Shown here: positions 1-64,000 of the stretch, one piece after another
Layout: each line of letters opens with the position of its first letter
How positions within the stretch are numbered: the stretch's first letter is position 1
From: Spironucleus salmonicida
Taxonomy: Eukaryota
Direction of reading: 5' to 3'
Length of the DNA: 64,000 bases
Assembly: GCF_000497125.1 (NCBI RefSeq)
Contig: NC_090596.1
Location: 744,001-808,000, forward strand
The notes under the pieces: generated by a model
Seen by the model: only the letters and a program-made list of their open reading frames with translations
What the model was told of the DNA's origin: nothing
Databases searched by the model: none
Made by a program: the position numbers and the translations under genes

Positions 1-640
1 CATCACATCCCATTAAATAGCCAAAATGTTAGCAAAGTACTCTGATATAAGTACCACTTTCACAGTCAACCTTGAACACAATTCTACCTTCCTCATAATT
101 GAATTCTAAAATATCCATTTTGTATATTTCTCTAACTCTCAATACACGCTTTACAGCACATCCTTCTGCAGGTGGCCTTTAAAGTTATGGTGCAGTAAGT
201 AACTTGGAAACTTCCTTAATCTTTAATACCATTTAGTCTTTAGAAAACTGTTTTTTCATAGCTTCATAATTATTGAATTATAAAATGGAAACATAGGATT
301 TTCCCATTGCTTATTGAGATTTAACTAATCTTGTAGCTCTGTCAATACAAACTAATAGATTACCTGAAACCATAGGATCTAATGTACCAGAGTGACCAGT
401 CTTTTCCACATTTAATATTCTCTTAACCCATGAAACCACTTCATGAGAGGATGGTCCAGCTACTTTATCAAGATTGATAACACCATACTTGAGGTGTTCA
501 GCAATAGGACGGTTCAAAGGAGAATATCCTGCTGGTGTAGGAGTATATGAAGCTGACTTAACACATAATTAAGTGTAGTTTTTCAGTAATAATGGAAGTT
601 CCTCGGAATGCAAAACAGGTTTAGCCTAAGTCGGTAACAT
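1..640 (-). CDS. CBF5: H/ACA pseudouridine synthase Cbf5/dyskerin (3' end outside window)
   Basis: Code-6 translation MLPTQAKPV...GVINLDK...[14 protein letters not shown]...[10 protein letters not shown]...ATRLVKSQQ...QRPP...AVKRVLRVR...[11 protein letters not shown] contains the TruB/Cbf5 motifs. Confidence 0.96.
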
Positions 641-643
641 TAT

Positions 644-659
644 TCGGAGTGGATAGTGG
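644..659 (-). promoter_or_regulatory. C-rich CCACTCC promoter motif (representative instance)
   Basis: CCACTATCCACTCCGAATA precedes the CBF5 ATG; similar motifs precede 4028, 6153, 6416, 6686, 7333, 8668, 10845 and 21087. Confidence 0.7.
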
Positions 660-724
660 AACGGTAAATAAAATTTAAGTTATTATTATATAGTAAAAAT
701 ATAACTAGCTTTATTAATTTTTAA

Positions 725-877
725 ATGGATAAGATGTAATTATTTGCGAATGTCGATGAACTTTGTAAATTGTTGAATATTTAATTAAACAGAGAATAAA
801 TTGCTAGTATATATGAATTAGTTGAAGCAGGTATTAATCCAGAAGCTTTAATAGCGGCTATTAGTGATTTTAAGTGA
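725..877 (+). CDS. MZT1: Mitotic-spindle organizing protein 1 (MOZART1), 50 aa
   Basis: MDKMQLFANVDELCKLLNIQLNREQIASIYELVEAGINPEALIAAISDFK carries the LLN...GINPEAL family signature; AGTGA stop. Confidence 0.85.
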
Positions 878-1217
878 TTTTATTATTACCATGCCATATT
901 ACCGGTTTTATACTTTAATAAAATACTTATATGTCAATAATTAATCTAGAATACTTACAACTCTACACTAAATCACGCGATTCATATATGAATATTTCTG
1001 AATTTTTTGTAGTAAATAGTCAAAATTAACAAAACACTATTTTATATAATAAACAAGATACGAATAAGTAATAAATAATAAAAACTATTTATTGTCCATT
1101 AAACCTGAAACATGATAAATTGAGCAATGTTAATCTAGAAAGAATACGAATAGGCAATTAAACTAATTCAGAGAAGAAAATAACAATTAATATTAAAAAA
1201 TTAAAAAATACTTGAAA

Positions 1218-1340
1218 ATTTGTGGCACATAATACCTGGAGCAAACAATTGCAACAGATTTAAAATAGCCTCCATTCTAAGCCATCTAACGCTTCTAATG
1301 CTGCTGAGCAGAGAAAGCTGGGTAATAAGGATGGCTTGTG
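1218..1340 (-). ncRNA. Candidate box H/ACA snoRNA
   Basis: Two hairpins (AAGCCATC/GATGGCTT; GGC..ATCTG..GCAA/TTGC..CAGGT..GCC) followed by ACA plus 3 nt. CCACTCC motif directly upstream, no ATG. The H box (AGAATG) is imperfect. Confidence 0.5.
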
Positions 1341-1389
1341 AGGAGTGGAAAATTATTTTATAATTCTTTAAAATTATACATTATTATAT

Positions 1390-1884
1390 TCATTCTAACA
1401 CTTCATCTGCGTCTCGAATTATTTTCTCCGAATTGAGTTTTAGGTCGAAAATATCCCCCAGTGCGCCGGCTCCGTCCTCATGGTACTTGCTCAGTAGCTC
1501 CTTAACGCTACGGGAGAGGTCCTATACCCCCAAAGAGCGCTGCATTTCCTGCGTTTTTTCAAGCTCGAAAATTACCTGGCGGGCGCCCTCCTAATCTGCA
1601 TAGAGTGCCGTCGCGCGCTCCAAAACTCCATCACGCGCACAACCGAAAAGATCCTACAACCTGGTGATAACTGTCTCGTTTACGTGCGACTTCGCACTCA
1701 GAATTTCGTAATTTTCTCGCAGGAAGTTGAACTCGACTAATAGCGCCTGATACCGTGACTGCACAATCTGTAACTGCTAGATTGCCTCAAATGTTTCACA
1801 GTCTGTTACTAGCGCTGCTGTGATCTCCGCCTTTACAGACTTCAGTGCATGCAGCTCCGCGAGCTTAGATGATTGTGCATCCAT
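1390..1884 (-). CDS. Hypothetical protein, 164 aa, helical
   Basis: ATG-to-TGA ORF in code 6 (MDAQSSKLAELHALK...DEVLE) between AT-rich spacers. Confidence 0.65.
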
Positions 1885-2177
1885 GAAGATGAATATTTAC
1901 TAAATTATATATAATAATAAGATATTGATTGGGTGAAAGTGAATGGAGTGGAATGGAATGGAATTACGATGCAACGTTATAAAAATGTCAGCTATGTGTG
2001 CATTTTCAGTAAATGGATGTGGAAGACGTGTCGAAATAAAAAATTGATAATCTAGAGGTTAATAAGAATTTAATTCATAATAGTAGTATTATATCAAATT
2101 ATATTGGCTAATAATAAAATTGTAGAAATATAATACTATTTATTTCATGATAATACTCCATATAAAGCTTTCAGTAA

Positions 2178-2873
2178 ATGTCAATGCGCACGCTATCGGA
2201 AGTTCTCACGTGTTTTTATGGAGAACCGTTGAATGTTCCGTAACATCTACTGATGAAGCATTCTAAGAAGCCTTAAAAATCTGCAAAATCCTTCCAGGAA
2301 ACACCCGGCCCGATTTACGAGGTGGCCAAGAAGCTGGGCAGCAACTCACCATCATATACTCTCCATACTAAGCATAAACTTCTAGTTCAGCAAACACCCG
2401 GCCCCAAGTACGATATTAACTTACAGTCGCCAGTTTACTCGGCTTCTATTTGTGTGCGGCGGCAGCCTATAAAACAGGAAATCTCGCCGCCGATAGGTAG
2501 GTATGACGTATAAAAAGCATTTGAGTTTGTCCATCCCCGAAAACTTGCACACATTTCGGAGGTTGAGATCGTTAAGCGTCGGTAGCAGCTACCGGGCCCT
2601 GGGGACTATGCTCCTGAAGCTGCAGCGAGCAGGCGCCTTCAAAAGACGCTCGGTGGACACCGTGATATGCGCCTGTACGTCCTGGATTAGGAGAGCGTTC
2701 CAGCACCGAATGCATACCATATAAGCCGTAGTATACCGAATAACATAGTAGTCAAACTTCCGCTATCTGACTAGGGAATTATACACCGTATATGCAGCGC
2801 ATCGTACATAAATAAGGACGATATGCTAATACGGTAGCTAGAGAGCCTGTAGTAACAGAAGAATATTCAATGA
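2178..2873 (+). CDS. SHIPPO/ODF3-type PGP-repeat axonemal protein, 231 aa
   Basis: Repeated motifs TPGPIYEV, TPGPKYDI, PPIGRYDV, LPGPGDYAP and VPAPNAYHI. Confidence 0.75.
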
Positions 2874-3048
2874 TTGTCGCAATGGTAAAAGTTATCTATA
2901 TTTGCATGGTAGTGCAGTCGATGCATAAAGTTCAAAAACAGCTTTAGATAGAGTATTGATTCCTGTATAGTAGCGATAGATTAACTCACTGCATTCAATC
3001 TGTGCACATGCTAGAAGCCTGTGTACGCTATTTTTATTTTACAAAACT

Positions 3049-3903
3049 TCACTCGCCACTACCGTTGTATTCCCTTACAATAGATTTCCCGTGTACTATA
3101 TCTATATTTTCCACGCTACTATCAGCTGCTTTCTTCACTATCACTACCAGGGCTTTCGGTCTATCCAATGCATGTAAACTGGTGCGAGTAGCCCGGTGTC
3201 GCTTAAAATTCTCCCATAGCGCACAGTACCGCCCCGAAGCCCCCAACTTCCAATATTTCCCTCTCTCATTCCAGAGAACTACAAGAGCTAAAACACCCGA
3301 AATCGGGCCACTCCACTCCACCCAGAGCTGGAAGTGGAAATTCCACAGAAACGCAACGAGGGCGGTGCCAAGGTGCTTCCAGCCGTCCAGTATCGGAAGC
3401 TGCCCCAGAAGCAGCAACACACCCATGCATCCCGTGATCGCGCTCGATTTCAGTATGACCTCGCCCTGCTCCAGCGCGTAGTTGTAGCAGCCGTTACGCA
3501 GCGGATGCTGTAGGTTCGCGAACAGAAAGTGCACGGCCTGCCGCACCCAGATCTCGTCCGCAGCAGCGATGTGGAGCCGTATGAACTCACTGTGAGCTGC
3601 GTTGTGGAGGTGCTCGTGATCTGCGCAGCCGAAGTGCTGACAGAAGAGGAGTGCGAAATCTGAGTTTAGACGGAAGCTAGCAACGACAGAAGTGGTTGCA
3701 GCTGGCACCAATTCAACACGGAGAAGACAATTAGGGTCCGTGAGTGGCGTATCCGGCGCGATACAGATTGGGTAGAACTGCGTTTAGAGCGGCTCGCCAT
3801 CGTAGTTTCTGGCAGGAAAGCGCACGGACTTGTCCTGCACATGTGTGATGCGCTTCACCGTTATTGGGACTTGCATGAGCAACGGCAGCAGGATATGTAA
3901 CAT
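3049..3903 (-). CDS. Hypothetical membrane protein, 284 aa
   Basis: Code-6 ORF MLHILLPLLMQVP... extends the 220-aa track ORF; three hydrophobic segments. Confidence 0.6.
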
Positions 3904-4027
3904 TCTAGAAAGCGTAGGGTGCAGTTTAGTATTTTCTGTATACGCTAAGAATATTTCAATTTACAGTAATTATGAATATTATATATAAATATGTATAAAT
4001 ATTAACTTATTTTCCACTCCATTAATA

Positions 4028-4954
4028 ATGAAAATCACGCCTCTGCCTTAAACTAAGCCTCTGATACAGCAATTTCATCTAGAAAATTTCCCACTACCAT
4101 ATTCCAATGCATTACGCCGCTCCCTGCACGCAGATGTCCAAACTCTGGCTTTTGACAAGGCCCAGTTTATTCAGTACGACAGCGAGATTCCAGCCGAAAT
4201 AATCGCCCACAGAATCGGTCTGCTGCCAATTTTTTCTGACGCTTTCACCCTGAGCTCAATTTCGCCGTACTACAACTGCCCCAACGCCTCATCTTCGAAC
4301 CACTCGCTGGACTGCCAATAGTGCTCAATAAAGGCCAAAATTCAAATCCAGGCGTCCGACAAGTACATGATCACAGACCGCGATATCCAGTTCGAACGGA
4401 GCGAGTTTCAGATGTTCTCGATCCGGAACCAAACTGATCCAGTGCCGATCCTGCTCCTAGCGCCGAACCAGTCGGTCGAAATCGAGCTATTCGCCTTCAA
4501 GGCGCCGGGCAGGGTGCACGCTAAGTACTCCCCCGTGAGCGCCGTTTCGCTGGTCCCGCGCGCCAAAATCGACGTTTCGCGCCTGCAAAACGTCCTCGAG
4601 GACCAGAAAACGGCCGATTTTCTGGTCCAAATTTGCCCCAAAAACGTCTTCGTCTTCAGGAACGGCCGCCTGCAGCTCGTCGATTCCGCCGCCTGCAGCT
4701 TCTGCGACGCGTGCGCGCGGACGCCTTTTGGTGATATAAACCACCCCGTGGCGGTGGAAGCGGACTACGCGGACATGCTCCTCACGGTCGAGTCGGCGGG
4801 GGGCATGGACTGCCTGGAAATCGTAAAATAGGGCCTTCTGAGCGTCAAAGGGCGCCTGGACGAAATTGCGGGAAGCGAGAATTTCAACAATCTGATGGGC
4901 GAGGTTATTGGGGTTGGGGAGGGGGGTGTTGGGGAGGATGATGATGTTTTGTGA
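4028..4954 (+). CDS. RNA polymerase alpha-like subunit (RPB3/RPAC1-AC40/RpoD family), 308 aa
   Basis: Motifs NALRRSL, EIIAHRIGLLP, HAKYSPV and VESAGG; RPB3 versus AC40 not resolved. Confidence 0.9.
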
Positions 4955-5724
4955 GGGTTTTTGTTTTCTAATTTTTTTGTTTTCTAATTTTTTAATTCTT
5001 TAATTTTCTAATTTTTTAATTTTTTAATTTTCTAATTTTTTAATTTGGGGTGTAGGGTTTAATTTTTGGGGTTTCTGAATGATGCAGAAATGGGGGGGGG
5101 GTGAAATAGTGAAATTAAGAATTTTGGGGTAAGGGGGTCGTGCTAGGATGATATGGGGGAGAAATAGTATATGTCTATTTGCATGCGAGAATTGGAGACG
5201 GGAAATCAAGTTTCCAGGGTAAGATCGTGTTGGACTGGACCGCAGCAGACGAATTCAAATTAAATCAGTTGAATGAGAACTGATGAGAGGTATAATGATA
5301 AGAGCTAAATTATTAGCGTTAAATTGTTGAAAATCGTCCTAAATACTTGATGGGAATCGTTATAAGGACTTTATGATTAATTTTGTACTTCTGATTTAGC
5401 TTGCTGTAGATAAAATGTGTTAGTTGTAATAAGTATATTTAAATATTGGTTTTAATATCTAAATGAGCAGTTTTAGTAAATGCTGATTTGATAAATATTT
5501 TATGATTTACTATAATAAATTTAATAATGTTCATTTTTTGAATAAATATTCTGTAATTTTTTACCTTATTTTTTGCGCACTCAATTATTAATAATAGTAT
5601 ATTGATAAAAATTATACAAAATATGAACGTCATAGTATATTTAGATATCAAATATAGCATCTTGGTTTGTAAAACTTTGATAATTTATCTCTTTTAATTA
5701 TAAATTAGATAGTAATAATTTTAA

Positions 5725-6105
5725 ATGGGATTAGGTGTAACAGAATTTTTAGACGATAATGAAGACTTTATTCTTAATCGGAAAAGCCATTAACCTGACC
5801 CAGTTATATATAAATAAATCAGAATGTCAACAGAGGCGAAGAAAGATATATAGAAACCAAAACTAATTAAATTGATAAGGAAAGAAAGGTTAGATGTACT
5901 CCCAGAGATAAATGAAGATGATAATAACTATGATTTTATGCTTGGATCATCACCAATGAATACCGTCGCACTTTAGTTTTATGCATGTAAGACAAACATT
6001 TAATTTAACACTCCCAACACGTCAAACAAGTCGCATGGGGTGAACTACCAGCTTAGCTACCTGCTGGACCTGGAGCGGGCGGACGCGTGTCGTTTCGTGG
6101 ACTGA
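5725..6105 (+). CDS. Hypothetical protein, 126 aa; 3' end lies in IR1 arm; paralog of 15640-16014
   Basis: MGLGVTEFLDDNEDFILNR...HGVNYQLSYLLDLERADACRFVD. Confidence 0.7.
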
Positions 6106-6152
6106 CCGCTCCGAATTTTGCTTTATATTCGCGCAAGCGAGGCGCACTCCGA

Positions 6153-6395
6153 ATGCACACCCAGACCTCGCCCCAGGCCCGCCGCCCCCGCAGGCCCGTG
6201 CTCGTGAACCCGTAGACGCTCGCCTTCCTGAAGCGCCAGGACGAGGCCCGCCGCAAGCTGCCGTACCGGCTCGAGAACGACGCCGTGGCGCAGCTGCTCC
6301 AGGGCTGGGCCTTCGCGGAGCCCGCAGACCCCGAGGACTCGGACGACCTCGTGGCGCGGATCCGGGCTACCGCGCGGCCCGAGCTCCCCTTCTGA
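6153..6395 (+). CDS. Hypothetical protein, 80 aa
   Basis: GCACTCCGA directly before ATG; high GC3; one in-frame TAG. Confidence 0.6.
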
Positions 6396-6415
6396 TTTTG
6401 CCCCTCCGCTCCAAG

Positions 6416-6658
6416 ATGCCGCCGCGGTACACCGTGCAGCACCAGCTGCTCCACGTGCACTCGGACTCCGAGGACGACCGCGACCGCAAGAAGTGCGTGC
6501 AGATCGCGCGCGCCATCAAGCTCAAGAACAACGAGGTGAAGAACCTTATCATCATCGCCCGCGACATGGAGGAGCGTGCCCGCGACCAGCTCGACCTGAT
6601 CCTCACGCGCGCCAACCGCTACATCTGGCTGCTGGAGCAGCTCGTGGCCAAGATGTGA
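6416..6658 (+). CDS. Hypothetical protein, 80 aa
   Basis: MPPRYTVQH...; CCGCTCC upstream; strong GC3 bias. Confidence 0.65.
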   Translation: MPPRYTVQHQLLHVHSDSEDDRDRKKCVQIARAIKLKNNEVKNLIIIARDMEERARDQLDLILTRANRYIWLLEQLVAKM

Positions 6659-6685
6659 CCCTTCCCAATTGCACTCCGCTCCGAA

Positions 6686-7306
6686 ATGGAGCAGTTCGTC
6701 GACGCGCAGGCCGCCCGCGACTTCTTCAGCGCCTCCCAGCAGACGCGCTTCGCCCCGGTCACGTACGTCCCGCCCTCAGCGGAGGCCCTGGCGGTGCCGC
6801 AGGGGGGCGCACGCACCAGGGGGCCGCGGACGGTCGACCCGGCGCAGCTGAAGGCGCAGATCACGAAGCGCGTGGAGGCCTACACCATCGACCAGCTGAC
6901 GCGCGAGCTGCTGCGGGACAACGGGCTGGTGCTGACGCCGCAGGAGCGCGAGTACCAGCGCCTGCAGGAGACGGCCTACCTCATCAAGAAGGGCGCGCAG
7001 GTCCGCGGCACGCACGTGAACCTCAAGGAGCTGTCGGCCGCGCGCAAGGGGGAGCGTAGCCAGCGGCTCGCGCGGGAGGAGGAGCTGCGCGCGATGGGCG
7101 CCGTGGGCCAGATCCGCAGCGGGAAGCACATCGTGCTGGAGACGGACCGCTACAAGGACGCGGGCGAGGTCTCGGTGCGGAAGCAGCAGCGCCACATCCT
7201 CAAGATCGCCAAGAGCTTCAGCGACCGCCGGGGCGTGCGCAGGCACAAGATCGTCCGCAGCGGCGGCGGGATCACCGGCGAGCACGTGGTGCGCCACACG
7301 AAGTGA
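6686..7306 (+). CDS. Hypothetical protein, 206 aa
   Basis: CACTCCGCTCCGAA before ATG; strong GC3 bias; AGTGA stop. Confidence 0.75.
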   Translation: MEQFVDAQAARDFFSASQQTRFAPVTYVPPSAEALAVPQGGARTRGPRTVDPAQLKAQITKRVEAYTIDQLTRELLRDNGLVLTPQEREYQRLQETAYLIKKGAQVRGTHVNLKELSAARKGERSQRLAREEELRAMGAVGQIRSGKHIVLETDRYKDAGEVSVRKQQRHILKIAKSFSDRRGVRRHKIVRSGGGITGEHVVRHTK

Positions 7307-7332
7307 GCCTTGCAGTCCCACTCCGCTCCACA

Positions 7333-7599
7333 ATGGACAGCACGCCCTCGGAGCCCTCCAGCGCCCCCAGTTCCTCCTCCCGCTCCGCCAGCGAGCGGGT
7401 GCCGCGCCTACGCAAGCGCGCCAGGGGCCCGGGCCTGCGCTCGCGCATCTTCCCCCACACGGAGGTCAGCGACGACTGCGCCCTGCCCGCACTGGCGGCC
7501 ACTGAGCCTACCACGGACGAGGAAGTGGACTCTGGGGCCGGCTGGCCGCGGGCGCTGCTGTACGCGTGGTTCCTGGACCGCAAGCAGGACGAGCGCTGA
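7333..7599 (+). CDS. Hypothetical protein, 88 aa
   Basis: CCCACTCCGCTCCACA before ATG; MDSTPSEP... Confidence 0.55.
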   Translation: MDSTPSEPSSAPSSSSRSASERVPRLRKRARGPGLRSRIFPHTEVSDDCALPALAATEPTTDEEVDSGAGWPRALLYAWFLDRKQDER

Positions 7600-7685
7600 C
7601 GCACGGTTTCACCGGTACAGGTTCACGCACCAATGTTTGGAGTGAGAGTATACTCAGTATTCGGCCCATTCTCGTCCGCCCATAA

Positions 7686-7883
7686 ATGCTGCTTCAGCGC
7701 AAGTCCTTCTCCCTGCGATCCCCACCGCAGCCCCTGCCGCCCCTACGGGCCTGCCCCCGCGTCTCCCTCGCCGAGTTCGAGGGCGCGGCGCTCCCCGGCC
7801 TCACGGGCGGTCTGGACGCGGCGCTCGAGGCCCTGCAGCGCCTGGTGCTGGGCGTGTGCGGCCCTTCCACTGAATGCCGGTGA
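7686..7883 (+). CDS. Possible small protein, 65 aa (mirror copy 13862-14059)
   Basis: AAATG start, GC3-rich; overlaps the next gene by 10 bp. Confidence 0.35.
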   Translation: MLLQRKSFSLRSPPQPLPPLRACPRVSLAEFEGAALPGLTGGLDAALEALQRLVLGVCGPSTECR

Positions 7884-8332
7884 CGTGCGGCGTGTGCGGC
7901 CGCGAGGTGGCCAACAGCTTCAAGCTGCAGGAGCACCTGCGCACCCACTCCAAGTCCCAGCCGCACGCCTGCACCACCTGCGGCAAGGCCTTCGCCCGTG
8001 TGCCGAACCTGCGCCGCCACGAGCTGGTCCACGCCGAGGCCCGGCCCAGGGAGACCTGCGGCGTGTGCGAGCGCCAGTTCTACGACGCGCACACGCTGCG
8101 CCGCCACCTGCGGCTGCATGAGACCCGCGGCGCCTGCCCCTTCTGCCCCGAGGCAGTCAACTGGCGCTTCCTCCGCGGCCACGTGCAGCGGCTCCACGCG
8201 GGCGCGCTGGTGGGGTCCGAGCGCGCTGCCGAGTTCGGGCTGTGCACGCGATGCGGGGCCCTGGTGCGGTACCAGTGCGACGCGGCGGCGCACGAGCGGG
8301 CCTGCGCGCGGCGAACGAGTGAGACGGAATGA
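7874..8332 (+). CDS. C2H2 zinc-finger protein, 152 aa
   Basis: Tandem CxxC-x12-HxxxH fingers (CGVC..HLRTH; CTTCGKAF..LRRHELVH; CGVC..HLRLH). Confidence 0.9.
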   Translation: MPVTCGVCGREVANSFKLQEHLRTHSKSQPHACTTCGKAFARVPNLRRHELVHAEARPRETCGVCERQFYDAHTLRRHLRLHETRGACPFCPEAVNWRFLRGHVQRLHAGALVGSERAAEFGLCTRCGALVRYQCDAAAHERACARRTSETE

Positions 8333-8335
8333 GAC

Positions 8336-8668
8336 TCACTGAGGCCCGGCGGCCTGGTGGGCGCAGCGGTGCACCCACCTCCGCAGGTACCGCACGCAGA
8401 AGTCCAGGTACTCGAGCCGGTCGAAGGCGGCCTTGAGCGTGGTGGCCATGTCGCGGATCGCGCGCAGGCTATCGTCGATGCGCTCCTGCAGCTCGAGCGA
8501 GCGCAGCGTGGCGAGGTTATCGGCGCTCGCGAAGATGTCCTCGGAGGAGCCGGGCGCGCCGGCGGGGTCGTAGTGGGGCGGGGCGGCGACGAAGGGCGCG
8601 AGGTCGGCCACCATGGCCAGCAGGGACCTGCTCGGGAGCGCGGGCAGCGGCACCAGCTGGTTGCGCAT
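8336..8668 (-). CDS. Hypothetical protein, 110 aa
   Basis: CACTCCGCGCTCCAAA before ATG; GC3 bias; AGTGA stop. Confidence 0.6.
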   Translation of the reverse strand: MRNQLVPLPALPSRSLLAMVADLAPFVAAPPHYDPAGAPGSSEDIFASADNLATLRSLELQERIDDSLRAIRDMATTLKAAFDRLEYLDFCVRYLRRWVHRCAHQAAGPQ

Positions 8669-9210
8669 TTTGGAGCGCGGAGTGAAGTCCTTGGTCACTT
8701 GTCCTCTGTCACTTGTCGGCGGGTGCGGCGGCCGGCAGGCGCGCGTCGTCGGCCCTGCCGTGCAGCAGCGTGCGCTTGAGCGTGCGGAAGGTCCTCAGGA
8801 GGGCGCGCATTTTCGGGATTAGCGCGCAGCGTATAATAATGCCCGGCCCCCACTTCCATCTCGCCGCACCACTCCCTCGCGTGCGCAAGGTGTGTTGCTG
8901 AGGCTCCGGCGTGCCGACGTGTTCAAAGCCTTGCTAAAGCGGTCCTGCTGAGTACCCTGCAGTTTCCGGAAACGGGCGCAGCTGCCGGGTAATTAGGCAG
9001 TGCACATTTCCAAGTATCTATTTGCTGCGGTATCCGCGGCGCCCTGCTGCCATCTGCGGCCCGGCCCTCACTCGCCGCCATGGACCTCCGGTGCCCAGCC
9101 GAGACCCCTAACGTCGTGAGGGTCCTGCCCAGACCGCCTCCCTGAAAACGTCACCTCTCACTCGCCCCTACCGACATCGCCATCCCTCTTCCCAGCCCAA
9201 AGTCCCTCAC

Positions 9211-10845
9211 TCACAGCCCCGCCGCCCGCAGCTGCTCCGGCCCGTCCGCCTGCCCCACGAACCAGCAGCACAGGTGGTTCAGCAGGCGCTCCCCGCCCAG
9301 CAGCTCCAGGTCCGCCGCCTCGCCCCGCGGGAACAACCGCCGGAACTGGCCCAGGCGCGCGCCCTCGTCCACCAGCTGCCACAGCACGCGGCGCTCGAAG
9401 CGCGTGAGGTCCGGGACCGTGCCGAAGCTGCGCAGGTCCGCGCCGGTCTTGAAGCTGTGCTTCTGCTCCCCGTTCTCCAGCCGGAAGGGGCGGTACTGCC
9501 GGCAGTCCGCGCTCTTCAGCCGGCCGCCGAAGCGCGCGATCGTGGCCTCGTCCTCGGTGGCGAAGCGCTCCGGCACCGCTGCCATTCCTGACTGGTGGAA
9601 CGCGGGCGCGTAGCCCAGCAGGTTCAGCGTGTTCACCATCAGCGGGTACTTGATCTCCACGTCCAGGTCAGTCTTCGTGTTCTTCGAGGGCGACTTGTTG
9701 ATCTCCACCAGCAGCGCCTCGCCCGCTTCCGTGAACATGATGTCGAAGCCGTACAGCCCGAAGTTACGTCGCGGGTACACGTTCGCTAGACCAGCATTGT
9801 GCGAAAAAAGATGCATTCTTGGCTCAACGCCAATTAATGTTTTAATGATTAGCTCATCTACGTCTTTTAATATATAATCTTTAACCGCGCCTTTTTTAGT
9901 ATCAGCAAGAATCGTACTGCCAGCTTTGAAAAATTATCTATTGTCATCCAAATAGTCCAGTAATTCGGTCCATTTCCATTTGCTAGGAAATCCGTCCATA
10001 TGGAACTCATCCGACTTGAAATTGATTGAAAAATTCGTCAAATGCATAGTTTTGTCATCAAAATTACCATCGTTAACTTTCTCGTATTTATGAGTAGCAA
10101 ATCTCCCCAATCCTTCGTCATAAATATAGAAAATCAAGGGATCGATGCTCGTGACCATCACATACAGCCTAATATCGAATTTGAAGCCATTTATGATCAG
10201 TAAATTGTCCATATACTCTTAAATCACAGCAGGCACGTCCAAGCCCTTCGGTAGCTCGCTATCGCGCTTGATAAGCTCAATTCCGCGTCCCTCTGATGCC
10301 ATTGCAGGCTTGTATATATAAAAGCCCTCCCCGGCTTCCTCGCGGAATTCCTCCAAACCGTCTGGAATTATCCAAGTTTACGGCACGAATTAGTACTTTT
10401 GGGGCCATTTGAGCTTCATTTCGCGCAGGAGTTGGCCCATTGTGTCCTTCCGGCCGATGGCGTTCGAGCCCGGAAACTGGCCGCAAAGCTGCCCCGGCGA
10501 AAGCGTTTTGTAGAAGTCCAGCCCTAGCGGGTGGCCCCAACAGATGTTAAACTACTGTTGGAGCTCCCGGGGTGCCACCGCAAATCCAGCGTCCTAGAAG
10601 GCGCTCGAAACGGCCGGCTACTGCGTTCCATGAAAAATGGCGAGCAAATTCTGCGGCGGAATCTCGAAATCATCCGAAATTTTTCGGGGAGTGGAAAGCG
10701 AAATGGAAGGAAGTGGAATTGTGGAGTTTGAGCTGTAGAAAGACAGGATTGGTGGGTGATTCGGGATAATTGAAGGGATTAAGCGGGGGAGGGGTAGAAA
10801 ATCGGCAGGTAGGTTTCTGCGGCGCGCGAGCTCTTCGGAGTTCAT
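9211..10845 (-). CDS. Tubulin-tyrosine ligase-like (TTLL) protein, probable polyglutamylase, 544 aa
   Basis: One code-6 frame joins three track ORFs: FPGSNAIGRKD, YIYKP..S.GRGI, VIQEY, KFDIRLYV, EGLGRFAT, HLTNFSIN, FGLYGFDIM, LLVEINKSPS. Confidence 0.93.
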
Positions 10846-11961
10846 TTTTTGAGCGATGTGGAGTGATGTAAAAATATTATTATTGTATAGTAATAATAAA
10901 GTTTATAAAATCGTTGAAATTATAAGTATTAATATAATATAGATATAATAATTATAATGAAAAATATTTAAAAATTATTAATTAGGTAAATTGGAAATGC
11001 GGAGGTGGGACGTTTTTGATAAAGAATTAACGTGGACAGTGAAAAGCGGTATTGCATGGTAGTTTATGTATACATTTATTTTCTATATGAAAATTATTTT
11101 TTCATATAGAAGATTTGGTCAAAATTTGTTTTTCAATATATACATATAGTGATGCTGTTAACCGTAAATATTTTAGTGGTTTAAATATTTCTATAAATAG
11201 TTTAGTACTGATGAAGGGTTCTATCTACTACTCAATATGCTAGTAAATGTAGTGACTGCTCATTTTTAATTTAAGTTTCGTTTCACTTTTTGACGAAATA
11301 CATTAAAAGTTATAAGTTAGAATTAGAAAATTGGTAAAAACTAAATAGTATATTTTTTAAATCAAACTATCTCTTTATTAAATAGTTGATGTAAAAGCTG
11401 CCTAAAAGTTTCAACATTACAATAATTTTAAATTGATTATCCTGGGTTTACATGAGTATAGTATATATAATAGAATTTATTTGCAGGTTTTAATCAAACA
11501 AATTATGTATAATTAGTATTAAGCAAAGTGTTGAATTTTATAAAATGAGACCGTGTTAAAAATAGCTCAAAAAGAAACAGCTTTCTGTTACAATCCCACA
11601 AATCTAATTAAAATACCACAATAAAACAGATATCGATTTATTACATGAAAAGTAGCCAGATACAAGCAAATTTTTCTGTCTTAACCATAAACTGTGGAAT
11701 TTTAATAAATTAGACACTTAGGACTTAGCAGAATTGATTGATATTGAAGATACAGATAAAATGATAAATAACAGTTATACTTTAAAGTGTAGCGTGGACC
11801 TATTGTTTTAAACAAATAATTAGTGCATGAATATTTTAAATGGATTACTAGAAGACAGTGACTGCTAAGCTAATAATATTGAGTGAATTTGTTTGTGCAT
11901 TTATGTCTATATGATTTAAATAAATAATATCAACTAAGTGCTTTAAAATACATATCCTCTG

Positions 11962-12534
11962 AACGTGTACCCGCGACGTAACTTCGGGCTGTACGGCTTC
12001 GACATCATGTTCACGGAAGCGGGCGAGGCGCTGCTGGTGGAGATCAACAAGTCGCCCTCGAAGAACACGAAGACTGACCTGGACGTGGAGATCAAGTACC
12101 CGCTGATGGTGAACACGCTGAACCTGCTGGGCTACGCGCCCGCGTTCCACCAGTCAGGAATGGCAGCGGTGCCGGAGCGCTTCGCCACCGAGGACGAGGC
12201 CACGATCGCGCGCTTCGGCGGCCGGCTGAAGAGCGCGGACTGCCGGCAGTACCGCCCCTTCCGGCTGGAGAACGGGGAGCAGAAGCACAGCTTCAAGACC
12301 GGCGCGGACCTGCGCAGCTTCGGCACGGTCCCGGACCTCACGCGCTTCGAGCGCCGCGTGCTGTGGCAGCTGGTGGACGAGGGCGCGCGCCTGGGCCAGT
12401 TCCGGCGGTTGTTCCCGCGGGGCGAGGCGGCGGACCTGGAGCTGCTGGGCGGGGAGCGCCTGCTGAACCACCTGTGCTGCTGGTTCGTGGGGCAGGCGGA
12501 CGGGCCGGAGCAGCTGCGGGCGGCGGGGCTGTGA
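11962..12534 (+). pseudogene. 5'-truncated TTLL copy (last ~190 codons)
   Basis: Identical to the TTLL 3' end; the upstream frame has TGA at 11884 and lacks intact TTL motifs. Confidence 0.75.
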
Positions 12535-13076
12535 GTGAGGGACTTTGGGCTGGGAAGAGGGATGGCGATGTCGGTAGGGGCGAGTGAGAGGTGACGTTTT
12601 CAGGGAGGCGGTCTGGGCAGGACCCTCACGACGTTAGGGGTCTCGGCTGGGCACCGGAGGTCCATGGCGGCGAGTGAGGGCCGGGCCGCAGATGGCAGCA
12701 GGGCGCCGCGGATACCGCAGCAAATAGATACTTGGAAATGTGCACTGCCTAATTACCCGGCAGCTGCGCCCGTTTCCGGAAACTGCAGGGTACTCAGCAG
12801 GACCGCTTTAGCAAGGCTTTGAACACGTCGGCACGCCGGAGCCTCAGCAACACACCTTGCGCACGCGAGGGAGTGGTGCGGCGAGATGGAAGTGGGGGCC
12901 GGGCATTATTATACGCTGCGCGCTAATCCCGAAAATGCGCGCCCTCCTGAGGACCTTCCGCACGCTCAAGCGCACGCTGCTGCACGGCAGGGCCGACGAC
13001 GCGCGCCTGCCGGCCGCCGCACCCGCCGACAAGTGACAGAGGACAAGTGACCAAGGACTTCACTCCGCGCTCCAAA

Positions 13077-13409
13077 ATGCGCAACCAGCTGGTGCCGCTG
13101 CCCGCGCTCCCGAGCAGGTCCCTGCTGGCCATGGTGGCCGACCTCGCGCCCTTCGTCGCCGCCCCGCCCCACTACGACCCCGCCGGCGCGCCCGGCTCCT
13201 CCGAGGACATCTTCGCGAGCGCCGATAACCTCGCCACGCTGCGCTCGCTCGAGCTGCAGGAGCGCATCGACGATAGCCTGCGCGCGATCCGCGACATGGC
13301 CACCACGCTCAAGGCCGCCTTCGACCGGCTCGAGTACCTGGACTTCTGCGTGCGGTACCTGCGGAGGTGGGTGCACCGCTGCGCCCACCAGGCCGCCGGG
13401 CCTCAGTGA
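13077..13409 (+). CDS. Hypothetical protein (copy of 8336-8668)
   Basis: Mirror copy in IR1. Confidence 0.6.
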   Translation: MRNQLVPLPALPSRSLLAMVADLAPFVAAPPHYDPAGAPGSSEDIFASADNLATLRSLELQERIDDSLRAIRDMATTLKAAFDRLEYLDFCVRYLRRWVHRCAHQAAGPQ

Positions 13410-13412
13410 GTC

Positions 13413-13871
13413 TCATTCCGTCTCACTCGTTCGCCGCGCGCAGGCCCGCTCGTGCGCCGCCGCGTCGCACTGGTACCGCACCAGGGCCCCGCATCGCGTG
13501 CACAGCCCGAACTCGGCAGCGCGCTCGGACCCCACCAGCGCGCCCGCGTGGAGCCGCTGCACGTGGCCGCGGAGGAAGCGCCAGTTGACTGCCTCGGGGC
13601 AGAAGGGGCAGGCGCCGCGGGTCTCATGCAGCCGCAGGTGGCGGCGCAGCGTGTGCGCGTCGTAGAACTGGCGCTCGCACACGCCGCAGGTCTCCCTGGG
13701 CCGGGCCTCGGCGTGGACCAGCTCGTGGCGGCGCAGGTTCGGCACACGGGCGAAGGCCTTGCCGCAGGTGGTGCAGGCGTGCGGCTGGGACTTGGAGTGG
13801 GTGCGCAGGTGCTCCTGCAGCTTGAAGCTGTTGGCCACCTCGCGGCCGCACACGCCGCACGTCACCGGCAT
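13413..13871 (-). CDS. C2H2 zinc-finger protein (copy of 7874-8332)
   Basis: Identical translation. Confidence 0.9.
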   Translation of the reverse strand: MPVTCGVCGREVANSFKLQEHLRTHSKSQPHACTTCGKAFARVPNLRRHELVHAEARPRETCGVCERQFYDAHTLRRHLRLHETRGACPFCPEAVNWRFLRGHVQRLHAGALVGSERAAEFGLCTRCGALVRYQCDAAAHERACARRTSETE

Positions 13872-14145
13872 TCAGTGGAAGGGCCGCACACGCCCAGCAC
13901 CAGGCGCTGCAGGGCCTCGAGCGCCGCGTCCAGACCGCCCGTGAGGCCGGGGAGCGCCGCGCCCTCGAACTCGGCGAGGGAGACGCGGGGGCAGGCCCGT
14001 AGGGGCGGCAGGGGCTGCGGTGGGGATCGCAGGGAGAAGGACTTGCGCTGAAGCAGCATTTATGGGCGGACGAGAATGGGCCGAATACTGAGTATACTCT
14101 CACTCCAAACATTGGTGCGTGAACCTGTACCGGTGAAACCGTGCG

Positions 14146-14412
14146 TCAGCGCTCGTCCTGCTTGCGGTCCAGGAACCACGCGTACAGCAGCGCCCGCGGC
14201 CAGCCGGCCCCAGAGTCCACTTCCTCGTCCGTGGTAGGCTCAGTGGCCGCCAGTGCGGGCAGGGCGCAGTCGTCGCTGACCTCCGTGTGGGGGAAGATGC
14301 GCGAGCGCAGGCCCGGGCCCCTGGCGCGCTTGCGTAGGCGCGGCACCCGCTCGCTGGCGGAGCGGGAGGAGGAACTGGGGGCGCTGGAGGGCTCCGAGGG
14401 CGTGCTGTCCAT
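14146..14412 (-). CDS. Hypothetical protein (copy of 7333-7599)
   Basis: Mirror copy in IR1. Confidence 0.55.
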   Translation of the reverse strand: MDSTPSEPSSAPSSSSRSASERVPRLRKRARGPGLRSRIFPHTEVSDDCALPALAATEPTTDEEVDSGAGWPRALLYAWFLDRKQDER

Positions 14413-14438
14413 TGTGGAGCGGAGTGGGACTGCAAGGC

Positions 14439-15059
14439 TCACTTCGTGTGGCGCACCACGTGCTCGCCGGTGATCCCGCCGCCGCTGCGGACGATCTTGT
14501 GCCTGCGCACGCCCCGGCGGTCGCTGAAGCTCTTGGCGATCTTGAGGATGTGGCGCTGCTGCTTCCGCACCGAGACCTCGCCCGCGTCCTTGTAGCGGTC
14601 CGTCTCCAGCACGATGTGCTTCCCGCTGCGGATCTGGCCCACGGCGCCCATCGCGCGCAGCTCCTCCTCCCGCGCGAGCCGCTGGCTACGCTCCCCCTTG
14701 CGCGCGGCCGACAGCTCCTTGAGGTTCACGTGCGTGCCGCGGACCTGCGCGCCCTTCTTGATGAGGTAGGCCGTCTCCTGCAGGCGCTGGTACTCGCGCT
14801 CCTGCGGCGTCAGCACCAGCCCGTTGTCCCGCAGCAGCTCGCGCGTCAGCTGGTCGATGGTGTAGGCCTCCACGCGCTTCGTGATCTGCGCCTTCAGCTG
14901 CGCCGGGTCGACCGTCCGCGGCCCCCTGGTGCGTGCGCCCCCCTGCGGCACCGCCAGGGCCTCCGCTGAGGGCGGGACGTACGTGACCGGGGCGAAGCGC
15001 GTCTGCTGGGAGGCGCTGAAGAAGTCGCGGGCGGCCTGCGCGTCGACGAACTGCTCCAT
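14439..15059 (-). CDS. Hypothetical protein (copy of 6686-7306)
   Basis: Mirror copy in IR1. Confidence 0.75.
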   Translation of the reverse strand: MEQFVDAQAARDFFSASQQTRFAPVTYVPPSAEALAVPQGGARTRGPRTVDPAQLKAQITKRVEAYTIDQLTRELLRDNGLVLTPQEREYQRLQETAYLIKKGAQVRGTHVNLKELSAARKGERSQRLAREEELRAMGAVGQIRSGKHIVLETDRYKDAGEVSVRKQQRHILKIAKSFSDRRGVRRHKIVRSGGGITGEHVVRHTK

Positions 15060-15086
15060 TTCGGAGCGGAGTGCAATTGGGAAGGG

Positions 15087-15329
15087 TCACATCTTGGCCA
15101 CGAGCTGCTCCAGCAGCCAGATGTAGCGGTTGGCGCGCGTGAGGATCAGGTCGAGCTGGTCGCGGGCACGCTCCTCCATGTCGCGGGCGATGATGATAAG
15201 GTTCTTCACCTCGTTGTTCTTGAGCTTGATGGCGCGCGCGATCTGCACGCACTTCTTGCGGTCGCGGTCGTCCTCGGAGTCCGAGTGCACGTGGAGCAGC
15301 TGGTGCTGCACGGTGTACCGCGGCGGCAT
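15087..15329 (-). CDS. Hypothetical protein (copy of 6416-6658)
   Basis: Mirror copy in IR1. Confidence 0.65.
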   Translation of the reverse strand: MPPRYTVQHQLLHVHSDSEDDRDRKKCVQIARAIKLKNNEVKNLIIIARDMEERARDQLDLILTRANRYIWLLEQLVAKM

Positions 15330-15349
15330 CTTGGAGCGGAGGGGCAAAA

Positions 15350-15592
15350 TCAGAAGGGGAGCTCGGGCCGCGCGGTAGCCCGGATCCGCGCCACGAGGTC
15401 GTCCGAGTCCTCGGGGTCTGCGGGCTCCGCGAAGGCCCAGCCCTGGAGCAGCTGCGCCACGGCGTCGTTCTCGAGCCGGTACGGCAGCTTGCGGCGGGCC
15501 TCGTCCTGGCGCTTCAGGAAGGCGAGCGTCTACGGGTTCACGAGCACGGGCCTGCGGGGGCGGCGGGCCTGGGGCGAGGTCTGGGTGTGCAT
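15350..15592 (-). CDS. Hypothetical protein (copy of 6153-6395)
   Basis: Mirror copy in IR1. Confidence 0.6.
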
Positions 15593-15639
15593 TCGGAGTG
15601 CGCCTCGCTTGCGCGAATATAAAGCAAAATTCGGAGCGG

Positions 15640-16014
15640 TCAGTCCACGAAACGACACGCGTCCGCCCGCTCCAGGTCCAGCAGGTAGCTAAGCTGGTAG
15701 TTCACCCCATGATAGTTTGTAGATAAACTGATACGACCAAATTTATTTAAGTTTATATGAGCATACATTGAGACGAATGACATGATCAGTGTACTTGATT
15801 AGTGCATGAAATTTAATGTATTCTTATTCTCTTTTTATACGATAGCAGGAAGTATTTATTACTTAATCAATTTCGTACATTTTGTTTAAGCTGATTATAT
15901 TTTTACTTAAGGCTGCTATAATATTTGCTATACACTAACTTATATCAAAATGGGACTGCTATTGAGAATAAAGTCATCATTTGCATCTAGAAATTCAGTA
16001 ACATCTAATTCCAT
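15640..16014 (-). CDS. Hypothetical protein, 124 aa; diverged paralog of 5725-6105
   Basis: MELDVTEFLDANDDFILNS... stays in frame to the identical C-terminus HGVNYQ...CRFVD. Confidence 0.7.
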
Positions 16015-16193
16015 TTGATAAAAAATAATAGCCTTAAAATTATATTTAAACGTGTTCTCAGCTTAATTTTTGTAAATATGTAGTTGCTCATTTTATGACT
16101 ATCTGGTAGATTACTTAATTTTTTCAGTCAATTTAAATTAGTGTTAAATAATATATTTATTATACATAAATATAATCATTATACAATAAAAAT

Positions 16194-16601
16194 ATGAACC
16201 AGCACAACCTGCCATTATTGTAGCTGATTGATAGCATATCACCGCTAAGCTCGCCTAAATAATCAATATCTCCCAGAATGGAAGTATTCAGCATGAAGCT
16301 CAAAATGTCTCCCAGGTTAGAGGAGGAGCCCAATTTGGCCCACGCGAAGCTACCCTTCGAGTTCATCGAGGAAGCGAGGCCGTAATCGATTTTAGCCAAT
16401 TTTTACCAGCAGTAGGAGAAGCGAAGTATGCTTGTTCGGTAGGCTGCTCCCTTCTGCCCTGGAAAGATCATATCAGCCCGTAAGCAGAAGGTCTACCAGG
16501 CCGAAAAGGCGTTCGTGGTGAGCAAGTTCCCGGAAGTGACGCAAAGGCATGTGACGGCGTTAGATCTGGAGCACTTGGTGCGCTTCGCCGGGGCGCAATG
16601 A
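16194..16601 (+). CDS. Hypothetical protein, 135 aa
   Basis: Code-6 ORF MNQHNLPLLQ...LVRFAGAQ; last codons lie in the IR2 arm. Confidence 0.6.
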
Positions 16602-16621
16602 TGGCGTGAGTTGTAGCATTT

Positions 16622-17287
16622 TCACTCGACCTACACGAGGAACACATCCTCCCTGGGGTCCTCCGGAACCGCTAAGCGCACCGTGAGACATCCGTCCGCG
16701 AACGCTGCGCGAATGCTGCTCCGGTCCGCGAACTCAGGGAGCTGGAAGCGGTGAACGCGGCCGTCCGCGGTTACCTCCAGGGTTCCCTAAGCATCTGCGC
16801 GCACGCGCGTTGCGGCCCGGGAGGAGGCTGGTACGGTGGCGCAGTACTCATCCCCAGAGCGGCGGAGCGTCTGTTGGCTCGCCGCGTCACAGGCCCTCAT
16901 CTGGCTCCCTGTGGCCTTGTTCTGGGAATCGTACGTCTTAAACGCCGCGCCGGGCGTCAGTGCCTCCGTTCCGTTTTAGATCGTGCCCTGGTCGAAGCGG
17001 TTGGGCTGGGATGGAAGCGCAGTGAAGAGGTGCTGGAGAGCCTCCTCGCGCTGGGCCATGCGGCGGGCCTTCTCCTCGCGTTCCCTCTGAGCCCTATGCT
17101 GTTCGTAGGCCCGCGCGGATTGCTGCTCCTGTCTGCGCAGGTGCTCCTCTTGCTGTCTCTAGTACAGTTCTTGCTGGGCCTGCTTGCCTCTGTGGGCCTC
17201 AGCCCGGCGCTGGCGGGCCTACTGCTGCTCAATGGCGTATTGGTAGTCATAAGAGTCGTCGTAGTTGTTGCCGAAGAGTCCGAACAT
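16622..17287 (-). CDS. Small heat-shock protein (HSP20/alpha-crystallin domain), 221 aa
   Basis: C-terminal HRFQLPEFADRSSIRAAFADGCLTVRL and VQVE (I-x-I-like) tail; Q/E/R-rich N-terminus. Confidence 0.8.
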
Positions 17288-17847
17288 TAATGAGGAGCTC
17301 GGAATTGATTCCCGTCCGCAAAATTTACTCGGATCAATTCGGTGGGATTTGGTCGGAATTGCAGCCAGGAGCAACCTCGTGTTGGCAATAACCTGTCGGA
17401 TGCGTCACCATTGCCTCCGGACCAGGACCATGTGTCTGCCGCTATCTGCTACCCCAGCATGTGGTTTCAGTCCGAACCTGCCAATTTATATATAATATCA
17501 GGTTGCACTGTATATGATTTCTGGTTGGGTGCAGCTCATCTAGATGCGGGCAGAACGTCAGTACTTCCTTGCTGCCAACATTCAATGTGAGAGAGCAGCG
17601 TTAGGAACGTGTTGAACATCCTTTATATCTCTACGGTCTGAGTTACAAGACCAGAAAGCCCCAGAGATGTCCCGGCTGGCACTCCTGCTGGTATGGGCGG
17701 ACAAGATTCAACCCCATCAGATATATATGCAGCCAACAACAGTTCAGCTGGGGCTATGGTCATGGATGGACCTACTCTGTCGTCTAGTGGCTGTGGAGAT
17801 ACGTTCGATTGTACTAATGCATAGCCTAAATCAGTTTCATTTAGCAA

Positions 17848-17921
17848 GCTCTTGTAGCGCAGTTGGTTAGCGCGTTGGTCTTATGTACCGAAGGTCGTGG
17901 GTTCAATCCCCATCTGGAGCA
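17848..17921 (+). tRNA. tRNA-Ile(UAU), intronless
   Basis: Cloverleaf: D arm GCGCAGTTGGTTAGCGC, anticodon loop CT-TAT-GT, T arm GTGGG-TTCAATC-CCCAT. Confidence 0.92.
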
Positions 17922-17932
17922 AGCTTTTTAAA

Positions 17933-18178
17933 ATGCAGCCTCGCTACTCCGAGTCAGCCCAGTTCGGTCAAGCGCCCTTCCGGCCCAGACTTCCCCTGCC
18001 ACTGCCCACGTTCTTTGAGGCCCAGACCCTGTTGCGGTCCCTCGCCCAACGCGATGCCGGGTATCAGGCTTTCCTCGGCGTGCACCCCTTCGCGCCCTGC
18101 CGCCACGCGGGTACAGCTCTAGGTGTACCGATATTCTGCCCCTGCTGCCGGAACATAGTACTCGTCGGGTTCCAGTGA
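17933..18178 (+). CDS. Hypothetical protein, 81 aa
   Basis: AAAATG start; MQPRYSES...FCPCCRNIVLVGFQ; AGTGA stop. Confidence 0.5.
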   Translation: MQPRYSESAQFGQAPFRPRLPLPLPTFFEAQTLLRSLAQRDAGYQAFLGVHPFAPCRHAGTALGVPIFCPCCRNIVLVGFQ

Positions 18179-18783
18179 GACTGCCTAGGAGCGAAGGCAG
18201 GTGGATCGCTTGAGCGCTACCGAACACGTATCGCCGCACCTGGCTGGGATGATTCAAATAAACATTATATCAGGATTGTCCAAATAGTTTAAGTATTTCA
18301 GTAGAGAATTTGTAACTAGGTCTGTTAAAATTTTCGTTACTTATTGTATACTATTCATTAAATAGTCAATGGATGTATATTAATTATTGTTGATATCAAT
18401 ACTGAGCTTACTTAAAATAAATCAATAAAAATATTCCGAATATAATGAAAATTATAGTATTAATAAGTTTAACTTCAATTTTTATAACATCTGTTTTCTA
18501 AGTTTATGAAAATTATTTATAGATATTTGCTGTTCGACTTTGCATTTAAAGTATAAATATAACAATTAAACTATATATATCATGCTTAGAAAATGTAGAT
18601 CAAACTGTAGATGACAAATTTTATTTTTGAATACTTTTCTCTTAAATAATATCTTCAATATATAATTAAAATACTTGGTAGCTTTACATGTAGTAGATTG
18701 AAAGTACTAGATATATTTGCATAATTTTACTAAGTATATCATAATAATAGTAGTATAATATATAAATTATTAACATTGCAGAA

Positions 18784-19038
18784 ATGAAAAATAAGTTCTT
18801 TACATTATAAGAAGAAAACGAGCCTGTTAGATAAGATAAAATTCAATTAAAAATCAAGCCAATTATATAATGCATCAGTTAGAATTCTTCAGTGTCAATA
18901 GTAGATATATAACATTTATCAGCATTTTCAAACTTATCTTAGAGTAATTCCTCATCAGATATTAAGTGGCATGAGTCAGAGTAATTAGAGGTAGACGAAT
19001 TTGATATAATAAGACTATTTAGCAGTAGCACGGAGTGA
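18784..19038 (+). CDS. Hypothetical protein, 84 aa
   Basis: Code-6 ORF MKNKFFTLQEEN... with AGTGA stop. Confidence 0.5.
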
Positions 19039-19045
19039 GTTTAAA

Positions 19046-19372
19046 TCAATCACATAGAATATTTAGTCTATCGCTTATACTCTTTAAAAACTGATCAGTT
19101 TCATCATATAAGTCTTCATATCTATATAATACTTCTGAACGTTCTTTAATAGATTATTAAAGATTTTATGATCTAATCTACTAGACTTCAAGCTGACTAA
19201 AAGTTTTATTTAGTAGTTATTTTAAAAAATAAATCTTATTAGATGGTTTCTTAATGATATAATTAAAATCAGCATTTTATTAATCCATAATTTTTATCTA
19301 CACCCTTAAATGTTGTATTTAAGTAAGGAGGTCGCCTTTCTATTTTAATAGCATCGATTAATAAAAGTCCAT
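19046..19372 (-). CDS. Hypothetical coiled-coil protein, 108 aa
   Basis: Code-6 ORF MDFYQSMLLKQK...RLNILCD. Confidence 0.5.
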
Positions 19373-19521
19373 TTTCTAAAAAAAATTAAGAATGCTTTAT
19401 CAATATATACTTTTTATAAGTAGTATTATCTGGTCAATATAAACATAAATTTGCATTATATTTTTATTTATGCCCATTCTATTTATATTTGTGAATTTTA
19501 ATTATAAAGTTGAATATAAAA

Positions 19522-19594
19522 TACCTGTTCTAGGAATCGAACCAAGGACCGACAGAACTTCAGTCTGACGCTCTACCATCTGAGCTAAACAGGC
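19522..19594 (-). tRNA. tRNA-Phe(GAA)
   Basis: GCCTGTTTAGCTCAGATGGTAGAGC-GTCAGA-CTGAAGT-TCTG...GGTTCGATTCC...AACAGGTA; 73 nt. Confidence 0.92.
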
Positions 19595-20295
19595 ATATAA
19601 ATTATATATAATAAATTAAGTACACACATTACTAAATATAATTGAATATATACATGTACTCTATAAACTCATATTAATATTTTCTCGTGATTATATACTG
19701 GGTTTAGAAAATGATATTTATATAAAAGTCACACACTATTATCAAGAGAATCAATAATTTAATAAATATAATTGGACTATGACAATATTTCGCTTACTGA
19801 AGCTTCACCTCCCTCATCAATATCAGAGCTTGCCATTGAAAATGTTCTCTTTATCATAATTTACCTCTATGTATATTACTCCATAGAATTATTACTATTA
19901 ATAGAGTAATCCTCATAGTTTATCTTAATTGATGATATTGAGACTAATTTACTAGCTAAAATTTATCCATTTGAAAAACAAGATCCCATTATTAAATAAA
20001 AATTAAATAAAGATATATTATATAATATTAAACTATAGTAAGCTGAGAATTGAAATTTTTTAATAGAATATTTTAAGATGTTATTACTACGTGAAACACA
20101 TATATTATTATAATTCAATTGATTATATAGTTATAAAATAAATATTGAATAATATAACGGCAAGAACATTGATATAGCTAGAATTAAACATAATGGACAT
20201 CCGTCCGTGAGCTTAAGACTTTCCAAAAATAAATTACTTTTGGAACGCTACAACAACTGGAGTCCGCCATGAAACACGATATTAATCATAATTAA

Positions 20296-21087
20296 TCAGT
20301 TCATACGCTTCTCAACAGCCTGTATACGCATCTAACGGCTCTCAACCTTAGTAGGTCTGACACCCTTTTCAGTAGGTACTGAGACTACAGAAGAGTTCTT
20401 GCCGATAACAAAAACGTTTTCCATACGAGTAAGGAACTTCTGACCCTTGACATCAATTAAATGAACCATGGAATAAGTACCAGCGTTTTCAATAATCTGA
20501 GTTATCTTACCCATACGACCAGCAGCAGAACCGCCAGTAATACAAGCAGTCATATCAGAAGCAAAGGCGAAGTGCTCAGCAATACTACCAGTGGCAAGAT
20601 CTATTTTGATAGTATCGTTAACTTTGATCTTGGAATCGGCAAAACGAATAGTACGGCCGTCATTGGTACCGATGAAGGGAATACCATGCTTACCAGTTTA
20701 AACGGATTTAACACGGCAAAGTTTGAACTTAGCTTCATCAGCTTTGATGGGTACTAAAGTGAATCTACCAAGGATATCATACATGATACGATACTGAGCT
20801 TTGAGCTTACCGATTTCGATAACGTCCATGAAACCAGCAGGGTAACCGACATCAGTACGAACCTTACCATCAACCTTGATAGAACGAGAGTTAAGGATGA
20901 TTTCAGCTTCACGACGATCACGAGCAAGGTGAAGTCTGTTACGGAGGACAAGAAGAAGAGGGAGACATTCCTGGAGCTTATGAGGTCCAGCAGAAGGTCT
21001 GGGAGCCCAGATACCACCAAGCTTAGCTAATTACCAATGGGTAGGTGCCGATAATCTCTTTAAATGCTTACGAGGACCGCCAGCCAT
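20296..21087 (-). CDS. RPS4: 40S ribosomal protein S4 (eS4), 263 aa
   Basis: [44 protein letters not shown]...ITGG...GRMG...[12 protein letters not shown]. Confidence 0.97.
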
Positions 21088-21220
21088 TTTCCAAAGGAGT
21101 GGAGATTATAAAATAATATGAACGATAGAATATGAATATTTTACAGTAATCAACGTAAATATTTTTTGAGTTATTTATACTTAACTTAGAGAAATATTAT
21201 AGTACGAATCCAATTAAAAA

Positions 21221-21664
21221 ATGTCTGAGATTTCCTTCGCCAGGGCTACTTCAGAACTAAAATTCGAAACCTCTGGATCCGACCTACCCGCCGAGTTTAA
21301 GACTATAGCAAAAGTCAAAATCGCGAAGCCGCAACCAGTATCATACCTTTCGCTAATTCGAAGCTCCCGCACAGTTATTTAAGTATTTTATGGTCAGGTA
21401 AAAGTAGTAAAAGCGACATTTTTTCGATAGAAATTCTTCATTTTTGACATCAAATTCTCTTTAAATAGTCTGACAGCGGTTTTAACTATTTCCAAAAGAC
21501 GAAAAGATTGTGACGAGATTGCTGAGCAGCTGAATTTATTTAAACCAAAATTACTGCTTGGAGAGTAAAAATCAGCTAATTCTATACAACAGTGGCTTGG
21601 TAATATGCTAAATAATCAAGAACTACGTGAGAACATTCGATTTGTCTAGTGGCTGAGTAATTGA
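21221..21664 (+). CDS. Hypothetical protein, 147 aa, possible divergent PX domain
   Basis: C-terminal KRRKD...IQQWLGNMLNNQELRENIRFVQWL resembles PX helices. Confidence 0.6.
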
Positions 21665-21722
21665 AGTGAGTGAAAAAGTATATTATATACTTGCATTGTA
21701 TTAAAGTATCAGAGCTTAAAAA

Positions 21723-22865
21723 ATGGGAAAGGAGTTGGTGTTATTATATGGGCTCTGTAAGGAACTTAAAGTTATTTTTAATGTTGATTTAAACGAAAAT
21801 ATAGAAAATTCAGTAAATTATATTCTTAAATCTGTCAGCTTACAGTAATAAAAGATTACTATTTTTGAGTAGAATCTAAAAAAATTAGACTCGGTAAATT
21901 AAGGAGAAGAAGTAAACTTCCAGAAAAGATGTGATATTTTGGAGTTAAAACTTGCACTACTATCCCCTTAGATTGAACTTCAGCTTTCAGAGGAGCGTAT
22001 CAGTTATCTGAAGATGGAAAATATAATGCTTAAAGATTAGCTAGCATCTAAAAACTAATATTTAATAGATATTAAAAATGAGATTAAACAAATTAACACC
22101 GATATAAATGCAATAAGAGGATACGCCTAAGATATAAATATTCCAGATAATTTATAAATCTTGACGCATACAATTTAGACTAAAATTTCTAAATAAGAAT
22201 AATTCGTTTAATGCAATTTAGGATAGTATTATTATGGAAAGTATATAAAAACTATATAAAATAATGAATTTACAGTTAAATCGATCTAAAATGATATTGA
22301 ATAATTATAGTAATCTGTTACAAAGATTACAATTCCAGATCTATCATAAAGCTTTATTTATATAGAAACAGAAGTAGAAAAGATTGTCTCTAACTATTTA
22401 CTTCTAACACAGAATAATAAGGTTCTTAAAAATTAATTGCTTGATCTTAATTTGAAATTATTTTCTGTTACAGAAAATATAAATAGTCTAAAATATGATC
22501 TGCAAAAGTAGTAAAAATAATATTAAAAAGTTTTAAATTCGAATAAATAGTTGGAAGTAATTTTGAGTTTGAAAAATGAAGAAATTGAGCTTTTATTACT
22601 CAAACCTGTGCAGGATTTTGCTTAAAAAGCAAAAAATTACTCCAGTGATATAAAACTTAGAACTAAACCGGATTTATTATTAAATATTTTGTCAAATGTT
22701 ATATTAGGAAGCTTAAAGCCCGTTCCCTTAAATTTTATTAAATTAGTAAAAAGCACAAGAGAACTTTATCTAGGATCATTAGATGAGTAAGTTTCATAGG
22801 AGTTGCGATTATCAATGCTTTGCGATATGAAGGATTCGTTAAATAGGATGTTAAAGGTACAATGA
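21723..22865 (+). CDS. Coiled-coil protein, 380 aa
   Basis: Long code-6 ORF rich in Q/K/E/L/I. Confidence 0.7.
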
Positions 22866-23387
22866 AATACTAAGATTAACTTATTATTTATTAATACGTA
22901 GGCATCAAATAATAATTATCTGTGAATAATTACTATAGTCCTAGTTTAGATCTAGATAGTGATTATCTTATGAAATTTGAACGTAATGAAACTGTTTTAA
23001 TAAATTATTTCTAATATGTAATTGAAAATGGTTAAAATATTTTTCTGTTAATTCTTTTAACTCGTGTATTCATTATCAATATATTTGCACAAGTAACTAA
23101 TTAGATATATATGAGTAATACTTAGAACATAAATAGATAAAATTTAATACCTTTTATAAGATTACCCTATTATATACACTATTTAACATCAATATGAAAC
23201 TAGTAGTCATATTATTGTCATACAAATACATTAAAAGTTCAGTCAAATTATCATATCTACTAATACAGATCAATATATAAAAGGACCAGTACAATAAGTA
23301 TCACTATATCAAATCATCCCAGCCAGGTGCGGCGATACGTGTTCGGTAGCGCTCAAGCGATCCACCTGCCTTCGCTCCTAGGCAGTC

Positions 23388-23633
23388 TCACTGGAACCCG
23401 ACGAGTACTATGTTCCGGCAGCAGGGGCAGAATATCGGTACACCTAGAGCTGTACCCGCGTGGCGGCAGGGCGCGAAGGGGTGCACGCCGAGGAAAGCCT
23501 GATACCCGGCATCGCGTTGGGCGAGGGACCGCAACAGGGTCTGGGCCTCAAAGAACGTGGGCAGTGGCAGGGGAAGTCTGGGCCGGAAGGGCGCTTGACC
23601 GAACTGGGCTGACTCGGAGTAGCGAGGCTGCAT
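23388..23633 (-). CDS. Hypothetical protein (copy of 17933-18178)
   Basis: Mirror copy in IR2. Confidence 0.5.
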   Translation of the reverse strand: MQPRYSESAQFGQAPFRPRLPLPLPTFFEAQTLLRSLAQRDAGYQAFLGVHPFAPCRHAGTALGVPIFCPCCRNIVLVGFQ

Positions 23634-23644
23634 TTTAAAAAGCT

Positions 23645-23718
23645 TGCTCCAGATGGGGATTGAACCCACGACCTTCGGTACATAAGACCAACGCGCTAAC
23701 CAACTGCGCTACAAGAGC
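23645..23718 (-). tRNA. tRNA-Ile(UAU), second copy
   Basis: Mirror of 17848-17921. Confidence 0.92.
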
Positions 23719-24278
23719 TTGCTAAATGAAACTGATTTAGGCTATGCATTAGTACAATCGAACGTATCTCCACAGCCACTAGACGACAGAGTAGGTCCAT
23801 CCATGACCATAGCCCCAGCTGAACTGTTGTTGGCTGCATATATATCTGATGGGGTTGAATCTTGTCCGCCCATACCAGCAGGAGTGCCAGCCGGGACATC
23901 TCTGGGGCTTTCTGGTCTTGTAACTCAGACCGTAGAGATATAAAGGATGTTCAACACGTTCCTAACGCTGCTCTCTCACATTGAATGTTGGCAGCAAGGA
24001 AGTACTGACGTTCTGCCCGCATCTAGATGAGCTGCACCCAACCAGAAATCATATACAGTGCAACCTGATATTATATATAAATTGGCAGGTTCGGACTGAA
24101 ACCACATGCTGGGGTAGCAGATAGCGGCAGACACATGGTCCTGGTCCGGAGGCAATGGTGACGCATCCGACAGGTTATTGCCAACACGAGGTTGCTCCTG
24201 GCTGCAATTCCGACCAAATCCCACCGAATTGATCCGAGTAAATTTTGCGGACGGGAATCAATTCCGAGCTCCTCATTA

Positions 24279-24944
24279 ATGTTCGGACTCTTCGGCAACA
24301 ACTACGACGACTCTTATGACTACCAATACGCCATTGAGCAGCAGTAGGCCCGCCAGCGCCGGGCTGAGGCCCACAGAGGCAAGCAGGCCCAGCAAGAACT
24401 GTACTAGAGACAGCAAGAGGAGCACCTGCGCAGACAGGAGCAGCAATCCGCGCGGGCCTACGAACAGCATAGGGCTCAGAGGGAACGCGAGGAGAAGGCC
24501 CGCCGCATGGCCCAGCGCGAGGAGGCTCTCCAGCACCTCTTCACTGCGCTTCCATCCCAGCCCAACCGCTTCGACCAGGGCACGATCTAAAACGGAACGG
24601 AGGCACTGACGCCCGGCGCGGCGTTTAAGACGTACGATTCCCAGAACAAGGCCACAGGGAGCCAGATGAGGGCCTGTGACGCGGCGAGCCAACAGACGCT
24701 CCGCCGCTCTGGGGATGAGTACTGCGCCACCGTACCAGCCTCCTCCCGGGCCGCAACGCGCGTGCGCGCAGATGCTTAGGGAACCCTGGAGGTAACCGCG
24801 GACGGCCGCGTTCACCGCTTCCAGCTCCCTGAGTTCGCGGACCGGAGCAGCATTCGCGCAGCGTTCGCGGACGGATGTCTCACGGTGCGCTTAGCGGTTC
24901 CGGAGGACCCCAGGGAGGATGTGTTCCTCGTGTAGGTCGAGTGA
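24279..24944 (+). CDS. Small heat-shock protein, second copy
   Basis: MFGLFGNNYDDSYDY...DGCLTVRL...LVQVE. Confidence 0.8.
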
Positions 24945-25365
24945 AAATGCTACAACTCACGCCGTCATTGCGCCCCGGTGAAGCGCACTAGGAACTATTC
25001 TTTATAGCTTTTTATTATGGATAACTTAATGACTGTTTTAAATTCTGAGAATAGTGTCGGAAAATACAATTTTAAAACAGAATCATAGATATTATAAATA
25101 TATATGAATATATATTTAAAAGAGACTAGAACAGAGATCAAAGAAATTTGTCAAAATTAGATAATTAGTGAAAATAACCTAATGTTATCAAACATAAATA
25201 ATTACATTTAAATCTTATTTGAATCGTAATCTTACTATGATAATGAAATAGTATATACGTAATTAAATTAATTGGGTCCATTTTTGAATTTTTTATAAAC
25301 TTATATAAATTTAATAACAGGATTCTTTTTAAATCCTATAATTAAAATTCAAAAGAAATATCCAT

Positions 25366-25755
25366 TCATTCATCTTCTTATTCTTCCTCTATTACTGCTT
25401 CAACTTTACCAAACTATTAACAACAATTATACATTGCGTGAAGGACACTAGTATCCTCACCAACGATTTCACTATTAAGTCCAACATGTTAAATTAAAAA
25501 ATCTCTTCTAAGTGACAGCTATGTAGTGCCAGCTTCACTCTCAAGTGCTGATGCTGTTGCGTTTAAACCTACATATCTGAAAAACTCTCCTATAACTTCC
25601 AACAATAGCTAATGCTCAGACTCAAAGGCTGGTGGTGGAATGGTACGATTTTCGGATAAAATTTACTCAGTAGATGCACGTACGGCAGCTTTTAATTACG
25701 AAAAAGTGTTTTCCTGCTTCATCTTTTTAACAACAAGATCACGTATTTCATCCAT
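25366..25755 (-). CDS. FOR20/FOPNL (CEP20)-like LisH basal-body protein, 129 aa
   Basis: MDEIRDLVVKKM...LKAAVRA...LLLEVIGEFFRYVGLNATASALESEAG...LRRDFLIQHVG matches the FOP/FOR20 TOF-LisH pattern. Confidence 0.75.
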
Positions 25756-25980
25756 TTCCTATAATTTGGAAGGAAATTATTATATTCATATAGCCATATA
25801 AGATTAGTAATATTATAGCTACTGTTACTTGCTCGTAGCAACAATAATGTGATCATAATACATCAACATACTGTAAATCGAAACTACATATCACTAGTAC
25901 TATTTTCTAGACTCTCCTATGTACCAACGCAGCAATCTTTACAAGGTTTTTCCTAGCAGATAAACTTCTGCAGCCTCCCG

Positions 25981-26235
25981 TCACGGCTTTAACACGGTAG
26001 CGAAATGACTCTCGAATACCTCAATTAACTCGCTAAAGCTCTAATCACCGAACTAGAAATTCGAAGTCTCAGTTTCAGATATTTCTGACGTTTGCTCGTA
26101 CGCAGAGAGCTGGCTGTATCTGACAAGATGCTTGCAGCGTGCAAAGTATTAGTTCTCAGTAACTTCTTTAATCGACTCCAATTTTGGGAGAGACTTGATG
26201 AGATGCGCGACATCGAAGCTAGAAATCCTATCCAT
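25981..26235 (-). CDS. Hypothetical protein, 84 aa
   Basis: Code-6 ORF MDRISSFDVAHLIK... Confidence 0.5.
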
Positions 26236-26882
26236 TTAAAGTAATTCTAATTTAATGTATACATTATTATATAATTAAATATATTTGAGTACAATTCGTA
26301 AAAGCTGTAAATGTTTCATTGTGCAAGGAATGCAAAATATGGGCATGGGAGCAAACGTTAAAATTAGCTATAGTGTGAAATTAGGCATTATATATGAAGT
26401 CATAAAAAAGATACTAGTGCTGCCGAATAGTAAACCTATATGCAACTTAATTTGAGCGTCTAAGCGTCAGATGGTTGATGTTTTAGGGCACAAGAGAATA
26501 AATTTTGGGTTTTTGTGATCATGGTTTACTAGCGAGGCTGCACAACCAAAAATCCGAATCTCGGTAGATTCGTATTCGTTTTTTTTGAAAACAATAATTA
26601 CAATAATATATGATATTTAATATTTTCACTAACCAAAATAATTATAGTTATACGAATTTTCTTATATAATAATCATTTTTGGTAAAGTGTTCTGACCTTG
26701 GAAAGAAACCGTATATTATTTATTACTTATATTATATATGTGCTAGATTGTTTACCCCACAAAATAATTTGAAAATTGTATATTATACTATATTAACACA
26801 GAATTTTACAAAAGCCAAAAATAAATCAATTCTACGACAGTATATATTGAATATTATTATATAAAAGTTTCAGATATCTAAA

Positions 26883-27158
26883 ATGGACTTGTTCACAAAA
26901 TGCTGCATACAGCTTCCGGAGATCGACGAGCACGGCGAGCAGCCAACCAGCATCCTGAACTCCAAAAGTTTCATCCGTCCGACGCAACTTTTGACCTACG
27001 AGGAAATGTCGGAAATCAGCTCCGTTTTCCGGTCCAATTTCGAGACGGTTTCCGACGCCTCAGACGACGACTCGGAGCGCCTCAGCACTGTGCTTCCAGG
27101 ACCAGCCAAGAGCCAGGAGAACGTTTTCCACATGTTTTTTACACATAGCCAGGATTGA
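26883..27158 (+). CDS. Hypothetical protein, 91 aa
   Basis: AAAATG start, TGA stop, GC3-rich. Confidence 0.6.
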   Translation: MDLFTKCCIQLPEIDEHGEQPTSILNSKSFIRPTQLLTYEEMSEISSVFRSNFETVSDASDDDSERLSTVLPGPAKSQENVFHMFFTHSQD

Positions 27159-27167
27159 ACTTGTTGA

Positions 27168-27428
27168 TCATGCGTCCCTTTCAAATTCACGTTAAACCGC
27201 CTCTGCCAATTCTACCATTTCAAGAATTTGGACGCGCAGAGAAGCACCGATTTAGAGCTAAAGTTCCAGTTTCCCGAACGCTGCGTTGAGCGTATGTCGC
27301 ATGAGGGCGATTTTACAGCATTTTGGGCGCAACCCCAGTACACCCTCGAGCTGGCCTTTTAATGTATCTGAGCGGGCACGCAGTATCATGATATCGCACT
27401 CCTCGGCTTCGCCAGTTGGCAGGGTCAT
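27168..27428 (-). CDS. Hypothetical protein, 86 aa
   Basis: Code-6 ORF MTLPTGEAEEC...FERDA. Confidence 0.45.
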
Positions 27429-27776
27429 TTTGATTCAGTTGGGTTCGTAGGGGATGGAGATTTTTCTGTATTTTATTAATATTATATTATATTAGAGATA
27501 ATCGAAATTTTCGACAAATTAGGGTCATCAAGAGCGTCGTCGAGAAGGGATCCGCCGGTCGCTGATGGATCCCAGCTCAGCTAGCTACGGGGGTCACCAG
27601 ATGAGTGAGATTTTAGCGATAGCGGACGAATCGATATTAGGGATTGCGTCAGATTTTGGTTTGTGCAAATCCCCATTTCAGAGTAGAAAAATAATATATC
27701 AAGCGCGCCGATAAATCACAATATCAAATATAATATTTAAGGTATAATAAATATAATTGTATATAATTAATTTTAA

Positions 27777-29018
27777 ATGTCAAACGAAGAGGATATTCCT
27801 TTGTACATTGACGAACCATCTAGGCACTCTGAGCTCACGTTGTCTTTGCTACCAGATCCTGCAAAGTAAACACCGTTGACTTGCATTTTCAACTTCGTTA
27901 ATTCTACATTAGGCAGCGGTGTTCTAACATTACCATATGTTTTTTTCCTATTAGGATATATTCTAGCTCCCATTGTGTCCATTTGTTTTTCCTTATTAGC
28001 TTTAGCGTCTTTTTACATGCTTGCTTCTGCAGCAAAGTATACCAATCGCTATCAGTACTCAACAATATGTGACAAGCTTTTTAAAACAAAATTTGCAGGT
28101 ATTGTATGCAGTTTATTGCAAATAATTTTTATCTAAGGCGCATTGATAAGTTATATTGTTGTTATTAAAGACAATATGTGGTTTTTTACTCCAGAACAAA
28201 AATTGTACAGAGATTTAACGGTTAGTGGATTAATTCTATTTATTGTACTTCCATTAACATTTCTTCGCACATTAAACAAGCTTAAATTCACGTCGTACTT
28301 AATCATTTTTGTTTTCATCTATATTATAGCAGCACTAATTATTTTTAACGTATAAAATGATACACCTGGCTAAGTTGTTGCGTTTAATGTAAATTTTAGT
28401 TCATTAACCGCGATTTCATTATCTATTCATTCTTATTCATCATAATATAATTTTATCAACCTCTTTTACGAATTAAAACAAAGAGAAAAAAATATTCACA
28501 AGGTGATTATTACTAATCAAATAATAGTTACTTCTATTTACTTGACTGTAGGATTTTTAGGATATTTTTGTTATAAAAATTAAGTAAAGCCTGATATTCT
28601 AAGCAATTTTTAAGGCTCAGTTCTTGCCAAAATTGCGAATTTTTCTATGATATTTTTCATGATTATACATTATCCACTTCCAGTTTATGGGATGCGTAAA
28701 GCTGTTGAATCATTTATAGTTAAGAAAAATAGGGAAGCAAGCAATTTCTTCAGAATTTTAATTGCAACTCTAATTGTTAGCATAAGTTTAGTAATAGGAA
28801 TTTTTGTTAACTCTATCGATAATATTATTGATTTTTCTAGTACTATTGCAGGTGGGGGTTTAGGATTTATTTACCCTCCATTGTTATTAGCTATAATTTG
28901 TAAAAGAGAGTAGCGTACTAAGCTTTTTGTTGGTTGTATCATATAACTAATAATAGGAATAAGTCTTGTTCTGACTGGGTTTGTTAGCGTATGTTTCAAA
29001 TGGTTTGGAAGTTAATGA
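27777..29018 (+). CDS. Amino-acid transporter (Aa_trans/SLC38-like), 413 aa
   Basis: FNFVNSTLGSGVLTLPY, ISYIVVIKDN, LKFTSYL, GFLGY, GFIYPPL; about 11 hydrophobic segments. Confidence 0.9.
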
Positions 29019-29351
29019 ATTCATTTTACAATTGTATACAAACTGTTAATTCTGTAAAAATATTGATATTGATATTATATATAAAATTTAATACAATTGT
29101 TTCAATTTTACAAGTAAATTAATTGGGTTATGTTTTAATATTAAATAATAGAAAAATAGTTTTATAATTGTTATATAATATATTTAAAGCTCGTTAATTT
29201 AACATCGTAGATGAAATTTTTAAATTTTTACTGTCTGATAGTATTAGTTAGAATTAATTTTTATAAAAACTAATCTTTCATAATCTTTTGAAACTGGTCG
29301 TACAATTTTAAAGATTTTATGTTGAACTAGATAATATATATATTACCAATT

Positions 29352-29810
29352 ATGCCCGATCCTTTTATTTATAAAATGGAAACTTGCGTCTCTTTCTAAG
29401 AACCTTTCCCAAAGCTTAACTTTATTATATTCGAAGATAGATCCTTCAAATAAAGATAATAAATGTAAGCATCTACTTATCCTATCAAAAAATTCTGGTC
29501 AAATGAAGAAAATTAAATTCTATCTGATTTAATAGAATCATATGGATATAAACCAACAAAAATATCATAATTCATTAAAACAAGAGATGTTAAATAAGTC
29601 ATTTCACATATTTAAAAAATAAATCATAGATTAGATTCTAAAAATATAGCTGATTTTTAAGAAAAAGGAGTTTAACAAAATGAGCTTATCTAAAATATTT
29701 ATTCAATGCTTTATCAATCAGGATATGGAGCGGGTGTTCTCGCACATTATATCAGCCACAGGTATAAAATTAACTTTGACCTTGTTTTATAAGTTTGCAA
29801 GCAGAATTGA
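29352..29810 (+). CDS. Single Myb/SANT-domain protein (SHAQK-like); start may be 29376
   Basis: KFWSNEENQILSDLIESYGYKPTKISQFIKTRDVKQVISHIQK. Confidence 0.8.
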
Positions 29811-29904
29811 GCCTTTAGAGGAATTAGAGTGATATTATTTGAATAATATATTATAAATATAATTCTGTTGTAAAAATGTTTACAAACATTTACATACGTT
29901 TAAA

Positions 29905-32900
29905 ATGCTGAAAAATATAAATTAACGTTTAACCAAAAAAAAATCCTGTATTTTAATTTGGATTATCGTAAGTTTAATATTATTAACAGGGTTAATAGTG
30001 TCTTTAATATTTATATTTACTAATATTTTTAAGCGCTAAGATAATACTAAGTACTTTGAAGACTATAAATGGAGTTAGAAAAAATTAATTGTTTCTTAGA
30101 ATGTAAGAACTTCATTTTCTTACTAAGATAATATTTTTTCTAATCATAACTACGCGTTCGACCGCCTGGTGGAGTTCAGCCTGTTTCACGGCTTCACCGA
30201 GGTAACTCTGTTCGCCGGCAGCGTCGAGTGGGAGTCCCTGGACTTCGACCGGGGTAGACTGCCGCACGAGGAGGATGTCCTGTACGCACTAAGGAAACTG
30301 CGTGCAAAGGGTATCAAGGCGAGCCTGGCGTTTTACATCAATGATGACATCAACAATATGACCAGCTGGCAGTACTCCGGGAAGATAGCCGCGATCGCCA
30401 AGCGCATTAATTCTGCTGACACCCCGATCAGCATGATCCACTTTGACCAGGAGCCAGACCAGGCGGAGTCTTACTCGGCCCTGGTCCAGATGCTCAAACT
30501 GGCGAACGACATATTCCCCACTGGCACTGCCGTCAAGCCTGCCTGGTTGCGTACACCGCTAAGTGGTATTTCGTTCCCCGCCGACATTCAGGCGATCATC
30601 GCAGACGAGTCCCAGGTAGCGACGCTCGCTGACCTGATCAACCGCCTCACCACCAACTCTCAGGTGATGGCCTACTCCAATACCTGGGACGACGTGTAGG
30701 CCCTCGCGGAATTGATGAAGCAGAGCGCTGCGAAATTCGGAAAGTCGTCCACGCCCATCCTAGAGACCAGCTTCGGCGGAAACTTGCCAGACACCGAGAC
30801 CCTGTACCAGCAGGTCCAGGGTAACCAAACTAAATGGTACCGCGACGTGACTGCCTTCGCCGCCAAGCACCGGTCGGTCGTGATCCACGACTACCGCCAC
30901 TACTATTCAAACTTCCTCTGCTCCGAGCCAGTGATCTGGAAGGGTGTTTCTCAGACCCGCAACTGCGCCGCCCCGGTCATCCCCAACAGCCAGGCGCCCG
31001 ACATTGAGTACGATTTTACCATACCTGGGGACGGTGGTGAGCCGGAACCCGAAGTCGTGCCCACCTTTATTGCGTATCAGGATGCGTAGAAGGGTCTTTA
31101 CGCCTGGGACCACGCTAAGGAGCGTATAGACGGCAAGCCTGCCTGGGAAATGCTGCTCCGGAACCATAACTACGCGTTCGACCGCCTGGTGGAGTTCAGC
31201 CTGTTTCACGGCTTCACCGAGGTAACTCTGTTCGCCGGCAGCGTCGAGTGGGAGTCCCTGGACTTCGACCGGGGTAGACTGCCGCACGAGGAGGATGTCC
31301 TGTACGCACTAAGGAAACTGCGTGCAAAGGGTATCAAGGCGAGCCTGGCGTTTTACATCAATGATGACATCAACAATATGACCAGCTGGCAGTACTCCGG
31401 GAAGATAGCCGCGATCGCCAAGCGCATTAATTCTGCTGACACCCCGATCAGCATGATCCACTTTGACCAGGAGCCAGACCAGGCGGAGTCTTACTCGGCC
31501 CTGGTCCAGATGCTCAAACTGGCGAACGACATATTCCCCACTGGCACTGCCGTCAAGCCTGCCTGGTTGCGTACACCGCTAAGTGGTATTTCGTTCCCCG
31601 CCGACATTCAGGCGATCATCGCAGACGAGTCCCAGGTAGCGACGCTCGCTGACCTGATCAACCGCCTCACCACCAACTCTCAGGTGATGGCCTACTCCAA
31701 TACCTGGGACGACGTGTAGGCCCTCGCGGAATTGATGAAGCAGAGCGCTGCGAAATTCGGAAAGTCGTCCACGCCCATCCTAGAGACCAGCTTCGGCGGA
31801 AACTTGCCAGACACCGAGACCCTGTACCAGCAGGTCCAGGGTAACCAAACTAAATGGTACCGCGACGTGACTGCCTTCGCCGCCAAGCACCGGTCGGTCG
31901 TGATCCACGACTACCGCCACTACTATTCAAACTTCCTCTGCTCCGAGCCAGTGATCTGGAAGGGTGTTTCTCAGACCCGCAACTGCGCCGCCCCGGTCAT
32001 CCCCAACAGCCAGGCGCCCGACATTGAGTACGATTTTACCATACCTGGGGACGGTGGTGAGCCGGAACCCGAAGTCGTGCCCACCTTTATTGCGTATCAG
32101 GATGCGTAGAAGGGTCTTTACGCCTGGGACCACGCTAAGGAGCGTATAGACGGCAAGCCTGCCTGGGAAATGCTGCTCCGGAACCATAACTACGCGTTCG
32201 ACCGCCTGGTGGAGTTCAGCCTGTTTCACGGCTTCACCGAGGTAACTCTGTTCGCCGGCAGCGTCGAGTGGGAGTCCCTGGACTTCGACCGGGGTAGACT
32301 GCCGCACGAGGAGGATGTCCTGTACGCACTAAGGAAACTGCGTGCAAAGGGTATCAAGGCGAGCCTGGCGTTTTACATCAATGATGACATCAACAATATG
32401 ACCAGCTGGCAGTACTCCGGGAAGATAGCCGCGATCGCCAAGCGCATTAATTCTGCTGACACCCCGATCAGCATGATCCACTTTGACCAGGAGCCAGACC
32501 AGGCGGAGTCTTACTCGGCCCTGGTCCAGATGCTCAAACTGGCGAACGACATATTCCCCACTGGCACTGCCGTCAAGCCTGCCTGGTTGCGTACACCGCT
32601 AAGTGGTATTTCGTTCCCCGCCGACATTCAGGCGATCATCGCAGACGAGTCCCAGGTAGCGACGCTCGCTGACCTGATCAACCGCCTCACCACCAACTCT
32701 CAGGTGATGGCCTACTCCAATACCTGGGACGACGTGTAGGCCCTCGCGGAATTGATGAAGCAGAGCGCTGCGAAATTCGGAAAGTCGTCCACGCCCATCC
32801 TAGAGACCAGCTTCGGCGGAAACTTGCCAGACACCGAGACCCTGTACCAGCAGGTCCAGGGTAACCAAACTAAATGGTACCGCGACGTGACTGCCTTCGC

Positions 32901-33063
32901 CGCCAAGCACCGGTCGGTCGTGATCCACGACTACCGCCACTACTATTCAAACTTCCTCTGCTCCGAGCCAGTGATCTGGAAGGGTGTTTCTCAGACCCGC
33001 AACTGCGCCGCCCCGGTCATCCCCAACAGCCAGGCGCCCGACATTGAGTATGATGGGCTATGA
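29905..33063 (+). CDS. Type II membrane protein, 1052 aa, with ~2.85 identical 340-aa TIM-barrel/GH18-like repeats
   Basis: Single code-6 frame. N-terminal TM segment CILIWIIVSLILLTGLIVSLIFIF; each repeat has MIHFDQEP and VMAY motifs and a P/E/G linker. Confidence 0.8.
30145..33050. repeat. Tandem repeat, 1020-bp unit, 2.85 copies
   Basis: Sequence lines recur unchanged at +1020 and +2040. Confidence 0.97.
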
Positions 33064-33120
33064 ACTGACTGATTTAAGTTAAATACTTTTATGAATATAA
33101 TTTTTAATTATTCACTACTA

Positions 33121-33360
33121 TCATAGAATGATATCCCATGAATCAGAGATCTACTGTTCTCCATGGAAAATTAACGGTTTGCTTAATGGATGCAGTTCTA
33201 TTTAGTTATTTTGAACGTTATCACCAATATGCTAAAAATTTGGCGAAGAATAGCATTGTAATTTATGGACATAATTAGAACAGTCAGATGCTTCTGATTC
33301 AGAGATAGTCAGTTGACATTAGGAATTGGCGAGTTAAATTTCTTCTGTTTAAGTTTTCAT
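33121..33360 (-). CDS. Small hypothetical protein, 79 aa; paralog of 33834-34067
   Basis: MKTQTEEIQ...ISESEASDCSNYVHKL...DSWDIIL. Confidence 0.65.
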
Positions 33361-33833
33361 TAAACTAATGAAGTGTAAAGTAATACTGATATTTATTATT
33401 ATAATTTACTAAAAATTAAAAATAGTAAGTTATGCTGCTATATATTAAATACTATTAATATAATTATTAGTAGATTAAAACTATATACTTTTATAATAAT
33501 AAAATATTTCAAACTAGATTTTAATTTAACCTAACAAGTATAATTTTTTCTAATATATATTAATAACTCTATCGTAGTAATATTTCTATAGTCTTAAACA
33601 ACTGATATATATTAAGAATATATTTATTATATTTTGAGTCAATAAGTTAATAATTACTGGCTCCTAGTTACATGAATTATTGTTTATTATTTTCATAATT
33701 TAACATGTAAATATACATATTTTCCGTTTCTTAGATCTTAAATATTTAAAGATGCAGTTTACAAAAATAGTTTACATAAATTACCATACTAAAATAATTA
33801 TATAAGGTTAATATATGCTGCTAGAATCACTAA

Positions 33834-34067
33834 TCAAAAATCTATCTCCCATGAATCGGTGTATATTTCATTTAATGTAAATTATGCATTCAGTTATTTT
33901 TAATGCATATTATTTAGCTCTACTTTTCGGTCAATTAGGTAAAAATTTCCCAGTGATAGATTCCTTAATTTCTTCACATAATTCGAAAAATCTGATGCCT
34001 CTGAGTCTGAAATGTAAAGTTCAGGTTAAATAGTAGCCTACTATATCTCCTCATTCTGTTCCTCCAT
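33834..34067 (-). CDS. Small hypothetical protein, 77 aa
   Basis: MEEQNEEIQ...ISDSEASDFSNYVKKL...DSWEIDF. Confidence 0.65.
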
Positions 34068-35028
34068 TAACTAAAAATAACAATTTCTTATTTATATAAT
34101 ATATAAATAAGTATAATCCATAAATTACTTTTCATCCTATTTATCATTATTATCTCTTTTATTATCTATAATGTAGATTAAACTTATGCTTGTCGCTGTA
34201 TACCTAAAATTCACTTTATGATTGCCAAAACTATGGAATAATAATATAATGGCTCTTCACTGCTAAAAACAGTTTTTACACTAAAAAGCATCATTTTTAC
34301 AGAAAATACCAAATTTCCAAAATCATAAATTGTAGTCAAGCCCCGTTTGCCGAGCATGTAATTCTGTCATATTCCGTAAGGCAAAGTGTCCAAATCCGAA
34401 ACTTTCAAACTCCGTCACTGGCTGCCTACGGGCCCCGTGCCTACAACTTCCGCAGGCTGCGTGGTGCGTTGTTGTGAAAGTCGTACTCCTGGTACTGCCA
34501 CCGCACGACGGCAGCGGGCTTGAAGGTTGAATATTCCGTTCCCATTTTTGGAAATCCTACTTTCGAGATATTATCGTGTATGTGCAGAGTACAATTTTTA
34601 CTGAAAACTAGCGGCACAGTAGGAGTACATTAAAATGGGTTAGGGACAATAGGAAAATTAATAATTCTGTTCTGTAGATAAAAGTTTAGATAGTTGGAGC
34701 GTGACGGTAATAAGTTATCTGCGCTGTTCCAGGATGTAGAATCTGTAGAAAAAACTATCCGTAGAACGGCTGTAAATATTGTTTTCAAAATTGTACAGGT
34801 GCCGCAAATTTTATCGCTAGGACAATATAAAGTGATGATGAATCTTGAATTGCTGGATGGTGAGGGTTTGCAAAGTGGAAAACGCGTAAACCGTAACTTT
34901 CGCGAATAGTTTTGTGTAAAAAGTTGGATTAATCACTAGTTATTTGTATATGGTTAACTACAATTTATGATTAAGTAAATTTGAAAGATTGATAATAGTA
35001 TATAATAATAATTACCGATAAAATATTA

Positions 35029-35286
35029 ATGCAACCTAGTTTTCAGTACTTATTTTTGGCACCCACATCCCTAACTGATATGCACAATCAGACCCCTGCT
35101 ACTATTTTCAAGCGATTCGGTAACTCCTGCCGCGATTATTTTTAGTTTGAGCAATGCCACAAGTATACAACGGCAGCCTAAAATGCGAAAAAGGTTTCCA
35201 CCGAAGACGATGATTATGTATTCATCGAGGCAGTTAGAAGGAAAGTTTAAGCTCCATAACGCAGAAAATGGCGATATTTGCAGTGA
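35029..35286 (+). CDS. Hypothetical protein, 85 aa
   Basis: Code-6 ORF with AGTGA stop. Confidence 0.45.
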
Positions 35287-35351
35287 TTATACAATTTCTT
35301 TACAATCCATCATATATATTATCTTAGAATACAAATTTATTCTACTAAAAA

Positions 35352-36110
35352 ATGATCCCGAGCATCAAACTGACTAATATCCAGTATTAACTCAAGCTAG
35401 ATATTTCGCCTATCAACTTATCACGTTCATATAATTCAGCGCGCCCGAATCTCGTAAATCACTTGTATACACCCCAAACATCTAGAATTAATGAGGACGT
35501 ATTTGCGTCGCCATAGCTGTTTAACGCATCGTTACAGTTCAAATCTTCGTAAATTCAGCGTATTGATAACAAAATTTCACAATTCTCTGACCACATATTA
35601 ACTTCTAGAGTATTAAGAAAACGAACAATTGATTTGCAGACATCTACTGGTCGTAAGGCTGATTTCTAATACAAAAACATTTTTACGTCAGACTATGCAA
35701 TTATGAGTGCAATACTAGCAGGTGATAAATCTGGCCTCATAGCAAAAATATACTGGTACTTCCCTGAGCTGAAGACAAAAATGAAGACATTTCCAAGAGA
35801 AATGTTCCTTCGATAGCTCATTTAATTACCGTTTAACGCTAAAAATACATCTATAATCACCCAGCCAAAAAACATCCTCAACAAACTCACATAAACCAAG
35901 TTTAAATAAATTCGGAGTCAGTACGCCGCTATTATCGGAAAGGACGGGGAGCGATTTTTTAACTATGTTCTATTCATCAAGGCCTAGAATAACGAATTCC
36001 AGCCGTAACTCATCCATGTGAACCAGGACTCGTTCATTGAAAAGTTTATTGAAAATACAAACAGATCAATCATGATGAAAAAGTTAGAATTTCGAGTATA
36101 AAAGAAGTGA
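35352..36110 (+). CDS. Hypothetical protein, 252 aa
   Basis: Long code-6 ORF, AAAAATG start, AGTGA stop. Confidence 0.7.
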
Positions 36111-36258
36111 TAGTTTCGGATACAGTGTTGTTATTTACTATTTTATAATAATTACTATTTGGTTTTAAATTTTAAATATTTGACTCTATATAAGATATAA
36201 TATGATAAAAATTGAGTATTCAGTCGTAGAGTTTTTCTAAAATTACCCCGAACTCTTA

Positions 36259-36591
<333 letters not shown>

Positions 36592-36623
36592 TAAATAACG
36601 TCTTTGTTTTAGTCTATTCATAA

Positions 36624-36776
36624 ATGATGAAAATAGGAAGGTGCGTAGTTGAGCCTAGAGACGGTATGTGGCTAGTCAATAAGCAGCCTGCAATATAGAA
36701 ATTTGGTATTGCAAATTATAATCTAGTGATGTCAGTTCAGTAGACTTCTGACGATGAATATGACATTTCAATTTGA
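36624..36776 (+). CDS. Micro-protein, 50 aa, acidic EY[DE]xx[IL] C-terminus
   Basis: MMKIGRCVVEP...TSDDEYDISI resembles 55898-56053. Confidence 0.5.
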
Positions 36777-36960
36777 GAACTATTTGTTCTGATAAGCGTT
36801 AAGAGTTTATATTTAACGGTTAGTAGGTTAATTTAAGCGAATAACAAGATTGATCTATTCGTTCTTCTAATATTTGATAAAGGCTCATAAATTACCACAA
36901 ACTAAAACACAAGTAATCATGAATTATTATATTATATTATAACAGATGTATAAATTTTAT

Positions 36961-39834
36961 ATGAAACAGATTTTTCCAGGGCTGACAAGGTAAAGTTCAC
37001 ATAAATCATTAGCCGATAACTTGGCTTAGCTCTATCCAAATATAAAGTAAGATGAACTCTTATCCTATATTCAGAATGATAATTAGAACTCACAAACACT
37101 TTAGAGAATTAAAACTTAGATGAACGACTTTAACAATTCTACAGTTCTTAAAAATATTTATCAGTTATTAGAATAACAAAGAGAAGGCATATTTGTAAAA
37201 TTCGAATAGTATGAAGTCTTGTAAACAGTAAATATAAAAGCTTTCTAGGATCAAATAGGAGACCTATAATAACAGATTAAAAATTATGAAAATACTAATC
37301 AATCTAAATTTGAAGCAGAATTATTGAAATTATTAGACGTCGAAAACTAAGAAGACTGCTTTTTAGTCATTAAAAAGTGGAAAGAAAACATTATTGATTT
37401 GGAAAATTAGTAGCTAGACATAATATCAAGGTCAGAAGTATTGTCCACTGAAAATTAGAGGTTGAAAGAAATACTAACGGAAGAAAAATCTTAAGATGGA
37501 GATTTGGATATTAATGCGTTAAATAGTATTTCATCGAGTTAAAAAAATATCGATGATTTATCAATAGAAGATGAGTTATTTGATCTAAAAAAGTAAATTA
37601 AATATTATAAAAATGTATAATAGGAATATTTAGTAAAAGAGGCCGAATATAAAACTGTTGAAAATTTTTAATATAGAATTTCATAGATTATTAATTGCTC
37701 GGTTTACAATGATCCTGAATTTATAATTTAAAGTTTATAAACTAAAATTTTATTATTAAAGTAATTATAGGATATTTTATCAGAGGTTTAGTAGCTTATA
37801 TAAACTGATTCCAGTAATTTAATCATTAATAAAATAACCAAATTGGTAAACAATAATTATGATGATCTAATTTTACTATTGAGTAAACATCAAATTGAGG
37901 ATAATTTAGCTGTGAATTTAGATAAATTGCTTAACTATAAAGATAAAGAAATTGAAACTTGTGTCTAAAAAAATTAATAGTTATGTCTCGAAGTTGTATC
38001 TTTAGAAGAAGAAATTAAGATTCTAACTGAATTTACCACGGAATCATCAGTATTTTTACATAATATTAGTGAACTTTTATTATGCGAGGAAGATGAATAT
38101 CAAATACTGTAATCTGCTTAATAGATCATGTCAAATTAATTTAATCTCCAAGAGTAAATAAATTAATTAAACTAAGATAAATAGATAAACAACTAATAGT
38201 CACCAATATTAAGATAAATTAGCGAGCTATACGCCACGGATTTATCTGATAAAGAACTTCCACTATTTATGCAGTAAATCAAGTAAAAATCAGACGAAAA
38301 AACAAATTCCAATGATAAACTCATTATTGCAAATTAAAACCTTCAGGATGAAATTCTATCCTACTAGATGTTGCTCAAATCTGGTAGCCAGCTTGAATTC
38401 ATAGATGAGCTTACAAAATTACAAAATAACTACAAAAAAAGCTAAGACATCATTATTTAGATACAACACTGTCTGAATCTAAGTACGGAATAAGATATGC
38501 TGCCATAAATTCTCAACAAAGTACAAAACGCATAGAAGGCAGCCTATCTAGACCCAATAAATACTGCACTTTAAACGTAATTTTCTACTGACCAGCTGTT
38601 AACTTTCATAACTCAATTATAAGAGGAAAATGCTCTCCAGAAACACTAAGCTGCTAATCTTCATGCACAAATAGATGAAAATAGGTCAAATTTGGATAAT
38701 AACATTCAATAATATAACTAGTTCAAATACAAGCTAAATGAGGCCCTAAACTGCGATTTAAGCGAATCCCAGCTACTAAATCTTATAAAAAACTCCCAGG
38801 AACGTCAAATCGACCTAGAAACCAAGCTACAAGCGAGCGAGCGATTCTTACAACAATCAAACTAAGATCTTAACCAGCACAAGCAGCAGCTTTCAGCTTA
38901 AAAATCGCTTAGTGCCAATTTTGAGAGCGAAATAAACATTCTGAAGCGCAATTTCAGCACACTCCAAGAAGCGCTGGTCCTGAAAACTGCCGATTTCGAG
39001 GCGCTAACAAAAATCGCGGCCTGCGGAGCGCCCGAATTTGGCGGTTCCTAGGAACGAAATTTCGAGGGTATACAACGTCTCGAAACGGGGGAAGCGGGAT
39101 AAAATACATAAAATAACAAAAATATGCAACCCTCTCAAATCGACCCCTAGAACGCTCAAAATGCGTTAAATGCGTTAAATGCGTTAAATTCCTAAAATTT
39201 CCAAAACTCCTAAAATACAGAAATCTCCCAAAACCCCCAAAATACAGAAATCTCCCAACCCCCCCAACTCTCCCCAAACACTCTCCTCATGACCTAAAAA
39301 ATCGACTTTTTGACGCTTTCGCTCAAACGGAAGGAAGAAACTATCTCGAATTTGGACGCTCACCTCGTCGCGATTTGCGCTGCGCTGCGGCGCTTTCCGG
39401 CCCTCAACGGCGCTTTCTACGCGCAGGCGCACGGAATTGCGCAGAAACTCGGAAATTTATCGCGCAGCTTCGCGTTTTTGTTCAGGGAAAACGCGCTCCG
39501 CGCCGCGCAGTTCGGGCAGCGCTTCGCGTGTCTGCGGCAGCGCGCGGAGTCGATTTTGGCGGAGCGGGACGCGCAGATTTAAGGCAATTAGCGGATTTAG
39601 CAGGAGCTGCAATTCCGGCTTTCGGCGTGCGAGGCCGAGAATCGAAAATTGGCGAAAGACGCGGAGCAGGCGACAAGCGCTGTGGGGGCTGTCCGGCTCA
39701 ATTAGCGGATAAGGCAGCTGGAGCTCGAAAATAACGATTTGAGGGCGATGCGAACGGGGGATTATGAGCCGGTTGCGGGCGTTTTTGGGGCAAAAGTCAA
39801 AAGTCCCGAATTAATTTTAAGAGGAAAGAAGTGA
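36961..39834 (+). CDS. Large coiled-coil protein, 957 aa
   Basis: Continuous code-6 frame, Q/E/K/L-rich; short internal repeats (NAL, EISQN.QNT); AGTGA stop. Confidence 0.8.
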
Positions 39835-39990
39835 TAAATATTAATATAAATATTAAGATATAATAATTGTGATTAGAATAAAAATTCTACGGTAAAAAAT
39901 AGTATTCAACTGCAAAAAATTAGGATATACAGTAATTTAAACGTTAATGTATAGTTTACAATCACATTGTGTTGGGCGCACTATTCTAAA

Positions 39991-40227
39991 ATGTTCTATC
40001 AATCTCTCGACATAGTGCACACTGCAAAATCAGCTTAAGGAGATAAAAGGAGTTTCTAGCTGCCTAGTTTATCTCCTAAGGAAGAGTCGATCCCGAATTT
40101 CAATCATATCTTTAATAATTTCGCGAAAAAGAAAGGTCTTAACGGAAGAAAGACGAAAAAGGACTACTCAGAAGAAAAAATTTGCAAGCTTAAGATTTAG
40201 CTTGCAATGCTTAAGGTAGGCGAGTGA
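39991..40227 (+). CDS. Hypothetical protein, 78 aa
   Basis: AAAATG start, AGTGA stop. Confidence 0.5.
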
Positions 40228-40832
40228 AATTTAGTGCACTAGGCTTCTAGTTTAGCTATATTAGTTTAACAGAATTTTGATTTAGATGTGAGTTATTGTG
40301 AACATAATATATAATAATATTCAATTTGTATAAATTATTTGTTTTAACGATAACTTTTGTCCAAATTAACGTTGCTACACCTAATATTATAAAGAATATA
40401 AATTTCAAAATTTATGTAAAATAAAAAGTGTAGTTACTGTTTGTTATATGTTTTGATAATAAATATTATATAATAAATTAATATTAAAGTTAGTATTGTT
40501 TATTCTAATAATTAGTCATTGTATAATTAAAAATAAAAAATGAAAGATAGTATTGTATAATTTTACATAATTAATCGATAGCATGATGAAATGATTTATT
40601 AATATAGATTCCAGGGTTTTATACAATATTATAATCAGCATAATTGGTATTTATTAAGTTTATTCTCACTAAATAATCAGGTATTTATCAGCTTATTATT
40701 ATATTATAGTAACATATTATTATGTATACGAACTTTGTATAATATGTTTTAGATACCCACTCCATCTTTTTCCAGAATAAAATTAATATTATATCATATA
40801 CCTAATATTCGTATTTGTTTACTTTCGTAAAA

Positions 40833-41180
40833 ATGATACCAGTGAGTGTTAAGGCTGGAAAAAATGTAACTAAAATTCTAATTAAAGCAGGAGAAAAGCT
40901 TATTGACTAGCTTCGTGCACATGGAGTCAAATTAAACGATGCATGCGAGGGAAACTTAGGATGTGGAACTTGTCATATAATCTTTGACGAGAAGACATTT
41001 AAGAAACTACCTTAAAATACAGATTAAGAGGAGGATTTGTTGTTATTTAGCCCAGGATTAACCAAAACTAGCAGACTTGCATGTGGCATTAAAGTAGATT
41101 CTACACTAAATGACGCTTTTATCACTATTCCAGAGCTAAACAGGAATGTGTTAAGCGAAAACGATTTAGTAACTAAATGA
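40833..41180 (+). CDS. [2Fe-2S] ferredoxin, adrenodoxin type, 115 aa
   Basis: ACEGNLGCGTCH...EEDLL...TSRLAC. Confidence 0.93.
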
Positions 41181-41283
41181 TTAGAATTTATAAGCAGTTT
41201 ATATTTCGCATCCTAATTATATATATTTTACTTATATTATATTATTATAATATATAAATATGCACATTTGATAAAATTTCAAA

Positions 41284-42102
41284 ATGAACGATATATTCTA
41301 TCGCACATTTTAAAACACTCTCTCGCTCTACCATGACACACCAGACTTCGTTTCCGATATAAATAACACCCAAGACGAAAACGCTTGGCCCGAATCTCTT
41401 AAATACAGCTCATTTAGGCATCTAAACACAATACATACACCGCTCACTCCACCACCAGACGCCTTATCAGACTTTCCAGCCCATTTTCATTTCTTAATCT
41501 CCACTATGCCGCTCAAATATCGCCAGATTTTTGCAAACCTGATCCACATAGAATATCCAACGCAATCTGCGCCCGCGCTTGTAATCGGCGACGCTTATGT
41601 CTTATTCGAGATATTTTACTTCGAAAAAACTGCATAGAGCCTCTAGTTCTCTCCTGCTGCTACTTCACCAGAAAATGCGTTTTTTCTACGGAAACAAAAA
41701 ATTTCTGGACGATCTGCACAGCTCTTCGTGCGCAATTTCGTAAAGAATGCTCCGAAATGCGTCGTTTATGTGAACTGGAACGAACTGGCAGAACTCCAAA
41801 GGGGCCGACTGGGGGCGTGCTTGGCAGTACTTGGCCACTAGTTTCGGTTGGAAAGCGTCAACAGTGGGGTGCGGAAAACACCAGTGCTTACCAGTGCTTT
41901 GGTCGATTCGGAGTATTTTTCCCGTCTAGAAGAATTTGAAATGTCGCGTCGCTTGTCCGTTTATGGTCATGAAATAGCGGTATGGGTGGGCTCGTTAGGG
42001 ATAGCTTTGGGCATCATTTTGATTGTTGAGCTGCTAGCATTTTTAGGTGCAATCGGGGTTACTGTGCAATTCAAAAACTAGCTAACGGCGAAGGGTTTGT
42101 GA
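41284..42102 (+). CDS. Hypothetical protein with C-terminal TM helix, 272 aa
   Basis: Code-6 ORF ending IAVWVGSLGIALGIILIVELLAFLGAIGVTV... Confidence 0.65.
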
Positions 42103-42848
42103 GGAGGGAGTTTAAGGATTTCCTGATTGTTTTTTGAAATTTATAATATATCATAGAATACTCTAAATAATATTTTAGATAGTTTTTGGAAAACTGTAAA
42201 AAACGGTTTTTTTTGAATATATGTATTTGGGTATCATAAAAAAATCTTGTAGAATAGAGACAAAGAATTGTAAAAAGAATTGGCATTAGTACTGGTAACC
42301 TAGTAAGGTCATGCGCTAATTTATTTACAAAATGGGACTCGACTCGTCGGACTTCAAACCAACGGAGGTGATGCAGTGGGAGTACCGAGCTTACGACTTC
42401 CGTGAGAACGCGCCCCGGTAACTGCGAAGGCAGCAGGAGCGGTGGTCAGCTGCGTCCGGCGACAGTGTGGGCATGTGAGATGCGGTGCCAGCAGGGGACG
42501 ACTTGGCCCAAGCGTGGAAGGTTGCGTTTGCTAGGCTAAAGGCACCAGGCCTTGGCGACAGACGACGGCAGACGTGCCACATAATCCTATCTCCGGTGAG
42601 GCACCATCGCTGGCGATGAAAGCTCACCACAGTCAGCTGCATTCAGGCGGAAGTGTTCATGGGCCAGATTTGCAGGGACTTGAACTGCGACGATATAAAC
42701 AGTAGGTACTCCATTCTTACTTCCAACCGAGCACTGCTCACTATAAATGCTTTCAATATAAATATTGTTCATCCCAGCCCTGTGCGTAACTTACAGCGAA
42801 ACGGTTTCACTGACACCGTAAAGTATACTTATTGACGAGTATAATCTG

Positions 42849-43225
42849 TAAAGTATCCCAGCGCTCCTGGTATTCAATTCTACTGGCTGTATGGCACTGT
42901 GCTGGAGTATTTGTGACGCGTAGCACGAGGTCCCGAACTCGTTAGTTCCGGCCGGGCCTGCCCTTGAAGGCAACCCAAGCTATAGAATTTGAATTCAATA
43001 GAAAGGGGAGCCTCCCACGCGGTGTTCAAGCCGGCGCCAGCAGGAGTGCGGGATAGAACTGCGGCAGAGCCCGGGACCGGGAGTCGGGACGCCGCAACGG
43101 CAAGCCCGAAGAGTGAGATACATAAATACATAATTGAGATCAGTTCGGTGTAAGTGTCCCCAGTAACGTAGGTGAGAGAAACCAAAACATCATTGCTGGA
43201 GCGGGGCGGGAAGGGGAGGGAGTGG
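42849..43225. repeat. IR3 left arm (377 bp), inverted copy of 44226-44602
   Basis: x pairs with 87451-x. Confidence 0.95.
43140..43193 (-). ncRNA. Candidate box C/D snoRNA, copy 1
   Basis: Mirror of 44258-44311. Confidence 0.4.
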
Positions 43226-43518
43226 TGTGGTGTGGAATGGAATGGAATGTGAGGGCAAGGACCCGTGGGCGGGAAAGGTGCGATTTCTGCTCCGGCGCGA
43301 CCTAGGAGTACGAGGCAGGCCTTTGTGCTAGGGCACGCGCGGCAGCTCCAGGTCTGCTAGGACGCGCGAACTTCGGCCGCCAGCCTGCGCCCTGTTTCTC
43401 GTACTGCGCCTTATGTGCTAGTATATAATAACCACCACTTCAACACAGAACTTCCGGACGAAGCTAAAAATAACAACCGTCAGAAGTATCCTATACATAC
43501 CATACCAGCTTTCCACAA

Positions 43519-44193
43519 ATGTTCAACCTGGAGAAAACCAACTACGCCTCGATCCAGCGCAACCGGTCCACGATCGCGCGCTCTCCCCCCAGAGTCACGG
43601 CCCACGTGTCCTTTGTGAACCAGCCTGACGTCCCCGAGCCGTTCGACATAGCCGCCCGCTGCCTCAACTCCAGCAGCGAGGAGCTTCCCGCGCCGATCAC
43701 CTTAGTCCCCGCCTCGTCAGCACCGGAGCCTGTGGCTAGGCTCCGGAAGAACGGCTCTCTCTTCCTCGACCACCGGCAGGCGCGGCGCGGGTCCTTCGTC
43801 GACCTGCCTCTGCCCCGGCTGACGCCCAAGACGCCGCTGGAGGTGTTCCGGGAGATTGCCCTGCTGCCGGTGGAGCCCGTGAACGACCCGAAGGAGACGG
43901 AGTTCCAGGAGGCGTTCGCGTTCGGTAGCGGCGTGAGCCTCCGCAGCCTCGAGATGGGCACGCTCTTCGGCCGCATCCTGTACCACTTCCCGCACCAGAA
44001 GAGGGCGTTCCGGGTGTCGACGAAGGCGGACCGGCTCTTCAAGATCCACAAGCCGCAGCCCAGCGGGATCCTGAACTCCGTGGACCGGATCGTGGAGCAG
44101 GTCGAGATGGCCAACCTGGTGGACAACTACTTCAGGCTGAAGGCGGGGCGGAAGCTGCAGCGGATCCAGAGCGTGCTGGGGATGGACCAGTGA
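43519..44193 (+). CDS. Hypothetical protein, 224 aa (spacer gene of IR3)
   Basis: Strong GC3 bias; AGTGA stop; one residue differs from 59529-60203 (A/D). Confidence 0.8.
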   Translation: MFNLEKTNYASIQRNRSTIARSPPRVTAHVSFVNQPDVPEPFDIAARCLNSSSEELPAPITLVPASSAPEPVARLRKNGSLFLDHRQARRGSFVDLPLPRLTPKTPLEVFREIALLPVEPVNDPKETEFQEAFAFGSGVSLRSLEMGTLFGRILYHFPHQKRAFRVSTKADRLFKIHKPQPSGILNSVDRIVEQVEMANLVDNYFRLKAGRKLQRIQSVLGMDQ

Positions 44194-44225
44194 GGGCGGT
44201 GCTCCCACGGTGACCTGCCGCCGCG

Positions 44226-44602
44226 CCACTCCCTCCCCTTCCCGCCCCGCTCCAGCAATGATGTTTTGGTTTCTCTCACCTACGTTACTGGGGACACTTA
44301 CACCGAACTGATCTCAATTATGTATTTATGTATCTCACTCTTCGGGCTTGCCGTTGCGGCGTCCCGACTCCCGGTCCCGGGCTCTGCCGCAGTTCTATCC
44401 CGCACTCCTGCTGGCGCCGGCTTGAACACCGCGTGGGAGGCTCCCCTTTCTATTGAATTCAAATTCTATAGCTTGGGTTGCCTTCAAGGGCAGGCCCGGC
44501 CGGAACTAACGAGTTCGGGACCTCGTGCTACGCGTCACAAATACTCCAGCACAGTGCCATACAGCCAGTAGAATTGAATACCAGGAGCGCTGGGATACTT
44601 TA
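44226..44602. repeat. IR3 right arm
   Basis: Reverse complement of 42849-43225. Confidence 0.95.
44258..44311 (+). ncRNA. Candidate box C/D snoRNA, copy 2
   Basis: C-rich motif run, then ATGATGT (C-like box) and CTGA (D box); the ATG frame closes after 17 codons. Confidence 0.4.
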
Positions 44603-45369
44603 TAAGTTACTCATTTAGGCAAAAATATAATAATATTTCACTGAAACCACTTTTCTATAATATTTACAATATTGGAACCTTAAAGTATTAACGTACGCTG
44701 CTATGATAATAAGCTTATATTAAGTATCTAGTGATGTAGATAATGTAAATATTTGTTTTTAAGATATCAGATTTTAATTGTTATTTAAAAAGAAACCAGC
44801 AAGCAGTAATGGATAAGGCTTTTTGTTTGATAGCCATATAACTTCTTAAATTTATATACAATATTATTACTTATTGACGAATGATAAAACAAACATTGGG
44901 TGTATTATTATATGTAGTTTTATAGAAAGTAATGCTGTTAGGACTGAAAAAATCTGGTATAATGCACACTCTGAGGTTACCAAATGCCAAAAACACCGTG
45001 TGCTTAAGGTTCCATATTTAGAGTATAGTATTCATAGATTTAAACTTTACACTATATTTGGTTTAATTAGAAAATATTATATTTAAAATATAATATTGTT
45101 TATTTATAGATTAAATACAGTACTTATTTATTTCGTATAAGTAGATAAATAATTTAATAATTTATAATGGGAAATAATTTCATTGAGCTCATTTTGATAA
45201 GTGTATTATTATTTTCTATTTATCATAAAAACTGAACTAATATATTTAAACATTTAGTCTCTACACTTAATTGTATATAATTGTTCAAAAATATAAAGCA
45301 TTATCAAATAAGTATTTCATAACAGTAATATATACTCTGTTTAAATAAACAATAAACTTCACTTCCTTA

Positions 45370-48300
45370 ATGAAACCTCTAACAAGTTATTTTATTTTTT
45401 AGGCTAGGAAGAACATTCTGCTCTCGCTTACACTAGCTTTTCTCCCCATTTTTGTCCCTTTTATTCTTTTTGGTATAGTATAGATCTTTTAATCAGAAGC
45501 TGTACTTCCAAATATCAAGCCTATGAAGCTTGACAAACTGCCGTAACCTGAATTACTTCTATCCCAGAATATGAATCTATACTATTTCTCGTATTCTCCA
45601 CGTACAGAAATAGCTGAAAAATTGATCTAAAATTTATTAGACACTAACGGACTACATGCTGCGAAAGCGAAGGCATTTGACTCGCTTTAATAAGCTTAGT
45701 CTACCTTTGCATCAAAGAATCTATAAGGTGGTTTTAAAAACGTTGATTTAGAATATGCTAGGAAAACTTATTGTCAGGACTAGCAAGCGTACTTGAACAC
45801 GTCTTAGTGCGATTCTTCATTTATCGATATGTATTACGACTCTCTGCCAAATATTTATAAATTCACGTCTTATAACGAAGACGAAGTATTTCTCCATATT
45901 GATGTTACTTAGGACAAGGAAGGTCTAGCAATTTCAATAGTAGTTAACACAACCCTGTTAGATGATGTTGTGAAAAATCATCCAGATTAGATTTCAAAAC
46001 ACCTTAAAAATACAGACAACCCATTCTGGACGTCATACGGTATTACCCTCTAAACTCAAATTGATAAGTTTATCGGAAAAACGCTAGCGAATACCACCCT
46101 TAGCTTTGAAATTTCTTACTTAGAACCAATTTAGGTAGGTGGTTAGTACATACCTGAAAGTATGTTTTTTGGAATGGCTGTATTGGTCGCATATAGCTTA
46201 CAAATTATATTATGTATGATTTTAGCAAACGTTAATAGGGATTAAAATCACGTTGTTTTGCGCCGGTTAGGGGTCTCTGTGGGAATTTTTTGGTGGAAGA
46301 ATTTAATTTACGTTTCTATGCAGATTGTACCGATCAATATTATTACCGTCATTGTATGGCACTACTGTGGGGTGATACCGTTTAGTAACATTGACTTAAA
46401 ATTTTGCTTAATTATAGGAATTACTATTAGCTTTTCAATAGTATCCTTCTCGATGTTAGTTAGTGCATTTTTAGGAAATAAGAAAAGCGCACCTACTCTC
46501 CTTGGTTGCATTATTTGCTTTGGATTTTTACTATTACCAATGACATTTTCGGTATTTCTAGATACCATATTCGATGCTAGTCTACTTTCGTAGTTAGGTG
46601 TTTTTACTATAGTTTCACTTTCCCCTGTGTTTTCTATCTACAGCTTGGTAGATGGATTATTTTTCAGCTAAGAACGTACAGAAACCAATATTCTTGAGCA
46701 CAAATGGAAGGTAAGCTAAAATCTTATCAATTTCAGGTATATATTTACTGATCTTGATGGTTACGCATCTAAACTCCACAGATGCTCTGTCCATGATTCT
46801 CCCCATGGTGATATAATTATTAACTCTATCTGCTACTACTAGGTTCCAATATTTTGGAAATTAGTTTTAATTTCATTGGTACAAAGTTTTGTTTGCTTAT
46901 TTATCATTTCCAAGCTAGTTAGCTATATAAAGTCTGAAAAGGGTCATAGAGGTCTCCCGCCTTGGTATTTCTTGAATCCGTATTTTTATAAAAATATTAA
47001 TATAAAATAAGATGGGTTTTCTGTTAGAAATCTCTAAACCGGGTATTTTGGAAAGAAAAACATATTCATGGATCTAAATTTGGATCTCGCAGATGACTAA
47101 ACTTCAGCCTTGGTAGGTGAAGCAGGTCAAGGTAAGTCTACTATTTTAAGTATCTTGGCAGGTGAAAAGCGATTTTCAAAGGGTTCAGTAAAAGTTCTAG
47201 GGGTTAGTATGAATAGTGATATTAACGCGTATAAAATCAAACCATTTATTGGCTACTGTCCACAAGATTTTAGCAATGTATGGATGAACCTATCTGTGAT
47301 TGAGAACATTACGTTCAGTCTAGGGATTAGATGCTAAATGAGTCGCTGCTAAGTTCCAAATCCTGAAGAGTATATTTAGAAGCTAGTTGTTGACTGCGGA
47401 CTAGGAGACCATAAGGTTCAGAATAGAAAGGCCAAGTCTCTTTCTGGAGGCATGCTCCGCCGCCTTGCTTTCTGTAATGCAATTTCTGGTGCAAAGTTAC
47501 TGCTGTTGGATGAAATTACAGCTGGAGTTGATCCTGTCCTTAAGCGATCAATATGGAAAATAATATAATAAATTCAGGGTTCTGTGCTACTAACATCACA
47601 CGACATGTCAGAAGTTTAAGAAATGGCCCAAACAGTTAGTATAATTAACGGTGGGAAAGCATTGGTTAATAATGTGGAACAATTTAAGCTGAGATAGGTG
47701 AACTTTGCATATGAATTATCTCTGTATAAAAGTGCATAAATTGAAAATTAAGATGTTATAGACCTTCAAGAAGCTTTAAATATACCAATCAAGTTACTAT
47801 CTATTCACCAACATGTTTTGAGAGTTTCTTTAAATGGAAGCACCACATCTATATAACTGGTGTAAATTACTGATAAGGTCGACAGCTTCCTTAAGAGGAA
47901 CTAATTTGATGATTTTTAAGTCAGTAAAACTAGCATTTCATAATACTATGCAAATCTTATTCGCTAAAATTAGGTTCAGAATGAAAGTATATCGTAAAAG
48001 CCGATTAGAAACCCACGCAAAGGTAAAAATTTAGCGCTTTTAACAAAGTCTCTTAAGCATGACTTTAGATTATAAAAAGTTCCTGTTTTCTTTGTTCTAC
48101 TTTTCGCCTCCTTAACCCTTTCAATTCTAACTGCAACTTTCTACTATTTATTTAAGCAGGCTTTTGTAAAACTTCCAGATTTTAATATCATTTAAAGATA
48201 AGAAATTGCTAGCAGTTGTTTCGATACATGTTTAGGTCACGAAAATGATAGTACTGAATGGATGACAAATTGTTTAGTCAACCGTATTCCGAACTACTCC

Positions 48301-50913
48301 TTCCAAAAATATAAAAATGATACAACAAGCTGCCTGTACTATTTATCATGGCTAGGTTTAGATCAAAACTCTAATTTTAAAGAAACTTTTGGTGATAAAG
48401 TATAACATTTTGATTGTCCACAATATTCATTTTAAGTTATTAGTCAAAATTTACATGGCCCAATTCCAAAAATTGACGGATTTAAAAATTATAAATAACT
48501 ATACCTTGACCATAAATACCTTTATGATCCATTAACTCACGAATAAAATGATGGTATTTTACCTTATTTTAAATATTATCATAGTGAAATTATGTCATAA
48601 TAGTGTGGCGAGCTTGATTATTGCATAAAATACTGTTAGGATTTCAGATCTTAGTATAAGAAATGCAATGAAACCTTTGAATATGAAACATGTAAAGAAA
48701 GTTGTGCAAATACTTATAACTGTGTTAAGTAGAATATTAACGTTTTGAATTAGTAAGTTTATTAAGTAAAAACTGTAAAAGAAGGATTATTAAATTATAG
48801 AAACTTCTCCGTTTCGCATAGTTTGAATGTTGAAATAAACAAAACTTCCTACAATGAAAACTAGTTATTTTAAGAGTTTACAAAGAATATGCCATATGCT
48901 ATAATTAATTTGGTAAATGAAACAGATAATGCAATTGATGTTAATATTTCGATGCTGCTTCCCTTTACTGGTCATTCATAATAATATTATACTTTTAATG
49001 ACGCATCTGCAAACTATAACAATTATTATAAATATGACTGCGAAACTGGTATAACTCTATCACATAAGCTAAAAAGCTATTTTGAATAGCAAGGTGTAAA
49101 AGGTGCTAGAGATACATTTAAGCTCTATACTTCAGTTTCTTAAAACTAACCAGATCGCTCTCACGCCTAATTGATGAATATTGGCTCATAGCCTATTGTA
49201 TAATTTACGGCTGCCGTCCTTAGGAAGCATTTATTCAAAAATGCGACAGATTATTCGCCATGGAATTTTAACTATAAATACAATATTTCGGAGATGCCAG
49301 TTTTTGCTACTGTGTCGTAAGAAAATTCTAGCATGACGTTTTCAGATATGCTCACTTCGATGTCCTCGCTTGAATTGATTGTAAGCGGACTATTTCCATT
49401 AGCAATTACCGCTATTCAGGTCGGAAGAGAATACGAGCTAGACGCACAAGTACTTTTCTAGATTCACGGTATCTCACAGTCACGTTGGGCGATCATGACG
49501 CTGATTTACTTTGAAGGTGTGGCCCTGGCATTAACTGCAGGAAATCTACTCCTAGCCTATATAATTTGCCCGTTCATTATAGTTGACTAGTACCTGACCG
49601 TAGCTTTTCACATTCTGTAGTCGCTTACTAGTGTGGTGTCCGGACTCCTCATTGCCATCATAACCAAACGATTGAAGCCCTCTTCTATGATAGCCTTCCT
49701 TGTAATTATTCTATCTCTGGTATTCCAGTTCATGTTCCTTAACACCCGTAAATTTTCATTCGTAATATCTCTTTTTGTGCCTGCTTATGGTTTCGTATAT
49801 CAGCAGTCTTTGACAGTTTGGGGATAATAATACGATTAACTCATGTTTTTATCCTCATTCGTGCTATTCGGTCTTTAGATAGTCCTTATTTTCGTAATAG
49901 TTAACTGGAATCTTATGTTCGGCAAAACTAAGAAATAACAAAGACAGATAGGCGAGGAGACGTCAGCGCTCCTTCATTCGGATAATCTCCAAATTCGCTC
50001 ACTATCTCATTAGTACGAAAAGGGAGTATTTGCAGTCAAATCAGTAGATTTCGACGTGGTTAAAGGTGACGTTTTTGGTCTCTTAGGATCGAACGGGAGT
50101 GGAAAATCCACTCTTCTACACTGCCTCACTGGCATCGTGAGGGGATGCACGGGCAGCGCTCAGTTTGAGGGCTAATAAATTTTGGGCAAGCCTACTATTT
50201 CTGACATCTTAACGATCGTCCCTCAGCGTGACATTTTGTTCCAAAACCTAACAGTACTGGACCATGTCAAATTCTGCATTTCCACTGCGAAAAATCCTCA
50301 TTCCATCAACGAAATCATCAAAGAAATGCAGATTGACTCTATCATCTTCAGAAAGATCGTTTCCCTCTCTGTCGGAGAAAGAAGAAAGGTATCAATCGCA
50401 CTAGCCCTCTGCGCGAATTCGTAAATCATAGCGCTAGATGAGCCCTCGTGCGGCCTCGGGGCGATCACTAAGCTGATCATTTAGGAGTCCGTTGGCAATC
50501 TGCTCAGACAGCAGAAAACGATCATTTTGACCTCGCACGACATGGAAGAAGTGGAGAGCATAGTCAGCAACTGTATTGTCATGAAAGATGGCTCAATTAT
50601 GGCCTAGGGCAGCGTAAACGACCTCAGGAAAACCAGCAAACTTCAATTTGCACTCCTCCTTCAGATTAACGCTGAGGAGTGTAATCTGATTGATTCGATG
50701 TTTAAAGAGCAGAAGTTGTTATTCACTGTAAAGTTTAACCCAATATTGGAATTCTACAGTTTTGAATTCCTGAAGGGTAGCAAAATCCAGCACGTCCTGC
50801 TAGCTTTAATTAAAAGTGGGATGGACCAATTTCCATGGGTTATCGAAGGAATTTAGCTCGAAAGAGTGTTTTTGCAGGTTGTAGGGGAGCAGGACGAGAG
50901 CCTTCTAGAGTGA
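45370..50913 (+). CDS. ABCA-family full-size transporter, ~1847 aa
   Basis: TMD-NBD x2: GEAGQGKST/LSGGM/LLLLDEITAGVDP and GSNGSGKST/LSVGERRK/IALDEPS/TSHDMEE; large extracellular loops. Confidence 0.93.
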
Positions 50914-51231
50914 AATCGCTTACTGCACTTTTCGGGTTCGGGGTGGAAAATTTAATTTTAGCAAAGTATTAAATAAGTAGTTGTGATTATAGTGAGTGCT
51001 GCTGAGGCGGTAGCGCGCTGGTTCGGGTAGGGAGCATTTGGTTGCTAATGCTAATTTACGTATATTCGATTAATTCGTGTAGCTATTATATAATAATAAT
51101 ATTTTTAATTATTTTTTACTTAAATTTTGCAGATTAAAACTTGTACGTTGGGTAGGAAGTGCGGTAAGCGCTGCTTTAGTTAAGCGGGCCTAGAATTATC
51201 TTGAATAGCAGAATTCGTCTCAAAAACCAAC

Positions 51232-52125
51232 TCACTGGCTTCTCATCACCGTCTAACCGCCAAAAACTGTATCCATAGTAGTATCTTTTACGGCCTAGGT
51301 TTAATTTTGAGCAAAGCGACTCTTCCGCTTCAAAAAGTAGCACACCGTGCCCACTGCAATCCCAATAACCAAAATACTGCCAACGGCGATGCCGGCAATT
51401 GCGCCGCCGGATATCCCTCCCTTGACGATATCGTCATCGTCACCCTAGCCCTAGGGAAGGCATAATTTTCCTACCTTGTCGAAACCGTCAGTGCAATTAG
51501 TACAAGACCCACTATCAATTGAGTAACCTTCCATGCATTCCTCGCAAGCAGATGGATCTGTATTGCTACCAGTAACTGGGGCACAAGTCTTGCAATTTAG
51601 TGCAATTAAACTACAATTACACTATGTGACTTGTCCAGTGATTCCACAATTAACACTGCTGCCATTAACGCATGTCTGGTTGAATCCCTGCGTGCACTTC
51701 TCGATGCAGGCCTGCGCGGTGCTCATCTCGGCGTAGACCTTGCACTCGGTGCACTTCGTGGCGCTGGAGCAGGCGGCGCAGGTCACGGGGCAGCGGACGC
51801 AGGTCGTGCCGGCGCAGTGGAGGCCCTTCGGACAGGGGTTCTCGGTGCTGCAGATAGAGGGAATCGGGATGCACTGGCCGTCCACCAGCTGGGTTGAGGC
51901 GTTGCACACGAAGCAGACGCCTATGGTCCGGCATGTCGTGCAGTTGGAGGGGCAGGCATGACAGATCCCCCCGACCAGGAGGAAGCCGTTCCGGCAGCTG
52001 ACGCAAAACTCTAGGTCCGTGCAGAACGTGCAATTCTTGGAGCAGGCTGTGCATACCTGGGGCGGTGCAGCGGGGCAGAACTCGGTTCGGTCGCAGTCGG
52101 TTCCGGAGGTGCAGGGCTTGGACAT
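51232..52125 (-). CDS. Cysteine-rich membrane protein (VSP/CRMP-like), 297 aa
   Basis: Many CxxC motifs; C-terminal GISGGAIAGIAVG...TM, then KRKSR. Confidence 0.88.
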
Positions 52126-53307
52126 TTTTGAAGTGCGAGATATAATTTTCATACCTAATGATAGTAATTTGTGGTTTTAGTTTTTATAATCCGAAATGTG
52201 TTTCTCCGCCACCTATGATATCTAACTAGGTAAACGAGAAACGACGTAACTCTAAAAGTGTAAATGATAAAGTAATGCCTTGATATCCACCTTATAATAA
52301 GCCAAACCCACACTAAAAATAAATTCAACCTATCAGCTATATACTGCTAAAAATACCGTTCTGGCGAGTTTATCCCCTCCAGATAAATCAACAACCCATT
52401 TGACGCTAACTTATATACATTAAAACTTACATATCATCCGCATCCGCAACCGCCCAGGCCGATGCCGCAAAGTCACCCTAGCCCAAGGGTGGCTAATAGC
52501 GGCATGCCCTCCCCAGGCTTCACAGGCCCACCCCAGCAGAGCGCCCTTACCGAGGTTACTTTGGACCGAATTCAGCATCCTGCACGTCCGCAGCAAGGAC
52601 CCGTGAGGCATTTTCGCGGCAAATTCCGGTCTGACGCCCGGGAATATGCGTGTTGGAGGCTCGAGCTGACGCACACTTGACGTCCGCAAATGGCCACGCG
52701 CGATGGCCCAAAAGCTGCATCTCTGCCAACTCCCATGGCCTTGCGCTCGCCGCCGCAGCTGGCGTCCCGGGCGTGCGCGGCCGACTGGCAGAATGGGAAT
52801 TTGGGCCTCAGTGGTGCGCGAAACAGGTGCTTTTCGTGGCCCGGAACGCACAACGTTGCGCGATTATGAGGTCACTGCAGGCGAGCGGGTGCGAAGCTGA
52901 ATGCTGGGGCCAGCTGCCTGTTTAACCACCCGAGCCAGCGCGGTTGCGCGTGCAGGCCCGGGCATCGGAATTGCCAGCGGCATACTTTAGGCTAGATGCC
53001 GTAAACTTGATGGGGCAGCCATTGAGCGCTTGCATGGCAGGGAGCTGCCGATAGTTTCGGCTGCGGTCCAGAAGTGTGTAGTGAGTACTAGCCCATTGGG
53101 AATGCGGAGTCCTCGTTCCGCTTGGGCCAAGCGGTGGGGAGAAGGCGGTTGGTGCAGCGCCAGTGAAATTGGAGCAGGGGTGGAATATAAGCAGGTCCCG
53201 CGGAACGGGCTCCTGGGGGAGAGCGCGGCTGCCGCTGCGTATGGCCAGATATCTCTATATGCCTGTTTAGCTCCAATGCCCGCTGGGCTATAAGCACACG
53301 CCATCGC

Positions 53308-53865
53308 TCACTTCCGCCGCTTCTGGCTCAGCTCGACCAGCTCCTCAAACTTCACGTCGCCGATCTGGAAGACCTCGTCGAAGTTCTCGTTGCTGACGAC
53401 GTTGGCGCCCTTGAGCTGGTTGTACCTCTAGATGAGCTCGTCGGTGCCGATGTCCATGAAGAACTGCTTCTGCACCAGGCTGAAGTCGAGCTTGAAGAAC
53501 TTCAGCGCGGAGAGCAGCAGCCGCTCGTCGATCTGGGCCGGCTGCTGGCGCATGCTGGGGATGCTCATCGGGACCTTCTGCAGCACGTCGGTCGTGATCT
53601 CGAAAAACTGGGGGCAGTCGGACGGCACAAAGGCGGTGCCGAAGTAGGACTTCTTGGCCTTCTTCTGCGCCACGAGCCTCTGGAACAGCGCCTGGAGCGT
53701 GGCCGGGGCGATGTTCAGCTGCTTGGCGAGGTGGGAGTAGTTGATCTTGGCCTGGGAGTTGAAGTACACGTTCTGGTAGATCTTGGTGAGGATCACGAGC
53801 AGCTCGTGGAACTGGAAGCTGCTGAACTAGATGGCGTTGCCGTCGGCGTCGCGGTAGATCTTCAT
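53308..53865 (-). CDS. Probable Myb/SANT-like protein, 185 aa
   Basis: DERLLLSALKFFKLDFSLVQKQFF...ELIQRYNQLK; extreme GC3; AGTGA stop. Confidence 0.7.
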
Positions 53866-54030
53866 TTCCTGAGGGCGAAGCGGGAATTGCGGAGGTGGAA
53901 GTATATAATATTCACTCGTGGGGCAGGGTGCTACGCCTCCGGATACCACCCCGCTCCGGCATCGTCCCAAGCCAGAAACCCAGCACAACATTTATATATC
54001 GCCAAATCCGCCCCGGCCCATTCTCCTTAG

Positions 54031-54615
54031 ATGACCATCGCCATGATGGAGAGCACGCAGAACCAGATGGTCCAGCTCCACAACCAGGTGGTGCTCACGC
54101 TGGCCACCCAGAAGGCCAAGGCCTACCACTTCGATATCAAGCTCAGCGTCCTCCGGCTGCAGCTCAGGTAGCAGCGCGAGGCCCGCACGGAGCCCCCAGG
54201 GCAGCAGCACTTCGGCTCCGCGCAGTTCTTCTCCCAACTCAACCTGAGCCTGCTGGCGCCGCAGACCACGAAGCTGTACTCCGTCAACGAGGTGCTCGAG
54301 TACGCCCCCAGAGTCCGCCAGAGGGCCAGCTTCCTGCAGGGGCTGGTCGACCAGAACAACGACATCGTACGCCAGATCCAGCGGGAGAAGGACCGGGGTG
54401 CGCAGCTCGCGGCGGACCTGGACCTGATCCAGGAGCGGTACCGCGACCAGCGCCAGAAGATCCAGTTCGACGGCCGGCGGAAGTTCCGCACCGAGCACGC
54501 CACCCAGCAGCAGATGCGGCTCTCCAGGGCCACGCAGGAGCTGGGGGACGTGCGGCAGCAGATAAACTGCCTCTTTCTGATGCTCAAGCGGGGCGACTTC
54601 ACCTTCGCTGAGTGA
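54031..54615 (+). CDS. Hypothetical coiled-coil protein, 194 aa
   Basis: Extreme GC3, one TAG-Gln, AGTGA stop. Confidence 0.75.
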
Positions 54616-54749
54616 GCGCGCCGGTTTCGGAATGATCCGTCCCTGGGGGCGCAGGGGCGATATCCTGCCAGCATCGAAACGCGGAACTCAGTTTCGCAAA
54701 CCACAAATATATTCCGAGCGGGATAGCCTGGGTCTGTCCGCAGCTGAAA

Positions 54750-55607
54750 ATGGCAAAACCCTGCGCCTCCGGAGCCGACTGCGACCGCACCGAGTTCTGC
54801 CCCGCTGCACCGCCCCAGGTATGCACAGCCTGCTCCAAGAATTGCACGTTCTGCGCTGACCTAGATGCGTGCGTCAGCTGCCGGAACGGCTTCCTCCTGG
54901 TCGGGGGTACCTGCAAGGCCTGCCCCTCCAACTGCACGATCTGCAAGCGTCTCGACGTCTGCTTCGTGTGCAACGCCTCCACCGAGCTGGTGGACGGCCA
55001 GTGCATCCCGATTCCCTCTATCTGCAGCACCGAGAACCCCTGTCCGAAGGGCCGCTACTGCGCCGGCACGACCTGCTTACCCTGCCCCGTGACCTGCGCC
55101 GCCTGCTCCAGCGCCACGAAGTGCACCGAGTGCAAGGTCTACGCCGAGATGAGCACCGCGCAGGCCTGCATCGAGAACTGCAAGCAGGACTTCAACCAGA
55201 CCTGCGTGAACGGCACCAAGGTGCCCTGCGGTGGTACGGAGCAGATAACGCCCTGCAACTGCAGCATATTCGCCGAGAACTGCCGCACCTGCGCCCCTGT
55301 CAGCAGGAGCGGCGCGGAACCAAGCGAATGCGCCGACTGCATGGCGGGATACGCCATATTCAGGGGATCCTGCACTGTATGTACTGACGGTTTCGACAAG
55401 GTAGGAAAGCTATGCCTCCCCTAGGGCCAGGGTGGCGATGGCGATGACGGCGGTGATGACGATGCCGCTAAGGGAGGGCTATCAGGCGGCGCGATTGCAG
55501 GGATCGTCATCGGCGGCGTGCTGGCAGTCGGTGCGGTCGGGGGCCTCGGCTGGTTCCTGGTGTCCAGAAAGGGCAGGAAGGCGCCCGTGGGGAGGCCCAA
55601 GTGGTGA
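54750..55607 (+). CDS. Cysteine-rich membrane protein (VSP/CRMP-like), 285 aa
   Basis: CxxC repeats; TAG read as Gln continues into GLSGGAIAGIVIGGVLAVGAVGGLGWFLVSRKGRK. Confidence 0.9.
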
Positions 55608-55655
55608 GGTGCGAGTGAGCGTATGTCCGCACTCGGTACAGCCAAGACACGCCGC

Positions 55656-55814
55656 TCACTCCAGGTCCTCCGTGTTGTCAAAGAGCTCGTCCATGATCTG
55701 CATCCGCGCGGCCACGGTCCGATCGAGGGCCTCAGCCCGCCCGTCCGCAGCGGGGGTCGGCCTGGGGAGGAGGGTCCGCACCAGGTCGTCCAGCTCCTTG
55801 AGCTGGGTGTTCAT
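55656..55814 (-). CDS. Small hypothetical protein, 52 aa
   Basis: MNTQLKELDDLVR...DNTEDLE; GC3 bias; AGTGA stop. Confidence 0.55.
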   Translation of the reverse strand: MNTQLKELDDLVRTLLPRPTPAADGRAEALDRTVAARMQIMDELFDNTEDLE

Positions 55815-55897
55815 TCGTAGCGCACATTATTATATCCTAAGCAGTATTGTTGCGCCGAACAATTCCCATCCTGAATTGGGGACACGACCGGTCCAAA

Positions 55898-56053
55898 ATG
55901 ATTAGCCTGGGAAAGCCGGTCATCCGGCCGTGGGGCATCCGCTTCGACAGCGCGCTGGCGACTTGCCGTTCCACCGAGGCAAAGATAGTGCTGCTCAGGT
56001 CCCCGGGCCAGGGGCAGCCGGACTCGGACTCGGAGTATGACGTGACTATCTGA
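55898..56053 (+). CDS. Micro-protein, 51 aa
   Basis: MISLGKPVIRP...DSDSEYDVTI. Confidence 0.55.
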   Translation: MISLGKPVIRPWGIRFDSALATCRSTEAKIVLLRSPGQGQPDSDSEYDVTI

Positions 56054-56346
56054 GTGTTTGTATTGCCTTGCGGGCGCCTCGCTCGATTTTTGCACCAGGG
56101 TCGCATCTCAGTCCGCGCCACAGCCCTCGGAGCCGGTCGGCCGCTGCGGCATTGGGTGCTCGGCGGCCTAACACAAGATAGGTTTCCGCAGAATCTTGTG
56201 GTCGGGCCCTGGGATGCTATATACTCAGAGTAGTGGAAAAACTTTGGCCGTTCTAAATACAGACCACGGATATATTCCCGGAATACTGCCGTTCACTCGC
56301 GACGCAAAAACCGAAAACTCGACTTCAAGCCTGCTACTGTATACAA

Positions 56347-56667
56347 ATGATCTCGGGGTCTCCAGAAATGGGCGTCGACTACTCCGACCTGGACTTCTAC
56401 GAGGACTACGAACCCAGGAGGCAGACCGAGCTGTCCGAGGTGGAGGAGGATATAGTGCTGCCGCAGCAGAGGCAGAAGCAGGAGATGGAGCAGCAGCAGA
56501 TCGCATACCTGGGGACCGTCGCGGAGGACAAGAAGATTCACCGGCAGCTCTCCAGGCAGCTCAAGTACCTCTCCAGCGGCAGCCTGATGGGCAAGATGCG
56601 TTCCAATGGGCGCAGCGTCGAGGACCGCATCGCCCAGTTCCTCGAGGACGAGGACTACGAGTACTGA
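56347..56667 (+). CDS. Hypothetical acidic protein, 106 aa
   Basis: Strong GC3 bias, AAATG start. Confidence 0.7.
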   Translation: MISGSPEMGVDYSDLDFYEDYEPRRQTELSEVEEDIVLPQQRQKQEMEQQQIAYLGTVAEDKKIHRQLSRQLKYLSSGSLMGKMRSNGRSVEDRIAQFLEDEDYEY

Positions 56668-56710
56668 AGGGAGTGAGATTACGCGAGTCACGATTCGGCC
56701 ACGGAGCCCC

Positions 56711-56836
56711 TCACAGCGTGAGCTCGTACTCCCCGTCGCTGGAGGAAGCAGCACCCGCCGCTGGCGCCGGGATGCGCAGCAGCTGGCAGACGTGCGGGGT
56801 CCTGGCCCTGAGCCTGTGAATCACCTGGTGCTCCAT
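56711..56836 (-). CDS. Micro-protein, 41 aa
   Basis: MEHQVIHRL...LLRIP...SSDGEYELTL. Confidence 0.45.
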   Translation of the reverse strand: MEHQVIHRLRARTPHVCQLLRIPAPAAGAASSSDGEYELTL

Positions 56837-56947
56837 TTCAGGGCGGCTGCGAGCGTCTACACTGGGCCGCAGGAAAAGGTGTGGCCGCGCCGATTCCACT
56901 CCACGGGGTCTGTTGCATATTATAGAGCGCGGCGCCCTTTCGCAAAA

Positions 56948-57706
56948 ATGAAGCAGCTGGCCGCGCAAGGCAGCTACCTCCTGTTGGTCAACGACCAGAC
57001 GGTCGTCCTGGAGACACCGACGCTGCAGAACTTCGTTCACGAGCTGGAGTTCGCACCACGCGAGTTCGAGTTCTACTTCCCGTTCCTCAAGCTCCAGACC
57101 GACTCCCGCACAGTGCTCATGCGGCTGAGCGCGGACGGCTCCGTGCTGGAAAAGGCAGACACACTGGACTCCGTGGCGCTCAGCAGGATCGAGAACGGGA
57201 GGCTGTCCGAGGTGGCGTACCAGGGGGCCATCGCCTCGTGCCAGAGCCCGGAGTGCGCGCAGCTCAGGTTCGCTGGCCACGTGCTCTGCGACGGTCTGAA
57301 GATCCATAGCGGGGTCGACTACATTGTTGGGCAGTACCAGCTGTACTTCCTGAGCGGACGGCTGGTGATTCTCCGGCGCGGACGGCAGCACTTCGACATG
57401 GACTACGCTGCCGAGAGGGTGTGCCTGTGCCAAAACGGCGTTGCACTGATCGGGACGGACTACATCGTCCTTGGGGCGTTCGTAAACAAAGCGGAGACTC
57501 GGATCCACGTGGGCAGGAAGTACGCGCAGGTCGTGTTCACGGAGTTCAAGATCATGGGACTTGGCGAGGACGGGTTCGTCTACCAGATCACGCCGGTGGA
57601 CCAGGATCAGGCCTTCGTAGCCGTAGAAAAGGGTGCACTGGACAGGATGTGCTACGGGCTTTGCGCCGACGGGCCGGGACAGCAACTTAGGGCATAGGTA
57701 GAGTGA
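56948..57706 (+). CDS. Hypothetical beta-rich protein, 252 aa
   Basis: AAAAATG start (MKQLAAQG), GC3 bias, AGTGA stop. Confidence 0.75.
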
Positions 57707-57753
57707 GGCTGAATAATTCACACTAGGCACTGGCGCAACAAAGTTTGTAGCGG

Positions 57754-57957
57754 TCAGATGAAGGAGTTTCTGGGCGTGATTTCCTCCAGGATGTCGAAGA
57801 TCTCGCAGTTCTTGATGGAGAACAGGTCGTCCTGCGCGGGGTGGCCCTTGAGGTAGCTCATGATGTCGTTATACAGTTGATGCTGCTATATTGGTTCTGG
57901 CTGGTCCACCGGCTCGAGGGCGTGGGGGTCGGTTCTCATGCACATGTTGGATCCCAT
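57754..57957 (-). CDS. Small protein, 67 aa, possible N-acylation motif (MGSNMC)
   Basis: Code-6 ORF with GC3-rich 3' half. Confidence 0.55.
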
Positions 57958-59154
57958 TTATTGGATACGAGAAAATAAAGATAGATGCCCGAGATTGGGG
58001 ATGATATTTGCTGTAATGTATATTTTTTCTCATTCCACATCTGCGGCTTGTGGATTGTCTACGCCGCGATCCAAGTATCGGTAAAATATTCAATACTTCG
58101 GTAAACTTTTTCGCTGAACATATATTTTCTCGTATTTGCAGCGGAATCCTCCATTTTTCCTTTTCTTCAGGATTCAGTTTCGGAGGTATTGCGTCCCCGC
58201 GCCAACAGCCAAAAGTATACGAACAAGTAAAGTAGTACAAGCATCCGGCCGCGACCCTGCAAAGTTGGTTAGGCCGCGGCTCTCAGTCGCGGAGCAGCAT
58301 CCGATACGAATGGAGCCATTTAAGTATCCTGGGCGCTGCTTGAAATCCCGCGCCGGCTGCACTCCCGAAATCGGTCCGGTTCGAGCTCATTCCATAGGGT
58401 GCTATCTATATCGGCATCGGCCAAGCCCGCTCTTACCCCGTAGAACAGCGGTCTCAGAGTCTTCCGGTAAGGGGAAAACTGTGCATGCGGTGAGGGGCGG
58501 TACCAGCAGGGGACGGCTTGGCCCAAGCGTTGAAAGCCGCGTTTGCTAGACTAAAGGCACCAGGCCTTGGCGACAGACGACGGCAGACGTGCCACATAAT
58601 CCTATCTCCGGTGAGGCACCATCGCTGGCGATGAAAGCTCACCACAGTCAGCTGCATTCAGGCGGAAGTGTTCATGGGCCGGATTTGCAGGGACTTGAAC
58701 TGCGACGATATAAACAGTAGGTACTCCATTCTTACTTCCAACCGAGCACTGCTCACTATAAATGCTTTCAATATAAATATTGTTCATCCCAGCCCTGTGC
58801 GTAACTTACAGCGAAACGGTTTCACTGAAACAGTAAAGTATACTTATTGACGAGTATAATCTGTAAAGTATCCCAGCGCTCCTGGTATTCAATTCTACTG
58901 GCTGTATGGCACTGTGCTGGAGTATTTGTGGCGCGTAGCACGAGGTCCCGAACTCGTTAGTTCCGGCCGGGCCTGCCCTTGAAGGCAACCCGAGCTATAG
59001 AATTTGAATTCAATAGAAAGGGGAGCCTCCCACGCGGTGTTCAAGCCGGCGCCAGCAGGAGTGCGGGATAGAACTGCGGCAGAGCCCGGGACCGGGAGTC
59101 GGGACGCCGCAACGGCAAGCCCGAAGAGTGAGATACATAAATACATAATTGAGA

Positions 59155-59208
59155 TCAGTTCGGTGTAAGTGTCCCCAGTAACGTAGGTGAGAGAAACCAA
59201 AACATCAT
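59155..59208 (-). ncRNA. Candidate box C/D snoRNA, copy 3
   Basis: Same sequence as 44258-44311. Confidence 0.4.
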
Positions 59209-59528
59209 TGCTGGAGCGGGGCGGGAAGGGGAGGGAGTGGTGTGGAATGGAATGGAATGTGAGGGCAAGGACCCGTGGGCGGGAAAGGTGCGATTTCTGC
59301 TCCGGCGCGACCTAGGAGTACGAGGCAGGCCTTTGTGCTAGGGCACGCGCGGCAGCTCCAGGTCTGCTAGGACGCGCGAACTTCGGCCGCCAGCATGCGC
59401 CCTGTTTCTCGTACTGCGCATTATGTGCTAGTATATGATAACCGCCACTTCAACACAGAACTTCCGGACGAAGCTAAAAATAACAACCGTCAGAAGTATC
59501 CTATACATACCATACCAGCTTTCCACAA

Positions 59529-60203
59529 ATGTTCAACCTGGAGAAAACCAACTACGCCTCGATCCAGCGCAACCGGTCCACGATCGCGCGCTCTCCCCCC
59601 AGAGTCACGGCCCACGTGTCCTTTGTGAACCAGCCTGACGTCCCCGAGCCGTTCGACATAGCCGCCCGCTGCCTCAACTCCAGCAGCGAGGAGCTTCCCG
59701 CGCCGATCACCTTAGTCCCCGCCTCGTCAGCACCGGAGCCTGTGGATAGGCTCCGGAAGAACGGCTCTCTCTTCCTCGACCACCGGCAGGCGCGGCGCGG
59801 GTCCTTCGTCGACCTGCCTCTGCCCCGGCTGACGCCCAAGACGCCGCTGGAGGTGTTCCGGGAGATTGCCCTGCTGCCGGTGGAGCCCGTGAACGACCCG
59901 AAGGAGACGGAGTTCCAGGAGGCGTTCGCGTTCGGCAGCGGCGTGAGCCTCCGCAGCCTCGAGATGGGCACGCTCTTCGGCCGCATCCTGTACCACTTCC
60001 CGCACCAGAAGAGGGCGTTCCGGGTGTCGACGAAGGCGGACCGGCTCTTCAAGATCCACAAGCCGCAGCCCAGCGGGATCCTGAACTCCGTGGACCGGAT
60101 CGTGGAGCAGGTCGAGATGGCCAACCTGGTGGACAACTACTTCAGGCTGAAGGCGGGGCGGAAGCTGCAGCGGATCCAGAGCGTGCTGGGGATGGACCAG
60201 TGA
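59529..60203 (+). CDS. Hypothetical protein, 224 aa (spacer gene of IR4)
   Basis: Near-identical to 43519-44193. Confidence 0.8.
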   Translation: MFNLEKTNYASIQRNRSTIARSPPRVTAHVSFVNQPDVPEPFDIAARCLNSSSEELPAPITLVPASSAPEPVDRLRKNGSLFLDHRQARRGSFVDLPLPRLTPKTPLEVFREIALLPVEPVNDPKETEFQEAFAFGSGVSLRSLEMGTLFGRILYHFPHQKRAFRVSTKADRLFKIHKPQPSGILNSVDRIVEQVEMANLVDNYFRLKAGRKLQRIQSVLGMDQ

Positions 60204-60267
60204 GGGCGGTGCTCCCACGGTGACCTGCCGCCGCGCCACTCCCTCCCCTTCCCGCCCCGCTCCAGCA

Positions 60268-60321
60268 ATGATGTTTTGGTTTCTCTCACCTACGTTACTG
60301 GGGACACTTACACCGAACTGA
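60268..60321 (+). ncRNA. Candidate box C/D snoRNA, copy 4
   Basis: Same sequence as 44258-44311. Confidence 0.4.
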
Positions 60322-61518
60322 TCTCAATTATGTATTTATGTATCTCACTCTTCGGGCTTGCCGTTGCGGCGTCCCGACTCCCGGTCCCGGGCTCTGCCGC
60401 AGTTCTATCCCGCACTCCTGCTGGCGCCGGCTTGAACACCGCGTGGGAGGCTCCCCTTTCTATTGAATTCAAATTCTATAGCTCGGGTTGCCTTCAAGGG
60501 CAGGCCCGGCCGGAACTAACGAGTTCGGGACCTCGTGCTACGCGCCACAAATACTCCAGCACAGTGCCATACAGCCAGTAGAATTGAATACCAGGAGCGC
60601 TGGGATACTTTACAGATTATACTCGTCAATAAGTATACTTTACTGTTTCAGTGAAACCGTTTCGCTGTAAGTTACGCACAGGGCTGGGATGAACAATATT
60701 TATATTGAAAGCATTTATAGTGAGCAGTGCTCGGTTGGAAGTAAGAATGGAGTACCTACTGTTTATATCGTCGCAGTTCAAGTCCCTGCAAATCCGGCCC
60801 ATGAACACTTCCGCCTGAATGCAGCTGACTGTGGTGAGCTTTCATCGCCAGCGATGGTGCCTCACCGGAGATAGGATTATGTGGCACGTCTGCCGTCGTC
60901 TGTCGCCAAGGCCTGGTGCCTTTAGTCTAGCAAACGCGGCTTTCAACGCTTGGGCCAAGCCGTCCCCTGCTGGTACCGCCCCTCACCGCATGCACAGTTT
61001 TCCCCTTACCGGAAGACTCTGAGACCGCTGTTCTACGGGGTAAGAGCGGGCTTGGCCGATGCCGATATAGATAGCACCCTATGGAATGAGCTCGAACCGG
61101 ACCGATTTCGGGAGTGCAGCCGGCGCGGGATTTCAAGCAGCGCCCAGGATACTTAAATGGCTCCATTCGTATCGGATGCTGCTCCGCGACTGAGAGCCGC
61201 GGCCTAACCAACTTTGCAGGGTCGCGGCCGGATGCTTGTACTACTTTACTTGTTCGTATACTTTTGGCTGTTGGCGCGGGGACGCAATACCTCCGAAACT
61301 GAATCCTGAAGAAAAGGAAAAATGGAGGATTCCGCTGCAAATACGAGAAAATATATGTTCAGCGAAAAAGTTTACCGAAGTATTGAATATTTTACCGATA
61401 CTTGGATCGCGGCGTAGACAATCCACAAGCCGCAGATGTGGAATGAGAAAAAATATACATTACAGCAAATATCATCCCCAATCTCGGGCATCTATCTTTA
61501 TTTTCTCGTATCCAATAA

Positions 61519-61722
61519 ATGGGATCCAACATGTGCATGAGAACCGACCCCCACGCCCTCGAGCCGGTGGACCAGCCGGAACCAATATAGCAGCATCAGC
61601 TGTATAACGACATCATGAGCTACCTCAAGGGCCACCCCGCGCAGGACGACCTGTTCTCCATCAAGAACTGCGAGATCTTCGACATCCTGGAGGAAATCAC
61701 GCCCAGAAACTCCTTCATCTGA
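61519..61722 (+). CDS. Small protein (copy of 57754-57957)
   Basis: MGSNMCMRTDP...TPRNSFI. Confidence 0.55.
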
Positions 61723-61769
61723 CCGCTACAAACTTTGTTGCGCCAGTGCCTAGTGTGAATTATTCAGCC

Positions 61770-62528
61770 TCACTCTACCTATGCCCTAAGTTGCTGTCCC
61801 GGCCCGTCGGCGCAAAGCCCGTAGCACATCCTGTCCAGTGCACCCTTTTCTACGGCTACGAAGGCCTGATCCTGGTCCACCGGCGTGATCTGGTAGACGA
61901 ACCCGTCCTCGCCAAGTCCCATGATCTTGAACTCCGTGAACACGACCTGCGCGTACTTCCTGCCCACGTGGATCCGAGTCTCCGCTTTGTTTACGAACTC
62001 CCCAAGGACGATGTAGTCCGGCCCGATCAGTGCAACGCCGTTTTGGCACAGGCACACCCTCTCGGCGGCGTAGTCCATGTCGAAGTGCTGCCGTCCGCGC
62101 CGGAGAATCACCAGCCGTCCGCTCAGGAAGTACAGCTGGTACTGCCCAACAATGTAGTCGACCCCGCTATGGATCTTCAGACCGTCGCAGAGCACGTGGC
62201 CAGCGAACCTGAGCTGCGCGCACTCCGGGCTCTGGCACGAGGCGATGGCCCCCTGGTACGCCACCTCGGACAGCCTCCCGTTCTCGATCCTGCTGAGCGC
62301 CACGGAGTCCAGTGTGTCTGCCTTTTCCAGCACGGAGCCGTCCGCGCTCAGCCGCATGAGCACTGTGCGGGAGTCGGTCTGGAGCTTGAGGAACGGGAAG
62401 TAGAACTCGAACTCGCGTGGTGCGAACTCCAGCTCGTGAACGAAGTTCTGCAGCGTCGGTGTCTCCAGGACGACCGTCTGGTCGTTGACCAACAGGAGGT
62501 AGCTGCCTTGCGCGGCCAGCTGCTTCAT
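61770..62528 (-). CDS. Hypothetical protein (copy of 56948-57706)
   Basis: Mirror copy with T>P and A>E differences. Confidence 0.75.
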
Positions 62529-62639
62529 TTTTGCGAAAGGGCGCCGCGCTCTATAATATGCAACAGACCCCGTGGAGTGGAATCGGCGCGGCCACACCTT
62601 TTCCTGCGGCCCAGTGTAGACGCTCGCAGCCGCCCTGAA

Positions 62640-62765
62640 ATGGAGCACCAGGTGATTCACAGGCTCAGGGCCAGGACCCCGCACGTCTGCCAGCTGCTGC
62701 GCATCCCGGCGCCAGCGGCGGGTGCTGCTTCCTCCAGCGACGGGGAGTACGAGCTCACGCTGTGA
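62640..62765 (+). CDS. Micro-protein (copy of 56711-56836)
   Basis: Mirror copy in IR4. Confidence 0.45.
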   Translation: MEHQVIHRLRARTPHVCQLLRIPAPAAGAASSSDGEYELTL

Positions 62766-62808
62766 GGGGCTCCGTGGCCGAATCGTGACTCGCGTAATCT
62801 CACTCCCT

Positions 62809-63129
62809 TCAGTACTCGTAGTCCTCGTCCTCGAGGAACTGGGCGATGCGGTCCTCGACGCTGCGCCCATTGGAACGCATCTTGCCCATCAGGCTGCCGC
62901 TGGAGAGGTACTTGAGCTGCCTGGAGAGCTGCCGGTGAATCTTCTTGTCCTCCGCGACGGTCCCCAGGTATGCGATCTGCTGCTGCTCCATCTCCTGCTT
63001 CTGCCTCTGCTGCGGCAGCACTATATCCTCCTCCGCCTCGGACAGCTCGGTCTGCCTCCTGGGTTCGTAGTCCTCGTAGAAGTCCAGGTCGGAGTAGTCG
63101 ACGCCCATTTCTGGAGACCCCGCGATCAT
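62809..63129 (-). CDS. Hypothetical protein (copy of 56347-56667)
   Basis: Mirror copy with S>A and V>A differences. Confidence 0.7.
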   Translation of the reverse strand: MIAGSPEMGVDYSDLDFYEDYEPRRQTELSEAEEDIVLPQQRQKQEMEQQQIAYLGTVAEDKKIHRQLSRQLKYLSSGSLMGKMRSNGRSVEDRIAQFLEDEDYEY

Positions 63130-63422
63130 TTGTATACAGTAGCAGGCTTGAAGTCGAGTTTTCGGTTTTTGCGTCGCGAGTGAACGGCAGTATTCCGGGA
63201 ATATATCCGTGGTCTGTATTTAGAACGGCCAAAGTTTTTCCACTACTCTGAGTATATAGCATCCCAGGGCCCGACCACAAGATTCTGCGGAAACCTATCT
63301 TGTGTTAGGCCGCCGAGCACCCAATGCCGCAGCGGCCGACCGGCTCCGAGGGCTGTGGCGCGGACTGAGATGCGACCCTGGTGCAAAAATCGAGCGAGGC
63401 GCCCGCAAGGCAATACAAACAC

Positions 63423-63578
63423 TCAGATAGTCACGTCATACTCCGAGTCCGAGTCCGGCTGCCCCTGGCCCGGGGACCTGAGCAGCACTATCTTTGCCTC
63501 GGTGGAACGGCAAGTCGCCAGCGCGCTGTCGAAGCGGATGCCCCACGGCCGGATGACCGGCTTTCCCAGGCTAATCAT
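63423..63578 (-). CDS. Micro-protein (copy of 55898-56053)
   Basis: Mirror copy in IR4. Confidence 0.55.
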   Translation of the reverse strand: MISLGKPVIRPWGIRFDSALATCRSTEAKIVLLRSPGQGQPDSDSEYDVTI

Positions 63579-63661
63579 TTTGGACCGGTCGTGTCCCCAA
63601 TTCAGGATGGGAATTGTTCGGCGCAACAATACTGCTTAGGATATAATAATGTGCGCTACGA

Positions 63662-63820
63662 ATGAACACCCAGCTCAAGGAGCTGGACGACCTGGTGCGG
63701 ACCCTCCTCCCCAGGCCGACCCCCGCTGCGGACGGGCGGGCTGAGGCCCTCGATCGGACCGTGGCCGCGCGGATGCAGATCATGGACGAGCTCTTTGACA
63801 ACACGGAGGACCTGGAGTGA
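63662..63820 (+). CDS. Small hypothetical protein (copy of 55656-55814)
   Basis: Mirror copy in IR4. Confidence 0.55.
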   Translation: MNTQLKELDDLVRTLLPRPTPAADGRAEALDRTVAARMQIMDELFDNTEDLE

Positions 63821-63868
63821 GCGGCGTGTCTTGGCTGTACCGAGTGCGGACATACGCTCACTCGCACC

Positions 63869-64000
63869 TCACCACTTGGGCCTCCCCACGGGCGCCTTCC
63901 TGCCCTTTCTGGACACCAGGAACCAGCCGAGGCCCCCGACCGCACCGACTGCCAGCACGCCGCCGATGACGATCCCTGCAATCGCGCCGCCTGATAGCCC
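63869..64000 (-). CDS. 3' end (TM and tail) of a third cysteine-rich membrane protein copy
   Basis: Mirror of 55476-55607. Confidence 0.75.
   Translation of the reverse strand, partial: GLSGGAIAGIVIGGVLAVGAVGGLGWFLVSRKGRKAPVGRPKW

Follow-up and report, generated by a model that had tools for sequence, protein, structure and literature searches.

The 9.7-kb palindrome IR1 is most probably a real, old inverted duplication in a diplomonad nuclear genome, the arms of which have been kept identical by GC-biased gene conversion. We assign this reading a probability of roughly 0.8. The palindrome lies in the 64-kb stretch of Spironucleus salmonicida DNA analyzed here, hereafter the window. Three observations carry the reading: the structure of the palindrome, the pattern of divergence around it and a step in base composition at the edges of its arms.

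Structure and gene content of the palindrome

The arms of IR1 are 3751 nt each, and arm-to-arm comparison revealed 0 mismatches. The identity stops within one base at both edges. The parts of the palindrome and the genes of the arms, in window positions, are:

6034-9784, no strand: IR1 left arm, the exact reverse complement of 11961-15711; GC 0.60-0.75
9785-11960, no strand: unique spacer of 2176 nt; two-thirds of the TTLL gene (its 5' part) and 1.1 kb of AT-rich sequence
11961-15711, no strand: IR1 right arm, the exact reverse complement of 6034-9784
6153-6395, +: arm gene A1, 80 aa, one in-frame TAG, GC3 0.975; mirror copy on the right arm
6416-6658, +: arm gene A2, 80 aa, GC3 0.975; C-rich promoter-like motif 5' of the ATG
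6686-7306, +: arm gene A3, 206 aa, GC3 0.985; an orphan in the public protein set
7874-8332, +: C2H2 zinc-finger gene, 152 aa, GC3 0.947; Pfam zf-C2H2, 5.3e-15
8336-8698, -: arm gene without a family, 120 aa, GC3 0.958
9211-10845, -: complete tubulin-tyrosine-ligase-like (TTLL) gene, 544 aa; its codon 355 falls at the inner edge of the arm, which the gene crosses
11961-12534, +: truncated 3' copy of the TTLL gene on the right arm (last 190 codons); the sequence upstream is unrelated

The AT-rich part of the spacer has a GC content of 0.24, and the two halves of the spacer show no homology to each other (their score was reached by 141 of 200 shuffles). The arms thus hold a zinc-finger gene, orphans and the 3' part of the TTLL gene; a cysteine-rich surface-protein gene is not among them. 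The ATG of arm genes is preceded by a C-rich promoter-like motif of the host type. Separately, the window contains a cysteine-rich inverted pair of 91% identity at 51660-52128 and 54747-55215.

Divergence at the outer edge

Two small open reading frames, ORF1 and ORF2, cross the outer edges of the arms:

5693-5724, +: AT-rich conserved stretch 5' of ORF1; a TATA-like box and an A-run precede the ATG
5725-6105, +: ORF1, 126 codons with TAA and TAG read as Gln
15640-16014, -: ORF2, paralogue of ORF1, 124 codons with TAA and TAG read as Gln
16015-16050, -: matching conserved stretch upstream of ORF2, within the significant flank alignment

Codons 1-103 of ORF1 are AT-rich and lie outside the arm; codons 104-126 and the TGA lie inside. 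Because codon 104 starts exactly at 6034, the identical tail is 23 aa long. An earlier note on this DNA had described two paralogues that run through a diverged middle into a common C-terminus, and each part of that description was borne out. The comparison of divergence inside and outside the arm, suggested in the same note, came out as predicted: the last 23 codons of ORF1 and ORF2 contain 0 differences. In contrast, the first 18 codons are identical at 44 of 54 nt, with dS ~0.99 and dN ~0.11. The differences in this block amount to 5.5 synonymous versus 4.5 non-synonymous, on 10 versus 44 sites, a synonymous concentration with P(X≥5) = 0.024 and P(X≥6) = 0.004. When 1 kb of each flank was aligned locally, the best match joined 5693-5778 to 16050-15961 with a score of 65, the maximum in 300 shuffles being 43 (0/300), and the N-terminal similarity accordingly withstood shuffling. 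When back-translated, the N-terminal motif was found at only these two sites within the window.

The middle of the two frames is still homologous as protein, with a global score of 26 versus a shuffle maximum of 20 and a local score of 55 versus 48 (0/2000 for each). The similarity is frame-specific, as the other two frames scored 27 and 29. As DNA, the middle exceeds chance only slightly (score reached by 3/300 shuffles); over 81 aligned codons, pS is 0.72 and pN 0.49, indicating saturation. The earlier note had also suggested following the alignment outward. This yielded nothing: 4955-5692 and 16051-16577 show no homology, 159 of 300 shuffles reaching their score.

Since the flanks are diverged and the arms identical, the outer edge of identity is a conversion boundary within an old duplication, as the earlier note had supposed, rather than the duplication breakpoint. 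Based on the ORF1/ORF2 flank homology, the duplication reached at least ~340 nt past the present outer edge. With a dS of at least 1 outside the arms, the duplication is old; since the arms are nevertheless identical, arm-to-arm correction must be frequent, and we infer that it is ongoing. The argument that identity exceeds what the age of the duplication allows (0 differences versus dS ~0.99) applies to IR1 at its outer edge alone. Flank homology was present at this one of seven palindrome edges tested, and was absent from the inner edge of IR1 and from five edges of three other palindromes. For these other edges, the end of identity could coincide with the breakpoint of the original duplication.

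Reading frames and coding status of ORF1 and ORF2

The statement that both frames are open (126 and 124 aa) holds if TAA and TAG encode Gln and fails under translation table 11, which places 5 and 10 in-frame TAA/TAG codons in ORF1 and ORF2, respectively. Both frames finish at the same TGA. Reading TAA and TAG as sense is justified by a 1908-codon frame that encodes an ABC transporter and contains 87 TAA/TAG codons and zero TGA, and by the published S. salmonicida genome, in which TGA is the sole stop codon (PMC3916229).

It is unlikely, although it carries appreciable weight, that ORF1 and ORF2 encode no protein, the 86-nt conserved block being a retained promoter or regulatory element, or the frames remnants of dead genes that a single-stop code leaves open. 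A run of ~100 AT-rich codons without TGA is not improbable (chance estimated at ~0.16). Word-indexed searching of proteins of 69-221 aa returned 0 homologues of ORF1, as did 1.84 billion representative proteins, and 0 Pfam families matched either frame. Both are absent from the searched protein sets, in which the neighboring A3 and TTLL are present. The 83-codon middle of ORF2 contains 10 TAA/TAG codons (12%) and may therefore belong to a decaying copy; its flat codon-position GC (0.24/0.29/0.29) resembles that of non-coding DNA. The stop context, ACTGA, departs from the S. salmonicida consensus, [A/T]GTGA (PMC3916229). Against this, the differences in the 18-codon block cluster at synonymous sites, in this frame alone the middle is significantly similar as protein, and both copies retain the ATG, the frame and the TGA. 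Moreover, the shared tail has GC1/2/3 of 0.74/0.30/0.83, its second codon position staying at 0.30 where free sites of the arm become G/C; from this pattern, the tail is predicted to be coding in the ORF1/ORF2 frame. A small lineage-specific protein gene thus remains the most likely identity of the pair, and both copies are presumably expressed. A description of S. salmonicida promoters is given in PMC3916229. Even if the frames are non-coding, the flank homology remains, and the conversion-boundary argument with it.

Base composition and the TTLL gene

GC3 is 0.95-0.99 inside the IR1 arms and 0.2-0.5 outside. Non-coding DNA in the arms has a GC content of 0.55-0.65 versus 0.20-0.27 in unique intergenic DNA, so codon selection is not the cause. 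The relationship extends to the whole window, in which repeated DNA has a GC content of 0.607 and unique DNA 0.356: among 200-nt bins, the GC-rich class is mostly repeated (102 of 122) and the AT-rich class almost wholly unique (133 of 135). Similarly, GC3 of a tandemly repeated gene in the window steps up at the edge of the repeat, from 0.215 to 0.769. Genome-wide, duplicated regions of S. salmonicida average 44.7% GC versus 30.7% elsewhere (PMC9509377). The arms of other palindromes in the window differ at 2 and 9 positions, all 11 between A/T and G/C, which lends weak support to a GC bias because most mutation types fall in that class.

The step at the inner edge lies within the TTLL gene, whose reading frame runs from the spacer into the left arm only. 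The Pfam TTL match (4.9e-53, residues 118-410) spans the arm edge, and columns invariant with four diplomonad homologues continue across it; the homologues that align across the edge are from Hexamita, Giardia and Spironucleus. In its arm part the gene has a GC3 of 0.963, against 0.534 in the rest. The value falls from 0.95 at codons 361-380 to 0.2-0.45 at codons 311-360; the drop to 0.2-0.5 at the inner edge takes ~20 codons. The protein changes as well. G+A+R+P make up 0.326 of the arm-encoded part versus 0.13-0.21 in the four homologues, and 0.237 of the part outside the arm versus 0.185-0.241. Judged from these alignments, the amino-acid shift is a derived feature limited to the arm-encoded part.

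The step in GC3 at the arm edge fits long-running GC-biased conversion, and is a stronger and independent sign beside the divergence of ORF1 and ORF2.

Proposed history of IR1

The original duplicated unit would have comprised at least the whole ORF1/ORF2 gene and its promoter, extending ~340 nt beyond the present outer edge. Repeated arm-to-arm gene conversion since then, limited to 6034-9784, would have kept the copies inside identical. Outside this interval, divergence would have proceeded to saturation, except where selection acted on the 18 N-terminal codons and, weakly, on the rest of the protein. Flanks too different to pair probably stop the conversion tracts, fixing the edge inside a gene and leaving two paralogues with different bodies and one common 23-aa tail. 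The conversion appears to be GC-biased; over a long time, such a bias would drive weakly constrained arm sites to G/C, giving a GC3 of 0.95-0.99 and a non-coding GC of ~0.6 against ~0.25-0.35 outside. It would also have altered the amino-acid composition of TTLL where the arm encodes it. The perfect identity of the arms could be slightly inflated by the Quiver/Pilon polishing used in the assembly (PMC9509377).

An improbable alternative is that a single recent, long conversion or duplication-replacement overwrote the second locus with a block already rich in GC, ORF1 and ORF2 being old and diverged paralogues by then, and that its ends at 6034 and 9784 were set by chance. Zero differences in 3751 nt are what a very recent single event predicts, the inner edge has no flank homology, and the right arm holds only a truncated piece of TTLL. 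Such an event nevertheless leaves unexplained why GC3 passes from ~0.3 to ~0.95 exactly at both ends of the block, in two different genes, and why repeated DNA is GC-rich in the window and genome-wide (PMC9509377). A GC3 of 0.96-0.99 requires long exposure to a GC-ward force that depends on copy number.

Very little credence is due to a fold-back or chimeric assembly artefact, in which the assembler or a chimeric read mirrored one GC-rich block. The 3751 nt are perfectly identical, several perfect or near-perfect inverted repeats lie within one 64-kb window, and polishing with multi-mapped reads can remove small differences (PMC9509377). Had the assembly folded back in this way, however, the right flank would be an exact reverse complement of the left one. 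It is instead a diverged paralogue of the left flank and, further out, unrelated to it, on which ground we reject the artefact. The earlier note considered the paralogues the strongest argument of this kind, a ranking we do not share: the GC3 step inside TTLL and the unique spacer are at least equally strong. Specifically, the 2176 nt of the spacer are unique, and from them the TTLL frame enters one arm only, and the step coincides with both arm edges. The sister palindromes, by their 2 and 9 arm differences, are independently assembled. The published PacBio read N50 of 14.6 kb also exceeds the 9.7-kb palindrome (PMC9509377). With mirror identity ending at the flanks and a truly unique spacer, the artefact is close to refuted.

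That an AT-rich host took up the block twice, in opposite orientations, as mobile or foreign DNA (from a virus, a transposon or DNA transfer) is scarcely credible: the sharp contrast in composition and the orphan status of most arm genes agree with it, but it is contradicted by the continuity of TTLL across the edge, the arm encoding the conserved C-terminal third of a host gene, and it is further opposed by the in-frame TAG that A1 reads as sense, the host-type C-rich promoter-like motif before arm-gene ATGs (PMC3916229) and the lack of a visible common terminal motif in the arm-end sequence inspected.

Comparison with known systems

Like IR1, primate X/Y palindromes consist of inverted arms around a unique spacer, and their arm identity above 99.9% is kept by conversion with a GC-ward bias (PMC8981503, PMC3723533). 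They differ in scale, their arms spanning tens to thousands of kilobases against the kilobases of IR1, and in the GC effect, which is a few percent in primates and extreme in IR1 (GC3 from ~0.35 to ~0.97, with an amino-acid shift). The edges of IR1, unlike theirs, cut through genes (PMC8981503, PMC3723533). The host is, unlike primates, a unicellular parasite. To our knowledge, no sexual cycle has been observed in S. salmonicida.

Giardia lamblia carries 14 identical inverted vsp pairs, arranged head-to-head or tail-to-tail; the ORFs of a pair lie 2190-3847 bp apart, and the identity of the flanks ends in abrupt divergence (PMC2996952). IR1 resembles these pairs in its diplomonad host, its 2176-nt spacer and its abrupt edges. 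The pairs consist of surface-antigen genes, whereas IR1 holds a zinc-finger gene, orphans and part of TTLL. They were interpreted as recent duplications; the diverged homology past the edge of IR1 points to age and conversion. The term "GC content" has 0 occurrences in the text of that paper (PMC2996952).

In S. salmonicida, 19.2% of the genome lies in duplications of ≥2 kb and ≥95% identity, and gene conversion is mentioned for regions of cysteine-rich genes (PMC9509377). The text of that report contains 0 occurrences each of "inverted" and "palindrom", and GC3 near 1, in-gene composition steps and diverged homology beyond the edges, all seen in IR1, are likewise unreported in it.

Plastid inverted repeats also comprise two identical inverted copies and a spacer, homogenized by conversion; GC-biased effects have been reported for them, and their edges can fall inside genes (PMC4524490, PMC5713276). 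They differ from IR1 in belonging to an organelle, in number (a single repeat per genome) and in their modest GC effect (PMC4524490, PMC5713276).

Implications

Palindromes under GC-biased conversion are already known, and IR1 is a new, extreme case: an unusually clean natural instance near saturation, with edges sharp enough to divide single genes into AT-rich and GC-rich parts. For diplomonads, in which a sexual cycle is unproven, it provides evidence that homologous recombination is intense. A mechanism is thereby also proposed for the published, unexplained GC richness of duplicated regions in S. salmonicida (PMC9509377), and what was ambiguous in a long-read assembly, a perfect inverted repeat, becomes a dated structure.

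A broader proposition is tentative, and in our judgment falls a little short of even odds. Any duplicated stretch of S. salmonicida DNA, inverted or tandem, may enter lasting GC-biased correction that rewrites it, raising GC3 to ~1, doubling non-coding GC and shifting protein composition. Its edges would be sharp and stable and could sit in genes, giving rise to proteins of mosaic composition and to chimeric paralogues. Ectopic recombination, in a eukaryote with no observed sex, could then be read directly from the GC landscape of about one-fifth of the genome, and repeat edges with decayed outside homology, such as that at 6034, would date the conversion span of each repeat.

For annotation, the analysis flags two small unannotated ORFs and a truncated TTLL fragment that would be kept "alive" only by conversion.

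Homology of two reading frames across the outer edge of IR1

The palindrome IR1 is bounded on its outer side by two paralogous reading frames, ORF1 and ORF2, each of which crosses from flanking DNA into an arm:

5725-6105, plus strand: ORF1
6034-9784: left arm of IR1
9785-11960: spacer of IR1
11961-15711: right arm of IR1
15640-16014, minus strand: ORF2

The arms are exact reverse complements over 3751 nt, separated by a spacer of 2176 nt, and have no mismatches, although this last figure may owe a little to assembly polishing. ORF1 contains 5 in-frame TAA/TAG codons and ORF2 contains 10. Under the organism's code, in which these are sense codons, both frames are open as the earlier note had stated (126 and 124 codons, respectively) and end at a common TGA inside the arm. 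Codon 104 of ORF1 begins exactly at 6034, so the tail common to the two is 23 residues. It contains no differences, which confirmed the note's observation of two paralogs with an identical tail.

The genetic code was evaluated across the window, in which AT-rich stretches (GC 0.2-0.35) alternate with GC-rich blocks (0.6-0.75). Under a bacterial or the standard code, TAA and TAG interrupted real genes; reading them as sense (NCBI table 6) yielded very long open frames. The 1908-codon frame of a two-domain ABC transporter (ABC_tran, 1.2e-47) contains 87 TAA/TAG and no TGA, and further frames encode dyskerin, an Rpb3-like subunit, ribosomal protein S4e, an amino-acid transporter, and TTLL, a tubulin-tyrosine-ligase-like protein (TTL, 4.9e-53). 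A Blastocrithidia-type code was unnecessary, as TGA terminated every gene checked. The published genome papers give TGA as the sole stop, a GC content of 33.5%, and 4 introns, which carry a conserved ACTAAC-type motif (PMC3916229, PMC9509377). Rfam and tRNA scans revealed only three tRNAs, none of them at IR1, ORF1 or ORF2. An intergenic, T-rich 8-nt/24-nt tandem array occurs at 4964-5046, directly downstream of the Rpb3-like gene.

The flanks of IR1 were compared using local and constrained DNA alignments with shuffles. In the first 54 nt of ORF1 and ORF2, 44 positions are identical. Local alignment of 1 kb per flank gave its best match, with a score of 65, between 5693-5778 and 16050-15961; the shuffles had a mean of 26.3 and a maximum of 43, and none of 300 reached 65. 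The N-terminal similarity is thus significant. The conserved alignment extends approximately 30 nt upstream of the ATG, and no homology is left upstream of this block, the score there being reached by 159 of 300 shuffles. The back-translated N-terminal motif occurs at two sites in the window, in ORF1 and ORF2 only, as compared to an expectation of 0.

Between this block and the arm, the middle of the two frames (255 nt in ORF1, 249 nt in ORF2) is near saturation as DNA, with 153 of 272 columns identical and a score reached by 3 of 300 shuffles. Translated in the ORF frame, the middle scored 26 globally (shuffle maximum, 20) and 55 locally (shuffle maximum, 48), values reached by none of 2000 shuffles. 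Scores in the other two frames were at chance level (27 and 29). The diverged, AT-rich middle described previously therefore retains frame-specific protein homology. A model comprising an 18-codon first exon, an AT-rich intron and an exon in the arm was rejected: the conserved block is not followed by GT, the frame-specific similarity continues through the middle, and the number and motif of the published introns also disfavour it.

Divergence of ORF1 and ORF2 inside and outside the arm

The codon comparison proposed in the earlier note gave different results on the two sides of the arm edge.

Divergence between ORF1 and ORF2 (Nei-Gojobori, table 6)
Region; codons; divergence
N-terminal block; 18; dS 0.99, dN 0.11
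Middle, aligned; 81; pS 0.72 (saturated), pN 0.49, 22 of 81 residues identical
Tail inside the arm; 23; 0 differences

In the N-terminal block, 5.5 of the 10 differences are synonymous, with synonymous sites making up 10 of 54 (P(X>=5)=0.024; P(X>=6)=0.004). The divergence outside the arm indicates that the duplication that produced ORF1 and ORF2 is old and that it took in at least 5693-6033. Old, diverged flanks combined with copies that are identical from 6034 inward are the signature of concerted evolution. The codon alignment thus supports the proposal of the earlier note that the edge of identity at 6034 is a conversion boundary, rather than a duplication breakpoint.

Base composition of the arms

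Composition provides a second line of evidence, independent of the ORF1/ORF2 homology. Codon-phase GC reveals densely packed genes in the arm, nearly all of their third positions being G or C. The genes designated A1-A3 are small genes of the left arm that are mirrored on the right arm.

GC3 of genes in the left arm of IR1
Gene; coordinates; GC3
A1; 6153-6395; 0.975
A2; 6416-6658; 0.975
A3; 6686-7306; 0.985
C2H2 zinc-finger gene; 7874-8332; 0.947
120-aa gene, minus strand; 8336-8698; 0.958

A C-rich stretch of the ACTCCG/CTCCGCTCC type lies a few bases before the ATG of each of A1-A4 (6135-6152, 6398-6415, 6668-6685 and 7315-7332). These stretches resemble a putative promoter motif, also C-rich, that has been published for S. 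salmonicida.

One gene crosses the inner edge of the left arm, and part of it recurs in the right arm:

9211-10845, minus strand: TTLL, with the arm edge at codon 355
11961-12534, plus strand: the last 190 codons of TTLL only

The GC3 of TTLL is 0.963 in its 190 arm-encoded codons versus 0.534 in the 354 outside, dropping at the edge from 0.95 to 0.2-0.45 within about 20-30 codons. The best relatives of TTLL are from Hexamita inflata (40% identity), S. salmonicida itself (a paralogue, 37%) and Giardia. These homologues led to the rejection of a ciliate source, which reading TAA and TAG as Gln had initially suggested. The edge is spanned by the Pfam TTL match (residues 118-410) and by columns invariant between TTLL and four diplomonad homologues, showing that TTLL is one gene and not a chimera. 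In its arm-encoded part, Gly, Ala, Arg and Pro together make up 0.326 of residues, whereas these homologues have 0.13-0.21 in the corresponding columns; outside the arm, the values are 0.237 and 0.185-0.241, respectively. Non-coding DNA is also GC-rich in the arm (0.55-0.65 versus 0.20-0.27 in unique intergenic DNA), so the GC-ward force acts on DNA and is not codon selection. The right-arm fragment is identical to the 3' end of the functional gene; upstream, its frame stays open as far as a TGA through an AT-rich leader unrelated to TTLL. Codons ~90-160 of TTLL (10360-10570, minus strand), well outside the arm, have a raised GC3 of 0.7-0.8, compared with 0.2-0.5 for codons adjoining the edge, such that there is no simple gradient from the edge.

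Proposed mechanism

We propose that IR1 is an old inverted duplication kept homogeneous by frequent gene conversion between its arms. Mismatch repair favouring G/C would, over time, turn all weakly constrained arm sites into G/C. We infer this GC bias from the composition pattern rather than from polarised substitutions. Diverged flanks would presumably cease to support heteroduplex extension, fixing the edges. For an edge inside a gene, the outcome would be set by what had been duplicated: either two paralogues whose bodies differ and whose tails are identical, as for ORF1 and ORF2, or a complete gene on one side, with a truncated fragment opposite it that is continually 'refreshed', as for TTLL and 11961-12534.

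In its homogenised arms and proposed GC-biased conversion, IR1 is similar to the palindromes of primate sex chromosomes, which are described as homogenised by GC-biased conversion (PMC8981503, PMC3723533). The terms 'inverted' and 'palindrom' do not occur in the text of either S. salmonicida genome paper (PMC3916229, PMC9509377), and a search of openly accessible literature returned no paper on diplomonads, Spironucleus included, that describes palindromes or GC-biased conversion. We therefore rate IR1 as a new, extreme example of a kind already known.

Coding status of ORF1 and ORF2

The homology argument is independent of whether ORF1/ORF2 is a gene. Our reading is that it is a small, lineage-specific gene and that ORF2 is possibly decaying. 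In favour of a gene are the synonymous-site pattern of the first 18 codons and the protein similarity of the middle, which is confined to this frame. Upstream of the ATG, a conserved AT-rich stretch, a TATA-like box and an A-run match promoter elements described for S. salmonicida (PMC3916229), and were also counted in favour. The tail has a GC1/2/3 of 0.74/0.30/0.83 in arms whose unconstrained sites are almost all G/C, as expected if the frame is under selection. Finally, the middle of ORF1 (GC1/2/3 0.34/0.31/0.34; TAA/TAG 5.9%) is similar in composition to bona fide AT-rich genes in the window, such as that of the ABC transporter (0.40/0.31/0.36; 4.4%).

Against a gene, Pfam contained no family for ORF1/ORF2, and neither a word-indexed protein search (69-221 aa) nor phmmer among 1.84 billion representatives yielded a match; TTLL and A3 are present in those protein sets whereas ORF1 and ORF2 were not found. 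The middle of ORF2 contains 12% TAA/TAG and has a flat codon-position GC. Further, the stop context is ACTGA, as compared to the reported [A/T]GTGA (PMC3916229). A structure predicted for ORF1 from an alignment of two rows had low confidence (mean pLDDT 38.4, pTM 0.13) and weighs neither for nor against a real protein.

Repeats and GC content elsewhere in the window

Self-comparison of the window identified 25,834 repeated bases, with a GC content of 0.607 versus 0.356 for the rest. In 200-nt bins, 102 of the 122 GC-rich bins (≥0.55) are repeated and 133 of the 135 AT-rich bins (<0.40) are unique. This pattern agrees with the GC contents of 44.7% in duplicated regions and 30.7% elsewhere that are stated for S. 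salmonicida in PMC9509377. The (AAT)n array at 36259-36591, an (AAT)111 microsatellite and the only AT-rich self-match listed, should account for the two AT-rich bins that are repeated. The 20 GC-rich bins that are unique within the window could have partners elsewhere in the genome.

A second within-gene composition step occurs at the edge of a direct repeat. The ORF at 29833-33063 (plus strand) contains three 1020-nt tandem units (30142-33054; 99.8-99.9% identical), and its GC3, 0.215 in the unique 5' part, rises to 0.769 across the repeats. A Gln-rich, coiled-coil-like ORF with 77 TAA/TAG codons (36793-39834, plus strand) has a GC3 of 0.28 in its 5' part and 0.62 in its 3' part (from ~39100); a repeat partner is absent from the window and may lie elsewhere in the genome.

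Three other palindromes were identified:

16578-18254/23312-24988: arms of 1677 nt with 2 mismatches close to the outer edge, spacer of 5057 nt, only 866 nt from IR1
55476-59245/60231-64000: arms of at least 3770 nt with 9 mismatches, spacer of 985 nt, running past the window end
42475-44602: copy of the centre of the preceding palindrome, with its own 377-389-nt arms

In the first, both arms contain an HSP20-like ORF as well as a tRNA-Ile(UAU) gene, and the spacer contains tRNA-Phe and ribosomal protein S4e. The centre of the second (arm ends and spacer) recurs 16 kb upstream as the third (2128 nt, 98.7% identical), and the GC3 of the duplicated spacer ORF is 0.89. The arm mismatches of the first two show that the assembly resolves arms separately. 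All 11 are A/T versus G/C, which is weak as a test of bias.

Homology beyond the arm was seen at the outer edge of IR1 only. There was no residual flank homology at the inner edge of IR1 or at five edges of the other palindromes: 16578/24988 (outer) and 18254/23312 (inner) of the first, 59245/60231 (inner) of the second, and 42842/44609 (outer) and 43230/44221 (inner) of the third. These edges may be original breakpoints, or their flanks may have been neutral and fully decayed. Among the edges inspected, no common motif at the arm termini was seen by eye.

Finally, an inverted pair with 91% identity (51660-52128 and 54747-55215, 2.6 kb apart) lies in ORFs resembling cysteine-rich (CXXC) membrane proteins. 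It is reminiscent of the 14 identical inverted vsp pairs of Giardia which, according to PMC2996952, are 2.2-3.8 kb apart, diverge abruptly at their edges and were read as recent duplications. The DNA between the two Spironucleus copies has a GC content of 0.56-0.67 and is unique within the window.

Follow-up and report, generated by a model that had tools for sequence, protein, structure and literature searches.

A palindrome centre present twice in the Spironucleus salmonicida genome: a probable partial duplicate with arms that may be homogenised by GC-biased gene conversion

Two inverted repeats of Spironucleus salmonicida, a parasite of fish, share one centre, a 224-aa gene between inverted arms, which raises the question of how the shorter-armed palindrome arose and what keeps the arms of each alike. 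The published genome account, in the parts accessible from that source, gives 19.2% of the genome as duplicated at ≥ 95% identity, reports a GC content of 44.7% in duplicated regions vs 30.7% elsewhere and names gene conversion for cysteine-rich gene regions (PMC9509377). We analysed a 64,000-nt window of nuclear DNA (the whole stretch under study), in which TAA and TAG encode glutamine; all palindrome counts refer to this one assembled sequence. The palindromes are called IR1, IR2, IR3 and IR4 (Table 1).

Anatomy of the shared palindrome centre

The sequence-only reading had described the same 224-aa gene and inner arms in both IR3 and IR4, and this anatomy was confirmed, with all features found where it had placed them. 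Compared as a direct repeat, 42475-44602 and 58490-60612 are 98.7% identical over 2128 columns, 27 of which differ. IR3 and IR4 are separated by 22 substitutions in total, and at the junction of left arm and spacer IR3 carries one more copy of a TGTGG unit than IR4 (a 5-bp indel). The two copies of the 224-aa ORF differ by a single residue change, A73D, and the copy in the IR3 spacer has a GC content of 0.62/0.43/0.92 at codon positions 1/2/3.

Both palindromes have inverted arms of high identity around their spacer, with mismatches at 0 of 377 positions in IR3 and at 9 of 3770 aligned positions in IR4, 2 of the latter at the inner edge. The IR4 arm length of 3.77 kb is a lower bound because the right arm runs off the end of the window, which sets its outer end in place of the sequence. 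Codon periodicity was absent in the part of the IR4 arm that is homologous to the IR3 arm. The outer-left segment of IR3 differs at 12 of 374 positions from both IR4-left and IR4-right (362/374 identical), which are identical to each other across this stretch. Nine of the 12 differences fall within the first 61 bp, and the GC content of the segment (0.503) equals that of IR4 there.

Table 1 Coordinates of the palindromes and associated features within the 64,000-nt window.
Feature	Position	Strand	Description
IR1 outer remnant	5694-6033	+	Diverged, AT-rich; partner 15712-16051
IR1	6034-15711		Arms 6034-9784 and 11961-15711; spacer 2176 bp
TTLL (tubulin-tyrosine-ligase-like) gene	9211-10845	-	Crosses IR1 inner arm edge at codon 354
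IR2	16578-24988		Arms 16578-18254 and 23312-24988; spacer 5057 bp
IR3 outer-left segment	42475-42848		Homologous to both IR4 arms; no partner right of IR3
IR3 left arm	42849-43225	+	377 bp, noncoding; GC 0.554
IR3 spacer	43226-44225	+	1000 bp; contains 224-aa orphan gene 43519-44193
IR3 right arm	44226-44602	-	377 bp
Right edge of IR3 copy, putatively eroded	44603-44660		~58 bp, diverged; in-register homology to IR4 60613-60670
IR4 left arm	55476-59240	+	At least 3765 bp; 106-aa ORF and 252-aa gene; inner 1.3 kb noncoding
IR4 spacer	59241-60235	+	995 bp; contains 224-aa orphan gene 59529-60203
IR4 right arm	60236-64000	-	Truncated by window end

Arm identity, base composition and repeat edges

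When the four arm copies of the 377-bp core were compared, the distance was 0 within a palindrome and 2 between palindromes, the IR3 left arm having 2/377 mismatches to each IR4 arm. Only two sites vary among the four copies; they lie 61 bp apart and both follow the pattern AA/GG. The diagnostic SNPs proposed earlier are indeed mirrored, with AGCTTGGG and CGCGTCAC present on both arms of IR3 and AGCTCGGG and CGCGCCAC on both arms of IR4, and the arms pair by palindrome at 2/2 variable sites. It should be noted that this test is thin, because two sites 61 bp apart could represent one conversion tract; the closeness of arms within a palindrome is backed by the perfect arms of IR1, which stand beside flanks of 52% identity. 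The concerted evolution claimed in the sequence-only reading is thus supported by the mirrored sites, and long-term concerted evolution is better supported by the GC steps at repeat edges, the GC3 jump in the TTLL gene and the IR1 remnant than by the grouping of arms. At the inner arm edge the asymmetric bases (T,T vs C,C) are identical in IR3 and IR4, therefore the right arm of IR3 was inherited and not newly made.

The arms of IR1 have 0/3751 mismatches. Of the 340 columns aligned in the remnant pair at their outer edges, 178 are identical (52%; z = 7.2; 0/500 shuffles attain the score), and because these flanks form a recognisable inverted pair at only this identity, the palindromes are read as old despite their perfect arms. 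A small gene that is read into the arm has its 5′ part in the remnant at 5694-6033. The small-gene pair at the two outer edges is identical at 58/132 positions overall: the last 23 residues, within the arms, are identical and the parts outside the arms are about one-third identical. The TTLL gene has codons 1-353 within the IR1 spacer, where its 5′ part had been placed earlier, and a single continuous Pfam TTL domain (residues 118-410) spans the arm edge. At this edge GC3 rises from 0.26 (14 of the 53 codons that lead up to it outside the arm) to 0.91 (43 of the first 47 within), reaching 0.958 over the whole arm part. Glutamine is encoded by TAA or TAG at 7/15 positions outside the arm vs 0/7 inside, and the share of Gly/Ala/Arg/Pro is higher in the arm part (0.33 vs 0.24). 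Codons 1-240, which are within the single-copy spacer, nevertheless have a GC3 of ~0.55-0.85. In IR2 the arms have 2/1677 mismatches, both ≤ 25 bp from the outer edge; each arm contains a tRNA-Ile(UAU), and the placement of RPS4 and tRNA-Phe within the spacer was borne out.

GC content steps exactly at the repeat edges, from 0.58-0.69 in arms to 0.21-0.35 in single-copy DNA. Palindrome arms have GC contents of 0.69, 0.58 and 0.575, noncoding arm parts 0.52-0.70 and single-copy intergenic DNA 0.21-0.26. The arms are GC-richer than their flanks and spacers, the one exception being the spacer common to IR3 and IR4 (0.63), itself a duplicated sequence; the spacers of IR1 (0.35) and IR2 (0.28) are both single-copy. 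Over the whole window, the 24,422 duplicated bases have a GC content of 0.614 and the remaining 39,578 bases 0.36. A tandem-repeat gene (29905-33063) has a GC3 of 0.215 over its 79 unique codons and of 0.768 over its repeats, so that it provides an internal control, as does TTLL. GC richness without a partner in the window is also seen, in blocks at 52.1-54.7 kb, 3-4.7 kb and 39.3 kb; together with TTLL codons 1-240 they mean that within-window partner status does not explain all GC-rich DNA. The substitutions between IR3 and IR4 showed no direction in either the outer-left segment or the spacer, with IR3 carrying the weak base at 6/12 and 3/6 sites, respectively. A GC bias of conversion is suggested by composition alone.

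Origin of the shorter copy

The sequence-only reading had held that the IR3 partner beyond 44602 has decayed but is still recognisable, and that IR3 and IR4 show one core at different stages of decay. Past 44602, in register with IR4 from 60613 onward, 33/60 bases are identical, a count attained by ~3 of 200,000 shuffles (reported fraction 1.5e−5) and by 0 of 9,491 natural GC-matched 60-mers compared with the IR4 stretch (maximum 31). This significance holds solely for a register fixed beforehand: sliding the 60-mer along both strands of the whole window turned up three AT-rich places, unrelated to it, with the same score of 33/60. The motif TTTCASTGAAACC is confined to homologous places (7 matches vs 0.13 expected). 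From +60 to +760 past 44602 homology was at chance level, the observed score being attained by 80/300, 165/300 and 231/300 shuffles. The recognisable partner is therefore real but short, at ~58 bp, and the description as stages of decay is borne out only in part: beyond this stretch the right-hand partner is no longer recognisable, yet the outer-left segment remains 362/374 identical to IR4.

These edges bear on a model in which IR3 was once long-armed like IR4 and its right arm past 44602 lost its conversion partner and was point-mutated to AT-rich sequence. The ~58 bp of homology directly past 44602 are in register without indels, 13 sites in this stretch are G/C in IR4 and A/T in IR3 (6 show the reverse), the right flank of IR3 has a GC content of 0.224, as fits unconverted DNA, and IR1 provides a precedent in this genome for decayed, AT-rich palindrome extensions. 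However, the model has to accommodate the chance-level score from +60 to +760, and the left segment 42475-42848, which likewise has no local partner, yet has kept its identity to IR4 and its GC content. It requires that IR4 rescued the outer part on the left but not that on the right, although the two are homologous to the same degree, and we consider it unlikely.

Decay by point mutation does not account for the contrast between the outer 374 bp on the left, which remain close to IR4, and the right side, which is no longer recognisable; a partial copy that was asymmetric and has since eroded at its edges does, and we read IR3 as such a copy rather than as a worn-down long-armed palindrome. 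Probably, IR3 is a partial duplicate of the IR4 centre, with arms homogenised by GC-biased conversion and edges that have eroded. IR3 and IR4 would be two copies of one palindrome centre, the duplicate spanning about 2.13-2.19 kb and comprising 751 bp of left arm, the ~1-kb spacer with the 224-aa orphan gene and ~377-435 bp of right arm; with so short a right side, the copy has no more than 377 bp that can pair as IR3 arms. Frequent arm-to-arm gene conversion may keep both arms of each palindrome identical, and the IR3 and IR4 copies may exchange sequence as well, less often than the arms within one palindrome. Conversion tracts would seldom extend to either end of the shared segment, leaving its edges to drift apart; this may be why the left edge shows 9 differences within 61 bp and the right edge 27 in 60 bases. 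With a strong GC bias of this conversion, partnered stretches would climb to 0.5-0.7 GC and unpartnered DNA would lie at ~0.21-0.36. The homogenising role of conversion, its GC bias, the erosion of the edges and the direction of copying are all inferred. At 44602/44603 identity drops from 100% to 55% within one base, which is steeper than simple erosion predicts.

Very little probability attaches to the view that these are young duplications without conversion, in which arm identity reflects the recency of each palindrome and of the IR3 copy. Mismatches are just 0/3751, 2/1677 and 0/377, and just two mirrored sites have to be accounted for, as this view would have it. Independent mutation cannot yield mirrored differences in both arms, though, and the steps in GC and GC3 at arm edges within single genes mean that hundreds of changes became fixed in both arms once those edges were in place. 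Recency is also at odds with the 52%-identical flanks adjoining the perfect IR1 arms and with IR3/IR4 repeat edges that are far more diverged than the interior.

Slightly less probable still is an assembly or polishing artefact, in which chimeric long reads, or correction with short reads over multi-mapping arms, gave rise to the inverted repeats or to their perfect identity. According to the accessible text on the reference assembly, Illumina reads were used for base correction (PMC9509377), which could erase small differences between repeats and may have taken out some real differences between the arms. Polishing is unable to make composition steps or diverged flanks, however, and the spacers, 1-5 kb long, consist of unique DNA that contains genes, scattered differences remain between arms and the same gene was obtained independently from the 2014 assembly (P0001). 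In the same source, as far as accessible, normal read coverage is reported for the two largest duplicated regions, with no report on the present loci (PMC9509377). It is hardly credible that the arms came in as GC-rich DNA of foreign or mobile origin, for example as a transferred island or foldback-type element, and are not host sequence enriched in place, as their GC far above that of the genome and their mostly orphan genes might suggest: IR1, IR2 and IR4 arms have no common sequence, the TTL domain runs unbroken across an arm edge and a host tRNA-Ile lies within the IR2 arms. A Pfam scan of 29 ORF translations found no transposase, integrase or reverse transcriptase domains, and with unrelated arms in IR1, IR2 and IR4 and no transposition-enzyme domain in these ORFs we rejected a foldback or terminal-inverted-repeat mobile element.

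Comparison with known systems and consequences

By analogy, the closest known kind appears to be the palindromes of primate sex chromosomes, in which gene conversion is GC-biased. In the parts of the sources available, arm-to-arm GC-biased conversion is described for primate X and Y palindromes and spacer inversion via arm crossover is reported as rare for Y palindrome P6 (PMC8981503, PMC3723533). Common to both are inverted arms of > 99% identity around a unique spacer, which evolve in concert and have a GC content above single-copy flanks; arm crossover can invert the spacer in primates, a likeness which for S. salmonicida is predicted from structure alone. In contrast to the primate palindromes, arm lengths range from 0.4 to at least 3.8 kb, the composition shift is extreme (0.58-0.69 vs 0.21-0.35; GC3 rises as high as 0.96-1.0), the GC edges are sharp to within one codon and the bias is read from composition and not from polarised substitutions.

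A comparison closer in taxonomy is Giardia muris, for which the accessible text describes seven identical VSP pairs, arranged head-to-head or tail-to-tail around coding sequence, and invokes gene conversion (PMC7641422). These diplomonad systems have in common identical inverted copies and a gene-bearing interval. In contrast to the Giardia pairs, the IR3 arms are noncoding, and the contents of the IR4, IR1 and IR2 arms are orphan genes, a zinc-finger gene, the TTLL 3′ part and a tRNA and not surface-antigen genes; a GC step at arm edges is not mentioned in the part of that source available (PMC7641422). We therefore rejected IR3/IR4 as inverted surface-antigen gene pairs of the Giardia type, the IR3 arms being noncoding and the IR4 arm genes orphans. 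Cysteine-rich genes at 51232-52152 and 54750-55607 lie beside IR4; the second, a membrane protein gene, overlaps the IR4 arm at its outermost part only, with its last 132 bp in the visible arm. The GC-rich duplicated regions published for S. salmonicida represent the same phenomenon in bulk in the same organism. In the text accessible from that account, 'inverted' and 'palindrom' are absent, and arm-edge steps, within-gene GC3 jumps and GC-biased conversion as a cause are not treated (PMC9509377).

From the structure, inversion of the spacers by crossover between arms would be expected, and the predicted invertible spacers carry essential genes (RPS4, tRNA-Phe and the TTLL 5′ part). The 2.1-kb IR3/IR4 direct repeat could delete or duplicate the intervening 16 kb, and a 756-bp inverted pair could invert ~17 kb. 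Going further, we give even chances to the proposition that gene conversion between cis repeats is so GC-biased in this organism as to act as a composition switch: partnered stretches would be driven to near-saturated GC3 (0.92-1.0) and their proteins towards Gly/Ala/Arg/Pro, with self-sharpening edges one codon wide, and dropouts would fall to ~22% GC and diverge freely. GC-biased conversion would supply a cause for the published, unexplained GC richness of duplicated S. salmonicida DNA, and annotators and phylogeneticists would have to consider that the protein composition of arms is pushed by a non-adaptive process. Genes straddling a repeat edge, where third-codon GC goes from ~26% to ~91% at one codon, would allow GC-biased gene conversion beyond animals, fungi and plants to be studied in a compact natural experiment. 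To our knowledge, no sexual cycle has been described for the diplomonad S. salmonicida. If the composition switch is true, the sites at which conversion has acted could be read off from these palindromes, which would also provide a natural setting where GC-biased conversion may be measured without known meiosis.

Palindrome anatomy and base composition

A seed-and-extend scan and sensitive self-BLAST, which were concordant, found near-perfect inverted repeats (n = 4) in the window, each consisting of a left arm, a spacer and a right arm (IR1 to IR4, see table). The arm length of IR4 is a lower bound, as its right arm ends with the window. Both IR2 mismatches lie within 25 bp of the outer edge, which fits with edges being converted least often. 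The gene for tRNA-Ile(UAU) is duplicated because it is located in the IR2 arms. Mobile-element and foreign-DNA readings of the arms were rejected, as the arms of IR1, IR2 and IR4 are unrelated in sequence, 29 scanned ORF translations contained no transposase, integrase or reverse transcriptase domain, and the TTL domain continues across an arm edge.

Inverted repeats and other features found in the window (IR4 arm lengths are minimum values)
Feature	Coordinates	Strand	Arm mismatches	Spacer (bp)	GC	Remarks
IR1 arms	6034-9784 / 11961-15711		0/3751	2176	0.69	Spacer GC 0.35
IR2 arms	16578-18254 / 23312-24988		2/1677	5057	0.58	Spacer GC 0.28
IR3 arms	42849-43225 / 44226-44602		0/377	1000		
IR4 arms	55476-59240 / 60236-64000		9/3770 aligned positions, 2 at inner edge	995	0.575	
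IR1 diverged AT-rich remnant	5694-6105 and 15640-16051					Outside both perfect arms, with small genes reading in
Small gene pair at IR1 outer edges	5725-6105; 16014-15640	plus; minus				5' parts outside arms; ~125 aa
TTLL (tubulin-tyrosine-ligase-like gene)	9211-10845	minus				544 aa; one continuous Pfam TTL match, residues 118-410
TTLL 3' fragment	11962-12534					190 codons, in opposite IR1 arm
tRNA-Ile(UAU)	17848-17921; 23645-23718					Two copies, one per IR2 arm
tRNA-Phe(GAA)	19521-19595					IR2 spacer
RPS4	20296-21087					IR2 spacer
Tandem-repeat gene	29905-33063					Single 1052-aa ORF
Short-period tandem array	36259-36598					Self-matches offset by multiples of 3
IR3 segment matching IR4	42475-44602 vs 58490-60612					Direct repeat
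224-aa gene	43519-44193; 59529-60203					IR3 and IR4 spacers
94-codon upstream extension	43237-43518; 59247-59528					Part of 318-aa database model
Cysteine-rich membrane protein genes	51232-52152; 54750-55607	minus; plus				Head-to-head, diverged inverted pair

The seven interior arm mismatches of IR4 fall into three tight groups (56353/56441, 57409/57455/57477 and 57877/57898), spanning 56353-57898 and, in mirror, 61578-63123. All seven are A/T vs G/C, with the A/T base on the left arm at 6/7. The two cysteine-rich membrane protein genes have an identity of 80% across 768 bp and of 91% across 472 bp, with a 2.6-kb GC-rich block (0.58) between them. IR4 may reach further, since the left arm as seen in the window begins within the plus-strand gene.

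GC content was found to track partner status, i.e. whether a sequence has a second copy, with abrupt changes. All bases duplicated within the window (n = 24,422) have a GC of 0.614 and all remaining bases (n = 39,578) a GC of 0.36; arm parts without coding sequence range from 0.52 to 0.70 and five single-copy intergenic stretches from 0.21 to 0.26. The IR3/IR4 spacer has a GC of 0.63, and third-codon-position GC (GC3) reaches 1.0 in parts of its 224-aa gene, which agrees with a long history of exchange between both copies; the spacers of IR1 and IR2, which are single-copy, are AT-rich. The tandem array shows a ladder of self-matches and sits where the window is richest in AT (36001-38000, GC 0.216).

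Two genes are internal controls for the change in composition. TTLL meets the inner edge of IR1 at codon 354; its third position is G or C in 14/53 of the last codons outside the arm vs 43/47 of the first codons inside, and GC3 across the whole arm part is 0.958. Glutamine is encoded as TAA/TAG at 7/15 positions outside the arm and 0/7 inside, and the share of Gly, Ala, Arg and Pro rises from 0.235 to 0.328. In the second gene a 1020-bp unit is repeated in tandem ~2.9 times, with 99.8-99.9% identity between copies; its GC3 is 0.215 in the unique 79-codon start vs 0.768 in the tandem part, which has a GC of 0.577 between flanks of 0.24.

From composition alone, we infer that conversion is biased towards GC. 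Three observations weigh against this conversion reading or limit it: the IR3-IR4 substitutions are without net direction, a high GC is seen in TTLL codons 1-240 although the window holds no second copy of them, and three blocks likewise lacking a partner there (52129-54746, 3001-4750 and 39251-39750) have GC > 0.5. Unless these blocks are duplicated in other parts of the genome, they do not follow the link between repeats and high GC.

Probable concerted evolution and the age of IR1

The sequence-only reading had proposed concerted evolution, with arms pairing by palindrome, and its diagnostic SNP strings were found at the places claimed. In a four-way comparison of the 377 bp common to the IR3 and IR4 arms, the distance was 0 within a palindrome and 2 between palindromes, a grouping made by two sites 61 bp apart which one tract could explain. 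At both sites IR3 has A,A and IR4 has G,G; the same change in both arms is impossible by independent mutation, so information passed between arms after the copies separated. The proposal is supported mainly by evidence from elsewhere in the window, namely the GC steps, TTLL and the IR1 flanks. It should be noted that the reference assembly is described as short-read corrected (PMC9509377), a step that may have removed genuine differences between arms in some places.

The 340 bp outside the IR1 arms form an inverted pair with 178/340 identical columns (z = 7.2; 0/500 shuffles reach the score). The small proteins encoded at these edges are identical at 58/132 positions overall: their last 23 residues, which lie in the arms, are identical, and outside the arms about one-third of residues are. 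A perfect arm of 69% GC thus adjoins a diverged AT-rich extension of the same ancient inverted duplication, which argues that the palindromes are old and which youth does not explain. Perfect arms beside diverged flanks can arise if homogenisation is ongoing and stops at a sharp boundary. Similarity was weak or not above chance at the inner edges of the spacer in each of the four palindromes, in the outer flanks of IR2 and in most 100-bp bins of the IR1 outer flank. When the right-hand half of the IR1 spacer was searched by tblastn for a decayed remnant of the TTLL 5' part, there was no match at E ≤ 10, so this inner edge looks like a true breakpoint.

IR3 and the centre of IR4

The anatomy previously described for IR3 and IR4, a core present twice, was confirmed by the scan, self-BLAST and MAFFT. 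The direct repeat is 98.7% identical over 2128 columns by self-BLAST, and 27 columns differ in the MAFFT alignment: 12 in the outer-left 374 bp (9 of these within the first 61 bp), 2 in the left arm with 2 mirror positions in the right arm, 6 substitutions in the spacer, and a single 5-column indel, one extra TGTGG unit at the junction of left arm and spacer. Just inside the arms, both palindromes share the same asymmetry (T,T left vs C,C right), which indicates that the right arm of IR3 was inherited with the copy and not locally rebuilt. The outer-left 374 bp of IR3 have no local partner, yet are identical to each IR4 arm at 362/374 positions and have the same GC as their IR4 counterpart (0.503). 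Left of the copy no similarity to IR4 was found (shuffles scored at least as high in 338/500, 88/500, 61/500 and 259/500 cases).

Right of the copy, 33/60 bases after 44602 match IR4 from 60613 onward in fixed register. Approximately 3 in 200,000 shuffles reached this value, as did 0/9,491 natural 60-mers of matching GC compared with the IR4 stretch; semi-global alignment of these first 60 bp was better than 500/500 shuffles, and the 13-mer TTTCASTGAAACC occurs in the window at homologous places only (7 matches vs 0.13 expected). This homology is significant only in the fixed-register test, with the register set in advance: when the 60-mer was slid across the whole window, three unrelated AT-rich places likewise reached 33, and strict-scoring local alignment gave a score of 21 vs 19.5 ± 2.5 in shuffles. 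From +60 to +760 nothing was above chance against IR4 in the shuffle test.

The simpler reading is of an IR3 copy that was already asymmetric when it arose, its left arm being ~751 bp long and its right arm ~435 bp. In the sequence-only reading, the two palindromes were at different "stages of decay", with the partner beyond 44602 decayed into AT-rich but recognisable sequence. The short in-register homology past 44602 speaks for this. However, if a long right arm had decayed by mutation, the left outer part would be expected to have decayed too, and its near-identity to IR4 despite having no local partner would mean that IR4 had restored this side only. A partial, asymmetric copy whose edges have eroded is therefore a better description than decay. 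On this asymmetric-copy reading, occasional exchange with IR4 would have kept the interior of IR3 near-identical to it, frequent exchange would have kept the two IR3 arms identical to each other, and the ends of the copy would have drifted (15% over 61 bp left and 45% over 60 bp right). The very steep drop at 44602/44603 counts against this reading or limits it.

Spacer genes, inversion and comparison with known systems

The window was taken to be nuclear DNA of Spironucleus salmonicida, a diplomonad that parasitises fish, and its genes were read with NCBI table 6 (TAA and TAG as glutamine). This opens long genes, for example that of an ABC transporter of 1847 aa, which contains 82 in-frame TAA/TAG codons. 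The IR3 and IR4 copies of the 224-aa ORF are one residue apart (A73D), and the IR4 copy is 100% identical along its full length to the C-terminal part (224 residues) of an uncharacterised S. salmonicida protein of 318 aa (UniRef). With GC of 0.62/0.43/0.92 at codon positions 1/2/3, its strong coding periodicity makes it likely to be a real gene. The upstream extension in the 318-aa model has no such periodicity (0.53/0.61/0.50) and is interrupted in IR4 by an in-frame TGA, so the 224-aa call of the sequence-only reading is the better gene model, and the database model seems over-extended. No Pfam family was found for the 224-aa gene, and searches of 5.8 billion clustered proteins and, with HMMER, of 1.84 billion representatives returned its own 318-aa record only. 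The ESM Atlas offered only unnamed bacterial clusters, whose scores of 0.85 were too low to be useful, and a single-sequence AlphaFold2 model (mean pLDDT 36.3) was unusable for a fold search. A 366-aa ORF in the IR4 arm matched nothing in the protein search but its own 252-aa record.

It had also been suggested that crossover between arms may invert the spacers. The structural premises of this suggestion are correct. TTLL codons 1-353 lie within the IR1 spacer and the 3' fragment in the opposite arm is identical, so a flip would rebuild the same gene; RPS4 and tRNA-Phe are located in the spacer of IR2. For the human Y palindrome P6, frequent conversion and rare inversion are reported (PMC3723533).

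The 2022 genome paper gives 19.2% of the S. salmonicida genome as duplicated, with a GC of 44.7% in duplicated DNA vs 30.7% elsewhere, and mentions gene conversion in connection with regions of cysteine-rich genes (PMC9509377). In the diplomonad Giardia muris, seven identical VSP gene pairs are described, head-to-head or tail-to-tail with coding sequence between (PMC7641422). The terms "palindrom" and "inverted" are absent from the main text of the 2014 and 2022 S. salmonicida genome papers. We found no literature on biased gene conversion in Spironucleus, in a literature collection that includes few subscription journals, and for diplomonads the matches were, by their titles and abstract openings, on other subjects. 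To our knowledge, no sexual cycle has been described for S. salmonicida.

The closest known system is the large palindromes of the primate X and Y chromosomes, for which arm-to-arm conversion is reported to be GC-biased and arms to be GC-richer than their flanks (PMC8981503, PMC3723533). The Spironucleus palindromes stand out by how large and how sharp the composition effect is, and by their occurrence in a protist.
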